Positions 1 through 64,000 of a DNA stretch of 64,000 nucleotides are shown here, piece after piece. This stretch comes from Scyliorhinus canicula (Eukaryota). The DNA is taken from assembly GCF_902713615.1 (NCBI RefSeq), contig NC_052157.1, positions 58,478,325 to 58,542,324 on the forward strand, written 5' to 3'. The notes beneath the pieces were generated by a model, which was not told the DNA's origin, made no database searches, and saw only the letters and a list, made by a program, of their open reading frames with translations. A program made the translations under genes and the position numbers. Numbering within the stretch: the first letter of the stretch is position 1; each line of letters opens with the position of its first letter.

Positions 1-1000
1 CCTCATACCCACCCCCTCAACCCCACCCCTGGCACACAATGTGCTGATGACGGGTGTGAGCGAGCACTCAGCAGACAGGCAGGGGTCAGACTGTGGCATA
101 GATTGAGCAGCACCAGCGCCCAACTCGCTGCGGGTTATCATCACCGCCACCCCACTTACCCTCGACAGTGACCCGCTGACAGTGCTGACACACTCCCATC
201 ACCCTGGAGTGCAGTTACACAGACCCTGTGAGGGTGGGACGGAAGAGGGAGAGAAGGGGGAAGGCTGAAGGATGTGGCGGAGGGGGGTGGGAAGACGGGC
301 TGGTGGGGAGGGGGGTGAATGATGGACGAGACCGCATCCTATGTGAAGCAGGTAAGGGTGAAGTCCTCCCTGTCCCTCCGGATTTGTCGGACTCTCGCTG
401 CTGTCGCCTGTTCTTCATCTACCGACTGGTCCTGCGGTCACTGGTCTCCGTACTGGCATCATTCGCTAGGTCCTCAGCAGATAACCCTTATCCCCAAAAG
501 CCAAACAGCTGCCCTGGTGTGGTCCTCAAAGAGGCTGAGGATGTCCAACTGTCCTTGGATTAAGTTGTCAGGTACTGGAACCCATTCCTGTTGACATCGG
601 GCATGCCCAGATGGCTCAGTGACGCAAGGCTACATGCGTGCCATCTATTAGCCCCTGGACCAAGGGCATCCTGTCTATGGCAGAGAATCCTACTGCCCAA
701 GCATCTTGTTGGGCCTGGTCCATATCAAAGTTTATATAGTTTGCCGCCCGGGCAAACAGGGCATCTGTGACTTCACGGACTTCACTTATGGGCTGCAGCA
801 TGTGAGATGCTGTACAATTCCCTGCTCGAGCCCAGGAATGATCCTGAGGTGTAGCAGTTCAGGGCCGCGGTGACCTTGATGGCCACCAGGACCGGGTATC
901 CTCCTCCTCCACATGGTGCCAAGTCCATGAGGTCATGGCACAGGTGCCACACAGTTCCTTGTTGAGGTGGAGACTCCTGTGGCACATGCTGTCCGTCATC
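1..1000 (-). mobile_element. Degenerate PIF/Harbinger transposon (HARBI1-like DDE transposase remnant), runs off the window start
   Basis: Minus-strand ORF fragments VLVAIKVTAALNCYTSGSF (782-985) and GFSAIDRMPLVQGLIDGTHVAL (616-801) match the HARBI1 N-terminus and first catalytic Asp (IDGTH); a GDKGY motif reads on the minus strand near 481-500; frameshifts and stops are present. Confidence 0.85.
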
Positions 1001-2089
1001 TGATCAAAAGACCAGCGACGCCTGTAAATCTTGGCCCCTGTGGTAATGGTGATTTCTCAATAAAATGAGATTCTCTGAGCTCCTCCAGATCTGAGGTTCA
1101 GGGAGGGAATTCCAGAGCTTAGGGTCCAGGCAGCTGAAGGCACAGCTGCCAGTGGTGGAGCGATGGAATTGAGGAAGGTGATCGAAAGGCTGGAGCGTAG
1201 AGATCAGGGATGTTCAAAGGGACTGGACAAGGACACAGAGAAAGAGAAATGGCTGGTGGAGTTCAGAAAAAGAGTTCTAGGAACTGCAGGAGGTTACAGA
1301 TTTTAGGGATGGTTCGGGGTGGCAGCATTCCGGGCTGGAGCAGGTTACAGGGATAAGGGGCAGGATTTAATGGGCATGTGGCGCTTAAGCGAGAGCATGG
1401 CGAGGCCTTTAGATCGCAGGGAAGGCCAAAATCGAGAACCACGCCAACTGATCGATTTGCGATCTAACCGGCCTACCCCTGTTGGTGAAATCAGGATCCT
1501 GCCGTAGCGTGGCAAGAAACGAATAATCATCACTTAAGGCCAATCTGGACAGAAATAACAGGAGAGAAACTCGAGGTGGTGGCCCATGTGCAGCACCCCG
1601 CTCCATTTCCTGAGGTCCAGGCCGTCCATCAGACCAGGGAGGAACCCAGAGAGGGAGGCTGATGGTGCAACAACAGTTAGAATAGACAGAGAGAGTGCAG
1701 TCCCCACACTTCCTGCCCAGTTTCGCCATCAGAGTGACCACAATAGGCAAGTTAAACAACTGAAAGTTAAACAGATAGCTCAGCGAGCAGTGTAGAAAGG
1801 TGAGACATTTACTCAGTTATCCTGTGTGCCTTGTAGACTCTGTGTTTGGTGGATGACTGGCTTCACTCCCCAGGGTCCTGAGGACATTGAGCCAATGTGG
1901 AATAAACTTGTCCACTCCTGTGTCCAGAATTCTCTTCCATCTACTGTGAAACCTTGGGGAGCTCCTTTTGTGGCCTGTCGATGGTCCACCCGCTCTGCCA
2001 CTGGGTACCAGAGACAGAGGGGGTGGATATTGAGTCTAGTGGATCTACAAACCATCCAGTGTTAAATATTGATATTTTTCTCTCCTCAG

Positions 2090-2455
2090 TTGGACTGTCA
2101 CAAGAGTGGAAAGGCCACCCTCCACGAGAGGTGACAGCGCAGGAAGGTTTGTGTGTACAGATTCCATGTCATTACAGCTATCCATCACATCTGGCAAACC
2201 AATCTCAAGTTGGAGTCTGGTTCAATAATGAAAGAGGGGCGACGTCAACTACTGTCTTTCACTCCAAGGATGACAATCACGTGGTGCCACGTTTCCGCCA
2301 TCGGACCCGGCTGTCTGGAAACCTGAAAGATGGCGACTGTTCGCTGATTATAACTAACGTCACACAGGAAGATTCAGGACCTTATTATTTCAGAATAGGA
2401 CCTGATGACAGGATTGCTTACAGAAACTATCCTGTAACCCGGCTTAATGTTTCTG
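2090..2455 (+). CDS. Gene A exon V1: Siglec-type V-set Ig domain
   Basis: Acceptor ctcctcag/TT, donor TCTG/gtaaat, phase 1-1, 122 codons. Sequence VGLSQEW...EGLCVQIPCHYSYP...DGDCSLII...DSGPYYFRI has the N-terminal Trp, extra B-strand Cys, E-strand Cys and F-strand Arg (AGA 2392-2394) typical of Siglec V domains. Confidence 0.92.
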
Positions 2456-2809
2456 GTAAATGTTTCTATACTATTTAATTCAACCCTCTCTGGGTTGATG
2501 TCCCCTAATGGCATATTTTATTTCCTCCAGTTTGAGAAATTCTGCCAGATAGGATAGCCAGTCTGCAGCCCTGGGTAGCGCAGCCGATTGCCAGCTGAAC
2601 TGGCGGGCGTTCAGGGAGGCATAGGCTAGGGCATCATCCCCTCTCCCCATGAAGAGCTCTGGCTGTTCTGAAACCCCCGAAGATTGCCACTAGAGGGCAC
2701 AGCTCCACTTTCACCCCACAACCCTGAACATGGTCTCAAAGAAGGTCGTCCGGTACCCGACAAGACCAGAACACGTGGGTGTGGTTTGCCAGGCATCCCT
2801 GCCACAGTT

Positions 2810-3553
2810 TGTCATGTTCTGTATACTGACCGATATGAATGATGCACTAGAGAACATGTAGTTCTGGACTACCTAAAATAATTTATTATAAAACAGCTGC
2901 GTGGTGAAGATAACTGAAATAAATATATAGCAAACTACTAACCCTAACTAACTATTCTAGAGCTACTGCAAAATACGTCTAACCACCAGCACGACATACT
3001 CCCAACTCCCCAAGGCACAGAGTCACATGGCAGGTATACACTGCCACCTGGTGGTCAGAGGTCATGTACATTACTATACACAAGATTGCTGATGCATATC
3101 ATCGAATGTTCACACTTGTGCTCCACCTCCAGAAGCCCACTGATTAGGTGTGCCCTGTATGCCATCTTTGGTTGTGTTAGGCTCAGCCATGCACATGGGG
3201 AGGAGAAGTTTGCCCTTTTGCTTCTTTGTTCCACAGTTCTCCCCATAACTCCCTGCCTAGCTCTTCCGCCCATTCGTCCTTGTCTCTTCCGAGGCTGGGT
3301 GGGGAAGGGAGTATCTCTTCCATTAGTTGGCCGTACATGTCAGCACAGATCCCGTCTCCTAGTTCGCCCGTGGTCAGAAGTCGCCTTTCCTGAGACTGCT
3401 CAGCACATCCCCACCACCGGAAGTCAATTAGTCACTTACCTGTTCATTCTGTACGTTTATTAACATCTTCCTTTAGTTTATTGCAGTTTTCTTCTGTATT
3501 GACTCGCTCCCAATTCAGTCTCATCTGTAACTTTTGAGTCTTATGTATCTACA
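2810..3553. mobile_element. LTR-like repeat between V1 and V2 (TG...CA ends)
   Basis: Starts tgtcatg at 2810 and ends ...tctaca at 3553; a minus-strand AATAAA lies near 2885. No TSD was verified, and the 3' end overlaps the duplicated intron sequence. Confidence 0.3.
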
Positions 3554-3591
3554 AACCATCCAGTGTTAAATGTTGATATCTCTCTCCCCAG

Positions 3592-3915
3592 TTGGACTGT
3601 CACAGGAGTGGAAAAGCCGCACTCCACAACAGGTGACAGCGCAGGAAGGTTCGTGTGTACAGATTCCGTGTCATTACAGCTATCCATCATGTCTGGCAAA
3701 GCAACCGCGAGTCGGAATCTGGACGAGTTACATGCAAGTGGGAGTATGGGAAATGTATTTTCACTCCAAGAATCAAAATCACCTGATGGATGGCAACTGT
3801 TTCCTGATTATAAACAATATCAGACGGGGAGATGAAGGGAGTTATCATTTCAGAGTAGAATTTGACAATGGTCCAAGCCATAAATATTACCCTTCCACCT
3901 GGCTTCGGGTTTCCA
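3592..3915 (+). CDS. Gene A exon V2: second Siglec V-set exon with an in-frame 42-nt deletion (tandem domain, alternative exon or decaying exon)
   Basis: Acceptor ctctccccag/TT, donor TCCA/gtaagt, phase 1-1, 108 codons, ORF open. It retains EGSCVQIPC, DGNC and YHFRV (Arg 3852-3854) but lacks the VVPRFRHRTRLSGN of V1. Confidence 0.75.
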
Positions 3916-5070
3916 GTAAGTGCCGTGTTATAATTATTCAAAAATTCACGTAAAGCACTCAGCAGAAAATAACACACACTGTGACATTACACATTAACAC
4001 AAAACACAGCTTATAACAGTGTCTGATTATCAATAACCTGGTGATAGATTCCAGTTCATCCTAAATCAACCTCTCTAATACTCTCTTTAATAGTAATGAT
4101 GAAATGTATTACTGTGTGCATCACTGTTATCAGGTTATCCACGCCCATCAATCTCCCTAATCCTGTTTAAAAGTTGGTCCTGAGTCAATAATGAGCCAGT
4201 GCACTCCAAGATCTGATCTGCTCCTCCACTCTCACGCAGTATTGTCAATTCAAGGGTCTCGGAGTGAAAGTGTATCAAACTGAGAGTCAGAAATGCCAAT
4301 GCCTGAAAGTAGTGTAAGGATTCCCATGTTTAAATCTTGCTTCCCTTGTGTAATTTCTTTATGTTCTGTTCTGCTGGCTTCTGTAATACTGCAGCCTTTG
4401 CTTTTAAACAGGGACACCTCAGTATAATGTGCTATTTCAACTCGTCCAAAAACACCTCCCGGACAATGTGTTATCAGGCATGGTCCACTGATGACTCGAT
4501 TTGATGGACTTGGCTGGCAGCCAATCAACTGCTCATATTCTCGGGACTTCTCTAATTCTCTGTGCTGATTGATGTTGGTCACAGAAGGTTGTGGAAAATA
4601 CAGCAGGCTCCATCTTGGGAGGTTTTAAGTTTCCCTTCTGATTTGAGAGGCTGGAGAGCCATAGTTCTCTCTCTCTCTCACATTCCTGATGACCTCTCTA
4701 AGGACCTGAAGAAAGGTTTATCTCTGCACCACAGCCAGTTAAACCCAAATTGCTACATGTGAAAGTGACTCCCCAAAATAATTCCTACGGCCCGTGAGGT
4801 TTGATTGAAGGGGCACACCAGAAGGTCCAAACCAACTGGTGCTTTTTAACACATAACGTCACTAGATAGCTGACTACAAAGACTACATCCTCAGTAGTGA
4901 AGATATCTATCTCACATCCCTCTCAATCCCCATTAGTTTGATCCTTTCTCCACTGTGTGTCTGTCTTCTGTGTGTGCGGGTGGAGAGTGAGACAGCATTA
5001 AGGGGAATAATTAGATTATCAGACCGTAGTTCTATTATCACCATTACTTGTTTATTTCTTCTCTTCTGGT

Positions 5071-5355
5071 AGGACGGCACAGTGGTCAGCACGGCTGCCT
5101 CACAGCACTCACGGCCCGGGTTCAATTTTGGCCGTGGGTGACTGTGTGGAGTTTGAACGTTCTCCTCGTGTTTGAGTGGGTTTCCTCCTGGTGCTCCAGT
5201 TCCCTCCGACAAAGATGTGCAGGTTAGGTGGGGTTATGTACTTACAGGGATAGAGAGGGGGACTGGGCCGAGGTAAGGTACTCTTTCAGAGGATCAGTGC
5301 AGACTCGTAGGGCCGAATAGCCTCCTTCTGCACGGTAGAAATTTTTTGATTCTAT
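5071..5355 (+). mobile_element. tRNA-derived V-SINE (HE1-like)
   Basis: A/B-box-like head, central ccaaagatgtgcaggttaggtgg V-domain, CR1-like tail ending ttctat. Confidence 0.8.
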
Positions 5356-5481
5356 AACATTCTCAGATCATTGTTCTGATACCATCCTTGTAAAAGGGCT
5401 TTCTCTGGTGGGACTGTGATTTCTATTTGAACTGATGCTTCACGTTATATTTATCTGAAAGTATCATTCTCTGTGTGTCAG

Positions 5482-5775
5482 ATTTCACAGATAAACCCAG
5501 GATATTCCCGGCTGAAATTATTGCAGGAAAGCGTGTGGACATAAGCTGCACCTTCAACACAACATGCAACGGAACAGCACCTGTCTTAACCTGGGACACT
5601 CCCACTGACGTACCTGGATCAGTCTCAAACACAGTAACTCAGCATGGCGTCACTCTGACCTATACTTCTGTTCTGACCCTGATCCCATCACTCAAACACC
5701 ACGGACAAAACCTTACGTGTAGAGTGAGATATCCATCTGTTTCATCGGAGCGAACCCTCAGACTGATTGTGCAAG
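5482..5775 (+). CDS. Gene A exon C2: Siglec C2-set Ig domain
   Basis: Acceptor gtgtcag/AT, donor CAAG/gtaagt, 98 codons. DKPRIFP...ISCTFNTTCNGTAPVLTW...PSLKHHGQNLTCRV carries the extra Cys that pairs with the V domain in Siglecs. Confidence 0.92.
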
Positions 5776-5999
5776 GTAAGTATGGTCATGATACTTTCTA
5801 CAATAGTTGGAATGGTCTAGATTGTGCACAGCAAGATCCCATGAACATCAATGTGATGCAGATGAGATCATCTGCATATGGGATATTTGACTTCCTTCTC
5901 TTCCGCCTTGTGTGGCTTGGTGTCAAAGTTTTAGTTGTGTCTTCAACTGAGAGATGGAGAGATTTAGGGAGGGGATTTCTGTTTGTTCAAAGCTTACAC

Positions 6000-6314
6000 A
6001 GGCATCACTGGAACCTCAAAACACCAGGGACCAGGGTTCAATTCTTGCCTTGGCTAACTGTGTGGAGTTTGCATCTTCTCTCCGTGTCTGCATGGATTTC
6101 CGCCGAGTGCTCTGTTTTCCTCCCACAATCCAAAGATGTGCAAGTTGGGTGGATTGTCCATGATCAATTGCTCCTGCCCCTTAGTTTTCAAAAGGTTAGG
6201 TGGAACTGCTGGGTTACGGGTATAGAGTGGGGACCTGACTCTGAGTAGGGTGCTCTTTCAGAGGCAGACTCGAAGGGCCAAATGGCCTCCTTCTGCACTG
6301 CAGGGGTTCTATGA
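6000..6314 (+). mobile_element. V-SINE (HE1-like), diverged
   Basis: ggttcaattc B-box, tccaaagatgtgcaagttgg core, ccttctgcactg...ttctatg tail. Confidence 0.75.
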
Positions 6315-7022
6315 TTACATTGTGCTCTCACTGCTCCAATGTCCACTTTTTCTATTATATCCAATGGCCCAGTTGGACCTGGCACAGAAAGGGTTAATAC
6401 TGGACTGATGATGGCACCGCCCACACAGTGATGTGAGCGAGCACGAGACCAACAGCCAGGGTGAACTTCTTGTTGAATGGAGACGTGTGTACCAGTAAGC
6501 ATGGAGATAATTCCTGGCTGTCACCATTTACTGTACATTTGTAAATAGTTCTAAGACTCAGTAAAGATTTACAGTTAATCTATGGATAACTACAAAGACT
6601 TCTTCAGACCTATCAAACTGTAACCAACATGTACAGCACCTTTTCCTACTGAGAAACTCACTTATCCATCGTACCATTCGAGTAAATCTCCCCTGGGTCG
6701 CATCATAAAGATGTGTAGTGGATTAACAGACAATACACGGACTGTATGATTTCCTGCAGTGGTTTATGATTGCCTGGGGATGTTGGACAGAAGATTTCTA
6801 CATTATTCCCTTTCTTATTGGCCATGGTGTTGCATCCATGAATTAAACAGTATTTTCAGAACCAAAACAGGCCACTTGGCCCAACTTCTCCATGCCGGCA
6901 ATTCTGTTCCACAGAAGCCTCTTCCCACCCCCGCTCTTCATTTTCCCCCATCACCATTTCCTTCCATTTATCTCTACCTCGTGTTTATCCAGCTTCCCCC
7001 TTAAATGCATTAACACTATTCA

Positions 7023-7510
7023 CCTCAGCCACTCCCTGTGGGAGCAAGTCGCACATTCTCGCACTCCCTGTGAGAGCGAGTTCAACATTTACCCCACTCC
7101 CCATGGGAGTGATCCCACATTCTCCCCAACTCCCATGGGAGCAAGTCCCACATTAGCTCCACCGCCTGTGGGAACGAGTCCCACATTCTTCCCACTCCCT
7201 GTGGGAGCGAATCCCACACTCTCCCCCCTCTTTTGGGAGTGAGTCCCACATTCTCCCCACTCCCTGTGGGAGCGAGTCTCAGATTCTCCCCAATCACTGT
7301 GGGAGCGAGTCCCACATTCTCCCCACTCCCTGTGGGAGTGAGTTCCACATTATCCTCACTCCCTGTGGAAGCGAGTCTCACATTCTCCCCACTCCCTATG
7401 GAGTGAATTCTATATTCTCCCCACTCCCTGTGGGACTGAATTCCACATTATCCCCACTCCCTGTGGGAGAGAGTCCCATATTCTCTCCAATCCCTGTGGG
7501 AGTGAATTCC
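7023..7510. repeat. 33-bp minisatellite (gggagcgagtcccacattctccccactccctgt)n
   Basis: About 14 degenerate tandem units; the minus-strand ORF shows an 11-aa period (LTPTGSGENVG). Confidence 0.9.
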
Positions 7511-7868
7511 ACAGAGGTCCGTCACGATCCTGATGATTTGCACATGCATTGGAGGTGGATATCCAGCCTGCGTTAAACAATTCCGGATTTTTCTACAACA
7601 CGATCCTGCTCACAGCAATGGAGAGAAACATTGGATTGGGAGTCAAACAGGAAAATGATCAATTCTCACTAATGTTTCACACTCAGGTGAAAGTTCAGAT
7701 TGTCCACTCTTAGAGTGTTCACACTGAAAACATTCAGGATCCATTTAATCCCAGTGGATGGATCAATATTACAGCAAATGTCGCAGTGATATTCAGTTGG
7801 ATTGTTCAGCCAGAGTGAGAGATTGAAAGCAGAGAGTAAATGATGATTTCTTTCTGTGTATTTTTCAG

Positions 7869-7987
7869 ACAGTGGAGGAGAGAATCTGGACGTGATCCTG
7901 ATCCTGGGAATACGAGCTGTGATATTCATTGTAGTTGTCGTTATCACTGTCGCTGGGATTTGTGTCTGGGAGAGACGGACAGTTTAA
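7869..7987 (+). CDS. Gene A transmembrane/stop exon: (D)SGGENLDVILILGIRAVIFIVVVVITVAGICVWERRTV*
   Basis: Strong acceptor ttctgtgtatttttcag/AC, phase 1 matches the C2 donor. It encodes a hydrophobic stretch of about 26 residues with Arg (CGA 7913-7915) and TAA at 7985-7987. It is missed by the ORF track because it is short. Confidence 0.8.
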
Positions 7988-8104
7988 GGAAGTCCTCAGT
8001 CTGTTTAAAGCTTTGTGCAGTAACAATCTTGTCTGTCAGTGCAGCCAAATACCGTGTGGTGTTGGGTTAAGTTGCAATGAAACCAGTCACTTGTCCTGGT
8101 TAGA

Positions 8105-8797
8105 ATCACTTTAGTGTCATCGAGTCATTCCAGCACCGGAAGAAGCCATTCAGCACATCCAGTCCAGGCTATCTCTCTGTGTGGACCAATCCAGTCAGTT
8201 CCATGACCCCTGCTCTATCCCGGTATCTCTACAAGTTAATTTCCCTCAAACGTTTGCCCAATTTTCCTTTTAAAATCATTCACCATCTCCACTTTCACCC
8301 ACTCTCCATCGTGGGCAGCGAGTTCCAGGTCATTACCACTCGCTGTGTAAACAGCTCATCCTCACATTCCCTCTCCGCCCAAAACCTTAAAGCTGTGCCC
8401 CCGCCTCCCTTCCTTGTGCAATCAGCTTTTCATAGAACCATAGATTCCCTACAATGCAGAAGGAGGCCATTCGGACCATCGAGTCTACACCTTTGAAAGA
8501 GCACCCTACCTGGACCTACTCCCCACCCGATCACGTAACGCCACCTAGCCAAGAGGCAATTAATCATGGCCAATCCACCTAACCTGCAAATCTTTGGACT
8601 GTAGAAGGAACCAGAGCTTAGCACAGGGCTAAAGAACTGACTCTTAAAACATACCACGCTGGCCAGCAGCACGGTTCAATTCCCATACCAGCCTCCCCGA
8701 ACAGGCACTGGAATGTGGCGGCTAGGGGCTTTTCACAGTAACTTCATTTGAAGCCTACTTGTGACAATAAGTCATTTTCACTTTCATTTTCATTTCA
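8105..8797. mobile_element. Cluster: CR1 3' fragment (-), partial V-SINE (-), second SINE family (+)
   Basis: Reverse CR1 tail motifs 8105-8400; catagaaccatag...aggaggccattcgg SINE tail 8431-8612; cacagtaacttcatttgaagcctacttgtgacaataag(tttca)n 8617-8797. Confidence 0.65.
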
Positions 8798-8957
8798 GAC
8801 ATAGAGAGAATGTGAAAACTCCGCACAGTCACCCGAAGCCAGAATTCCTAATGGCAACAGCTATTCTTTATCTATCTTATCAAAACCTGTTTTTTCTATA
8901 TGTACAGGTGAACTCCTAAAGTTGTTCATTCATATTTGGTGCAAGAGTAGACAGGAA

Positions 8958-11325
8958 ACTGTGGCCAAACCAAGGCTCACAGAAGAATTAGAGATAGTAT
9001 CAGATTCAAAAAAGAGGCATACAAATTAGCAAGAAAAAGCAATCGACCTGAGGATTGGGAACTGTTTAAAATTCAACAAAGTCCGACCAAGGGATTGATT
9101 AAGAATAAGAAAATACAACATGAAAGTTCGCTAGAGGAGAATATAAAAACTGATCGTAAAAGTTTCCATATCTATCTAAAGAAAAAAGGTTGCTAAAGAC
9201 TCCAGTCAGAAACGGGGGAATTTATAACAGAGAACAAAGAAATGGCTGAGGAACTAAATTTGTACTTTGCTTCTGTCTTCACTAGGGAAGACATGAATAA
9301 TGTACCGGACGTTCTGAGAAATACAAGTTTTAGTGAGGAGCTGAAGTAAATCAGTATTAGTAAAGAAATAGTTTTGGGGAAATTAATGGGATTGAAGGAG
9401 GACAAATCTCCAGGCCTGATAGTCCTCATCCCAGAATGCTTAAGGATGTAGCCCAAGAAATAGTAGATTCATTGGTGTTCATTTCATAAAATTCTTTGGA
9501 CTCTGGAATGGTTCCTGCAGATTGGAGTGTAGCTAATATAATCCCACTATTCAAAATGGGAGGTAGAAAGAAAACAGGTAACTATAGACCAGTGGGCTTA
9601 AAGTCGGTAGTAGCGATGTTGCCAGAGTCCTTTATCAAGGATTTCATCACACAGTATTTGAAAAGTAGTGGTATAACCAAAGTCAGCATGGATATACGAA
9701 AGGGAAATTATGCTTGAGAGATTTTCGAGAACATATTGAAGATTATAGAATTTACAGTGCAGAAGGAGGCCATTCGGCCCATCGAGTCAGCACCGGCTCT
9801 TGGAAAGAGCACCCTACCCAAGGTCAACACCTCCACCCTATCCCCATAACCTAGTAACCCCACCCAACACAAAGGGCAATTTTGGACACTAAGGGCAATT
9901 TATCATGGCCAATCCACCTAACCTGCACATCTTTGGACTGTGGGAGGAAACCGCAGCACCCGGAGGAAACCCACGCACACACGGGGAGGATGTGCAGACT
10001 CCGCACAGACAGTGACCCAAGCCGGAATCGAACCTGGGACCCTGAAGCTGTGAAGCCATTGTGCTGTCCACAATGGTACCGTGCTGCACCGTGCTAGATG
10101 TAGCTAGTTGAGTTGACATGGGAGAACCAGTGGATGTGGTTTATTTAGTTATTCAGAAAACTTTCGATGAGGTCTCACATAGCAGAGAAAGTTAAAGCAC
10201 ATGGGATTGTGGATAGTGTCTTGAGATGAATGGAAAGCTGGTTAGCTTCCTGAAAACAGGAAGCAAATAGTTGGAATCAATGGGTCTTTTTCTGATTGGC
10301 AGGCAATGATTAGTGGGATACCGCAAGGATTTGTGCTGGGTCCCCAACTGTTCACATTATATATTACTGATTTGGACGATGGCACCAAATGTATTATCTC
10401 CAGATTTGCAGATGATATAAAGTTGGTTGAGAGGGTGAGCTTTGTGTAGGATGCAGAAATGCTTCAGTGGGATTTGGACAGGCTGAGTGAGTGGGCACAT
10501 GCATGGCAGATGAGGTATAATGTGGATAAATATAAGGTTATCCGCTTCGGTAGCAAAAATAGGAAGGCAGATTATTATTTGAGTGTAAGCTGAGAGAGCG
10601 CATACTCAACCAGACTTTGGTGTTCTCGTTCATCAGTCGCTGAAAGTAAGCGCGCAGGTACAACAGGCAGTATAGAAGGCAAATGGTATGTTGGTCGTCA
10701 TAGAGAGAGGATTTGAGTATAGGAATAGGGATGTTTTCGGCAATTGTATAGGGCATTGATGATGTCACACCTGGCGTATTGTGTGCAGCTTTGATGTCTT
10801 TATCTGAAGAAGGGTGTTCTTGCTATGGAGGGAGGTCAGTGAAGGTTTAACAGGCTGAATCCTGGGATGGTGGGACTGTCATACGAGGAAAGACTAAGTC
10901 AGTTAGGATTATATTCATTGGAGTTTAGAAGTGTGAGAGGAGATCTTGGAAAAACTTATTAAATTCTAACAGGATTAGACAGCGTAGATTCAGAAAGAAT
11001 GTTCTCTATGGTGGGGGAGTCCAGAACTAGGGCTCATAGATTGAGGATAAGGGGTAAATCTTTTAGGACTGAGGTGAGGAGAAATTTCTTCACCCAGAGA
11101 GTGGTGAATTTGTGGAATTCGTTCTCAGAGAAAGTAGCTGAGGCCAAAACATTGTGTAATTGCAAGAAGGGATTAGATATAGCTCTTGGGGTGAAACGGA
11201 TCAAGGAATATGGGGGGGGGGGAAAGCGGGATCAGGGTACTGAACTTGATGATCAGCCATGATCATAATGAATGGCGGAGCAGCCTCGAAGGGCTGAATG
11301 GCCTCTTCCTGCTGCTGTTTTCTAT
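8958..11325 (+). mobile_element. 5'-truncated, decayed CR1 LINE (RT region and 3' tail)
   Basis: Fragments DSGMVPADWSVANIIPLFK...GNYRPV, FADDIK and HLAYCVQL; tail ggctgaatggcctcttcctg...ttctatg; many stops. Confidence 0.85.
9745..10093 (-). mobile_element. V-SINE nested in CR1
   Basis: Complete head-core-tail on the minus strand, interrupting the RT region. Confidence 0.85.
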
Positions 11326-11339
11326 GTGTGTTTTTCTGT

Positions 11340-11590
11340 ATGTTTCTATCATCTTGTCTACCTCTGTCAAATCTCCCCTCAATCTTCTTTGCTCCAAGGA
11401 GATCAAATCCAGCTTCTCCAACCCCAACCTCGGAGCTAAAATCCTCTTCCCTGGAACCACTCTGGTAAATCTCCCTCTGCCCCCTCTCGAGGACCCTCAC
11501 ATCCTTCCTAATGTGTGGCGACCAGGACTGGACACAATACTCTAGCTGTGACCTAACCAAGCTTTATAAATGTTCAGCATAACCTCCCTG
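11340..11590 (-). mobile_element. CR1 RT C-terminal fragment
   Basis: Minus ORFs VRSQLEYCVQSWSPHIRKDVRVLER and LISLEQRRLRGDLTEV. Confidence 0.75.
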
Positions 11591-11717
11591 TTTTAATACC
11601 GTCCCTTTGTTTCAAAGAGCTTATTGTTTCTATCAGCATAAACAGCAATTTACAAGCAGAGTATCATCAGCAGACAGAGGGCAATGAAACATCGGCATGC
11701 TGCTTCTTAATGTACAG

Positions 11718-12215
11718 AGTGGAACCTGGAACCAGAGATTCTCCTTCTCCTCCTCAGCAGGCTGAAACTCTTCCTGGTCCATGGTGCTTCCATGTCCTGC
11801 TGTGTGGACACATCATAACCAAGGCATTGCCTCACTGTGTGCAGCCAACATGGTCGAATAGCAATGAACAGAAATGTGACGTCACCGAACTTTGTTATCA
11901 GAGCAGAATGTGCTTTCTGAATGCTGCACCTTTTTCATGCTGTATTAGATTGTAAGAAGCATTTGGGTAATGAACAATATTACATTATTAATACGAATGA
12001 TTAAAATGTTCAGGCTGTTCTCTGAATGTTTACATATTAAACTTCTTATTTTGTTGCAGATTTCTTGGTTCAAATTTCTTCCTTCCTGTTGTCATATTTT
12101 CCGCATCATGTCACTTCCTGCGCCAACTGTTACAAGGGAATGTCGCATGGAAACATTTTACGTTGTCATTTCACCCTCCTGACAGTGGTGGTGCTGCATT
12201 ACCATAACTTTCCCA
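11718..12215 (+). other. Candidate terminal/3'UTR exon of gene A, paralogous to the gene B 3'UTR
   Basis: Acceptor tgtacag at 11717. gccaacatggtcgaatagcaa...tgctttctgaatgctgcacc matches 53063-53160; ATTAAA at 12000-12005. Confidence 0.55.
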
Positions 12216-12276
12216 CTCAGATACGAGAGGCGATATTCTACTTTTGGGGACGATGTCTCAAAGTACTGGAGAATTC

Positions 12277-12886
12277 GCTCAGTACCGACCCTCTGACAGT
12301 GCAGCACTCCCTCAGTACCGACCCTCTGACAGTGCAGCACTCCCTCAGTACTGACCCTCTGACAGTGCAGCACTCCCTCAGTGCTGACCCTCTGACAGTG
12401 CAGCGCTCCCTCAGTACTGACCCTCTGACAGTGCAGCACTCTCTCAGTACTGACCCTCTGACAGTGCAGCATTCCCTCAGTACTGACCCTCTGACAGTGC
12501 GGCACTCCCTCAGTACTGACCTTTTGACAGTGCAGCAATCCCTCAGTACTGACCCTCTGACAGTGCAGCACTCCCTCAGTACTGACCCTCTGACAGTGCA
12601 GCACTCCCTCAGTACTGACCCTCTGAAAGTGCAGCACTCCCTCAGTACTGACCCTCTGACAGTGCAGCAGTCCCTCAGTACTGACCCTCTGACAGTGCAG
12701 CACTCCCTCAGTACTGACCCTCTGACAGTGCAGCACTCCCTCAGTGCTGACCTTCTGACAGTGCAGCAATCCCTCAGTACTGACCTTCTGACAGTGCAGC
12801 AATCCCTCAGTACTGACCCTCTGACAGTGCAGCACTCCCTTAGTACTGACCCTCTGGCACTCCAGCACTCCCTCAGTACTGACAGT
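12277..12886. repeat. 33-bp minisatellite (cagtactgaccctctgacagtgcagcactccct)n
   Basis: About 18 tandem units; 11-aa period STDPLTVQHSL in the ORF track. Confidence 0.95.
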
Positions 12887-13085
12887 GCAGCAATTAGCAA
12901 TGGATAATAAATGCTGGCCTAACCAGTGATGTCCACATCCCATGAACGAACAGGAAAAAAACAAATCCCTCAATTGGACGAACAGTCGCCTGCACAGAGA
13001 ATTATAGGTTTACCCCTCAGCACTCATACATTTCACTGACTGTCAAGCTCTGGGGCATATCCTGAGGTTGTGGAAGAAAGATAAT

Positions 13086-13400
13086 GGGCCGGATTCTCTG
13101 TCGGCCGACTCCGGAACCGGGAAACCTGATTGAGCAGAGAATCGGTTTTGACTCCAAAATTGTGAAGGGTGCAGGTTTCGCAATTCTCCGGTGCCTCGAC
13201 AGCGTTGTCAACGCATTCCATTCCGCACGTATGCTGTTGGCATATCCCGGTAATGTCAGCGACCTCCGCACTGCTCCGCCTCCACTGGGGAGAATTCCCG
13301 ATGGCGAGGTTCACTTGTCCTTTTAAAAACTGTAAAACAGGCACCGTGCCTGCTGAGGGGGGAGAGAGAGACGACGCGGAAAGTGTCCAACATCGCCAAC
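13086..13400. mobile_element. Harbinger terminal fragment
   Basis: Begins gggccggattctc and is similar to 26760-27070 (ggcgaggttcac...ttaaaaa). Confidence 0.6.
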
Positions 13401-13429
13401 ATTTGCTAACAGTTGTGCCGCTGGATTCA

Positions 13430-13790
13430 TCAAGATATCTCTGAAATGCGGCTATCTTATCTGATCCCACAACCTCCCCTGGCAGCAAGTTCCAAGCACT
13501 GATCCTGTGGAACACCACTAGGCAAGCCTTATATTCAGAAAAGCACCCATCCACCGCTACCCTCTGTCATCTATGACTGAGCCAGTTCTGTATCCAGCTC
13601 ACCTCTGACCCCGTGTGACTTCACCTTTTGTGCCAGTCTGCCATCAGGGACCTTGTCAAAGGGTTTACTGAAGTCCATGTAGACAATATCGAATGCCCTT
13701 CCTTCATCAATCATCTTCGTCACTTCCTCAAAAAACGTGACAAAGTTATGAGTCAGGATCTCCCCTTCACTAAACAATGCTGCCTATTGT
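13430..13790 (-). mobile_element. CR1 RT fragment
   Basis: FFEEVTKMIDEGRAFDIVYMDFSKPFDKVP on the minus strand. Confidence 0.85.
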
Positions 13791-13797
13791 TAATAAT

Positions 13798-13923
13798 GAT
13801 GTGGAGATGCCAGCGTTGGACTGGGGTGAGCACAGTAAGAAGTCTTACAACACCAGGTTAAAGTCCAACAGGTTTGTTTCAAATCAATAGCTTTCGGAGC
13901 ACTGCTCCTTCCTCAGGTGAATA
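13798..13923 (-). mobile_element. Penelope-like element terminal fragment with a degenerate hammerhead motif
   Basis: Same sequence as the termini at 33008-33240, 36178-36300 and 51178-51302. Confidence 0.7.
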
Positions 13924-14264
13924 GACCTTTGTATTGAGCCTTTCATAGTGCAGCCCTTCTTAATCTTTGAAATCCTGTGGGTGCGATTTAAAGATTATTA
14001 CGAATGAACTAAATGGCAACAATGTCCCGAAAGACGTGCTGTTAGGTGAATTGGACATTCTGAATTCTCCCTCTGTGCACCCGAACACGCGCCAGAGGGT
14101 GGTGACTGGGGGCATCACAGTAACTTAATTGAAGTGTTAATGTAACCCTGCTTGTGACAATAATAATGATTATTATTATCCTTAGACAGGGCATGTGCGG
14201 CAGGCAAGCAGTAAATATATTGTATGACAACCAATAACCATGTCCTTTGAACCCGGTGCACCCC

Positions 14265-14700
14265 AGTCCTGCTGTATGAACACATCATAACCATGACCAC
14301 ATCATAATCATAATCATGACTGTCTCACTGTGTGCAGCCAACATAGTCGAATAGTAATGAGCAGGAATATGATGTTGCTGAGCTTTGTTATCAGATCTAA
14401 ATGAGTTTTCTGAATGTTGTATCTTGCTCATTTTCTGATGGATTGCAAGAAATGTTTGCATTTTGTATAATATTACGTTTATTAATGAAGGGAATTAAAA
14501 TGCTTCACTTAATCTGGACAGATATATTTGTGTTAAACATCTTATTCTGGGGCAAACTTCCTGCTCCAAACCATTAATTCATGTGATTGTATTTCCGCAC
14601 CAAATTCTGCAAATCACCAAGTCCACATTTATCAAGAAAATTTTCCATGTAAACATGTCACACTGTAGTTACACTTTCCTGCCAGTGGTGCTGCTGTAAC
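14265..14700 (+). other. Second paralog of the Siglec 3'UTR segment
   Basis: gtcctgctgtatgaacacatcataacc...ctcactgtgtgcagccaacatagtcgaatag aligns with 11795-12210; ATTAAA at 14494-14499. Confidence 0.55.
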
Positions 14701-15119
14701 CTCACCATTGTTGTTCTCAGGCTGCAGGATGTCTCTCAGTTGTGTTCACTTTATTATTAAGATACAAGGAATGGGGTCAATCTTCACACTGCGGTTATGA
14801 TGTTGTTGAGAAGAGAACTGTTGAAAGCTCCCCACCTCCCCAGAGTTGAGGGAAGAGACAGTGCAGCCCCCAAACTCACCCCCACCCCCTGTTCATTTTT
14901 TTCATCCCTGCTCTAACGTATTAAGCATGAAGATCGAGGCCCAGAGGACAACTGAGAAAGGGCTTGTCCATTGCAGCTGGAACAAATAACCCGGCAACTC
15001 TCACAGGATAGAATTGCGGAGTGAGGGAAGGAGGAACTGGGGTAAATATCCACCACCTCCCAACACCCCCATCACTGTCACTACTAAAAGAGAACGTCAG
15101 TCTCGAGACAGAGGCCAGA

Positions 15120-16420
15120 GTGTGACCATCTGAGACAAGCTGATGCTGAAACCAGCATCAAACAGTGTCCCAGCAAACAAGGTCAGAGTCGGGAAAAATG
15201 GGAAAAAGATAGAATTAAAGGTTCTTTATCTGAAAATAAACAAGAGAGAGTCTAACCATCTCTCTTTGACATTCATTGGCATGACCAACGCTGAATCCCC
15301 AATTATCAACATCCTGGAAGTTACCTTGGAGCAGAAACTGGACTGGACTAGTCGTAGAAATACTGTGACTACAACAACTGGTCAGAGGCTGGGAACCTTG
15401 CAGTGAAATGAAATGAAAATCGCTTATTGTCACGAGTAGGCTTCAATGAAGTTACTGTGAAAAGCCCCTAGTCGCCACATTCCGGCACCTGTCCGGGAAG
15501 GCTGGTATGGGAATCGAACCGTGCTGCTGGCTTGCTTTAAAAGCCAGCGATTTAGCCGAGTGAGCAAAACCAGCCCCTATGTGAGTAACTCACCTCCTGA
15601 CTCCACAGAGCCTGTCCGACATCAGCAAGGCACAAGTCAGGAGTGTGATGGAAAACCCCTCTCTTTCCTGGATAAGTGCAGCTCCAACAACACATAAGGA
15701 GTTCGACACCATCCAGGACATAGCAGCTCGCTGATTAGAACCCAAAACTCCATCATAAACATGCACTCCCTCCAGCAATCACGTAAATAAAGAAAGAAAT
15801 AATCTCTTTATTGTCACAAGTAGGCTTACATTAACACTGCAATGAAGTTACTGTGAAACTAGTCAAGGGCAGCAGTGTGTAGCATCTATAAGATGTGGCA
15901 CTGCAGCAACTCGACAAGGGCTCCTTTGACAGCCCCTATCAAACCCATGATTCCAACCATGAAAATCGCTTATTGTCACAAGTAGCCTTCAAATGAAGTT
16001 ACTGTGAAAAGCCCCTAGTCGCACATTCCGGCACCTGTTTGGGGACGTTGGTACGGGAATTGAACCGTGCTGCAGGCCTGCCCTGGTCTGCTTTAAAAGC
16101 CAGCTCTTTAGCCCTGTGCTAAACCAGCCCCTCCAGAAGGACCATCTAGAAGGACAAGGGAAAGCAGATTCCGGGAAACATCACCACCTTCAAGTTCCCC
16201 GACAATCACACACCACCCTGAGTTGGAAAAGTATTAGCCACTCTTCACTGTCACTGGATCAAAATCTTGCATTCCCTTCCTAACAGCACAGTGGGTGTAC
16301 CTACACCTTTGGGACTACAGTGGCTCAAGAAGACAGCTCACCACCACCTTCTGAAAAGTCAATTAGGGAAGGGCAATAAATGCTGGCCTAGCTAGCGACA
16401 CCCACATCCCACGAAAGAAT
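15120..16420 (+). mobile_element. LINE (CR1/L2 clade) 3' portion with nested antisense SINEs (15405-15578, 15960-16131)
   Basis: AESPIINILEVTLEQKLDWT RT C-terminus; tail gggcaataaatgctggcctagctagcgacacccacatccc. Confidence 0.7.
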
Positions 16421-16929
16421 TAATCTAAGCAAAAGAATTCTTGTAATAAAATGAATGGATTGATAGCACATTGAGACATAAATGGCTATGATAAGATCAA
16501 TACTGCAGGGAGTTGTTTGCAAGGTAGCCAAGGTTGGAAACTGAATAGTAAAGAATATTTTACATTTTGAAATGAGAGTAAAGAATGGACTTGAGATGGG
16601 GTAGCTTTGTTAAGAAAATATATCTGTAGAGTAGAGAGAAATGATCTTGGCTCAGAGGTAAAAATACACAATAGTTTGGGCGGAGATGAGAAATAACAAC
16701 TGGGGGTAGTGTTTAGGCTCCCTGAGAGTAGTTACACTAGAAGACAGAGTATAAATCAAGATATGATGAAGGTTGTGAGAAAGAGGTTACTAATCATGGG
16801 AGATTTTAATCATCATATACATTGACAAAATCATGTTCGCAAAGGTAGCCTTTGCCGAGTGCCGAGTGAGCTAAACCAGCCCCTGATTGGCTGTTGCAGG
16901 GAGCGAATTGCCTCAGGTGCAGTCACTGC

Positions 16930-19900
16930 GACTAGAAGGAGCTCTCAGTGAGGATAGACTGCAGGGAAATGTTGAGGCAAGTATCCTGCAGAGGGCGGCA
17001 GAGCGGCAACGCTGATTGGCTGTTGCGGGGAGTGAATTGTGGAAAGCTGCTGTCGGGTGAGTTTCTAGAATTAATATATTTCAGGCAGTGGCTAAACCCG
17101 AGACACTACAAATGTAGTGTCGCCCACCCACCCTCCTCCTCTAACCAAAAAAAAAGACTATGTGGTGAGTTGGTGAGATAAGCTTTTCTTTCCTTTTCCT
17201 CTCTCCATCCTTCCACCACCTCTAACCTGCGGGGAGTGTGAAAATCAGGTCAGCTTTTTTTTTCTCTCTGTAATTGTCAAGTGGATAAATGGAAGGGGTG
17301 GCAGAGAGGGCAGTGCAATGTTCCTCCTGTAGGATGTTCGAGGTGAGGGACACTGTCAGTGGCCTTGCTGAGTTCACCTGCGGGAAGTGCACCCATCGCC
17401 AGCTCCTCAAAGACCGTGTTAGGGAACTGGAGCTGGAGCTGGATGAACTGAGGATCATTCGGGAGGCAGACTCGGCTATAGATAGAAGCTACAGGGATGT
17501 AGTTGCTCCTAAGAATGGGGGTAGCTGGGTGATGTTTAAAAGAAGGGGGAAGAAGCAGTCAGTGCAGGGATCCCCTGCGGTTGTTCCCCTCAATAACAGG
17601 TATATCGTTTTGGATGTTGTTCGGAAGGGGGGGGACCATCCAGAGGTAAGCACAGTGACCAGGTCTCTGGCACTGAGTCTGTCCCTGTGACTCAGAGGGG
17701 AAGGGGGGAGAGCAGGGGAGCATTAGTTATTGGAGACTCGATAGTTAGAGGTACAGATAGGCGGTTCTGTGGGAACGATAGAGGCTCATGGTTGGTGTGT
17801 TGCCTCCCGAGTGCCAAGGTCCGTGACGTCTCTGATCGTGTTTTCAGGATCCTTAAGGGGGAGGGGGAGCAGCCTCAAGTTGTGGTACACATCGGTACCA
17901 ACGACATAGGTAGGAAAAGGGACGGAGATGTAAAACAGGAATTCAGGGAGCAAGGGCAGAAGCTGAGAGCCAGGACAGACCGTGTTGTCATCTCTGGTTT
18001 GCTGCCAGTGCCACGTGTTAGCGAGGTGAAGAACAGAGAGAGAGTGCAGTTAAACACGTGGCTACAGGGATGGTGTAGGAGGGAGGGTTTCAGTTATTTG
18101 GATAATTGGAGCACTGGGGAAGGTGCGACCTGTACAAGCAGGACGGGTTACACCTGAACCAGAGGGGCACCAATATCCTGGGAGGGAAATTTGCTCCAGA
18201 TCTTAGGGAGGGGGGGCGGGGGGGGGGGGTTTAAACTAATTTGACAGGGGGATGGGAAACTGATTTGTAGTCCAGGAGATAACGTTGCTGGAGTTCAGGA
18301 AGTTGAAGGTAGTGCAGTATTGAGGAAGGTACCAAGGTCACAAGAGTGGACCTGCAGGCATGACGGTGGTTTGAAGTGTGCCTACTTCAATGCGAGGAGC
18401 ATCAGGAATAAGGTTGGTGAGCTTGAAGCATGGATTGGTACCTGGGACTACGATGTTGTGGCCATTACGGAGACGTGGATAGAACAGGGGAAGGAATGGT
18501 TGTTGGAGGATCCGGGGTTTAGATGTTTCAGTAAGATTGGGGATGGTGGTAAAAAAGGTGGAGGAGTAGCATTGTTAATCAAGGATAGTATAATGGCTGC
18601 AGAAAGGCAGTTTTGGAGGATCTGTCTACTGAGGTAGTGTGGGCTGAAGTTAGAAATAGGAAAGGAGCAGTCACTTTGTTAGGAATTTTATATAGGACCC
18701 CAAACAGTAACAGAGATGTGGAGGAAAAGATTGCAATGCAGATTCTGGATAGGTGTGGTAGACACAGGGTAGTTGGTATGGGTGACTTTAACTTTCCAAA
18801 TATTGATTGGAACCACTACAATTTGAATAGTTTGGATGGGGCTGTTTTTATCCAGTGTGTTCAGGAGGGTTTCCTCACACAATATGTGGATAGACCGACA
18901 AGAGGCGGGGCCACATTGGATTTGGTACTGGGTAACGAACCGGGCCAAGTGTTAGATTTGGTTGTGGGAGAGCACTTTGGAGATAGTGACCACAATTCGA
19001 TGACTTTCACTATAACAATGAAGAGGCATAGGAACGTATGGCAGGGCAAGGGTTATAACTGTGGGAAGAGTAATTACGTTGCAATTAGGCAGGAATTGGG
19101 GAACATAAAAATGAAGCAGGAACTGTCAGGCATAGGCACAATTGAGATGTTCAAGGAGCAAATACTGCGAGTCCTTGATATGTATGCCCATGTCAGGCAG
19201 GGAGAAAATGGTCGAGTGAGGGAACCATGGTTTACAAAAGAGGTTGCATGTCTTGTCAAGAGGAAGTGTAGCCACCGAAGTTGGCCACTTCCCGACATAA
19301 AATGGAGAATTGAAATGCATGCAGGGAAAATTGGACAATTTCAGAAAGACAAGCAGGCTGCAGAATCTCTCAGTGTATTCTGCCTGCAAAGAAACCAGAC
19401 AGCATTGAAACTAACAAGTTTGCATACTAATTGAGCGATTCCTGGTGATTCCCGGGCACAATGGACACAATCGAGAATAACAAAGGTCAAGCTAGGCTCT
19501 TAGGCGCCAGCAGGAGTCCCGGACAATAAGTTACAAACAGCCCCAAGAACCGCCCAGCGATCGGGAAACAGCCCCAGTATTGGGGAATTCAAACCAATCG
19601 ATTGGTATGAGGTCCAATCAATTGCAAGCAGGTATCGGGTCCGCCCAGATGGGCGCGAAGCCCCTGTGACCTATAACGGACAGATCCCAAGTTCGCTCTC
19701 TCTCTTAGCCGGCCCACCCAGCAGAACACCTTTGCAGCAGCTCTCTAAGAACTTGAACGTGAGAAGCAGAGGCCTGGCCAACAGCTACATCGACAAGTAA
19801 GTGTCAACCAACGCTCGCTACGAGAATAGACACTCCTGACCCCTTAGCCCGCACCAACTGGGAAGCCTGCAGTCTCAGGACAGAACAAGAGGCCATTGTT

Positions 19901-22058
19901 CCCTGATCCAGTGTGTTCCCTTATCGAAGATAAGTATTGGCTTATAGTGGTAGGAATAGTTTAGTCCATTAGTATTAGTTGCATGAGTATCGATTTACTG
20001 TGTAATAATAAATGTGTTTGATTGAACCTTACTAACTGGTGTATTGAGTCATTGATCTGAACTTGAACTTGAACCTCGTGGCGGTATCATAAAGATACCT
20101 GGCGACTCTAGAGATAAAGAATAAAACAGAGCCAAGTGAGTGTTAAGCACACTCACCAGAACGAGCAACAGAAGAAGGGGGCTTATGTAAGGATGAGAAA
20201 ACAAGGTTCAGTTAGGGCACTTGAGGGATACAAGATAGCTAGGAAGGAGCTCAAGAAAGGGCTTAGGAGAGCTAGGAAGGGGCATGAGAAGTCCTTGGGA
20301 GGTAGGATCAAGGAAAACCCCAAGGCTTTTTACATTTATGTGAGGAATAAAAGAATGACCAAAGTGAAGTTAGGGCCGGTCAAGGACAGTAGTGGGAATG
20401 TGTGCATGGAGTCAGAAGATATAGGAGAGGTGTTGAATGAATACTTTTCTTCAGTGTTCACCATAGAGAGGGGCCATGTTGTTGAGGGGGATAGTGCAAC
20501 ACAGGCTGGTAGGCTGGAGGAGGTAGATATTCGGAAGGAAGATGTGTTAGAAGTTTTGAGAAGCCCGAGGATAGATAAGTCCCCTGGGCCTGATGGGATA
20601 TACCCTAGGATTCTTTGGGAAGTGAGGGATGAGATTGCAGAACCTTTGGCTTTGATCTTTATGTCCTCACTGTCTACAGGAATAGTGCCAGAAGACTGGA
20701 GAGAGGTGAATGTTGTCCCCTTGTTCAAGAAAGGGTACAGGTATAACCCTGGGAATTATAGGCCGGTTAATCTCACTTCGGTCATAGGTAAATTATTGGA
20801 AAAGGTCCTGAGGGTTAGGATTTATGATCATTTGGAAAGATACAGCTTAATCCAGGATAGTCAGCACGAATTTGTGAGGGGTAAGTTTTGCCTCCCAAGT
20901 TTGATTGTATTCTTTGAGGAGGTAACTAAGTACATAGATGAAGGTAGAGAAGTTGACGTCATATACATGGATTTTAGTAAGGCATTTGATAAGGTGCCCC
21001 ATGGTCGGCTCATGCAGAAAGTAAGGAGGCATGGCATAGAGGGGAATTTGGCCGATTGGATCAGTTACTGGCTATCGCACAGCAGACAGAGGGTGGTGGT
21101 GGATGGAAAATTTTCATCCTGGAGCCCAGTCACCAGCGGTGTACCACAGGGATCAATGCTGGGTCCTCTGCTATTGGTGATTTTTATCAATGTCTTGGAT
21201 GATGGAGTTGAAGGTTAGATTAGTAAATTTGCTGATGACACCAAGATTGGTGGAGTAGTGGATAATGTGGAGGGCTGTTGTAGGCTGCAAAGAGACATTG
21301 ATAGGATGCAGAGCTGGGATGAAATTGGCGGATGGAGTTTAACTCTGATAAGTGTGAGATGATTCATTTTGGTAGGACAAATTTGAATGCGGATTACAGG
21401 GTTAATGGTAGGGTTCTGAAGAATGTGGAGGAGCAGAGAGATCATGTCCAAAGATCTCTGAAAGTTGCCACCCAAGTGGATCGAGCTGTGAAGAAAGCTG
21501 CAACTGTACAAGACCTTGATTAGACCACATTTGGAGTATTGTGTGCAGTTCTGGTCACCTCATTATAGGAAGGATGTGGAAGCATTGGAAAGGGTGCAAA
21601 GGAGATTTACCAGGATGCTGCCTGAATTGGAGGGTAGGTCTTATGAGGAAAGGTTGAGGGAGCTATGGCTTTTCTCATTGGAGTGAAGGAGGATGAGAGG
21701 TGACTTAATTGAGGTGTATAAGATGATGAGAGGGATAGATAGATTGGACGTTCAGCGACTTTTTATTCGGGTGGATGTAGCTGTTCCAAGGGGGCACAAC
21801 CTTAAGGTTCATGGTGGAAGATATAGGAGGGATGTCAGAGGTAGGTTCTTTACTCAGAGAGTGGTTGGGGCATGGAACGTACTCCCAGCTATGGTAATGG
21901 AGTTGGACACTTTAGGAACTTTCAAGCGGTTATTGGATAGGCATATGGAGTGCACTAGAATGATTGGGAGTAGGTTGATTTGATCTTAGATCCAGGCTAA
22001 TTCGGCACAACAAAGTGGGCTGAAGGACCTGTACTGTGCTGTACAGTTCTATGTTCTA
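16930..22058 (+). mobile_element. Near full-length CR1 LINE (HER1-like): ORF1, APE endonuclease, RT; inactivated and interrupted by a solo LTR
   Basis: ORF1 17289-18157 has CxxC..CxxC, a coiled coil RVRELELELDEL and SGNH esterase motifs GDSIVR/HIGTND. EN 18320-19260 has YFNARSIRNK, GDFNFP and LDLVL. RT 20136-21980 has [10 protein letters not shown] and FADD. Tail ends gttctatgttcta. Confidence 0.95.
19267..20170 (+). mobile_element. Solo LTR (about 904 bp) inserted in CR1 ORF2
   Basis: TGTA...AACA ends and a 4-bp TSD GAAG (19263-66, 20171-74); removing it restores VKRKKGAY; AATAAA near 20007 and 20120. Confidence 0.85.
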
Positions 22059-22643
22059 AAAATTCTGAAGTGTCTTGGCAGGGTGGCTGCTGAGAGGATG
22101 TTTCCTCCGTGGGGGAATCTAGAACTAGGGGCTTCACAGTTTCAGACTGAGGCTTCTCCCATTTAGGAGAGCGATGAGGAGGATTTCTTTTTATCCCAGA
22201 GGGTTGTTAGTCTGTGGAATTATCTCTCACATAGAGCAGCAGAGGCTGTGGTTCACTGAGTATATTCAAGGCTGAGGTGGACCTTTGAGCGAGGCATGGG
22301 GGGGGGGCGGGGGGGGGGGCACAAAAGTGGACTAAAGGCCATAAGACCATAAGGCATAGGAGCAGAATTAGGCCACTCGGCCCATTGAGTCTGCTCCGCC
22401 ATTCAATCATGGCTGATATTTTCTCAACCCCATTCTCTTGCCTTCTCCCCATAACCCCTGATCCCCTTATTAATCAAGAGATCCCTTACTAATCAAGAAA
22501 GCTAGATTAGCCAGGATCTTCTCGAATAGCAGACTCAAGGGGCTGAATGGCCATCCCCTGACTCCATTATGTTGTTATATTATTACTGAGCCACAGAGTC
22601 TGCTGATAGGGCAAAGCAAAGAGCTGTTTTCTCACTTTGACCC

Positions 22644-22663
22644 AACTTCCTCATTTTGACTCA
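22644..22663 (+). promoter_or_regulatory. Candidate myeloid promoter of gene B: PU.1/ETS site abutting an AP-1 site
   Basis: aacttcctcattt (reverse AAATGAGGAAGTT) at 22644-22656, immediately followed by TGACTCA at 22657-22663, about 120 nt upstream of a strong donor. Confidence 0.5.
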
Positions 22664-22699
22664 CAGTCACACATCAACTCTTTCTGATTAAACACCCAG

Positions 22700-22784
22700 A
22701 GGGAGCAGCACAGGAAGAGCTCATTCAGCCCTTGAACAGCGAGTTGGCAGTTACTCCCCAGGCGAGCAGTCGGAGAGATCCTCG
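22700..22784 (+). other. Candidate non-coding first exon of gene B
   Basis: Donor ctcg/GTAAGT at 22785 lies upstream of the leader exon acceptor; the 5' boundary is unknown. Confidence 0.45.
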
Positions 22785-22943
22785 GTAAGTAAGGTAAAGT
22801 TTGGAATTGACTTCCACAGGCAGTATTGTTCTTTGTCGATGTTGTGAATTTATAAGACAAAATTCAAGAATTGATGCCTGTGAAAGATTCCTACTTACTA
22901 TTCAACTCTGAATGTGAAGCTTAACTCTGTCGTACAGAACATC

Positions 22944-23294
22944 TAGAACATAGAACAGTACAGCACAGAACAGGCCCTTCGGCCCTCAATGTTGTGCCGA
23001 GCCATGATCACCCTACTCAAACCCACGTATCCACCCTATACCCGTAACCCAACAACCCCCCCCCCCCCCCTTAACCTTACTTTTAATAGGACACTACGGG
23101 CAATTTAGCATGGCCAATCCACCTAACCCGCACATCTTTGGACTGTGGGAGGAAACCGGAGCACCCGGAGGAAACCCACGCACACAGGGGGAGGACGTGC
23201 AGACTCCACACAGACAGTGACCCAGCCGGGAATCGAACCTGGGACCCTGGAGCTGTGAAGCATTTATGCTAACCACCATGCTACCCTGCTGCCC
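22944..23294 (-). mobile_element. Young full-length V-SINE (HE1-like)
   Basis: Nearly identical to 31666-32018 and 58621-58960. Confidence 0.9.
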
Positions 23295-23574
23295 CTCTCT
23301 CGTTCAAGGGACGAGTGAAGTGAAGGTTCATGAACCTCGGGATGTCCTGAGGTGGAGAAAGGCGCTTTAGAAATGCTTGATTAATTTATTTCTTAAAGCA
23401 TTGTAACTCTCTACAAAGTACCTTCCCACACAGAATCAGATTAGTCTGTGAAGACATTGTCTAAAAGCAGTTCTGATCTCTCGAGAGCTGTCGGACATGA
23501 CGTGAGGCCTCATTAACTGCTTTCTCTTTCAGAGCTTGAGAGTGAGAAGCTGATGAAATATCTGGGAGTGGACA

Positions 23575-23614
23575 ATGCTTAAGAAATCTTACTTCCTCCT
23601 GTCACTTCTCCAAG
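23575..23614 (+). CDS. Gene B leader exon: MLKKSYFLLSLLQ (exon starts at 23533)
   Basis: Acceptor tttctctttcag at 23532, ATG at 23575, donor CAAG/gtaata in phase 1. Joined to the V exon it gives the signal peptide MLKKSYFLLSLLQVGLS-QEW. Confidence 0.85.
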
Positions 23615-23794
23615 GTAATACCATCGTCAGCTCGGACAGTTTATGGTTAATGTTTTTTTTTTGTAAAGCAACATTCTGACGGAGTTCTGATTAAAAGCCA
23701 GTGCTATCTGATATACACTGGCTCCCAGCTCGTCAGGGAATGAGTGCAGACATCTCAAAGGGTTGTACATAATGTAGGATGTCACAGGGATAGA

Positions 23795-23896
23795 GGGCTG
23801 GATCCTCCGGAGCCACCCCAAGCCACCTGGAAACCCATGCCCGGAGATGCTCTGCCGGTTGGAATAGAGAATCCCAACGGCTGGAGAATTCAGGCC
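23795..23896. mobile_element. Small Harbinger MITE
   Basis: TIRs gggctggatcctcc / ggagaattcaggcc; 3-bp TSD AGA. Confidence 0.65.
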
Positions 23897-23984
23897 AGAG
23901 AAGTTTTTTGGGGCTGGAGGAGAAGCTTAAAATGATGGTGTGACTGGAATTAGATCAGTCAGTGACAGGAGTTGATGAATTGAG

Positions 23985-24410
23985 TAGAGTAGCAGGGATA
24001 GAATGATCCCTGGAATGGAGAGCTTGTCATATGAGGAGCAGTTGAGGACTCTGGGTCTGACTCATTGGAGTGGACGTGGAGAGGCTGTTTCCACGAGTAG
24101 GAGAAACTAGAACCTGAGGGCACAGCCTCAGACTGAAGGGACGATCCTTTAAAACTGAGATGAGGAGGAATTTCTTCAGCCAGAGGGTAGAGAATCTATG
24201 GAACTCTTTGCCGCAGAAGGCTGTGGAGGCCAAATCACTGAGTGTGCGTAAGACAAAGATAGATAGGTTATTGATTAATCAGGGGATCAGGGGTTATGGA
24301 GAGAAGGCAGGAGAATGGGGATGAGAAGCTCATCAACCATGATTGAATGTCCGAGCAGACTCGATGGGCCAAATGGTCTAATCCTGTTCCTATGTCTTAT
24401 GGTCTTATGG
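23985..24410 (+). mobile_element. CR1 3' end
   Basis: gagcttgtcatatgaggag...ttcttcagccagagggt...cctatgtcttatggtcttatg tail. Confidence 0.8.
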
Positions 24411-25309
24411 ATAGAAACTGGGGGGTGAAGTCGATCCCAATGCTAGGATTCCAGTAGAAATGTCCTGAATTGTGTGTCTTTTTCTGATTCTAGTCAAAAG
24501 CTCGCAAAAGAAAAACACAGCAGCTCCGAGAATAGACGGACTGTTCAGCGTCACATTTCCTGTCCATTCTCACCATGCTCGGAACTTTAAGAAGGGTGAA
24601 AGATAATTGAAAAGGAGAAGGAAGGCAGAGCAGTCAGTATGAAAAGATTGTGAAATGTTTCCAGTTGGCGTGACTGACTCTGATCTGTTGCGAAGTTCAA
24701 ATGTCACAGAATCTCTGAAGGTGAAAAATAGCAGGACTGTGGGGGAAAGAGAAGTGGGTGGGGGGGATTAATTGGATGGATCTTTCAAAGAGCTAGTACA
24801 GACATGATGGCTCGAATGGCCTTCATCGGTGCTGTTTAGTTCTACAACCTGATGATTAGTCTTCCTTGCTCAGCAATACTTAGGTGTCCTCCTGAAGTCC
24901 TTGGATGTTTGAGAAGAACAGGGAACACGATGTTTCCGGTGTCAGCATTTTGTGTCGAGCCTAGTTCAGTTTAAACAATACACAGAGATACCATCTGAGA
25001 AGGTCATGAACCCAACACAGTGACAGCTCTGAAACATGTACAGCTCAGGCGTGAGGCATTTTGTTTATGTGTTTCACAGTGGGATTCATCTATGATCTTA
25101 GCCTGTCCCCGTTCTGAGACTCATCTTTTAGATCCTTTTTGCTATTGCCTCTCCTTGTCTCCTATCTGGGACTCGTCTTTTCAGACATCACCATGTCCAG
25201 GTTAGTGTGGAGCTGAGAACAAGGTCAGGTAGAGGAATCAAGATATCCTTGATACAAACATAGCAATGACTAATTCATGCGGCACAGGTTAGGAAAGCTG
25301 TATAAAAAC

Positions 25310-26270
25310 GGGACGGCACGGTGGCACAGTGGTTAGCACTGCTGCCTACGGCGCTGAGGACGCGGGTTCGATCCCGGCCCCCGGTCACTGTCTATGTGGA
25401 GTTTGCACATTCTCCCCGTGTCTGAGTGGGTTTCACCCCCAGAACCCAAAGATGTGCAGGTTAAGTGGATTGGCCACACTAAATTGCCCCTTAATTGGAA
25501 AAAAAATACTTGGGTCCTCTAAATTTATTTTAAAGAAAAAAAAAGCTGTAATAAAAAAATGTAACACTGGAATTTATTTCTAGAGGGCGAGAATTGAAAA
25601 GGAGGAAGATTATGCGAAAACTGTTGCAAACCTTGTTTAGACCAAACTTAGAGAACAGTGCATAGTTCTGGTCACCATATTATAAGAAGGATACAGAGAC
25701 ACTGGAGAGGGCGCTAATCCCAGAAATGTGGAGGCGAACATTACCAGAGCAGAAGGAGGTCATTCGGCCAATCGAGTCTGCATCGACACTCCGAAAGAGA
25801 GCCCTAACTACACCCACTCCCCCCACCCTATCCCTGAAACCCCACCTAAACTGCACATCTTTTGTACACAAAGGGGCAATTTTATCATGGCCAATCCACC
25901 TAACCTGCGTATTTTTGGACTGGGAGGAAACCGGAGCACCCGGAAGAAACCCACAGAGACACGGGGAGAATGCACAAACTCCACACAGACAGCCACCCGA
26001 GACCCGGAATTGTACCTGGGGCCCCGGCACTTTGAGGCAACAGTTACGGAACCAAGGCAGGTAGATGGAGTTAAGATGTAGATCATATGAAAATGTGATC
26101 ACAGAGCAGGAGTAGGCCATTCAGCCCCTCAAACCGCTCCGCCATTATGGCTATTCTGAATGTACTTTAAAATCTCCCTCCTGCCCAATGCCACCCCTTG
26201 CCCCCGCCCCCGATAACCTATTGCCCCTGCCTAGCTTATCAAGAACCTATCCACCTTGTAAAAACATTCA
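25310..26270. mobile_element. SINE/CR1 cluster: V-SINE (+) 25310-25530, V-SINE (-) 25735-26040 within CR1 fragments
   Basis: SINE head and core motifs on both strands; CR1 motif gttctggtcaccatattataagaagg. Confidence 0.7.
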
Positions 26271-27292
26271 GAGACTATGGATGGAATGTTATGCGCCACT
26301 CGCTACTTGAGTGGCAGTAGAATCAGCCGGCCATTGGACGGTGGTAGGAGCAACGTTGGGGTTTCCCATTCCCATCGGCGACACCGGATCGTCCCACCAG
26401 CCAGCCCGGACAGAAGATTCCGGCCTCCTTTTCCACCACCTTTTCTGGAAGGTAGTTCCAGAGGCCAACGACCCCCTGGGAGAAACAATTTTCTGACGGG
26501 TAGAGCAGGAAGGAGGGGATGGAAAGAATCCGACTGTTGCTGTTTTTCCCTGTCCTGTGTGTCCTTTATCAGGAAAGGATTGGCCGGCTGGGTCTTTGTT
26601 CTTGTGAAAAGAAGGCTGAGGGGTACGTGACCTATCAGAGGCCTTCAAAATTCTCAAAGGTTTTGATCGAGTGGGCACAGAGAGAAAGTTTCCTCTTGAG
26701 GGTGTGATGATCCCGTCAATAGGAAGAGTCCAGAATGGAACCCCAACTCAAAAGATCATGGGTGGGATTCTCCGTTGGTCGACGCTAGAATCGGGAAACG
26801 TGATTGGGCGGAGAATCGGTTCCCACGACGAAATCGCAATTTTCCATTGTCTTGACAGAGGTGTCAAGGCGGTCCAGAATGCACTGACAGTAAACACCGT
26901 TGGCCTTACATTGGCGGGCCTGACTCGATACTCTCTGGGGACTCCGCGATTCTCCCCCTCAATGAGTCAAATTCCCGAAGGCGAGGTTCACCTGTGCGTT
27001 TAAAAATCCTGGAACCGGCATTGCGGCTGATGAGGGAGTGAGAGGAGGTAGGACACGGAGAGCCGTGACTGTGGGCTGCCGGTCCTGACACTGGCTGGGC
27101 TGGCTTGGGGTGGCGGGGTGACCCCCTCAGGACTGGGGTGGTGTCCAGACATGGACCACCGTTGCCGCGGCCTGCAAGGAAGCCATCTTGCTGCGCACCC
27201 CACTGACTACTCACCTTGGCCTTGGTTCTGCAGAGTGAGACCAGCTGTATGGATGTCCCCAACCCGGCACCACACACTCTGCCATACCCCCT

Positions 27293-27325
<33 letters not shown>

Positions 27326-27555
27326 AGCCACCCAAGGATAATGCCCATTGCAGCCCCTATGGGGGCGGCGGGAGGGTGCTACAGAACTAACTACTGGCAA
27401 GGACAACGATGGAGCATGGAGTGTGGAGATGGGGTGGGGGGCTGGAGGAGTGGGACATGCAGGGGCAGCTCGGACCACCATGTAGTCCGGTGTACCTGGT
27501 TGGGCACAGGGGTACTCACCATTCTGACATGTCGGCATTTCACCCTTTGCAGGCA

Positions 27556-28480
27556 ATGGATTTTGGAATACAGCCTTCCCCCTGGTCGCCGCAGCCCTGG
27601 GGGATGCCTGTGGATATACGAGCTGGAGCTGCTCGAGGAGGAAGCTGCAGCAGCGGAACGTGCAGCAGCGGAACAGGAAGCTGATGCGTAGGTTGACGAG
27701 CCGGCCGCCCAACAGACCGAGGAGGTGGAGGTGCAAAGAAGGTGCCACATGAGGCCTCTAGGATCACAGACCTCAATGGGTGCATCCGCCCCATCACGGA
27801 GACCCTATATGCCCAGACGGATCAATACATCCATTTCAATATGCAGCGAGCCCACCAGGACGCCCGGGCAGCGGGGTTCGCTGCCATCACTGCGATGCCC
27901 TGGGTCCAGGTGGTGATCGAAGGAATGCATGTTACCTTCCGAGCACCTGCTGATGACAGGCCACTCGACACAAACTGAAAAGGGCTCCACTCAATGAACC
28001 TGTGACCATCAGCAACGCATCATGCATGACTGTGCCCAATACCAGGGCAGTGTGCATGGTGCCTTCCTCCTAGCACACTTGATGATTCCCGGCCTCTTTA
28101 AGAGGCTCCCCCGGCTGGCAGGGTTTGGCCCCTGGGCTATCCACTGTGGTTGTGGCTGATGATGCCTATCCCAAGGCCAGAGTCCAATGCCAAGGACCGC
28201 TACAACGACACCCCTGCAGCGACCAGGGGAGTGATCGGTGCTTCGACATCTTGAAGATGCGATTCAGGTGCCTGGATCACACTGGAGGGGATGTCCAGTA
28301 TGACGCTGAGAGGGTCGCCGTATCATGGTGACCTGCTGTGTCCTCCACATCACGCAGCAGAGGGGCATCGGGCTGGAGGAGGACGATGAATGCCAGTCCT
28401 CGTCTGACGATGAGGTTACGTGGGGAGGGCGAGGATGGTCAGGACATGGGGCACAGGCAGGCACGGGAGGCCGACGATGG
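27556..28480 (+). pseudogene. HARBI1-like transposase pseudogene (internal deletion, frameshifts)
   Basis: MDFGIQP start; GFAAITAMPWVQVVIEGMHV (IDG changed to IEG); ADDAYP; MVTCCVLHITQQRG. Confidence 0.8.
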
Positions 28481-30399
28481 GACGCTCTTATCACCTCCAG
28501 GTTCACCAACTAGGGGAGGGAGGGGATGCACCAGGGGCTTGAACATCATATCCCACCACCACACCGTACGCCCCCCCCCACCCCACCCCACCCCACCGAC
28601 AGCCACACCCCCAGCCACACCCCTGCCTGCAACACGCTCTGTGATACATACCTGCCACACTGCAGGGGTGTGAGGCCTGGGTTGGCAGTAACAGCGATCT
28701 GGTCAATGGGATGGAGAATGTTGACAAACCGCTCTGCGATGAGCCCTGGTACTCCGCAACGTTTGACAATGTCTGACTCCTGCCAACAGTTGCACTTTCC
28801 AACGATTGATCCCTGCATGTGAGCTGGCCATTCCATCGCACGGTCCCATCGAATCTCTGGGGTGATAGTGGTGGGGACGGACATGAGGGAGGGTGGGAGC
28901 CCACCCACAATGTCCACCCATTCCCCCCACCTTTCCACCCCCCCCCCTCCCACGCCTGACCTCTGGCCTGTCCAGACCAGCCCACACCTCACACCCATCT
29001 GACAGAGCAGGTTGTAACAGTGTGTGTAGGTATTTAATGTGAACAAATACATACAAAAACATGCCCTAGCCCCGATCAATACACTGTGCCCTGCACCTGT
29101 GCCAACATAATTGGTGTCTAAGGTCTGGCCTTACGGTCCCAAACACTACGTCCAGGTGGATCCCCAGGCAGTACATCAGGAGTGGAGGCAGCCTGCTTTG
29201 ATTACCGCTCTGGGACCTGGGTCCCCAGTGGCTGCCGCCTTCTGGAATGACCAGGCCTGGATGGGTCCGGCTGCTGCTCATGTGTCGCGGGTTGCACGGT
29301 GCCCACAAGATGCACCAGGGATGCGGGGGGGGGGCGGTAAGTGTCCGAGGTGCGGTGGTCTTTCAGCATCTCCCCTGTAGGAGTCACCAGCAAGAGCTCC
29401 ATTACCTCCTACTCCCTCGGGGTCCAATGGCACCTGGGCTACTCCATGGAATGGGATTGAGGGTGGAGCTATCCCCTGAGACACCCCTGCCACCTTGCGC
29501 TGCCAGTTCTGATGGCTCGCTCTGGCCTCGACCAGAGTCTGTACGAACAGCCATGGGGCAAAGGGAGTGAACAATATCTGTTTGGGACAGTGCCACATCA
29601 TATTGCGACTGCACTACCACTTATGGGTCTGTGATACATCAGCCAGTGACTGCGTCATCTCCATCTGGAACCGAGCCACCTCCCTCTGTGTCTGCGCCAC
29701 GTCAGCCAGCGCCTGCACAATGCTGCCGACGTTCCCAGCCATGGCCGGCTATGACTGGGCCACGCTCAGCAGCGCCGCTGTGATTTCCAGGTGGCTCTGG
29801 CACATGGCTGCCTGTGAAACACAGCCCTGGCCTATGCCTTGGTCAGCGGCAGCACAGAATGCCCCAGGCCTTGGACACGCTGATCCATAGCTGGCCCCCC
29901 CCCAATGCCTTCACTGAGGACGCCAACCATGCGGTGTTGGCCTGGGTGGCTCCCATGGTGGGCACCACCTCCTGCTCCTGCACGTGGTTGGACTCATCCA
30001 ACTGCACCTGCAGGTGCTGGATACTGGCGCCAACCCCTCATGTAGTCCTTAGATCTGTGACTGCTTCTCCACAATCGTTGGGTCTCTACATCCCAGAGGC
30101 CCGACCCCTCATGACGGCAGCTAGTCCCTCACGTTGGCCTGCCTCTGACCATCTACCCCTCGGGTGTTCCTACCTCCACCTGCTGTACCGGATTAGCTGT
30201 GTGGTGTGTATCAGAGGGTATTCCAGGAGTCTCATCACTGAAGTGCCCAACCGAGGTGAGTGTCTCTAGGATGGTGGAGGATGTTGGAGACAGCTGTGAC
30301 GGGAAATCAGTGTCATCCCCGGACTCGAGCTCCGGGGTGTCTTGGGTTTCGGGCCGAGGGCTCTCATCCATGTCGGTGTTGTCTTTGTCGCTGGTCGGC

Positions 30400-31281
30400 A
30401 CACGGTGGGGGGCTCAGGCTGTGGCACTGGCTGGGGGCAGGAGGCACCAGATGGACCCGCCCCCATCACCAGCAGGTCCTGCAACAACACACAAGACAAG
30501 ACGCATGATTAGACCGTGGGCGGAGGGGAGGTGGGGGTGGTGATGATGGTGTGGGGGTATTGTTGGTGGGGTGGGGGTGGGGGGAGAGACAGATGTGTCA
30601 CGGGGAGCCACAACTCAGCGGGGGTCGCACTTCATTGTCCGCGGGCGACCTCCACCCAAGCGACGTCCCGTCCTTCTGGACCGCCGATCATGTCCAGGAC
30701 CCGCTGCTCAGCCTAGGTGAAGAGCCGCAGGTCCAGCGGTCCCCCCCCCCCACCAGTTTTCTCGAGCTCCCGGCAGTTACGGGAGGCCTTTTCCTGGGGA
30801 TGTTGGGAAGAAACAGAAAAAGTCATTGTTAGACAGTCTGACGCATGCAGCGCAGGGAGTGTGGAGCTGGTTACCGCAGTGGTCATTCTCCTGGTGGGGA
30901 GGTGGGTCACGGGTGTGTGTGTGGGATGAGGGCTGGTTCCAGGGGCACAGTGCTGCCTACTCACCCTGGCCACCCTGAGGAGGTCGTGCAGTTTTTTCCT
31001 GAACTGCAGGCAGGTCCAAACGGTGTTGCTGGTGACGCTGACCACCTCTGCCATCTGCGCCCAGGCAAGGCGAGCCGTGGTGGCTGGCAGCTTCCTTCCC
31101 ATCCGGGGGGCAGGGCAGCCTGCGTCTCCTCTACCAGCTCCAGCAAGGTCTTGTGTTCTGCATCGGTAAATCTCGGGCTTCTCTCCTCGCTTCCATCCTG
31201 TTGCCTGGGATGATGTGTGCAGGGAGTGAAGGCAGTGTGTATATGCGGCTGCAGCTTGTCAGCCTCCTGAGTGTCAGTCAC
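30400..31281 (-). pseudogene. Harbinger Myb/SANT-like DNA-binding ORF remnant
   Basis: PRFTDAEHKTLLELVEE and AWAQMAEVVSVTSNTVWTCLQFRKKLHDLLR match the Myb/SANT-like trihelix of Harbinger ORF2. Confidence 0.8.
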
Positions 31282-31434
31282 AAAACTGGCGAATCGGCAC
31301 CGATTCTCATTGGAATCGATTGTGTACCACGAGACGCCGGTGCCAGCTCCTTACCAGTCGTTGAATCGGTTCAGGGGCGGAGCCTGTTTTGCTGTCAGGG
31401 AACTCTAAGAATCCTGATCTGGCATCAACACTTC

Positions 31435-32370
31435 GGGCGGAATTCAACGACCCCACGCAGGGTCGGGGAATCACCCAGGGCCGGCGTGAATCTCGCCCCC
31501 GCCGTGGCCGGAATTCTCCACCACCCGGGAATCGGCGGGAGCAGGAATCACGCCCCGCCGATCGGCGTGCCCCCCGTGCCGGTTGGCGGATCCCCCGCGG
31601 CGATTCTCCGGCCCGCGATGGGCCGAGGTCCCGCCGCTGACAGGCCTCTCCCACCGGCGGGAATTAGAACATAGAACATAGAAAAGTACAGCACTGAACA
31701 GGCCCTTCGGCCCTCAATGTTGTGCCGAGCCATGATCACCCATCTCAAACCCACGTATCCACCCTATACCCGTAACCCAACAACCCCCCCCCTTAACCTT
31801 ACTTTTATTAGGACACTACGGGCAATTTATCATGGCCAATCCACCTAACCCGCACATCTTTGGACTGTGGGAGGAAACCGGAGCACACGGAGGAAACCCA
31901 CGCACACAGGGGGAGGACGTGCAGACTCCACACAGACAGTGACCCAGCGGGGAATCGAACCTGGGACCCTGGCGCTGTGAAGCATTTATGCTAACCACCA
32001 TGCTACCCTGCTGCCCCTAATTGGAGCACCTCTGGTGCCAGCGGGATTGGCGGTGCGAGTGGGCTCCCGGGGTCCTGGGGGAGGGGGGGCGCGGGGCGAT
32101 CGGAGCCCAGGGGTGCCCCCACGGTGGCCTGGCCTGGGATTGGGGCCCACCGATCGGCGGGCGGGCCTGTGCCGTGGGGGCACTCTTTTTCTTCGGTCGC
32201 CGCCACGGCCTCCCCCATGGCGGAGGCGAAAGAGAATCCCCATTTCGCCAGTTCGCGCATGCGCCGGTGCGTCAGCAGCCGCTGATGTCACCACCGGCGC
32301 ATGCGCGAACTGGCGAAGGCTTTTCGGCCCGCCGCGACGCCAGGCGGCAGGCATCAAGGCCGTTGGCGCC
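31435..32370. mobile_element. GC-rich Harbinger-type MITE with a nested SINE
   Basis: Starts gggcggaattc; gcgcatgcgc palindromes; similar to the MITEs at 34188, 37597 and 59720. Confidence 0.7.
31666..32018 (-). mobile_element. Young full-length V-SINE inserted in a MITE
   Basis: AATT on both sides (31662-65, 32019-22); near-identical to 22944-23294. Confidence 0.9.
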
Positions 32371-32509
32371 TTCTGAAACAAATTGACAATGAATTCAGTT
32401 AAAACTCCATTCAAGTATCCTTCCAACCTTAGTGTGTCTCTGGTTACGAAGCAACAAAATTGTGCTTTCCCCCAGCGCGTTTACGTTTCATGACTTAACC
32501 CTCTTTAAT

Positions 32510-32810
32510 AATAACAATAATAATCTTTATTATTGTCACAAGTAGGCCTACTTTAACATTGCAAGAAGTTACTGTGAAAAGCCCCTAATTGCCACACTCT
32601 GGCGCATGTTCGGGATACAGAGGGAGAATTCAGACTATCCAGTTCACCAAACAGCACATCTTTCGGGACTTCTGGGAGGAAACCGGAGCATTCGGAGGAA
32701 AGCCGCGCAGACATGGGGGGAATGTACAGACTCCACACAGACGGTGACCCAAGCGGGAATTGAACCTGGACCCTGGCGCAGTGCTAACTGCTGTGCTCCG
32801 TGCTGCATAT
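32510..32810 (-). mobile_element. Second SINE family copy
   Basis: Reverse tail ttattattgtcacaagtaggc...ttactgtgaaaagcccc; head gaacctggaccctggcg. Confidence 0.75.
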
Positions 32811-32980
32811 TGCATGATAGAAGCACAGCTTGAATTAAAACCAAAAACCTCTAGATGCAAATACCTTTGTCGAACATGAATATAACTATTTGTTTACTCC
32901 TCCTTACAGAGAAACACTAAATTAAACCCACTTAAAACTATACCATATTTCTAATATTTAACAATATTATATAGATCCCT

Positions 32981-33240
32981 TGAAACTACCTCGGTTGTCC
33001 TCACATGGTAAGAAGTCTTACAACACCAGGTTAAAGTCCAACAGGTTTGATTCAAACACGAGCTTTCGGAGCGCAGCTCCTTCTCAGGTGACTGGGGAGG
33101 TATCATACCTCTCCATTCACCTGAAGAAGGAGCTGCGCTCCGAAAGCTCGTGTTTGAAACAAACCTGTTGGACTTTAACCTGGTGTTGTAAGACTTCTTA
33201 CTGTGCTCACCCCAGTCCAACGCCGGCATCTTCACATCGT
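32981..33240. mobile_element. Penelope-like inverted terminal fragments forming a hairpin (33008-33201)
   Basis: Arms gtaagaagtcttacaacaccagg...ctcaggtga and tcacctgaag...gacttcttac are reverse complements. Confidence 0.8.
33116..33152 (+). ncRNA. Minimal type I hammerhead ribozyme motif (Penelope-associated)
   Basis: cac-CUGAAGA-a-GGAGC-ugc-GCUCC-GAAA-G-CUC-gug: intact core, 5-bp stem II, palindromic AGCU helix III, 3-bp stem I. Confidence 0.6.
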
Positions 33241-33708
33241 CCTCACATGGAGAAGAGCAAAACTAGAGGCGTCGTGATTGGTGATTCCTTCGACAATGAA
33301 GAGAAAACAATCACCGATTAGAGTGATTCAGATGGGCCAATCAACTTTGTTGAATAGCAAACAGGAAGATGAGGCAAATAAGTGACTCATGATGGTGATA
33401 ATGGTGGGAGTATCAATGGCTCTAAATCCATTGCCCTGTCTTATAAATCAGCACCAATTGGTTTGACTTATAGACACTGTGTTGGGTGGAAGACAGAGTA
33501 CTGAGAGCCATGAGCCAATGTCGAATGTACTTGTCCACTCCTGTGTCCAGGATTCCCTTCCACCCACTGTGAAACCTTGGGGAGTTCCTTGTGTGTTCTG
33601 TAGATGGTCCACACTGTAGCCACCGGGCATCAGAGATAGAGGGGGTGGATATTGACTCTCATGGATCTACAAACAATCAAGATTAAATTTTGATATTTAC
33701 CTCCTCAG

Positions 33709-34077
33709 TTGGACTGTCACAAGAGTGGAAAGGCAACACTTCACGAAACGTGACAGCGCAGGAAGGTTCATGTGTGAAGATTCCATGTCATTACAGCTAT
33801 CCGTCACATTTAGCAAATCGACCTCGAGGTGCAGTCTGGTTTAATACTGAGGAAGTGATTCCCTGGGCTCGCCTAGCCTTCCACTCCAAGGATCACAATC
33901 ACGAGGCACCAAAATTCCGCAATCGGACCCGGCTGTCTGGAGACCTGAAAGACGGAGACTGTTCCCTGATTATAAACAACATCACACGGAATGATTCAGG
34001 ACCTTATTTTTTCAGGATAGAATTTGGCCATGGTTTCGACCATAACTATTACCCTGCAACACGGCTTCATGTTTCTG
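33709..34077 (+). CDS. Gene B V-set exon
   Basis: Acceptor ctcctcag/TT, donor TCTG/gtaagt, 123 codons; EGSCVKIPC, DGDC, YFFRI (Arg AGG 34014-34016). Confidence 0.93.
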
Positions 34078-34187
34078 GTAAGTGCTGTATTATAATTACT
34101 CAACAATTCACATCTAATACTCAATGGGAAATAACACAAACTGTGACATTTACACATTAACACAAACACAGCTTATTATATAACACA

Positions 34188-34672
34188 GGCCAGGATTTTC
34201 CCGGAATTGGCGACGCGGCCCGTACCAGCGCCAAGATCGGCCTGAGCCACTCCGGTGTCGGACCGTCCAGAAATTGCAGAATCCTCCGCAATTCAGGGGG
34301 CTAGGCCGGCGCTGGAGGGGTTGGCGCCACACTAACCGGCCCTGAAGGGACTCTGCCGTCCGGTGTGAGTTGGTGCATGCGCAGGATCGCCAACGTGTTC
34401 TGACGCATGCGCAGAACTACCAGCGTGTTTCCTGCGCATGCGCAGGGGGTTTATTTTCCGCGCCGGCCATGGCAGAGCCTTAGAGAGGCCGGCGTGGAGG
34501 GAAAGAGTGCCCCCATGTCACAAGCCTGCCCGCAGATCAGTGGGCACTGATCGCAGAATTGGCGGGGTGGGGGGGGGGGGGGGGGGTCGCTGCCAATTCT
34601 CACGCAATGCGTGATCCTCGTCCCCGGCGCCGGAGAATTCAGCAACCGGCGGGGGGTCGGAGACGCCCGTCC
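34188..34672. mobile_element. Harbinger-type MITE inserted after the A/B duplication
   Basis: Absent from the homologous intron of gene A (3990-4030); ACA on both sides. Confidence 0.7.
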
Positions 34673-35177
34673 ACAGTGTCTGATTATCAATAACCTGGTG
34701 ATAGCTTCCAGTTCAGTCCTGAAGCGACCTCTAATATCTACTTCACTATCAATGATTAAATGTATTGACTGTGTCCATCACTGTTATCAGGTCTGCCTGA
34801 TAGGCTTTCCCATCAATCTCTCTAATCTTGTATAAAATTCTGACATATTGACGAAATAACGATTCACATTTCTATAGCACAATGAAATAATTCTTGAAAC
34901 AAAGTCCCTGCTGTGATGTTGGAGACACAGTGGTTAATGTGTGCAGAGTAAGATCCCAGAAACAGCCATGTGATCAATAATTTGCTCATCTGTTTTAGGT
35001 GCTGGTTCAGACATTGTTTCAAATAGTCCCTGTCCTGCTCTACTCAAGATTTAATTTCAACAGTTTGTCAGATTTCTGTAAAAGTAACGAGCCAGTTCAA
35101 CTTGAACTGTAAACGGCTCCTCCCCTCTCACCCGGGAATCTCATTTCAATGGTCTCAGTGTCAAAATGCATTATTAT

Positions 35178-35540
35178 TTTATTTATTCGTTCATGGGATA
35201 GGTGGGCGTCGCTGGCTCTGCCAGCATTTATTGCCCATCCCGTATTGTCCTTGAGGGGGCAGTTAAGAGTCAACCACATTGCTGTGGATCTGGAGTCACA
35301 TGTAGGCCAGATTGGGTAAAGAAGGCAGATTTCCTTCTCTGGAGGACATTCGTGAACCAGATAGGTTTTTACGACAATCGACAATGGTTTCATGGTCATC
35401 ATTAGATTTTTAATTCCAGATTCTTATTGAATTCAAATTTCACCATTTGCAGTGGTGGGATTGGAACCGGTGACCCCAGAACATTACCCTGGGTTTCTGG
35501 TTTACTGGTCTAGTGACAGTACCACTGCACCACCACCTCC
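35178..35540 (-). mobile_element. SacSINE1/DeuSINE-like element
   Basis: Reverse of the head ggtggtgcagtggtactgtcactagaccag, Deu-like core ggagtcacatgtaggccag, tail gcatttattgcccatccc. Confidence 0.75.
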
Positions 35541-35717
35541 CTCAAATGACAGATACTCTACTATGACATAAAATAGGAAATACTTTATTGATCATTGGAA
35601 TCTCTCCGCTTTGATATCACCTTAGTAAAAGGGCTTTCTTTCATGGGAGTGTGATTTCTATTTGAACTGATGCTTCACATTGTATTTATCTAAAATGATC
35701 CCTTATATGTGTGTCAG

Positions 35718-36011
35718 ATTTCACAGATAAACCCACGATATTTCCTGCTGAAATTATTGCAGGAAAGCGTGTGGACATAAGCTGCACCTTCAACACAACG
35801 TGCAACGGAACAACGCCTGTCTTAACCTGGGACACTCCCACTGACGTACCTGGATCAGTGTCAAACACAGTAACTCAGCATGGCATCACTCTGACCTATA
35901 CTTCTGTTCTGACCTTGACTCCATCACTCAAACACCACGGACAAAATCTCACCTGTAGACTGAGATATCCATCTGTTTCATCGGAGCGGACACTCGTACT
36001 AACTGTGCAAT
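35718..36011 (+). CDS. Gene B first C2-set exon
   Basis: Acceptor gtgtcag/AT, donor CAAT/gtaagc, 98 codons; 7 aa differences from the gene A C2. Confidence 0.93.
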
Positions 36012-36177
36012 GTAAGCATAAACAAGATTAATTCCATATTAGATGTATTAATCTATATTGTGCACAGCAAGATCCCACAAACAGCATTGTGCTGCTGAAT
36101 ACAAAAATTGCCCTTTTTCAGTGAGAAATACTCCCAGGGTGAATTTTTCCTTGTACAGTTTATCTCCATCTGACAGG

Positions 36178-36912
36178 ATGTGGAGACGTTGGCGTTGGAC
36201 TGGGGTGAGCACAGTAAGACGTCTTACAACACCAGGATAAAGCCCAACAGGGTGGTTTTGAATCACTAGCTTTCGGAGCGCAGCTCCTTCCTCAGTTGAA
36301 TGAAGAGGTGGTTTCTACAAACATATGCATAGACAAAGTCAATGATGCAAGACGATACTTTGAATGCGAGTCTTTGTAAGTAATTAAGTCTTTACAAGTG
36401 CAGACGGAGCATCTAGAGAGAGGGATAATCACAGTTTAAAGAGGTATGAATCGTCTCAAGCCAGGACAGTTGGTAGGATTTTGCAAGTCCATACCAGATG
36501 GTGGGGGGTGAATGTAATGCGACATGAATCCAGGGTCCCGGTTGAGGCCGTACTCATGTGTGCGGAGCTTGGCTATAAGTTTCTGTTTGGCGATTCTGCA
36601 TTGTCGCACGTCCTGAAGGCCGCCTTGGAGAACGAATGCAAAATCCTACCAACTGTCCTGGCTTGAGACAATTCACACCTCTTTAACCTGTGGTTATCCC
36701 TCTCTCCAGTTGCTCCATCTGGACCTGTAAAGACTTAATTACCTGCAAAGACTCGCATTCAAAGCATCGTCTTGCATCACTGACTTTGTCTATATATATG
36801 TTTCTGGAACCCACCTCTTCATTCATCTGAGGAAGGAGCTGTGCTCTGAAAGCAAGTGATTCGATACAAACCTGTTGGACTTTAACCTGGTGTTGTAAGG
36901 CTTCTTACTGTC
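36178..36912. mobile_element. Penelope-like element with inverted duplication; GIY-YIG C-terminal remnant
   Basis: Minus strand reads VLQGGLQDVRQCRIAKQKLIAKLRTHEYGLNRDPGFMSHY at about 36510-36635; arms at about 36200-36487 and 36637-36912 are inverted copies. Confidence 0.85.
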
Positions 36913-37149
36913 CTTCTGACAGGGCAGAAAGGACCAAGCTCTTTAACACGCCATGTGTATATTTATATGTATATATAGGTGTCAGAGACTTCAGGGGAGA
37001 TGTAACAGAAAGGGTGAAAAGTAAATATATAAGTAGATGGCATCAAACATCAAATTTAACAAAGGCACAGATGTGTGTTTCAGTGTTAAGATTCTATCTT
37101 ACACTCTAACTCTGCTATGACATTGCCTGTATTGTCCTGCCCTCCACAG

Positions 37150-37443
37150 ATAAGCCGGAGATTTCCCAGGAGTCAGAGTGCACCCGGAGGTCAGAGGGAG
37201 TTACCTGCACCTGTATGGCCAACTCCAATCCGCCCGGAGACCTCACCTGGCACCTGCCCCATGCCAACATCAGTGGTAACCAGACACAGGGGCGTTTGGT
37301 GTCATGGCAGGTCAGAGATGGGCATCTGATGATTGGCTCCCTGATCCTGACGGTTCCCCAGGATGAGGAGGAAGTAACAGCATCTTGCTCAGTTCGAAAC
37401 CCGCATGGAGAAGCCATGTTCAAGGTGTATCTGTGGGTCAAAG
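37150..37443 (+). CDS. Gene B second C2-set exon
   Basis: Acceptor ctccacag/AT, donor AAAG/gtgaga, 98 codons: (Y)KPEISQESECTRRSEGVTCTCMANSNPPGDLTW...VTASCSVRNPHGEA...VK. Confidence 0.9.
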
Positions 37444-37596
37444 GTGAGAGAATGATTCTGGATTCTGACTCGGCTGGCTTGACCTCTAAACTCTAGAATT
37501 CCCTCCCTCACTCTCTTCACCTCTTTCCCCAGCTCCTTTAAGATTCTCTTTACAACTAATCTCTCTGACCATTGAGAACAGATCAGGGTCGATTGA

Positions 37597-38333
37597 GAGA
37601 TCGCGATTCTCCCAGACAGGGAGAAATCGTAAGGCTGGCGTCAAAACCGGGCGGGTTTGACGCCAGCCTCCCCCTCCCCGACCGGGAACCGATTCTGGTC
37701 CCCGGTCGGGGCTAGTATGCCGCGGCCGTGAACTCCGGCATCGCGGGCTTAACGAATTTCGTTAAGCCCACTTGCCAGAGTTTGCGCCGGCTGACGCGTC
37801 ACATGACGTCAGCCGCGCATGCGCGGATTGGAAGACTCCAACCCACGCATGCGCGGATGACATCATCGCGCATTTGCGCGAAACCCGCGCATGCGCGGGC
37901 TGGGATGCCCCTCAGCCGCCCCGCGAAGTGATACAGCGGGGCGGCGGAAGGACAAAGAGTGCGCGGGAATCGGACCCGCTGCCCGCGATCGGTGCCCACC
38001 AATCGCGGGCCCATGGCACCCTTGGCACGGCCGTGGTACTGCCGTGCCAATCGGTGCCATGGTTTTCAAAATCGGGACTTTACGGCCGTTTTTACGAACG
38101 GCCAGACCAGGTGTGTTTGCCGTTCGTAAAAACAGCCGTAAAGGGCTTGGACTTCGGCCCATCGGCCAGCTGAGAATCGCTGCTGGCCGTAAAAAAACGG
38201 CGGCAGCGATTCGTGTCGGAAGTGGGGGGGGGGGGGGGGGGGAGAATAGCGGGAGGGCGTCAGACTAGCGTGGCCGTAAAAATTTACGAACCCCGCTATT
38301 CTCCGCACCGTCATGAGTGCGGAGAATTGCGCC
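37597..38333. mobile_element. Harbinger-type MITE
   Basis: Degenerate gatcgcgattctcc / ggagaattgcgccc termini; GC-rich palindromic core. Confidence 0.75.
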
Positions 38334-39292
38334 CACTATTTCTGTGGGTTGGGGGAGTTCGGATTTGAGGGCAGATTGGAAAAATGAGAGGCGGACCATT
38401 CAGGTGTGAAATTAGGAAACACACCATCACAAAAAATGTGGGAGAAATCTGGAACTTTCTTCAATAAATTGAAATTGATGTTCATCAAATTGTTCATTTT
38501 AAATCTAAGATTGAATAGACTTTATTTGTAATTAAAGATAATAGGGGATGTCGGGCAAAGGTGATTAAATGCAGAGAGGTCACAGTTCAGTCGTGATCTC
38601 AATGAATGGTCAACACAGCTAGAGGGGCTGAATGACCACCTGTACCACTGTGATCCTTCCTGTGGTCAATGTGGCTCAGGTCAATTTATTGACAGCGTGG
38701 GCAGTGGGAAACTGGAGGTTAACTCGCAAATACCTTGATAAATATTATATAAGTAAATATTATATGTATTACATTAAGATGGAAGAGTTCCATTCATGAA
38801 TTGGTCGGACAGTCCAGAAACATTCATCAACCAATGAAGTTGTTTCAAAGTGCGATCACAAAGTGAAACACGGCTGCTGACTATCGCACAGCAAGATCCC
38901 ACACACAGCCGTGTGATAATGATCTGATCATTTTTTCAGTGATGTTGGTTGATATGCTTACAGAGATTATATACGAAAGATGGGTCACTAATATCCCTTC
39001 TTCACAAGAAACATGCCATCTTTACCCAGTCTGGGTGTATACGTGACTCCAGTCTCAAATTCCAACGTGTTAATTCTTAACCGCCCTCTGAACTGGTCTC
39101 CCAGTTTGTGTCAAACCAGTTTCTCAGGCGGAAGACCCCCCTCTGTCCCTTCCCAAGGGAAAACTAGGGATGGACGATAAATGTCAACATTGAGAATAAA
39201 TATTTAAAAATTGAGCGAGCATATTGCTTCTCGAGATACATAAGAGAATAATTGTAAAAGTGTGGCACAGTGATTAATGGCTGTTGTTACAG

Positions 39293-39389
39293 GTAGAGAC
39301 TCCAGAGAATGGACAGTCGGATTGCTCATGGCTGGAATCATACTTTGTGGTTTTGTGGCTGGAATCTTAATCTCCATGTATGTGAAGAA
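39293..39389 (+). CDS. Gene B transmembrane exon (G)RDSREWTVGLLMAGIILCGFVAGILISMYVK(K)
   Basis: Acceptor gttacag/GT, donor AAGAA/gtaagt, phase 1-2; the hydrophobic segment has no charged residue. Confidence 0.88.
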
Positions 39390-39574
39390 GTAAGTCTGAA
39401 CTCGATGTTTTATTTGACGTTTCTCCAAATATTTATTTAAATCTTTCTTCCTCAGTCAGTGATTCTTTTCTATGGGTTAAACACCATTGGCCTCTCCTGT
39501 ATGTGGTCTCTTTATCCCTGATGACCTGGAGTGTGTCTTTCATTGTCCTGTGTTAAGATGAAGACTAAAATTGG

Positions 39575-39890
39575 TGGGCAGCAAGGGAGTACAGTAGTTA
39601 GTACGGTTGCTTCACAGCACCAGGGTCCTATGTTCATTTCCCGGCTTGGGTCACTGTCTGTGCGGTGTCTGCATGTTCTCACCGTGTCTGCGTGGGTTTC
39701 CTCCAGGTGCTCCAGTCTCCTCTCACAAATCACGAAAGACGTGCTTGTTAGGTGAATTGGACATTCTGAATTCTCCCTCAGTGAACCCGAACAGGCGCCG
39801 GAGAGTGGTGACGAGGGGCTTTTCACAGTAACTACATTGCAGTGTTAATGTAAGCCTACTTGTGACACTAATAATGATTATTATTATTAA
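39575..39890 (+). mobile_element. Second SINE family copy
   Basis: tRNA-like head, gaaagacgtgcttgttagg core, cacagtaact...gtgacactaataatgattatt tail. Confidence 0.8.
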
Positions 39891-39960
39891 TAAGTTGTGA
39901 TCTGGAAGGTGCTGCCTGAAAGGGCGGTGGAAGCAGATTCAACAGGAACTTTCAAAAGGG

Positions 39961-40854
39961 TGTTGCTCGTTCTGGGTGAGTGTGCTTTACACTCAATTTG
40001 GCTCTGTTTCGTTCCTTAGCTCTAGAGTCGCCAGGTATCGTTAAGATACCGCCACAAGTTTCAAGTTCAAGTTCAGACCAATAACTCCATACACCAGTTA
40101 GTAAGTTCAAACAAGACATATTTATTATAATACAGATATCTACTAATTATGCATATAAAACTACAAGACTAGGCTAATCCTACCACTAACAGGCCAATAC
40201 TTATCTGGATAAGGGAACTGCCGGATCAGGGAACAACGGCCTCTAGCTTCGTCCTGGATCCGCAGGCTTCCAGTTGGTGTGGGCTAAAGGGGTCAGGAGT
40301 GTCTATCCTCGTAGCGTGCATTGTGTGACACTTACTTGATGGCGGCTACTGGCCAGGCCTCTCCTCTCCGTGGTCAAGTTCGAGAGCTGCTACAAAGGTG
40401 TTCTTGTTGGGAAGGCCGGCTGAGAGAGAGAGCTGGGGTCGGGGTCTCTGTCTTATACCTCTCCCAGGGTCTCGCGCCCACCTGGGCGGACCCTCTATCG
40501 ATTGGGCCTCTTCCCAATCGATTGATTTGAATTTCCCCAATAACGGGGCAGTCCCTCGATCACTGGACGGTTCTTGGGGCTTATTGTTTTGGACTTCTCT
40601 TGACGCCGAGAAGTCTGGCCTTCTATTCACTGTAACGATTTGAGTTAACTTGTTTCCATTGTACCTGGGAATCACCGGGTATCGCCTCATTAGTATGCTA
40701 ACTTGTTTTTTTTCACAGTGCTGTCTGGTTTCTGCAGCAGTCAGAATACACAGGCGCTTTTGCAAGCTGCTTGCTTTTGCAACATGTCTATTTTCCCTGC
40801 ATTCTTTGTAATCTTCCATTTTGTGTTGGGCAGTGGCCACCCCAGGTGGCTACA
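39961..40854 (-). mobile_element. Solo LTR related to 19267-20170, antisense in a gene B intron
   Basis: The reverse complement shares both ends (tgtagccacc... and ...gaacgagcaaca); flanks AGGG/AGGA; inserted in a CR1 tail. Confidence 0.8.
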
Positions 40855-41289
40855 AGGAGAATTGGATAAATACTCAAAGGGGAAATATGTGTAGATATTT
40901 AGAGGAAAGTGTGGTGGGGGGTGGGGAATAAAGGTCATGGCATTATAGTGATATAATACCTTAGACGTACTTACTGTACAAAACACAAGGCACCAATCAC
41001 TTCTGGGGATGAGGTAACCACGTTTTAATTTATTCAGACTAGTCACTTGAGAACATACATAGGAACAAAGCTTGAAGATATCAGAGCTGTGTGTGTGCTC
41101 TGCTCAAAGCAAAAGTGAAACTAAGACTGGATCACTTGACAAATTTTGACAAATGTTCACGCTGTTGTGCTGATATCGCTTAATGGCAAATTACAAAACC
41201 CCCTTTCTTTTCAAGGATACTTCCCCCCCCCCCCCCCCCCACCCAGCGCCCCACTCCCCACTTCAGAACTATAACCATTTACAATACAA

Positions 41290-44200
41290 CATAGGCAAGA
41301 TTAGGAAAGAGGACCTATTGGGGGGTTATTAGGCGTTCGGAACAAAATTTAAAAAACAGGTCCTCAAGGGTCATAATCTCTAGGTTACTACCTGAGCCAC
41401 ATGCAAATTGGCATAGGGATGGGAAATTAGGGATGTAAACACGTGGCTAAAGGAGCGGTGTGGGAAAGATGGGTTCCATTCCATGGGGCATTGGCATCAG
41501 CATTGGGACAGGAAGGATCTGTACCATTGGGACGGTCTCAACCTGAACCGATCTGGGACCAGTGTTCTAGTGGAAGGGATAAATAGGGTAGTCTCAAGGA
41601 CTTTAAACTAGCAAGTGTTGTGGAAGGGAAGGGTAACACTACAGGATGTAAAATGGTTCATGGGAAGCAAAGCAGCAGGTTAGCACGTGGAAAGATGGGT
41701 TCAACTGCACGCAAAGTAATGAAAAAAGATGAAGGGAAGAAGAACTCAGGAGATGTTATTGATGGAGGTGTTAGGGTTCAGAAATAAGGTATAAAAACAA
41801 GCATAAAAGCACTTTATCTATAGGCCACCAAATAACAACATCATGGTGGGGCGGGCAGTAAACAAAGAAATAACTGATGCATGTAAAAATGGTACGGCAA
41901 TTATCATGGGTGATTTTAATCTACATGTCGATTGGTCAAACCCGGTCGGTCAGGGTAACCTTGAGGAAAAGTTCATAGAATGTTTCTTCAAACAGTATGT
42001 AATGGACCCCGGGGGGGGGGGGGGGGGGGGGGGAGGAGCTATTTTAGATCTGGTCCTGCGTAATGACACAGGAATAATTCATGATCTTATAGTTAGGGAT
42101 CCTCTTGGAAGGAGCAATCACAGTATGGTTGAATTTAAAATACAGATGGAGCATGAGAAGGTAAAATCCAATACTGGTGTCTTGTGCTTAAACATAGGAG
42201 ACTACAAAGAGATGAGGGAGGAGTTGGCTAGGGTAGATTGGGAGCAAAGACTTTGTGGTGGAACAATTGAGGAACAGTGGAGGACTTTCTAAGCGATTTT
42301 TCACAGTGCTCAGAAAAAGTATATACCAATGAAAAGGAAGGACTGTAGGAAAAGGGATAATCAGCCATGGGTACCTCAGGAAATAAAGGAGGGTATCAAA
42401 TTGAAAGAAAATGCATACAAGTGGCAAAGATTAGTGAGAAAGTGGATGATTGGGACATCTTTAAAGTTCAAAAGAAAGTTATGAAGGTAAGTAAGGTAGG
42501 ATATGAGAGTAATCTAGCTCAATATAAAAACATACAGCAAAAATTTCTACAAATATATAAAACAAAAAATAGTAGCTAAGGTAAATATTAGTCCTTCAGA
42601 GGATGAGAAGGGGGATTTAATAATGGGAAATGAGGAACTGGCCAAGGTATTAAATAGGCATTTTGTGTCGATCTTCACAGTGGAAGACGTAACTAACATG
42701 CCAATAATTGTTGTCGAGGAGGCTATGGAATGAGGATCCAGAAACAATCATTATCAATAAGGAGGTATTGATGGACAAGCCAATGGAGCTAAACGGAGCC
42801 AAGTCTCCTGGTCTTGATGGAATGCATCCCAGGGTACTGACAGAGGTGACAGGGGAAATAGAAAATGCGCTCATGGTAATTCACCAAAATTCTCTGGATT
42901 CTGGGGCAGTTCCAGCAGATTGGAAAACAGCAAATGTGGCGCCACTGTTTAAAAGAGGAGGTAGACACAATGTAGGTAACTATAGGCCAGTTAGTTTAAC
43001 TTATATAGTGGGGAAAAAGCTTGAATCTTTCGTTAAGGAAAAAATAGTGAAATAACAACATCATGGTGGGACGGGCAATAAACAAAAAAATAACTGATGC
43101 ATGTAAAAATGGTACAGCAATTATCATGGGGAATATTAATCGACATGTTGATTGGTCAAACCCGGTCAGTCAGGTCAGCCTTGAGGAGTTCAAAGGCAGG
43201 TCATGTTTGACTAATTTAGTGGAATTCTTTGAGGACATTGTGAGCGCGGTGAACAACTGGGAACCAGTGGATGTGGTGTATCTGGATTTCCAGAAGGCAT
43301 TACACAAGGTGCCACACAAAAAGCTGCTGCCTATGGTAAAGGTGTACGGTGTTACGGGTAATGTATTAGCATGGATAGAAGATTGGTTAACAGACATAAA
43401 GCAAAGAATGAGGATAAATGGGTGTTTTGCTGGTTGGCGATCGGTGGCTAGTGGTGTGTCCCAGGGCACATAATTGTTGTGTCTGCAATTGTTTACAATA
43501 TACACAGATGATCTGGAGTTGGGACCAAGTGTAATGTGTCAAAGTTCGCAGATGACACTAAGGTGAGTGGTAGAGCCAAGTATGCGGAGGACACTGGAAG
43601 TCTGCAGAGGGATATAGATAGCTTAATTGAGTGGGCAAGGGTCAGACAGATGGAGTTTAATGTTGATAAATGTGAGGTCATCCATTTTGGTAGGAATAAC
43701 AGCAAAATAGACTATTATTTAAATGGTAAAAAATTACAGCATGCTACTGGGCAGAGGGACCTGGGTGTCCTTGTGCATGAATGGCAAGACGTTTGTTTTC
43801 AGGTGCAGCAGGTAATTAAAAAGGCAAATGGATTTTTGTCCTTCATTGCGAGAGGGGTGGAGTTTAAAAGCAGGAAGGTTATGTTGCTGCTGTATAGAGT
43901 GCTGGTGAGGCCACACCTGGGGCTGGATTCTCTGACAGCGGGATGCTTCATTTTGCCAGCAGCCCGGGATTTCCCGACGGCATGGGGCTGCCCCACAATG
44001 GGAAACCCCATTGACCGGCCGGCGTAATGGAGCATCCGGTCGGCGGGGTGAAACAGAAATGTGTGGCGCGGCGGGATGGAGAATCCAGCCCCTGGAGTAC
44101 TGTGGTCTCCTTACTCGAGAAAGGATGCACTGGCACTGGAGGGGGTGCAGAGGAGGTTCACCAGGTTAATTCCAGAGTTGAGAGGATTAGCTTATGAGGA

Positions 44201-44630
44201 GAGACTAAGTAGACTGGGACGATACTCATTTGAATTTAGAAGAATGAGGGGGGAATCTTATAGAAACATATAAAATAATGAAGGGAATACATAGGATAGA
44301 AGCATGGAGGTTGTTTCCACTGGCGGGTGAAACCAGAACTAGGTGGCATAACCTCAAAATAATGTGCAGCAGATTTAGGACTGAGTCGAGGAGGAACTTC
44401 TTCATGTAAAGGGTTGTGAATCTGTAGAATTCCCTGCCCAGTGATGCAGTTGAGGCTGCCTCGTTAAATGATTTTCAGGCAAAGTAGATCGATTTTTGAA
44501 CAGTAAAGGAATAAAAGGTTATGGTGAGCGGGCAGGTAAGTGGAGCTGAGTCCACAAAAAGATCAGCCATGATCTCATTGAATGGTAGAGCAGGCTCGCG
44601 GGACCTGCTCCTAGTTCTTGTGTTCTTAAG
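41290..44630 (+). mobile_element. Rearranged CR1 LINE
   Basis: ORF1 esterase end, EN (GDFN), RT (SKFADDTK), tail cctgctcctagttcttgtgttct; contains an internal duplication and a MITE. Confidence 0.85.
43920..44091. mobile_element. 172-bp Harbinger MITE
   Basis: Perfect 13-bp TIR gggctggattctc/gagaatccagccc; TSD CTG; removing it restores the CR1 sequence RPHLEY. Confidence 0.9.
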
Positions 44631-45597
44631 TATATGTTTGGGTACCATTTCATAACAGCATAAAACAGGTTCACCAATGAGTCTCTAAAGCATTGGGGTA
44701 ATCTGCAGCTACACCCAGATTCTGTAATGGGAACCTTGTCTGAAGGTTTCTTCAATCACACACAGTGATCTGTGGCATTGTCATTCTTGAATGTTAATCA
44801 GAGTAAATGACCCCACAAGATGTTTACACTGTCACTTATGAGTGATTGGTGCCTTTACAACAGCACAACATTCATCACTACATCCTGTTGCACTTGGGTA
44901 TTGTTCCTAATTTCATTTGGGAACATGTCCGAGATGCAAAAGTACCGAATGGTGGTTGAAGAGCTAGAATGGATCTGATTTGTCCTCTGTTACATGAAGT
45001 TGAGCCGATGAATGTGGAAGTTTAACCTGATTCTGAACCACTCTTCCAATGTAGTCCAAATCTTTTGGGGATCCATTGACCCTTTTGCTGTTGATGTTGA
45101 TGTGTTTAGCCTGTGGAGACCTTTGTTCCCAATTGTTAGGCAAATTTTCCATTTGGATAGTAGGTCTGCAGCGACATAATTCAAATTGGGGAGTTTAGCG
45201 GACATTTTGACAACATCCCTTTGACCTTCCTCCTCCTATAGTTCCTGGGATGAGAGTCACTCTAGCTGCTTTCACAAACTTTTCCCAAGCTCCGGCCACA
45301 CGTTTGTGATGGGAACACACGACCAAATAATTGCATGTTTGTTTTTTATACAGTCATAAATGGGGATAAAGGGGAAGATGTCAGAGCTGTGGGTGTGTAC
45401 TCTGTTTAAAACAAAAGTAAACTAAGACAGGATCACATGACACACTTCCGTTCGAGTGACGCCATGCTCACATCACTCAATGGCATATCACAACAAGAGA
45501 CAGTCCAGTGCTGGGATACGGTTACAGTGAGTCTGTGTGTGTGCTGCACTGACTCCCTGATACATGATAACCACAGTGTGATATTGTGTTATTGCAG

Positions 45598-45679
45598 GAG
45601 GAAGACAGCGACTGAGGAGAGAGTTTCAGAGATCAGTGACATTGAATTGAGCCCCATTCCACTCACGGCGAAGCATCAG
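45598..45679 (+). CDS. Gene B cytoplasmic exon (K)RKTATEERVSEISDIELSPIPLTAKHQ
   Basis: Acceptor tattgcag/G, donor CAG/gtacaa; phase 2-0 bridges the TM exon and the terminal exon exactly. Confidence 0.78.
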
Positions 45680-45847
45680 GTACAAGAGCTGTTTACACTC
45701 ACTTCAATTGCAGTTTGTAGACAATACATGTCCCAGATTCCCAGTTGGATAGGCAACTAATATATATCAGTGGGTTCAGCAATGATTCAGCTCTCTCTCT
45801 CTCTGTCTCTATCATACTTCCTCTATTGCTCTCTCAATCACTCTGAG

Positions 45848-45928
45848 CAAGAAGATTGTGAAGTGAATTTGATCCAAACTCCAGAAACGCAAGTGTCGAT
45901 TCGAAGCCAACACCACTCGGCACAGCCA
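45848..45928 (+). CDS. Possible additional cytoplasmic exon QEDCEVNLIQTPETQ(VSIRSQHHSAQP)
   Basis: Long pyrimidine tract 45790-45845 and phase 0-0 compatibility, but a weak GAG acceptor and weak donors (45893 or 45929). Confidence 0.3.
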
Positions 45929-45929
45929 G

Positions 45930-47760
45930 TGTGGACGGAGTGCTACACTACTGGAGCTTCAGTATTGAGGGAGTTCTGCACTGCCGGAGCATCAGTACTG
46001 ATGGAGCGCTGCACTGCTGGACCATCAATACTGAGGGATCGCTGCACTATCAGAGGGTCAGTACTGAGGGAGTGCTACACTACCGGAGCTTCAGTACTGA
46101 GGGAGCGCTGCATTGTCAGAGGGTCAGTACTGAGGGCGTGCTACACTACCGGAGCTTCAGTACTGAGGAAGTGCTGCACTGTCAGAGGGTCAGTACTGAG
46201 GGAGCGCGACACTGCCGGAGAGTCAGTGCTGAGGGAGTGCTGAACTGCCAGAGGGTCAGTATGAGGGAGTGCTGCACTGTCAGAGGGTCAGTACTGAGGC
46301 AGTGCTGCACTGTCAGAGGGTCAGTACTGAGAGAGTGCTGCACTGTCAGAGGGTTCATACTGAAGGAGTGTTGCACAGTCAGAGGGTCAGTACTGAGGGA
46401 GTGCTACACTGTCAGAGGGTCAGTACTGAGGGAGTGCTGCACTGTCAGAGGGTCAGAACTGAGGGAGTGCTGCACTGCCAGAGGGTCAGTACTGAGGGAG
46501 TGCTGCACTGCCAGAGGGTCAGTACTGAGGAAGTGCTGCACTGTCAGAGGGTCAGTACTGAGGGAGCGCGACACTGACGGAGATTTAATGCTGAGGGAGT
46601 GCTACACTGCCGGTGCGTCAGTGCTGAGGGAGTGCTGAACTGCCAGAGGGTCAGTATGAGGGAGTGCTGCACTGTCAGAGGGTCAGTACTGAGGCAGTGC
46701 TGCACTGTCAGAGGGTCAGTACTGAGAGAGTGCTGCACTGTCAGAGGGTTCATACTGAAGGAGTGTTGCACAGTCAGAGGGTCAGTACTGAGGGAGTGCT
46801 ACACTGTCAGAGGGTCAGTACTGAGGGAGTGCTGCACTGTCAGAGGGTCAGAACTGAGGGAGTGCTGCACTGCCAGAGGGTCAGTACTGAGGGAGTGCTG
46901 CACTGCCAGAGGGTCAATACTGAGGGAGTGCTGCACTGTCAGAGGGTCAGTACTGAGGGAGTGATGCACTGTCAGAGGGTCAGTACTGAGGGAGTGCTGC
47001 ACAGTCAGAGGGTCAGTACTGAGAGAGTGCTGCACTGTCAGAGGGTCAGAACTGAGGGAGCGCTGCACTGTCAGAGGGTCAGTACTGAGGGAGTGCTGCA
47101 CTGTCAGAGGGTCAGTACTGAGGGAGCGCTGCACTGTCAGAGGGTCAGTACTGAGGGAGTGCTGCAAAGTCAGAGGGTCAGTACTGAGGGGGTGCCGGAC
47201 TGTCAGAGGGTCAGTACTGAGGGAATGCTGGAGTGTCAGAGGGTCAGTACTGAGGGAGTGCTGCACTGTCAGAGAGTCAGTACTGAGGGAGTGCTGCACT
47301 GTCAGAGGGTCAGTGGGAGTGCTGCACTGTCAGAGGGTCAGTACTGAGGAATTGCTGCACTGTCAGAGGGTCAGTACTGAGGGATTGGTGCACTATCCGA
47401 GGGTCAGTACTGAGGGAGTGCTGGATTGTCCGAGGGTCAGTACTGAGGGGGTGCTGTACTGTCAGAGGGTCGGTACTGAGGGAGTGCTGCACTGTCAGAG
47501 GATCAGTACTGAGGGAGTGCCGCACTGTCCGAGGGTCAGTACTGAGGGAGTGCTGCACTGTCAGAGGGTCAGTACTGAGGGAATGCTGCACTGTCAGAGG
47601 GTCAGTACTGAGGGAGTGCTGCACTGTCAGAGGGTCAGTACTGAGGGAGTGCTGCAAAGTCAGAGGGTCAGTACTGAGGGAGTGCTGGATTGTCCGAGGG
47701 TCAGTACTGAGGGAATGCTGGCGTGTCGGAGGGTCAGACCTGAGGGGTGCGGCACTGAAG
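45930..47760. repeat. 33-bp minisatellite (gagggtcagtactgagggagtgctgcactgtca)n with a 395-bp higher-order duplication
   Basis: Reverse orientation of the 12277 array; identical variant strings start at 46269 and 46664. Confidence 0.95.
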
Positions 47761-48275
47761 GAGGGTCAGGACTGAGCGAATGCTGCTCTGAAGCTCAGTG
47801 GAGCTCAAGTCCCCAGATTAAGATTGCAACATGATATTTCCTACCTCAGGTTAGTGAGAGGAACGGAGAGAGAAAAAGGAAACAGGAGAGAGTGTGAATG
47901 AGAGAGAGAGGATGTGATTCTCCGACAATGTTGCGCACGAGCGGGACCACAACGTGGCTGGAGAATTCCGGGAGGGGCCGACAGTGAACCTCCCAACAGC
48001 CTCTGTGCCTCCCTGGATTCACCAAAGTCCGCTAGACATCAGAGTCGGTGCTCCGCCCCAAATGGGCGGGACTGAATGATGCTCTACTTCTAATTTAACA
48101 GCCCAGATCCACCGGCCTCCCTTGATTTTCCGGCATACCCAGGGAAGCTGCAGCTCGGTGCCGATCATTGCTGGTCCACACAAACATGGACCAGGCGGAA
48201 CGGCACCTGGGGCTTCCCCCCCAGCCATTGGAGACTCTTGGGTGGTCAGGGTAAGTGCAGGGTGGCCCCCTGGCC

Positions 48276-51200
48276 TGTGGTGTTCTTAGTGTTGCTAATT
48301 TTAGTATTTTGGCGTATTGTTCACAAAGACCACAAAATAGCTTTAAATTGATAAAAGCTATAAATTTCTTAACGCTACTTAATTGGATTCAACACTTACT
48401 CCTATATAATACACAGTTGGTAATAAACATACAATCTACACTCATCTAATACTAATCTCTACAGTAGTACAGTAACTATGATCTGCTCTCACTCACACTA
48501 TCTTTCCTTCAGTCTGTACTCTAACTTTCTCCTCAACCTCTCACCCCCACAAGGCTCTGCATCAATGCCTTATATAGTGTACATCGAGCTCCCTCTGGTG
48601 GTTGATTGGACATTACATTAACCCTTGCAGTTCTTTACATTTATGATAATGTCACATCCCATTTCTTTGCAAAAAAAGGTTATAAACTGTGTTTGTAAAA
48701 TCTTTTTCTTTGAACATTACAATTGCGAGCATGAATCATTAACTTATTTTTTACATTCAGTCGTAAAATAGCTGTTAAGTCACATTTGTGATGACAGATG
48801 TATAGTTATTACAGTCATTATAAATTTAATCTGTTCGGTGGCCTCCTCGTTCTGGTTGATCATCTCAGTGGTTTCGTCAAAGTATACAAGTTATCTTCCA
48901 CATTGTCTTGCATTGGTGATAATGAAGGATTGGGAAAGTCAATGTCTTTGAAGATGGTATCCTGAGCAATAATGTTCTGAGTCTGAGATGGAACATGTTT
49001 TTATATTTGCAGCAATGCTCTTCTCTTTCTACTGAACATTGAATCTCGTTCTGTCTGAACCAAGTACGATCTGGGTGAAACTTGTCTTAAACTTGAGCAA
49101 TGTGTTGCTATCCACCATCAGGATTTGTTATTCGAACATAGTCTCCATCTTTTAACTTGGGCAAAGGTTTTGTGTGCTTATCGCAGTACACTTTTTGTTT
49201 TCGTAACCTTGGCGGTGATGTATTTCTTGATGATCCATATTTTGAAGAGTAATCTCTGGTGACGTGGTGCGAATTTTTATTCCCATGAACATCTGAACAG
49301 GCGATGAACCTGATGACAATGGGGTAGCTCTGTATGTCAACCGCGCCTCAGATAAGTCTTTGTTGTCATCGCTTGCCAGATTGAATAGTTTCTTTGACTA
49401 TTCCTATGCCTTTTTCTGCTTTCCCATTTGATTGAGGATACAATGGGTTTGATGCGATGTGATTAAAATTATATCGTTCTGCAAATGGTGTCCACCCCCA
49501 GCTGGTGAAGCAAGGACCATTGTCAGAGACAATGCATCATGGAATTCCATGGCGAGCAAAACCAGATTTTGCTGCTCGTATTACAGATCTCGTTGAATCA
49601 TTCAGCGTGATCACCTCGGGATAGTTGGAATGGTAGTTAATTATGACTCGATAGGCATGACATGTAAAATAGAATAGATCCAAAACAACTTTGATCCATA
49701 GATTGATGATGAGTTCATTTTCTTCCAAGCTCTCTTTGCATTGCACGGATTGATGCATTTGACAAATGCTGCATTGCTGCACATGATTATCCACATCCTT
49801 GTTGATTCTAGGCCTTACACAGATTGCCTTGCTCGTCTATGACATTTTTCAATACTTTGGTGACCCTCGCGTATCTGTTACAAGATACCCTGTCAGAGGC
49901 ATGAAGGAATAACTATCTCCTGTCTCCTTTGAGTAGGAATCGGTTAATTACTGTGAGGTCATCTTTGATACTGCGAAAAGCGGAGCAACATCCATTGGGC
50001 CAACCTTCTTTGAGGTATTTGATTACCCTTTGGAGTGTCAAGCCCTTTTCTGTTTCTTCTTTGATGATTCGTAGCTTTCTGTCAGACACTGGTGACACAG
50101 TTCAGCAACAAATGAAGCTTGTGCTTCCCCAATGTGTACTATATTTCAAACCTTGTTATCAGCATCATTTGTAGCTCTGGATAAGGAATCAACAACAGCT
50201 GAGTCTTTTCCTGGCTCTTTATGCTGGTCATTCGAAGTCTTGGCTGTGTGTATCCTTTAAATTAGGTTTAATTTATCGCAAGCATCCACCCCAATCAACG
50301 ATGACTTATCATCTTCTACTATCTCAAATTCGATGTCACCATTTCTAACAATGAGACAGCAGGAACCTCTCATGGCTATGCTATTCCCATTACCGTCAGT
50401 CAGCTGGCAGGTTGATTTCTGTATTTGCGGTGGACTGTAAGCTTGTCTTAAATTCTTCTAGGTTATTAAATTTGTGTGTGCTCCTGTATCTATCTTAAAT
50501 GGAATTTCTGAGCCATTTATTTCAAGTAGTACAGTCCACTCTTTAATAATCTTTGAGAGTTGTTGTACTGGTTTGTTATCACAGCCCAGTGCATTAATCC
50601 GAGTAACTGCATCAACCTTGAAAGTATAATTTAGTGTGTATAGTGAGGAATCTTCATTATCAGTTAAGATATTTTGTCTTTTTTCTTCACTTTGAATGCT
50701 TTGGATCTTTCATGGTAGGAGTTTTTCAATTTGGTTACTGGAGAATCTGTTGAGAAACGCCACTGTGCTGCAAAGTGATTGAATTTGCAACAATTGGTAC
50801 ATTGTTTGCCTTTTGCCGGACAATTGTTTTTACTGCGGGTGTGGCCACAGCGCGTGCACGTCATCATGCTTGTGACATCACTCTCAAAATGGCCGCCGGC
50901 TGTTGTACGCAGTTTTCTGTGCAGCGACGCAGCATTAAGGGCGTCGGCCTCGAGTCACGACTTTGTGCCTTTTCCATTTGCCCTGAACTCTGCCTAATCA
51001 GAGAATGCTTGTTCACTGGCTTTGCACATATTAATCGCTTCATCTAGCGGCACAATCGGTCGTCTGAACATTTTTTCTCGCAAACGGTCATCATTAATGC
51101 CAAATACAACTTGATCGCGTAGCGTTGGATCAGCAACGGAGGAGAAGTTACACGACTGCACTCATAACTTCAAAGCATGATGTGGAGATGCCAGCATTTG

Positions 51201-52144
51201 ACTGGGCTGGGCAAAGTAAGAAGTCTTACAACAGCATGTTAAAGTCCAACAGGTTTGTTTCGAATCACTAGCTTTCGGAGCGCAGCTCCTTCCTCAGGTG
51301 AACTTTAAAACAGTAATGATTCCCCTTTCAGCTGCAGCCTTTTTATGAACATGTAGTGCTCATTGGTCTCGTTCACCTGCTTTTTGCAGTGAGCATCGAA
51401 TTTCTGTCACACTATGTTCTACTTAGTTTTATCCTCATCTTCAACAAATTCGAAGGAGTTATGAAGTTCTAATGCTTGCGTCACAGCTAAACTAAGAAAA
51501 AGCGTTATTTTTATCTGATCGGAGGCATTATCTAGCCTGGAGGCAGATAGGAAAACTTCAAACTGCTGTTTGAAGAAAGCCCAGTTTTGACATAGTTTCC
51601 AGTTTGTTCTGAAGTACTCAGGCTTCTTTAGACTCTCCACCTTACGATTTTTCTTCTGTGTATATTTTCTGACGGTGCTGCAGTGTGATTGTTTTCTTCA
51701 ATCTTCTTAAAGCCAACCTGTCTAATCTAACAGCTTATTATTTGTATAAATAAACTCCTGGTACCATGTGGTGTTCTTTGAGTTGCTAATTTTAGGATGG
51801 TTGGCGTAGTGTTCACAAAGACCACAAAATAGTTTTAAATTGAACAAAGCTATAACTTTATTAACACTATTTAATTGGATTTGACACTTACTCCTATATA
51901 ATATACAGTTGATAAACACATAATCTGCACTCATCTACTACTAATCTCTACATTATTACATTAACTATGATCTGCTCTCACTCACACTGTCTTTCCTTCA
52001 GTCTGTTCTCCAGCTTTCTCCCCAACCTCTCCAAACAAGGCTCAGCATCAATTCCTTATATAGTTGTACATCTAGCTCCCTCTAGTGGTTGAATTAGACA
52101 TTACATTAACCCTTGCAGTTCTTTACATTTATGATAATGTCACA
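48276..52144 (-). mobile_element. Ty3/Gypsy LTR retrotransposon, internally deleted, two LTRs
   Basis: LTRs 48276-48656 and 51767-52144 (TG...CA); 5-bp TSD TGGCC; PPT beside 48657; PBS beside 51766; gag knuckle CPAKGKQCTNCCKFNHF; protease FKIDTGA; integrase FARHGIP. Confidence 0.92.
51264..51302 (-). ncRNA. Minimal hammerhead ribozyme motif in a Penelope fragment (51178-51302) nested in the Gypsy gag
   Basis: Reverse complement: ucac-CUGAGGA-a-GGAGC-ugc-GCUCC-GAAA-G-CUA-guga; intact core and 4-bp stem I. Confidence 0.62.
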
Positions 52145-52795
52145 TGGCCCATCCCCTGGAACGTGGGCACCTTTTCAGTGCCCAGCTGGCACCATGGCAC
52201 TGCCAAAGTGCCCAGATGACACTGCCAAGCCAGCAGGAGCACTGCCTGGGTGCGACGGTAGCTGTGCAAGGGTGCCCGAGTGCTAGAGTGGCCAAGGTTC
52301 AGAGGCCAAAGGGGGCATGCCCATGGAACAAGGGTTGCAAGGGGGATTTTAAGAATGGGAGGATGTGGGGCAGGTAAGTAGGGGCCTCTGGGAAGTTGGA
52401 GGGAGGGGTGATGGGTGGGGGTGCAAGTAGAGAGTGGGTGCTGTCTGGAAGCTTGGGGGGGCCTGAAGTAGGGGATCCCAGGGACACTATAGCGGGATTT
52501 CTCACTACCCCATAAGCTAGGTGCTGCGGGGCAATGGGAAACTCCCAAGGTCCCCAAAAAGTGTCACTGAATAGCGGTGCAGCACTCGCCGGCAATGCCG
52601 GCGGGCAACTCCCTTATAAAACCCAACACAAATGAACTTCGAAAATTTTCCAAAGAATTGCGCCCGTAGAGAGAGAAAGAAGGATTCACTGAGCCACGAC
52701 TGACCCTAACGAGGCGACACAACAGTTTAACCCTATCAGTGCCAGTAAATGATGTGAGAATGTCTTCTGTTTCCATTTCTCTGTGCGGTAAACAG

Positions 52796-53035
52796 AACAT
52801 GCTGCTTACTGACCCACAGAACACAACCAGAGACACAACTAGAAAGGCTGAGAAATCTGCTCCACCGCGTCACTCTGAAGGTCCAGTAGGGGAAGATGCT
52901 GGACATGAGAATCCCAGCGGCCCTGACAACCTTCTCTACGCCAACATCAACATCGCGAAGCTGCGTAGTGGTGACGGGACTGTTTCCAGCGAAGTGGATA
53001 CGGAATATGCGCAGATCACATTCCAGCAGAACTGA
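52796..53035 (+). CDS. Gene B terminal exon with ITIM-like LLYANI and ITSM-like TEYAQI
   Basis: Acceptor taaacag/AAC in phase 0; motifs at 52931-52948 and 53000-53017; TGA ends at 53035. The spacing resembles the proximal ITIM and distal TEYSEI of CD33-related Siglecs. Confidence 0.9.
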   Translation, partial: NMLLTDPQNTTRDTTRKAEKSAPPRHSEGPVGEDAGHENPSGPDNLLYANINIAKLRSGDGTVSSEVDTEYAQITFQQN

Positions 53036-53226
53036 GTGAATGGGGAGAGCGTGTGTGGGTTGTCTGAAGCCAACATGGTCGAATAGCAAGGATCAAATAT
53101 GTGATGTTACTCAACTTTTCTATCAGTTCTGAGCCTGCTTTCTGAATGCTGCACCCTTTCCCAGGCTGACAGAGATTGCAAAAAGCATATGAATTCTGGA
53201 GAAGTTTACATCTATTAATTCAAGCG

Positions 53227-53265
53227 ATTAAAATGCTCAGACATTTCTGACATTTTTAAAATAAA
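53227..53265 (+). terminator. Candidate polyadenylation signals of gene B
   Basis: ATTAAA 53227-53232 (conserved in both gene A paralogs) and AATAAA 53260-53265. Confidence 0.5.
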
Positions 53266-53454
53266 TATCATATTCTGGTAAACAATCCCAATCTCCAAGG
53301 CAGCATTTCCTGTTGTCACATGTCCTTCTCATTATTTAAATTCATCTGTCTTCATTTGAAATGGAAAGTTTGATGGAAATACTTCACGCTGTAATTATAT
53401 AGATTATTATTATTATTATACCTTTTCTATAATATGAACACAAGTAATGTGCTC

Positions 53455-54345
53455 CAAGTGTGGTCTAACTGACGGATATGGAGACTGGAACTGTGCATAA
53501 TGCTTCAAGTATGATCTAACCAAGAGATATGGAGACCAGCACTGCGCACAGTTCTCCCAGTGTGGCCTAACCTAGGGATATGGAGGATGGAAGTGTGCAC
53601 ACCGCTCCCGTGTGGCATGACCAAGGAATATGGAGAGCAGAACTGTACGCAGTGCTCCCAGTGTGGTCCAGCCAAGCGGCACTGTTGCTTCACAGCGCCA
53701 GGTTCCCAGGTTTGATTTCCGGCTTGGGTTCCTGTCTGTGCGGAGTCTGCAGGTTATCCCCGTGTCTGCATGGGTTTCCTCTGGTTTCCTCCCACAAGTC
53801 CAGAAAGACGTGCTATTCGGTGAATTGGACATTCTGAATTCTCCCTCAGTGTACCCGAACAGGTGCCGGAGTGTGGCGACCTGGGTTTTTCACAGTATCT
53901 TCATTGCAGTGTTGATGTAAGCCAATTTGTGACAATAATAAACATTATCATTATATGGGGACTGGAACTGTGCACAGTGCTGCAGGTGCGGTCTTACCAA
54001 GGGACACGGAGACGGGAACTGTGCGCAGTGCTGCAGGTGTGGTCTAACTAAGGAGTATGGAGACTTGAACTGTGCATAGTGCAGCAGGTGTGGTCTTACC
54101 AAGGGACACAGGGACTATAACTGTGCACAGTGTTCCATCTGTGGTCGAACTGAGGGATATGGAGACAGAAACTGCGCAAAGTGCTCCAAGTGTGATTTGA
54201 CTAAGGGACATGGAGACTGGAATAGTGCACAGTGCTTCAGATGTGGTCTGACTAAGGGATATAGAGACCAGAACTCTGCACAATTCTCCAAGTGTGGTCT
54301 AACCAAGGGATATGGAGACCAGAATTGTGCACAGTGCTCCCAGGC
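53455..54345 (-). repeat. About 51-bp minisatellite derived from CR1 ORF2, with a SINE (+) inserted at 53660-53950
   Basis: Minus ORFs repeat LVRPHLxxCAQFxSPxP with a 17-aa period, matching CR1 [15 protein letters not shown]. Confidence 0.8.
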
Positions 54346-55582
54346 TGGTATGAAGAATATTGGATTAGTTTATTGTCACATGTAGGGAGGCTCAGTTGAA
54401 CGTAGCCTCTCTGCTTTCAAGTTCTATCTCTTCAGAAATGATTTCTGATTTGTGAGTCTGTGGTCCCAAGTCCCTCTGCTCATCTCCTGCCCCAGACGGA
54501 TTGCGGCGGATCAAAAAGGCGGCTCACCACCGTCTTCTCAAGGGGCAATTAGGGGCAACAAATGCTGGCCAAGCCACAGACACCCACACCCTGTGCATGA
54601 ACCAAAAAAGCAGTCGAGGCAAGATTTCCTGCAGCTGCGATGACGCGCTTCCCCAATTTGGGCAGCTTCCCACAAATTCACTATTTGTGGTAAAAGCGGT
54701 TAAATTACGTGGAACTAGAAATAGAAAAGCAGAAATCAGAAATTTCGGCGAGCGTCTGTCTTGGACTGCAGCTCAACCTCTGAGGGGGGTGTGGGAAATG
54801 AAATGTTTGACCGCTGACCTAGTTTGATAGTGGGCTGAGATACCTCCAGTGATGAGGATAGACTGGCGAGGCTGGGACTTCAGGGAGAAGGAGGCTAAGA
54901 GGAGATTCGAGAGAGAAGTTCAAAATGATAAGGAGGCTGGGCAGAGTAGACGGGGAGAAACTGCTCCCAGTTGTAAAAGGACCGAGAATGAGCGGGGCAC
55001 AGATTTATGGACCGAGAATGACAGGGGCACAGATTTAAAGTGATTTGCAAAAAAGAGCAAATCGGTTGTGAGAAAAAAACATTTTCACACCTGGAAACGC
55101 CTGGAACGCACGGCCTGAAAATCTAGTGGTGGCAGCTTCAATGAGACACTCGAGAGAATGTAAGGAGAAAAACAATGTGTGGGGGTCCGGGGAAGATTCA
55201 GGGGGACAGCACTAATATGATGAATGTAGGAATTTCAGATATGTTGTGTTATGTTAATTTGGTGCAGTAAGGGTTTAAAAACCTGTGACTGCTGCAGTAG
55301 TGCTTTTGAAAATTCTGGTTTGAAAGACAGCTAGATAGTTTGAAGCCTGAAGTGCAATTAAAGCACCGTAAAAGCTTTGGTGAATGGGCTTTTATTTAGA
55401 TTAAGGTTTCCTAGGATGAGATAATTTAAATCATTGTGTTTACCTTGGTAAAATGGGACAGTTAATGGGAGGGACCAGGGACTGAAGTAGTCTGGTGTTG
55501 AGATTTTCAGAGTTAGGTTTTGGCTGGAATGGGAGCTGAGAAGATTTCTGAGGTAATACATCCAGAGATTCTGCATTTGGCA

Positions 55583-55908
55583 GCATGTTAGCATTGTGGG
55601 TAGCACAACTGCTTCACAGCTTCAGGGTCCCAGGTTCGATTCAGGCTTGGGTCACTGTCTGTGCGGAGTCGGCACATCCTCCCCGTGTGTGCGTGGGTTT
55701 CCTCCGGGTGCTCCGGTTTCCTCCCACAGTCCAATGATGTGCAGGTTAGGTGGATTGGCTATGATACATTGCCCTTAGTGTCCAAAATAACCTTAGTGTT
55801 GGGTGGGGTTACTGGGTTATGGGGATAGGGTGGAGGTGTTGACCTTTTCCAAGAGCCGATGCAGACTCGATGGGCCGAATGGCCTCCTTCTGCACTGTAA
55901 ATTCTATG
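55583..55908 (+). mobile_element. V-SINE
   Basis: Complete head, core and tail. Confidence 0.85.
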
Positions 55909-55919
55909 ATATTCTGACT

Positions 55920-56275
55920 GGAGGCAGTGGTGTGCTGGTTTTCTCACTCAACTAGTAATTCAGAGACCCTTAGTCTTGTTCTGGGAACCCGGGTTTGAAT
56001 CCCTCCATGGAAAATGGTGAAATTGAATTAAATTTAAAAATCTGGAACGAAAAGTCTACAGAAGATAAAATTATTGTTATTTGATCTAAAAACCTATCTT
56101 GTTCACTAATGTCCTTTAGGGAAGGAAATCTGTTGTCTTTCCCTTGCCTGGTCTGGCCTACATGTGACTCCTGACCCATGGCAATGTGGTTGACTCTTAA
56201 ATGCCCTCAGAGATGGGCAATAAATGGTGGCCCAGCCAGTGATACCCACATCACATGAATGAATAAAAATAAATT
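55920..56275 (+). mobile_element. SacSINE1/DeuSINE-like element
   Basis: Same family as 35178-35540, opposite strand. Confidence 0.75.
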
Positions 56276-56696
56276 CTGACAGGGTGTCTGGTCTCTTTAT
56301 TTGAAGAAGCCTCAAAAAATCTCTCTTTTGCAAAGTGGAGTATTCAAGCTATATCCATAGCAATTATTCCTGAGGACTAACTGTATTAAAAAGTGGACTG
56401 TGACCCTCAGATGTTTTTGTTGTTTGAATTGAAAGAAAGATAGCAGTTAAGGGATATTGTGCCACATTATTTGCTATCATTGTTTCAGGGGTAATTGTTA
56501 GCCATTTTTTCTGTGATGTTAAAGATATTTTAATGCTGTGTTAACAATTATGTTTGTTTTAATATACAATATCCGTACTTTTGCGTGAAATAACTCCTGG
56601 AGTGTGGATTTCTTACAACAGTCTTATAAAATTCAAATAAAATATTATGGTTTCTGTCCTTGTCACTGTTGGTGTCTTGTCTGCGATCGTAAAAAC

Positions 56697-57412
56697 CGAA
56701 GGAGCGCTACACTATCAGTGTGTCAGTCCTGTGGGAGTGCTGCACTGTTGGTGTGTCAGTACTGAGGGAGAGCTGCGCTGTCGGTGTGTCAGTACTGTGG
56801 GAGTGCTGCACTGTCAGAGGGTCAGTCCTGTGGGAGTGCTGCACTGTTGGTGTGTCAGTACTGAGGGAGAGCTGCGCTGTCGGTGTGTCAGTACTGTGGG
56901 AGTGCTGCGCTGTCAGAGGGTCAGTACTGTGGGAGTGCTGCACTGTTGGTGTGTCAGTACTGAGGGAGTGCTCCACTTTTAGTATGTCAGTACTGCGGGG
57001 GTGCTGCATTGTCAGTGTGACAGTACTGATGGAGTGCTACACTGTGGAAGGGTTAGTACTGCGGGAGCGCTGCACTTTCGGAAGGTCAGTTCTGAGGGAT
57101 TGCTGCATTGTCTGAAGGTCAGTATTGAGGGAGTGCTGCACTTTGGGAGGGTCAGTACTGTGGGAGCCCTGCACTTTCGGAGGGTCAGTTCTGAGGGAGC
57201 ACTGCACTGTTGGACAGACAGTACTGAGAGAACATTGTACTTTCGGACTGTCAGTACTGAGGGGAATGCTGCACTGTTGGAGGGTAAGTATTGAGTGGGT
57301 TCTGCCCTGTCAGAAAGTCAGTACTGAGAGAGTGATGCACTCTCACAGGGTCGGGATTGAGGGAGTGCTGCATCATTGGAGAATCAGTATTGAGGGAGTG
57401 CTACACTGTAGA
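56697..57412. repeat. Diverged 33-bp minisatellite, same family and orientation as 45930-47760
   Basis: cagtactgagggagtgctgcactg units. Confidence 0.9.
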
Positions 57413-57414
57413 GC

Positions 57415-57470
57415 ACATGCTGCTTACTGACCCGCAGAACACAGACAGAGAGAAAGGTCCGAGGCAACAG
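57415..57470 (+). pseudogene. Remnant of a paralog of the ITIM exon 5' end
   Basis: acatgctgcttactgacccgcagaacaca matches 52797-52825 at 28 of 29 nt. Confidence 0.6.
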
Positions 57471-57489
57471 AAGAGTTCCTGCACGCCTG

Positions 57490-57790
57490 CTTGGAGTAAG
57501 TGGACTGGCCCATTTTCAAGAACTCAGCGGCCAACGTAGATGAGTATCCCACCACCAACACTGACGTAATCAGAAGGTGTGTGGAAGATGCAGTTAAAGA
57601 AGGTTATAAGTGCGTTCCCGAACCAGAAACCATGGTTTAACTGGGAGATTCACTCCCTACTGAAATGCAGGTCTGAGGTGTCTAGACAGGTCATCCTGAC
57701 CTGTATAAGAAATCAAGATATGACTTCTGCAAAGTCAATGCCAAGAGACAATGCCAGACTGAGCTAGAGTAACAGACTATCGACACGGAC
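57490..57790 (+). mobile_element. Rex1/Babar-like LINE fragment
   Basis: DW..F...DEY and KVISAFPNQKPWFN motifs typical of the Rex1 EN-RT linker. Confidence 0.7.
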
Positions 57791-58620
57791 TCTCTGTAGA
57801 AGTCAACTATTTCCTCATACACCTAAAAGGTAAAAGATAGCTATTTAGGATAAATATGAAGCCCCATTTTAAATTAAGGATTCCAACACTATCATAACCT
57901 CAGGTCATCTCAAAACATACAGCTTACAAAACAGCATAATACAGCATAATTCACTTTACTAAGTTCCATTATTCTAGCAAGACAGTACAACATAGAAATG
58001 ACAGAAACACAAAAGAACCTGATACATGCAAAAGCAGTAGGGATTAAAACAAACATTTCAACTGAACTAATGAATACATTTTTCAAGACAGTGTCCAAGG
58101 ACAGGGCAGGCTCCATAGCAACAGCATAGCAACGACATAGTAACATGAAGGCTCTATTGTTATAACAGCTAAGTCAGCAGAAGACTAATTCAAGCTGGTC
58201 GCGATAACAGCACAATATCGCATTCCTTAACATGCACAAGTATGTGCACACAAAACAATTCAAACTAATGTTGCAAATTCAAGATTGACAGCTAACCCTC
58301 AAAACAAACTCTTTTGATTCTAACTCAAACCAATTAGGATGACTTAGAGGTGTAGATATATGGCTAAAGACTGATATGATTTTGTAGAACTGTGAGGGTC
58401 CGTATGGCCATCTTTATTCATGAATCATCTATACTTTGATCTGAACTGTTCACTGTCTCCCTGTATTCATATCTGTAAATTCTATGATAATCTATGATAT
58501 TTCATTTTCAGACTTTGACTTCTAAAGTTATTGCGAGCTGTTTGCCAAAGCAAGAAAATAATTTCTGTGATTCTTTGAAAGTTTTCAATTGTCTATGAAT
58601 TGCCTATGAATTGCCTTTTA

Positions 58621-58960
58621 GGGGCAACACGGTAGCATGGTGGTTAGCATAAATGCTTCACAGCTCCAGGGTCCCAGGTTCGATTCCCGGCTGGGTCACT
58701 GTCTGTGTGGAGTCTGCACGTCCTCCCCGTGTGTGCGTGGGTTTCCTCCGGGTGCTCCGGTTTCCTCCCACAGTCCAAAGATGTGCGGGTTAGGTGGATT
58801 GGCCATGCTAAATTGCCCGTAGTGTCCTAAAAGGTAAGGTTAGGGGGGGGGGGGGGGGTTGTTGGGTACGGGTATAGGGTGGATTGAGTAAGGTGATCAT
58901 GGCTCGGCACAACATCGAGGGCCGAAGGGCCTGTTCTGTGCTGTACTGTTCTATGTTCTA
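58621..58960 (+). mobile_element. Young full-length V-SINE
   Basis: ORF-track translation at 58637 is identical to that of 23094-23279; tail matches the CR1 tail at 22000-22058. Confidence 0.9.
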
Positions 58961-59719
58961 AATGAATTTTGATTATAATCAATAGAAGACAAATAAAACA
59001 CTTCTTATTTGCACCTGAGAAGTTTGAACTTAAATTTCTACTGAGTTCTCATAATCGCAAAGTGCTACTAGTACCGCATGGTAGATATATCAACTTGGCG
59101 TAGTTTGGCAAAAGTGGAAGGAGCCAGCTAGGAAAAAAACAGCTCTCGTGGGGTAAGAAATATATTTTTCACCCATTCGTAAACCCGCATCAAGCAGTGC
59201 TTCGACCCCTTAGAAAGGACCTTTTGATAGACTGTGTTAATTCAATCAGGTGCCGGTCGTTGAAACTAAAATAAAACGGGACTGATAAGATAGTCACGGT
59301 AGTGTACACAGATACACAAAAGGAGTTGACGACCAGAAAATTGGGTGTAAGACTGAGTTTATGGCGGACATGACTCCTAAAATAGATTCAGAACCTTCAA
59401 ATGGTAGAGAACTACTTCCCACAACGTGCAAGGGAGGTCGCGCTGTACCGGATGTCTCGATTGACGATATATTGGATGATCTTTGATTTGTAGACAATTT
59501 GGACTGTCTGAAGTTGCCACAAAAATTGAATCAAAATATGATATCCCCAAAGGACAGTGGTCACTTGATAATATCAAGAAGGCATGGGGGAAAACCACAC
59601 GGTTAAACAGAGGAAAATGTATGAAATTATCTTTTGCAGTAATGGCAAAGCTCCAAAAACATCAATAGACAATTGCAAAAACTAAATTCGATCATGAGCT
59701 TCAGTCCACTAAAGACCAA

Positions 59720-60449
59720 GGCAGAATTCTCCGCCAGGCCCGATGCCGTCGTGAAACCCGGAGAGGTTCACGACGGCATCGCAGGCCGCTCCTGGCCCCC
59801 TATTCTCCCCCACGGGGGGCTAGGAGGGCCGTGCCGTGAATCTTTTCCGCCGGGCCTTGTCGCTGGCGTCAAGCCTGGCGCGCCGAGAATGACGCGGCCG
59901 ACGCGCCTAATGCATCAGCCGCGCATGTGCAGGTTGACTGGCTCCAACCCACGCATGCGCGGCTGACGTCACGACAGCTGACGGCTCAAACCCGCGCATG
60001 CGCGGTTGCCGTCTTCCCCTTTGCTGCCCTGCAAGACGTAGCGGCTTGATCTTGCGGGGCGGCGGAGGGGAAAGAATGCGTCCCGTTGAGACGCCGGCCC
60101 GGGGATCGGTGGGCACCGTTCGCGGGCCAGTCCCCTCCCGAGCACGGTCGTGGTGCTCACTCCCCTCTCCGCCCCCCACAAGCCACAAAACAGCTGCTGC
60201 TGCCATGTTCACGCCGGCAGCGACCAGGTGTGGTTGCCGCCGGTGTGAACCGGTTGGGAACGGCCAGCCGCTCAGCCCATCCGGGTCGGAGAATCGCGGG
60301 TCGCCGTGAAAAACGGCGGCCCGCGATTCTCTGAGTGGCAAAACGCAACACACCATTTTGGGGGAGGGGGGGGTGGGAGAATCGCGAGGGGTGCCAAAGC
60401 GGCCCTCCCGCGATTCTCCCACCCGGCGTGAGAGCAGAGAATCACGTCC
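59720..60449. mobile_element. Harbinger-type MITE
   Basis: ggcagaattctcc / gagaatcacgtcc termini; TSD CAA. Confidence 0.8.
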
Positions 60450-62283
60450 CAACTAATTGCAGTTGTTGAGGAATTACAAGATGCAAAATCAAAACTTGAG
60501 CATTATGACGAAATTAGAACAGAATTGGAAAACGAAGCCTCTAAAGTCCAGCAGCTACCTTTTCAAATAGCAGAATTGCAACATCACGTTTTTAAAGTGA
60601 AGTAAAAATACCAACAGTTGCAAACAGAAACTAAGCAAAGCAAAAGTCAAAATTGCCTGGTACTTGAGGAAAAATGTATTTTGGAAAGTGACGTGAAATG
60701 TCATAACAAATTACTGACAGACAAGTTAATAGCACAAGAGACTTCAAATCTGTTTTTTTTAAATCAGCTGAACTCTCCAAAGCAAACAGCGCCACCAACC
60801 AGACAATTCGAAATGATGTTAACTAAGAACCAAGGGGTACTTAGATTTGGCAAACAGAGGAAAATGTATGAAATGGTCTTTTGCAGTAATGGCAAAGCTC
60901 CAAAAACATCAAGAGACAATTGCAAAAACTAAATTCGATCATGAGCTTCAGTCCACTAAAGACCAAGGGCAGAATTCTCCGCCAGGCCCGATGCCGTCGT
61001 GAAACCCAGAGAGGTTCACGACGGCATCGGAGGCCGCTCCTGGCCCCCTATTCTCCCCCACGGGGGGCTAGGAGGGCCGTGCCGTGAATCTCGGCCGCCG
61101 GGCCTTGTCGCTGGCGTCAAAAGACCACATTGATAATTAAATCAAATCTTACATTATTGCAAACTGCGACTGACATGAAAACAGTGAATGCACTGATCGA
61201 GATTATACAAGGGGGGTCTGGCCATATGAACTGTCAAGGACACTTTAACCCCAGAACAAACCGTTATCTTGCTCTGAGACTGTCTACGAAATGCTGCTGG
61301 CCATGATCCCAAAAGCCTCTCATGGCAGTTTTAATAGACTGTGAGATTTTTAAACAAGAAAAGCCTGTTTAGTTCAGCGACAAGCCTAATGGCAAACAAA
61401 GTGTAATGCAACTTAACCCATTAAGCACCAAACAGCCACCAGAACATGTCTGCAGCTTTAAACTTGATCTTATGCCGACCTCAGTCCGAAACCTCAATTC
61501 CTAACAAAGGCATGTCAATCGTTGCCTCCCCTCCTCCGTTAACGACAAATCCAACCCTTGCATTCACTTCTAAAAAGAATTCCAGAAGATTCCTTTCTCG
61601 TGTTGAAGACGGCCATTTTGGGAGTTTCAGATTTCATGGTTGCAGACTGGTCTACGATAAAGGCCAGCCTCCTGGCTACAGGGATATAGGACGGGTCACA
61701 TCGAACTAAAAAGTTGCCAAGAACTGTCAACTCGAGAAAACTGTCATTATTTTGAATGTTGCTTTAGTAATTTTAAGAAATTAACATATCTTGTTAGCTG
61801 TGCTCCCTTCAATAGAATCGACGAATTAATCTACAGAAAACCAAGATACAGCGCAAGATTGGTTCAGTCATGTATTTAATAAGTTATTGTGTTTGACATT
61901 TTTAAATAAATGTTTAAAATTAGCCTGGAAATTAAAACTTCAAACAATGTGGAAGCTGTTTTTTTTAAAATCACAACTCTGATTAAAAGCAAATCTATAT
62001 TCCAAAAGAACACATTGTTCAAAGACATTTAATAACGGGAATTTGGCAGCAATCCAACTTTTACTCCCAGTCCATTTGAGTGACATATATGAAAAACGTT
62101 CAAAGATGCAAATGGCATCATTCCAATTTATCCACACACCATACGCCATACCCAGGAAAATTAACCCTTTCAACAAGCTTTTGTGAATAATCCAGAAGAT
62201 GTCAAAGACTTAGCAATTCACATCCAATACAAAGTTAAAAAAAACTTGACCAACCCTTTGATTATACTTATTGGGGTTGACTT

Positions 62284-63262
62284 TGTCATGTGAGAGAACC
62301 TTTAAGAAATGGATGTTTAAGCAATGTACCTTTAGGAAATGTAGCAGCTCATATTGCTGAAGTGATGTCAGAGTGTGGGTGGAGCTGTTTTTTTTAGCTC
62401 AGCCGTTTTGCAGTGTTTAGTTTCAATTTTTGAGGAAAAGAGCTTGGGTGTCTGTGTTTTGCTGTAAGCTGGATCTGCGGTGATCCCTGCCATGAAAGAC
62501 TATCTCTGAATCACTTGGGTGATTTAAACTCATAATAGTAATGTCTTTAACTTGATGTGTTTCTGTTTGAAGGTGTTAAGTCTTTTGGAGGTTTCAAGGA
62601 ACATTTTGAGGGATTATTTAGTGTTGTATTATTTTCGAGGTGTTAGATGATCCAATGTTTATTTAAAAGGTTAAGTTGAGTTCATGGAATAAATATTGAT
62701 TTGTGTTTAAAAACTCACGTGTCCATAATTGTACTACCACACCTGGAGACCAATCCATGTGCTTCAAAAGCAACAATATATTAAAGGGAGAGGCTGGTTG
62801 AACTCCATGATACATTTTGGGGTTCTGAAAACGCCGCTCCCATAAAAATTGGGGGCTCGTCCGGGATAAAAGTCTATCTATTGGATTGGCTTTTTTTTAA
62901 CTTAAAGACAGTGAAGGTTTGTTGCTTTTCCGGTATGGTATTTTAGTTGAATTGGGGAGAGTGTTGTGAACAATGGCTCTTTCAGAGGCTCAGAAGTTTT
63001 TAGGGGTGGAGAATGTCACACACAGTACCTTACGGACACAGACGAAAAGCAGACTTAGATTTAGCAAAAACATTGCAGTTCACATTACCTGACAAAATGC
63101 AAAAAGATGAGGTAATTATGGCAGTGGTTAAGCATTTAAAGTTGCCTGAGATAGAGTCTGACTCATTGAAAATGGCAAAAAATCCAGTTGCAAATTCAAC
63201 AAATGGAATATGAGAAAAAATTAAAGCAGCTTGAATACGAAAAAGAGAGAGAGAGAGGAAAA

Positions 63263-63302
<40 letters not shown>

Positions 63303-64000
63303 GAAAAGGAGAGAGAAGAAAGGAGAAAAGAAGGAATAGCCCTAGCAGAACAAAAAGAAAAAGAAAGGGTGATACAGATCAGGGAAAAAGATAAAGAGAG
63401 AGAGTTTGAACTTCAGAAAATGGCCATGAAACATGAAAGTCAATTAAAATTGGCAGACATAAAGGGAAACGTACAGTTGGATGATAGTGATGAGGATTAT
63501 GAGAAGGTCCGTCATAGTCGAAGGCTTGGTGGCAATCTATTTAAATATGTCCAAGCATTGCCAAGGTTTGATGAGAAGGAGGTGGAAGCCTTTATTCATT
63601 TCATTTGAGAAGGTAGCTAAACAAATGCAATGGCCAAAGGACATGTGGGTATTACTGATTCAAACAAAGCTGGTAGGTAGAGCTAGTGAAGTGTTTGCAT
63701 CACTACCGGAGGAGGTATCTGGAACGTATGAGGAGGTGAAGAAATCCATCTTAAGTGCATATGAGCTAGTGCCTGAAGCTTACAGACAAAGGTTTAGAAA
63801 TTTAAGGAAAGATTTTGGTCAAGCATACATGGAGTTTGAAAGGCTCAAACAGAGTAATTTTGATAGGTGGATAAGGGTTTTGAAAGTAGATCAAACGTAT
63901 GAAGCTCTCAAAGAAATTATACTTTTGGAGGAGTTTAAAAATTCAATTCCTGATGTAGTGAGAACTCATATGGAAGAATAGAGGGTTAAAACTGCGAGAT
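62284..64000 (+). mobile_element. Gmr1-like Gypsy retrotransposon 5' end (LTR, tRNA-Pro PBS, gag with SCAN-related region), runs off the window
   Basis: LTR 62284 to about 62847; PBS tgggggctcgtccgggat at 62850-62867 is complementary to the tRNA-Pro 3' end; gag FEKVAKQMQWP...YELVPEAYRQRFR...ILLEEFKNSIP; frameshifts. Confidence 0.85.

Follow-up and report, generated by a model that had tools for sequence, protein, structure and literature searches.

Adjacent Siglec Family Genes With an Arginine-Containing Transmembrane Segment and an ITIM/ITSM Tail in the Shark Scyliorhinus canicula

Exon Structure of Two Adjacent Genes

A stretch of 64,000 nucleotides from Scyliorhinus canicula (assembly GCA_902713615.2), here called the window, was analyzed. 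It holds two adjacent genes on the same strand, A and B, with ~15.6 kb between the stop codon of A (7987) and the leader of B (23575). All Ig exons of both genes are in phase 1, and the exon chain of gene B closes in frame (Table 1).

Table 1. Coding exons of genes A and B, in window positions.
Feature	Position	Strand	Details and basis
Gene A V-set exon 1 (V1)	2090-2455	+	phase 1; translation, Pfam, RNA, RefSeq
Gene A V-set exon 2 (V2)	3592-3915	+	RNA joints, Pfam V-set 4e-7, PDB
Gene A C2-set exon	5482-5775	+	Pfam C2-set_2 2.4e-8
Gene A stalk/TM exon	7869-7987	+	intramembrane Arg CGA 7913-7915; stop TAA 7985-7987
Gene B leader exon, coding part MLKKSYFLLSLLQ	23575-23614	+	donor G/GTAAT; peptide search and sequence
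Gene B V-set exon	33709-34077	+	PDB phmmer, RNA
Gene B C2-set exon 1 (C2-1)	35718-36011	+	Pfam C2-set_2, RNA joint
Gene B C2-set exon 2 (C2-2), membrane-proximal	37150-37443	+	RNA joints on both sides
Gene B neutral TM exon WTVGLLMAGIILCGFVAGILISMYV	39293-39389	+	phase 2 end; sequence and RNA
Gene B cytoplasmic exon RKTATEERVSEISDIELSPIPLTAKHQ	45598-45679	+	82 nt; AG/GT sites, RefSeq P0200
Gene B last coding exon	52820-53035	+	stop TGA 53033-53035; sequence, RefSeq P0200

The first V-set exon of gene A matched the Pfam families V-set (5e-15) and Ig_CD22 (7.5e-12), carries the essential Arg in the motif YYFRI (2383-2397) and is covered by RNA contigs X1/X2 over 2088-2454. Its translation is 100% identical to residues 15-135 of RefSeq P0153, the entry under which gene A is already present, named "Siglec-13". 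The second V-set exon, missed in the first-pass annotation, is a tandem duplicate of the first without ~14 residues of the C''-D region. It keeps the Arg (YHFRV, 3843-3857), which is lost from the S. torazame counterpart (YHFS), and its best PDB matches are Siglec-7 and sialoadhesin (1e-6). RNA contigs X1 and X2 both contain the joint 2455>3592 (GT..AG) and X1 also contains 3915>5482; gene A transcripts carry two V domains in tandem. V2 is skipped in P0153, which is otherwise identical to our model.

RNA contigs also lie over 5511-5745 of the gene A C2 exon. The TM exon translates as SGGENLDVILILGIRAVIFIVVVVITVAGICVW-ERRTV-stop, leaving a cytoplasmic tail of five residues, and places the Arg in the outer third of the membrane helix. 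An X1 contig (7869-8015) begins at the acceptor of this exon and runs past the stop codon, while reads from X4 cover at ~20x a near-identical paralogous TM exon that is spliced at the same acceptor. The joint from C2 to TM was absent among the RNA joints displayed and is based on P0153 and on P0137, its orthologue from S. torazame. Across all four exons the reading frame stays open. No signal-peptide exon was detected in a scan of positions 1-2089, nor was the RefSeq leader of gene A, MIGKSYFLLSLLQ, found in the window; given a gene span of 17,156 bp, this leader has to precede the window.

The leader exon of gene B, also missed in the first-pass annotation, matches the N-terminus of RefSeq P0200 ("MAG-like X2"), which is identical to our model of gene B at 449/449 residues. 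The V exon holds its essential Arg in YFFRI (34005-34019), and RNA contigs cover it over 33711-34077, stopping at the donor. Joint 36011>37150 was seen in X13 and joint 37443>39293 in X13, X25 and X7, with the X13 contig extending 577 nt beyond the donor of the TM exon. The membrane span encoded by that exon has no charged residue. The 82-nt exon brings the TM exon and the last exon back into frame. The last exon encodes an ITIM (LLYANI, 52931-52948), which is membrane-proximal, and a distal ITSM (TEYAQI, 53000-53017), at a spacing of 17 residues. A second TM candidate for gene B, at 48262, was dropped; the RNA joints and P0200 both use the exon given in Table 1.

The first-pass annotation had read gene A as ending in an Arg-containing TM with a five-residue tail and gene B as having a neutral TM followed by ITIM and ITSM motifs, and both readings hold. 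Four RNA joints and the transcription of both genes back the splice models it put forward, except that gene A transcripts carry V2 as well.

Membership in the Siglec Family

Searching PDB with the gene B V domain (phmmer) returned Siglec-5 (7e-17) and CD33 (4e-13), with pIgR (1e-7) as the next non-Siglec match. For full-length gene B the best match was MAG (8.5e-37), followed by CD33/Siglec-5 at ~1e-27, and C2-2 aligned to MAG domain 5. Pfam assigned V-set, Ig_CD22 and C2-set_2, so ordered that a V domain precedes C2 as in Siglecs. The AlphaFold model of P0153 (pLDDT 84) has two Ig domains and a TM helix. In a fold search with this model the top 21 PDB and top 24 Swiss-Prot matches were all Siglecs, with a TM-score against CD33 of 0.76-0.78.

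The F-strand Arg of Siglecs binds the carboxylate of sialic acid. Arg115 was kept in 39 of 40 elasmobranch family members, the exception being P0181 (Gly), and the Arg of YYFRI, YHFRV and YFFRI aligned with the ligand-contacting Arg of Siglec-5, Siglec-7 and CD33. The Cys framework of Siglecs is also present, with three Cys each in V (C-x4-C and an E-strand Cys) and in the first C2; in P0153 these are C35, C40, C97, C158, C164 and C215, each found in 36-40 of the 40 elasmobranch members. From established Siglec structures, the six would be expected to form an intrasheet and an interdomain disulfide. By sequence and predicted fold, genes A and B thus belong firmly to the Siglec family, as the earlier reading of them as Siglec-like had proposed. 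With the Arg and the Cys framework retained in both V domains, recognition of sialoglycans is the likely ligand mode of both receptors.

Divergence Between Genes A and B

Homologous V and C2 exons and introns in adjacent genes, as described in the first-pass annotation, were confirmed by alignment. Nucleotide identity between A and B was 78% over the V exon with 266 bp of upstream flank, 87% over the C2 exon and flanks (gene B C2-1; 92% at the amino acid level) and 81% over one 157-bp intron block. The V domains themselves have diverged further, with amino acid identities to the gene B V domain of 64% for V1 and 54% for V2 of gene A. The V domain of gene B is 84% identical to that of P0154, a different Arg-TM gene on the same chromosome, and groups with it in both V trees. 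Between A and B, dN/dS was ~0.5 for the V exon (dS 0.44) and 0.2 for the C2 exon, where dS (0.195) was half that of the V exon. The TM exons are unrelated in sequence, and the ectodomains differ in arrangement, V-V-C2 in A and V-C2-C2 in B. Genes A and B are linked and carry opposite signaling modules, but do not have highly similar ligand-binding ectodomains. The earlier comparison of them with the Siglec-5/14 pair was not supported in the sense of a closely matched pair.

A tblastn comparison of both proteins with the whole window revealed neither additional exons of the family nor relics of an ITIM near A or of an Arg-TM in B. A 188-bp block just after the stop codon of B has two further copies downstream of A, at 11836 and 14329. 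We considered this block as a trace of a lost ITIM exon near A and rejected it; the homology stops short of coding sequence and so gives no evidence of such a loss.

Signaling Modules Across Elasmobranchs

Genes A and B belong to a large cluster that contains each type of module repeatedly. Among representative protein matches, the Arg-TM cassette occurred in S. canicula (2 genes), S. torazame, Carcharodon and Chiloscyllium. It is 86-95% conserved between the Scyliorhinus species and recognizable in Lamniformes and Orectolobiformes. The ITIM/ITSM tail is kept in at least five genera, including Cetorhinus, Carcharodon, Hemiscyllium and Stegostoma. Tandem pairs of V domains are also carried by many shark relatives, several of which are named 'Siglec-12' in RefSeq.

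The V-domain phylogeny that the first-pass annotation had called for was obtained in part. Elasmobranch V domains formed a clade of their own (support 90), apart from the amniote CD33-related clade (support 100), in poorly resolved trees of 121 columns that held no named MAG, Siglec-1 or Siglec-15 references. This separation fits the earlier wording that the shark genes are "possibly independently derived". On the V tree, the seven V domains linked to an Arg-TM require seven state changes. Given the length and poor resolution of the trees, shuffling of modules is suggestive only; the two modules themselves, Arg-TM cassette and ITIM/ITSM tail, are each conserved across shark orders, where they are found with many V lineages, and are probably old.

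Proposed Function

Gene A encodes a type I receptor whose ectodomain comprises one or two V-set domains and a single C2 domain, followed by an Arg-containing TM and a five-residue tail. By analogy with Siglec-14, -15 and -16 and with other charged-TM immunoreceptors, it would need an ITAM-bearing adaptor with an acidic TM to arrive at the surface and to signal. Which adaptor the shark Arg-TM receptor uses is a question that these genes raise. A 2014 survey did not find FcR-gamma in shark data (PMC4016189), and our literature search on shark DAP12/TYROBP found nothing usable. Gene B encodes a V-C2-C2 receptor with a neutral TM, a proximal ITIM and a distal ITSM, whose tail, once tyrosine-phosphorylated, would probably recruit phosphatases of the SHP-1/2 type.

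Interpretation of the Locus

Taken together, these results make it probable that A and B are neighbors with opposite outputs within a large Siglec family specific to sharks and rays and do not form a matched pair, their V domains having diverged while C2 was kept or homogenized. The main alternative is a strict paired receptor, in which A and B bind the same sialoglycan and A arose from or with B in response to pathogens exploiting B. Adjacency on the same strand, homology of the V and C2 exons and their flanks, and the opposite signaling modules all agree with such a pair, and the lower dS of the C2 exon could reflect gene conversion. However, known pairs are near-identical in V, where identity between A and B is only 64% in amino acids (78% in nucleotides), and the closest relative of the gene B V domain is the Arg-TM gene P0154. 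The unrelated TM exons, the lack of an ITIM exon relic downstream of A and the differing V-V-C2 and V-C2-C2 architectures also speak against it, and we consider a strict pair unlikely.

Two further alternatives concern what the proteins do. The family may have the Siglec fold without sialic acid binding, lost or never acquired, and use protein or other ligands instead. Some mammalian Siglecs have lost the essential Arg. In the shark family the V domains evolve fast, with the dN/dS given above, and P0181 has Gly in place of the Arg; but in the other 39 of the 40 members, from sharks and rays, the Arg persists, in its YFFR context and with the Cys framework, and it aligns with residues that contact ligand in Siglec-5, Siglec-7 and CD33, making this quite improbable. 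Gene A, for its part, may be non-signaling or decaying (a decoy, a protein retained inside the cell or a nascent pseudogene), with no suitable adaptor or with its tail cut short. It has TAA where the tails of S. torazame and Carcharodon continue with a Lys and another six or seven residues, so that 7 tail residues are gone. V2 is shortened by a deletion of 14 residues, the Arg is missing from its counterpart in S. torazame, far fewer RNA runs contain gene A than gene B, and the 2014 survey reported sharks to lack FcR-gamma (PMC4016189). Yet the frame is open through four exons, V1 retains its Arg and all of its Cys, and the near-identical TM exon is expressed at ~20x in run X4. The same truncated tail is found in P0154, a second S. 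canicula gene, so the truncation is tolerated, and conservation of the Arg-TM cassette between Scyliorhinus species and into other shark orders argues for purifying selection. That gene A is non-signaling or decaying is very unlikely.

In a broader account, the split between activating and inhibitory Siglecs had already arisen in the ancestor shared by galeomorph sharks, possibly by all elasmobranchs, independently of the Siglec-5/14 and Siglec-11/16 pairs of mammals. Two old cassettes, an Arg-TM exon and a neutral TM with an ITIM/ITSM tail, would have recombined repeatedly with V exons that evolve fast and are often duplicated in tandem, and some isoforms would join a V exon straight to the Arg-TM exon. 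With all of its parts taken jointly, we regard this account as evenly balanced between being right and wrong. If true, so early a split in sharks would put Siglec biology resembling that of the CD33-related group at the base of jawed vertebrates, against published statements that such Siglecs are missing from fish.

Fish have been surveyed as having only four conserved Siglecs, without CD33-related inhibitory ones (PMC7226832). Sharks are mentioned neither in that survey nor in a 2025 review of sialoglycan-binding proteins. Cartilaginous fish differ from the published view in having a large Siglec family that includes both CD33-type ITIM/ITSM tails and charged-TM members. We found no paper on shark Siglec pairs or on this shark family, in keeping with the earlier remark that no characterized shark pair is known, although both genes are already in RefSeq under Siglec or MAG-like names. 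Since the logic of such receptors is well known and automatic annotation already names the genes as Siglecs, the finding adds a further lineage to a known pattern. How old 'self' sensing by Siglecs and its activating counterparts are, and how they originated, becomes directly testable in a basal jawed vertebrate.

Comparison With Known Systems

In human Siglec-5/14 and Siglec-11/16, the V domain (with the first C2) is near-identical between partners and is maintained by gene conversion. These pairs resemble A and B in being linked genes, of which one has an ITIM and a distal ITIM-like motif or ITSM and the other a basic TM and a short tail. The shark genes differ from them in their 64% V identity and unlike architectures, in an Arg-TM exon that is an old cassette common to several genes and shark orders, and in an elasmobranch V clade apart from the amniote CD33-related one.

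CD33 and the CD33-related Siglecs are the best two-domain matches of the shark genes in both sequence and fold. They share the V and C2 arrangement, the 3+3 Cys pattern, the YFFR Arg, a tail with a proximal ITIM and a distal TEYxxI (gene B), and fast-evolving V domains in a multigene cluster. In contrast to them, the membrane-proximal domain of gene B resembles MAG domain 5 and the shark expansion is elasmobranch-specific; the likeness is one of layout, sequence and fold. MAG (Siglec-4) gave the best full-length PDB match of gene B, which RefSeq calls 'MAG-like'. It has five Ig domains and a different tail and is a single conserved gene, whereas gene B has three Ig domains, an ITIM/ITSM tail and a place in an expanded family. 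Siglec-12 has two tandem N-terminal V-set domains, as do gene A transcripts, but the duplication of V is independent, and gene A is of the Arg-TM type while Siglec-12 is inhibitory.

Two adjacent receptor genes and their transcripts

Gene A, with an Arg-containing membrane span (Arg-TM), and gene B, with a neutral span and an ITIM/ITSM tail, are Ig-superfamily genes with canonical phase-1 exons in the window sequence, both on the + strand. The limits proposed in the first-pass annotation, 2090 and 53035, were exact: V1 of gene A starts at the former and the gene B stop codon ends at the latter. The 5-residue tail it had given to gene A, and the neutral span, ITIM and ITSM of gene B, were likewise found.

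Exons of genes A and B (window positions)
Feature	Position	Strand	Content or basis
Gene A V1 exon	2090-2455	+	V-set exon
Gene A V2 exon	3592-3915	+	V-set exon
Gene A C2 exon	5482-5775	+	C2-set exon
Gene A stalk/TM exon	7869-7987	+	reads SGGENLDVILILGIRAVIFIVVVVITVAGICVW ERRTV stop
Gene B leader exon	23575-23614	+	MLKKSYFLLSLLQ
Gene B V exon	33709-34077	+	V-set exon
Gene B C2-1 exon	35718-36011	+	C2-set exon
Gene B C2-2 exon	37150-37443	+	C2-set exon
Gene B TM exon	39293-39389	+	membrane span without charged residue; phase 2 end
Gene B 82-nt exon	45598-45679	+	frame restored
Gene B last exon	52820-53035	+	LLYANI (ITIM consensus), TEYAQI (ITSM consensus)

Logan contigs from RNA runs X2 (same species label) and X1 (related label, ~96% identical) contained the GT..AG joint 2455>3592 between V1 and V2, and the V2-to-C2 splice at 5482 was present in X1. 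The start of one X1 contig coincided with the TM acceptor 7869, and the contig read on past the gene A stop codon to 8015, so the short tail survives splicing in that transcript. For gene B, the joint 37443>39293 was seen in contigs of X13, X25 and X7, with 36011>37150 additionally in X13, whose contig of 1,019 nt extends 577 nt past the TM donor. RNA runs with gene B were far more numerous than those with gene A. These joints agreed with the splice models first proposed, except that V2 of gene A had been missed.

A C2 query recovered RefSeq proteins of Scyliorhinus canicula on a 165-Mb chromosome. P0153 ('sialic acid-binding Ig-like lectin 13', 272 aa) consists of the leader MIGKSYFLLSLLQ, V1, C2 and the Arg-TM exon of gene A, and skips V2; the 17,156-bp length of its gene in GCA_902713615.2 puts the leader exon before the start of the window. 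P0200 ('myelin-associated glycoprotein-like isoform X2', 463 aa) matches the gene B model at 449/449 residues. Both genes were thus already machine-annotated.

Some 14 residues are missing from the C''-D region of gene A V2, which keeps the Arg. Its counterpart in S. torazame P0137 retains this region but has Ser replacing Arg (YHFS), so that the second V domain looks relaxed in both species. At the position of the gene A stop TAA (7985-7987), S. torazame and Carcharodon have Lys, after which their tails run on for six or seven residues; the same TAA-shortened Arg-TM tail occurs in both S. canicula genes, P0153 and P0154.

Raw reads of run X4 covered the gene A TM exon (7863-8049) at ~20x, with synonymous differences at two positions (7891 T, 7933 G). 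They were joined upstream to a V-exon end (...SYHPVTQLQVS) absent from the window, and they therefore derive from a paralogue that has this cassette, in an isoform that passes from V to TM with no C2.

Siglec identity

Using phmmer against PDB, the gene B V domain matched Siglec-5 at 7e-17, followed by CD33, Siglec-10, MAG, Siglec-8, sialoadhesin and Siglec-7 (~1e-12); the first non-Siglec match was pIgR (1e-7), and Siglec-15 likewise reached just ~1e-7. Full-length gene B matched MAG at 8.5e-37 and the V-C2 region of CD33 and Siglec-5 at ~1e-27. Between its C2-2 and mammalian MAG domain 5 the alignment is good (pattern ESxC...CxCxxxSNPxP); this is the probable origin of the RefSeq name 'MAG-like' and a hint of shared MAG/CD33-related ancestry. 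Searching with the AlphaFold model of P0153 (pLDDT 84) gave only Siglecs among the best 21 PDB matches (TM-score to CD33 of 0.76-0.78) and the best 24 Swiss-Prot matches. The F-strand Arg was conserved in 39 of 40 aligned elasmobranch relatives, and the six framework Cys in 36-40 of them. By sequence match, predicted fold and the conserved Arg and Cys, genes A and B are assigned to the Siglecs.

Relationship between genes A and B and their elasmobranch relatives

The proposed homology of exons and introns held. Nucleotide identity between A and B was 78% for the V exon together with the 266 bp before it, 87% for the C2 exon with flanks (92% aa), and 81% for a 157-bp intron block (4016-4172 in A, 34673-34837 in B). 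The TM exons have no sequence relation. The single V of gene B shares its upstream flank with A V1 and its downstream intron with A V2; gene A therefore has a tandem V-exon duplication of ~1.5 kb. Amino acid identity was 64% for A-V1 and B-V, 54% for A-V2 and B-V, and 48% for A-V1 and A-V2. Nei-Gojobori estimates for A/B gave dN/dS of ~0.5 for V and 0.2 for C2, at dS of 0.44 and 0.195, respectively.

A full HMMER scan returned 273 representative proteins at E<=1e-10. The nearest relatives are RefSeq 'Siglec-5/7/8/10/11/12/13/14', 'CD33-like' and 'MAG-like' models from many sharks and rays, many with two to four V-like domains. The Arg-TM cassette (ILILGIRA...) was found in S. canicula P0153 and P0154, S. 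torazame P0006 and P0137, Carcharodon P0168 and Chiloscyllium P0026, and the ITIM/ITSM tail (LLYANINFSKLPSGDGTV...TEYAQIRFQ) in Cetorhinus, Carcharodon, Hemiscyllium, Stegostoma and Scyliorhinus. In V trees (121 columns, weakly resolved), all elasmobranch V domains formed one clade (support 90), with the amniote CD33-related clade (support 100) and shark 'CD22-like' proteins outside it. In these weakly resolved trees the gene B V clustered with P0154, of Arg-TM type, and an S. torazame protein, and the seven Arg-TM-linked V domains needed seven state changes.

Other elements in the window

A 188-bp block (53061-53248) begins 26 nt past the gene B stop, its end lying close to an ATTAAA at 53227. 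Two further same-strand copies lie downstream of gene A (11836-12021 and 14329-14504; 75% and 69% identity), each just after an acceptor-like tgtgtgcag; they may represent 3' exons, whether relic or alternative, or else a repeat. Three arrays of a 33-bp satellite, open in several frames (LSTDPLTVQHS repeats), were seen: one downstream of A (12267-12883), one assigned to the TM-cyt1 intron of gene B and inverted relative to the first (45934-47790), and one downstream of B (56695-57413). LINE-type endonuclease/reverse-transcriptase ORFs (Pfam Exo_endo_phos_2, RVT_1) occur between gene A and the gene B leader exon (17289-22000) and within gene B's long intron (41843-44300). The first intron of gene B contains a GC-rich block (26000-32400, GC content 57-60%) where numerous ORFs overlap on either strand, and the three ORFs tested there gave no Pfam match. 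An ORF at 63481-63981 encodes a SCAN domain (Pfam 8.5e-7) and follows another ORF rich in Glu, Lys and Arg; it probably belongs to a gag-like gene of a retroelement.

Discussion

Genes A and B are real and transcribed. They are neighbouring members of the Siglec family within a larger cluster, and their signalling modules are opposite. The first-pass annotation had no characterised shark pair to cite, and literature searches for Siglec studies on shark, catshark, cartilaginous fish or Chondrichthyes found none on this elasmobranch family. Teleost clusters of CD33-related-like type were reportedly described by Cao et al. in 2009. Siglecs are merely listed among Ig-domain families in the whale shark genome paper, CD33-related Siglecs are absent from fish genomes according to Bornhoefft et al. 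2020 (PMC7226832), and sharks are unmentioned in a review from 2025 that covers sialoglycan-binding proteins and paired receptors (PMC13358205).

By analogy with established immunoreceptor biology, the gene A receptor would pair with an acidic-TM ITAM adaptor, the gene B tail would recruit SHP phosphatases, and the V domains of both may bind sialoglycans. FcR-gamma was missing from shark data in Akula et al. 2014 (PMC4016189), and literature searches found nothing on shark DAP12.

The two genes had been read as paired receptors of the Siglec-5/14 and Siglec-11/16 kind. That logic stands for the family and was overstated for A and B: judged from their sequences, a matched pair in the Siglec-5/14 sense is not supported, because the binding domains are too different and the nearest activating V counterpart of B is P0154. 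The main value of the locus lies in its evidence that cartilaginous fish have an old, modular family with both CD33-type inhibitory and charged-TM activating Siglecs.

Follow-up and report, generated by a model that had tools for sequence, protein, structure and literature searches.

A Transmembrane Exon with a Buried Arginine in a Catshark Siglec-Type Gene: A Cassette Shared among Shark Receptors and Its Probable Role as an Activating-Type Anchor

Introduction

Paired inhibitory and activating Siglecs have been described mainly in mammals. In the catshark Scyliorhinus canicula a stretch of 64,000 nucleotides (the window, which contains not a single N) holds Siglec-type genes, among them gene A and gene B (Table 1). 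An earlier note on this DNA had drawn attention to a short exon of gene A at 7869–7987, encoding a membrane helix in which an arginine is buried, followed by hardly any tail, and had proposed that an activating receptor arose here by recruitment of a transmembrane exon different from that of gene B. The question raised by the locus is whether this exon is really the end of a gene, where it comes from, and what its arginine would be for.

A basic residue in the transmembrane helix is the feature by which receptors pair with an adaptor (PMC6557307, PMC7226832). The NxxR transmembrane subtype of the LRC receptors LILRA, OSCAR, NCR1, FCAR, and GP6 couples to FcR-gamma (PMC6557307). Siglec-15, which is conserved from fish to mammals, binds DAP12/DAP10 by a transmembrane lysine, and according to teleost work fish genomes are without CD33-related Siglecs (PMC7226832). 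Among the papers searched, none dealt with shark Siglecs or the ILGIR cassette described below.

The Terminal Exon of Gene A

The exon starts behind a strong acceptor, with the AG at 7867-7868 and a pyrimidine-rich tract ahead of it. It is read in phase 1 from position 7871 and yields SGGENLD, VILILGIRAVIF...GICVW, and ERRTV, that is, a stalk of seven residues, a hydrophobic helix of 26 residues which starts with VILILGIR and ends with GICVW, and the tail. The best 21-residue window of the peptide has a Kyte-Doolittle mean of 3.09. A transmembrane helix is predicted which carries one single arginine, located about one third in from the outer side, and is followed by a short tail in which neither an ITIM nor an ITSM nor a tyrosine motif is found.

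On its upstream side the exon fits to the C2-set exon of gene A. The last g of the latter and the first two letters of the transmembrane exon, ac, form a GAC codon for aspartate, and the two exons join in frame. Such a phase 1 arrangement is the usual one for exons of the immunoglobulin superfamily. The splice from 5775 to 7869 rests on the RefSeq model, on the compatibility of the frames, and on the ends of RNA contigs; the joint itself is not among the read alignments listed, which were filled by repeats of the introns. The intron before the transmembrane exon contains, at 7085–7573, a tandem repeat with open frames on either strand, several in number, which occurs at very high depth in all runs.

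The exon had been called hidden. This is correct for the list of open reading frames, from which it is missing because its stop-to-stop frame comprises just 48 codons and lies under the threshold of the list. It is not correct for the RefSeq annotation, where the exon is present in P0001, a protein of 272 amino acids from S. canicula the C-terminus of which is exactly the translation of 7869–7987, ending in WERRTV. Acceptor, frame, translation, and P0001 thus bear out the exon with its intramembrane arginine and its ERRTV end, and we are highly confident that it is the real terminal exon of gene A.

Table 1: Features of the locus. Positions are those of the window; a slash marks the border between exon and intron.
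Feature	Position	Strand	Evidence or remark
V1 exon of gene A, Siglec-type V-set with putative sialic-acid Arg (YYFR)	2090..2455	+	Pfam V-set 5e-15, Ig_CD22 8e-12; PDB matches
V2 exon, second, shorter V-set of gene A, unused in P0001	3592..3915	+	X1 contig joining V2 to 5482; X15 contig exact to 3915
C2-set exon of gene A, joined to the transmembrane exon in the RefSeq model	5482..5775	+	Pfam C2-set_2 2e-8; P0001 maps; donor g/gtaagt
Acceptor of the transmembrane exon, AG behind a pyrimidine-rich tract	7848..7868	+	tttctttctgtgtatttttcag directly before 7869
Terminal coding exon of gene A (stalk, transmembrane helix with Arg, ERRTV tail, TAA)	7869..7987	+	Translation; equals C-terminus of P0001; RNA contigs and stranded reads
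Arg codon (CGA) within the helix, residue 8 of the hydrophobic stretch	7913..7915	+	Translation; invariant in 16/16 aligned cassette copies
TAA stop, derived in this copy	7985..7987	+	Expressed near-copies have A or C at 7985 and a stop at 8006-8008
Relic of a 3'UTR of the inhibitory (gene-B-like) type, including ATTAAA at 12000	11836..12021	+	blastn 75.5% to 53061-53248, E 8e-30
Gene B (P0005), 5' and ectodomain exons	leader 23575-23613; V near 33.7 kb; C2 near 35.7 kb; second C2 37131-37448		
Gene B (P0005), 3' exons	transmembrane 39286-39390; cytoplasmic 45596-45679; tail 52817-53032		Tail with LLYANI and TEYAQI

Beyond the stop, a longer tail was also considered. The weak GT which the earlier note had seen at 7982 is indeed present (aca/gtttaa), and it is a poor donor. 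Likewise, as the note had claimed, nothing downstream would supply an inhibitory motif, neither ITIM nor ITSM being found in any frame of 11600–11900. An extension of the tail from 7982 to an exon at 11718 was therefore rejected. No donor-like GT was seen within or just after the transmembrane exon, and 3' of the stop no AATAAA or ATTAAA occurs between 7987 and 10958. Copies of a short interspersed repeat start about 460 bases past the stop and are probably part of, or a limit to, the 3'UTR; they lie at 8450–8900, at 9738–10090, and in large number between 23 and 59 kb, and reach extreme depth in the RNA runs.

The Ectodomain

P0001 is laid out as leader, V1, C2, and the transmembrane exon, the leader exon not being found in the 64-kb window. 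When V1 was compared to the PDB with phmmer, sialoadhesin was the first match (7.5e-15), followed by Siglec-5, MAG, and CD33. The arginine of its YYFR motif aligns to the arginine in NFRF of sialoadhesin and is the putative residue for binding of sialic acid. The cysteines of V1, in GLCVQIPC and GDCSL, include an extra one before strand B and suggest the B-E type disulfide pattern of Siglecs. With a V-set carrying this arginine on the predicted strand F, the cysteines, and a C2-set, the ectodomain of gene A appears to be of the Siglec (I-type lectin) type.

V1 and V2 are tandem V-set exons, each in phase 1 at both ends. The V2 type is used in P0002 of S. torazame, compared to which V2 of the window is about 14 residues short. 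Two V domains within one protein are found in P0016 and P0023 of Carcharodon and in P0078 of S. torazame.

Transcription and the Near-Copy

Run X1 is RNA-like: one of its contigs joins V2 to 5482, and another spans 7869–8015 and begins two letters ahead of 7869. High-depth contigs over the exon were obtained in X15 (7863–8073) and X3 (7863–7974), each with 39 upstream letters which do not match the intron of the window. In X20, a stranded oligo-dT run, the reads over 7700–8299 are nearly all minus-strand first mates, which fits RNA from the plus strand.

Most of this material stems from another copy. All 53 X20 reads have a T at 7891, and the source of the X20 reads and the high-depth contigs over the transmembrane exon is not the copy in the window but a near-copy sharing about 95% identity with it. 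Within 7869–7974 the near-copy differs at 7891 and 7933 only, and both changes are synonymous. In its tail glutamine replaces the second arginine, and at 7985 it has an A (a C in X1) where the window has T. As it thus has no stop at 7985, its tail runs to the stop at 8006–8008 and comprises about 13 residues, which is also the approximate tail length of the homologues. Judged from this comparison, the five-residue tail of the window is the derived state, a longer tail of some 13 residues having been truncated by the stop at 7985.

The window's own copy is more thinly represented, by an exact contig at 8044–8474 (depth 7) in X15. In the same run a V2 contig matches exactly up to its end at the donor, 3915, and a fraction of 0.79 of the sampled V1 words is present; the run looks like RNA since it is near-absent from most intron bins. 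The own-copy contig begins 30 letters before the first copy-specific base, 8074, as expected if differences lying further upstream had been merged with the abundant copy during assembly.

Comparison with Gene B

Gene B is of the inhibitory type, with LLYANI and TEYAQI, and thus ITIM and ITSM-like motifs, in its tail. Several of the claims made previously about the relation of the two genes proved to be right. No BLASTP alignment is obtained between the transmembrane exon of gene A and that of gene B, mapping of P0001 and P0005 together with blastn shows no second C2 in gene A, and the intron behind the first C2 is homologous, the 17-mer named in the earlier note being found exactly at 5825 and 36061. 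This homology is part of a block (5377–5862 and 35612–36098) with 87% identity which reaches 87 bases into the intron. Gene A is without counterparts of the second C2, the transmembrane, and the cytoplasmic exons of gene B. A six-frame motif search for the cassette found 7869–7987 alone, and the idea that gene B harbours a further copy was rejected.

The 87 intron bases (5776–5862 and 36012–36098) are conserved and open in frame. P0012, a paralogue of 264 amino acids, is a RefSeq read-through product with a tail encoded by the corresponding stretch of intron, and the homology of the introns may reflect a soluble isoform with retained intron.

Genes A and B are not a near-identical pair. Their C2 domains are about 93% identical, a similar conservation of C2 being seen throughout the family, but the V domain of P0001 is only 66.7% identical to that of gene B and 63–71% to those of the other S. 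canicula members compared. The ligand-binding domain of gene A is thus not near-identical to that of an inhibitory partner, as gene conversion makes it in paired receptors of the Siglec-14 and Siglec-16 type. The V domain of an activating-type sister, P0003, is 83.8% identical to that of gene B, so that P0003 rather than gene A may be the functional partner of gene B.

A trace of the inhibitory type is found behind gene A in the form of the 3'UTR relic. Upstream of the relic, where the coding part of the tail would be expected, nothing is recognisably conserved, and all frames are free of ITIM and ITSM. Either gene A comes from a gene of the inhibitory type which is now without the second C2, the transmembrane, and the cytoplasmic exons, or the remains of an inhibitory gene, for the most part deleted, lie between genes A and B.

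Large minisatellite arrays with long open frames on both strands lie at 12267–12892, 45934–47790, and 56695–57413; the array close to gene A has the opposite orientation to the pair close to gene B, and the arrays are 80–92% identical. LINE-type frames for endonuclease and reverse transcriptase (17289–21215 and 41807–44024) are located between and inside the Siglec genes, and a G+C-rich block at 26–32 kb (GC 0.57–0.60) has long frames on both strands.

It could be argued that the window copy of gene A is a decaying paralogue and that the function resides in sister copies, namely, the gene of P0003 and the highly expressed near-copy. The derived stop, which leaves 5 residues of a tail of about 13, the letters of the other copy in all the exon reads and high-depth contigs, the shortened V2, and the relics of a lost 3' end downstream agree with this. 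On the other hand, the exons used by P0001 are all open and have good splice sites, V1 retains the putative sialic-acid arginine and the Siglec cysteines, P0003 has the same short ERRTV tail despite being an independent gene, and the window's own V2, V1 words, and 8044–8474 stretch are represented in X15. Decay of the gene is therefore quite improbable.

The Cassette in Other Sharks

A word-indexed protein search with the exon alone retrieved three proteins only, and more were found by an exhaustive profile search. When the exon profile was run against 1.84 billion representatives, 11 matches with E <= 0.001 were obtained. Two were low-complexity noise. The other nine are shark receptors of the immunoglobulin superfamily in which the match is located at or beside the C-terminus, save for P0036 of Chiloscyllium plagiosum, where it lies inside a chimeric model; the E-values of the cassette in this search range from 8e-19 to 2.5e-6. 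The models P0002 of S. torazame and P0016, P0019, and P0023 of Carcharodon carcharias end with the cassette exon. P0003 of S. canicula, automatically named Siglec-14 isoform X2, has a peptide identical to that of the window exon. By their automatic names, the profile matches include Siglec-13 and CD22-like proteins of Chiloscyllium punctatum, a CD22-like protein of Hemiscyllium ocellatum, a sialoadhesin-like protein with a single V domain of Rhincodon typus, a SLAM family member 9-like protein of Mustelus asterias, and a hypothetical SLAM-like protein and a Siglec-12 of S. torazame. With the SLAM-like protein as query, additional copies were found in S. canicula and Hemiscyllium. The SLAM-like copy of S. 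canicula is located on a contig (about 163.5 Mb) different from that of the Siglec cluster (about 165.2 Mb).

The transmembrane exon is hence an old shared cassette with an ILGIR..IF core which serves as membrane anchor of short-tailed receptors of the immunoglobulin superfamily in galeomorph sharks, where it forms the end of receptors of the Siglec-like, CD22-like, single-V, and SLAM-like types in eight species. The window copy has all its features: the exon is C-terminal, its core is ILGIRxxIF, its end is GxCVW/C, and its tail is short and basic. When 16 copies from three shark orders were aligned, the isoleucine, leucine, arginine, and phenylalanine of the core proved invariant, the arginine being present in all 16. 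The transmembrane core of the window copy is 100% identical to that of P0003, 75–93% to the other copies of the Siglec, CD22, and single-V types, and 54–71% to the SLAM-like ones. Among orectolobiform sharks the cores of Siglec-like, CD22-like, and single-V receptors are 86–100% identical to each other, as compared to 71–82% when they are set against the Siglec copies of Scyliorhinus and Carcharodon. SLAM-like copies are 50–71% identical to all the copies outside their group. The stingray protein P0052 has a transmembrane arginine placed equally deep; with a core identity of only 21–39% to the other copies it was not accepted as a member. The cassette is solidly established for three orders of galeomorph sharks.

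These data also dispose of the idea that the exon is a chance open frame, unused by the cell and stitched into the model by automatic prediction. The idea draws on the fact that the 5775-7869 junction is not displayed among the read alignments listed, and it is already contradicted: independent gene models from two annotation pipelines end with the exon in eight shark species, RNA contigs start at the acceptor, the phase fits, and the profile search is highly specific. We consider it extremely improbable as compared to a real, shared exon.

With the cassette at hand, the proposal that a different transmembrane exon was recruited can be put more precisely. An exon of different origin has indeed taken the place of the inhibitory transmembrane part and tail, and the cassette is likewise present on CD22-like, single-V, and SLAM-like receptors; the event was not particular to gene A, the recruitment being old and family-wide in galeomorph sharks. 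We see an even chance that one dedicated arginine-bearing transmembrane exon was moved or homogenised among unrelated families of the immunoglobulin superfamily (CD33-like Siglecs, CD22-like, single-V, and SLAM-like receptors, with copies on two or more catshark chromosomes), serving as a universal plug which makes an adaptor-coupled activating receptor from any ectodomain. It would then be the shark counterpart, of independent origin, of the tetrapod LRC NxxR module.

An Activating-Type Anchor

What would the exon do for the receptor? Its short stalk and single arginine-bearing helix would anchor the ectodomain in the membrane, and its five-residue tail would contribute no signalling motif. 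The most likely partner of the buried arginine is the aspartate in the membrane segment of a DAP12- or FcR-gamma-type ITAM adaptor. This pairing is suggested by analogy to Siglec-14, Siglec-15, and Siglec-16, to activating KIR, and to the FcR-gamma-coupled LRC receptors, and gene A would then be an activating counterpart to gene B and neighbours like it. The arginine stands in the context LGIR, with no asparagine three residues before it. Since the context is LGIR rather than NxxR, and the arginine is the eighth hydrophobic residue, the sequence is silent on which adaptor would be bound.

An alternative is a receptor which is anchored in the membrane and does not signal by an ITAM adaptor, being a decoy or ligand sink, or using its arginine for a DAP10-type YxxM adaptor, for retention in the ER, or for regulated release. 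This would suit the motif-free tail and an arginine context which is not that of the NxxR partners of FcR-gamma. A specific partner within the membrane, in contrast, fits better than a passive anchor to an arginine found in all 16 copies across families and three orders and to a near-copy with synonymous changes only in the helix. To our knowledge, every well-studied receptor with a transmembrane arginine and a short tail pairs with an adaptor that has an acidic transmembrane residue (PMC6557307), which likewise argues against a non-signalling molecule. We regard such a molecule as unlikely, if worth bearing in mind. The explanation that we prefer, and hold to be rather probable, is that 7869–7987 is the last exon of a catshark Siglec-type gene, an old galeomorph cassette the arginine of which is most likely paired with an adaptor, the gene being the activating counterpart of gene-B-like neighbours. 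The gene A product itself, judged by the analogies given, is probably an adaptor-coupled activating receptor.

Among known systems, the closest resemblance is to human Siglec-14 and Siglec-16, the activating partners of Siglec-5 and Siglec-11. They share with gene A an ectodomain of V-set and C2, a basic transmembrane residue, a short tail free of ITIM, and a place in a cluster with ITIM-bearing relatives, and the sister P0003 even received the name Siglec-14 automatically. They differ in that the V domain of gene A is only about 67% identical to that of the inhibitory gene B, and in that its transmembrane exon is a shark-specific cassette common to non-Siglec families, the Siglec names in sharks being automatic ones. 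Like the NxxR subtype of the LRC, the shark cassette is a conserved arginine module reused by many receptors, probably via exon shuffling; in both the tail is short and the helix has an acidic residue at its inner end. Unlike the NxxR subtype, LGIR has no asparagine at position -3, its arginine lies deeper, and the ectodomains attached are Siglec-, CD22-, and SLAM-like instead of LRC domains. Siglec-15 is likewise a Siglec of the activating type with a basic transmembrane residue in a non-mammalian vertebrate, but it has a lysine, belongs to another ectodomain lineage, and is a single conserved gene and not part of an expanding cluster.

Implications for Shark Immune Receptors

The exon 7869–7987 taken alone is ordinary and already contained in a public gene model. 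What is new is the sharing of the cassette across receptor families, the derived stop in the window copy, and the remnant, downstream of gene A, of a 3' end of the inhibitory type. One anchor reused on Siglec-, CD22-, and SLAM-like receptors is a concrete and testable example of how activating receptors may be made by exchange of exons, and the cassette points shark immunology to a single adaptor interaction. A shark Siglec cluster with both ITIM-tailed and arginine-anchored members would place the logic of paired receptors near the base of the jawed vertebrates, or would mean that it originated independently there.
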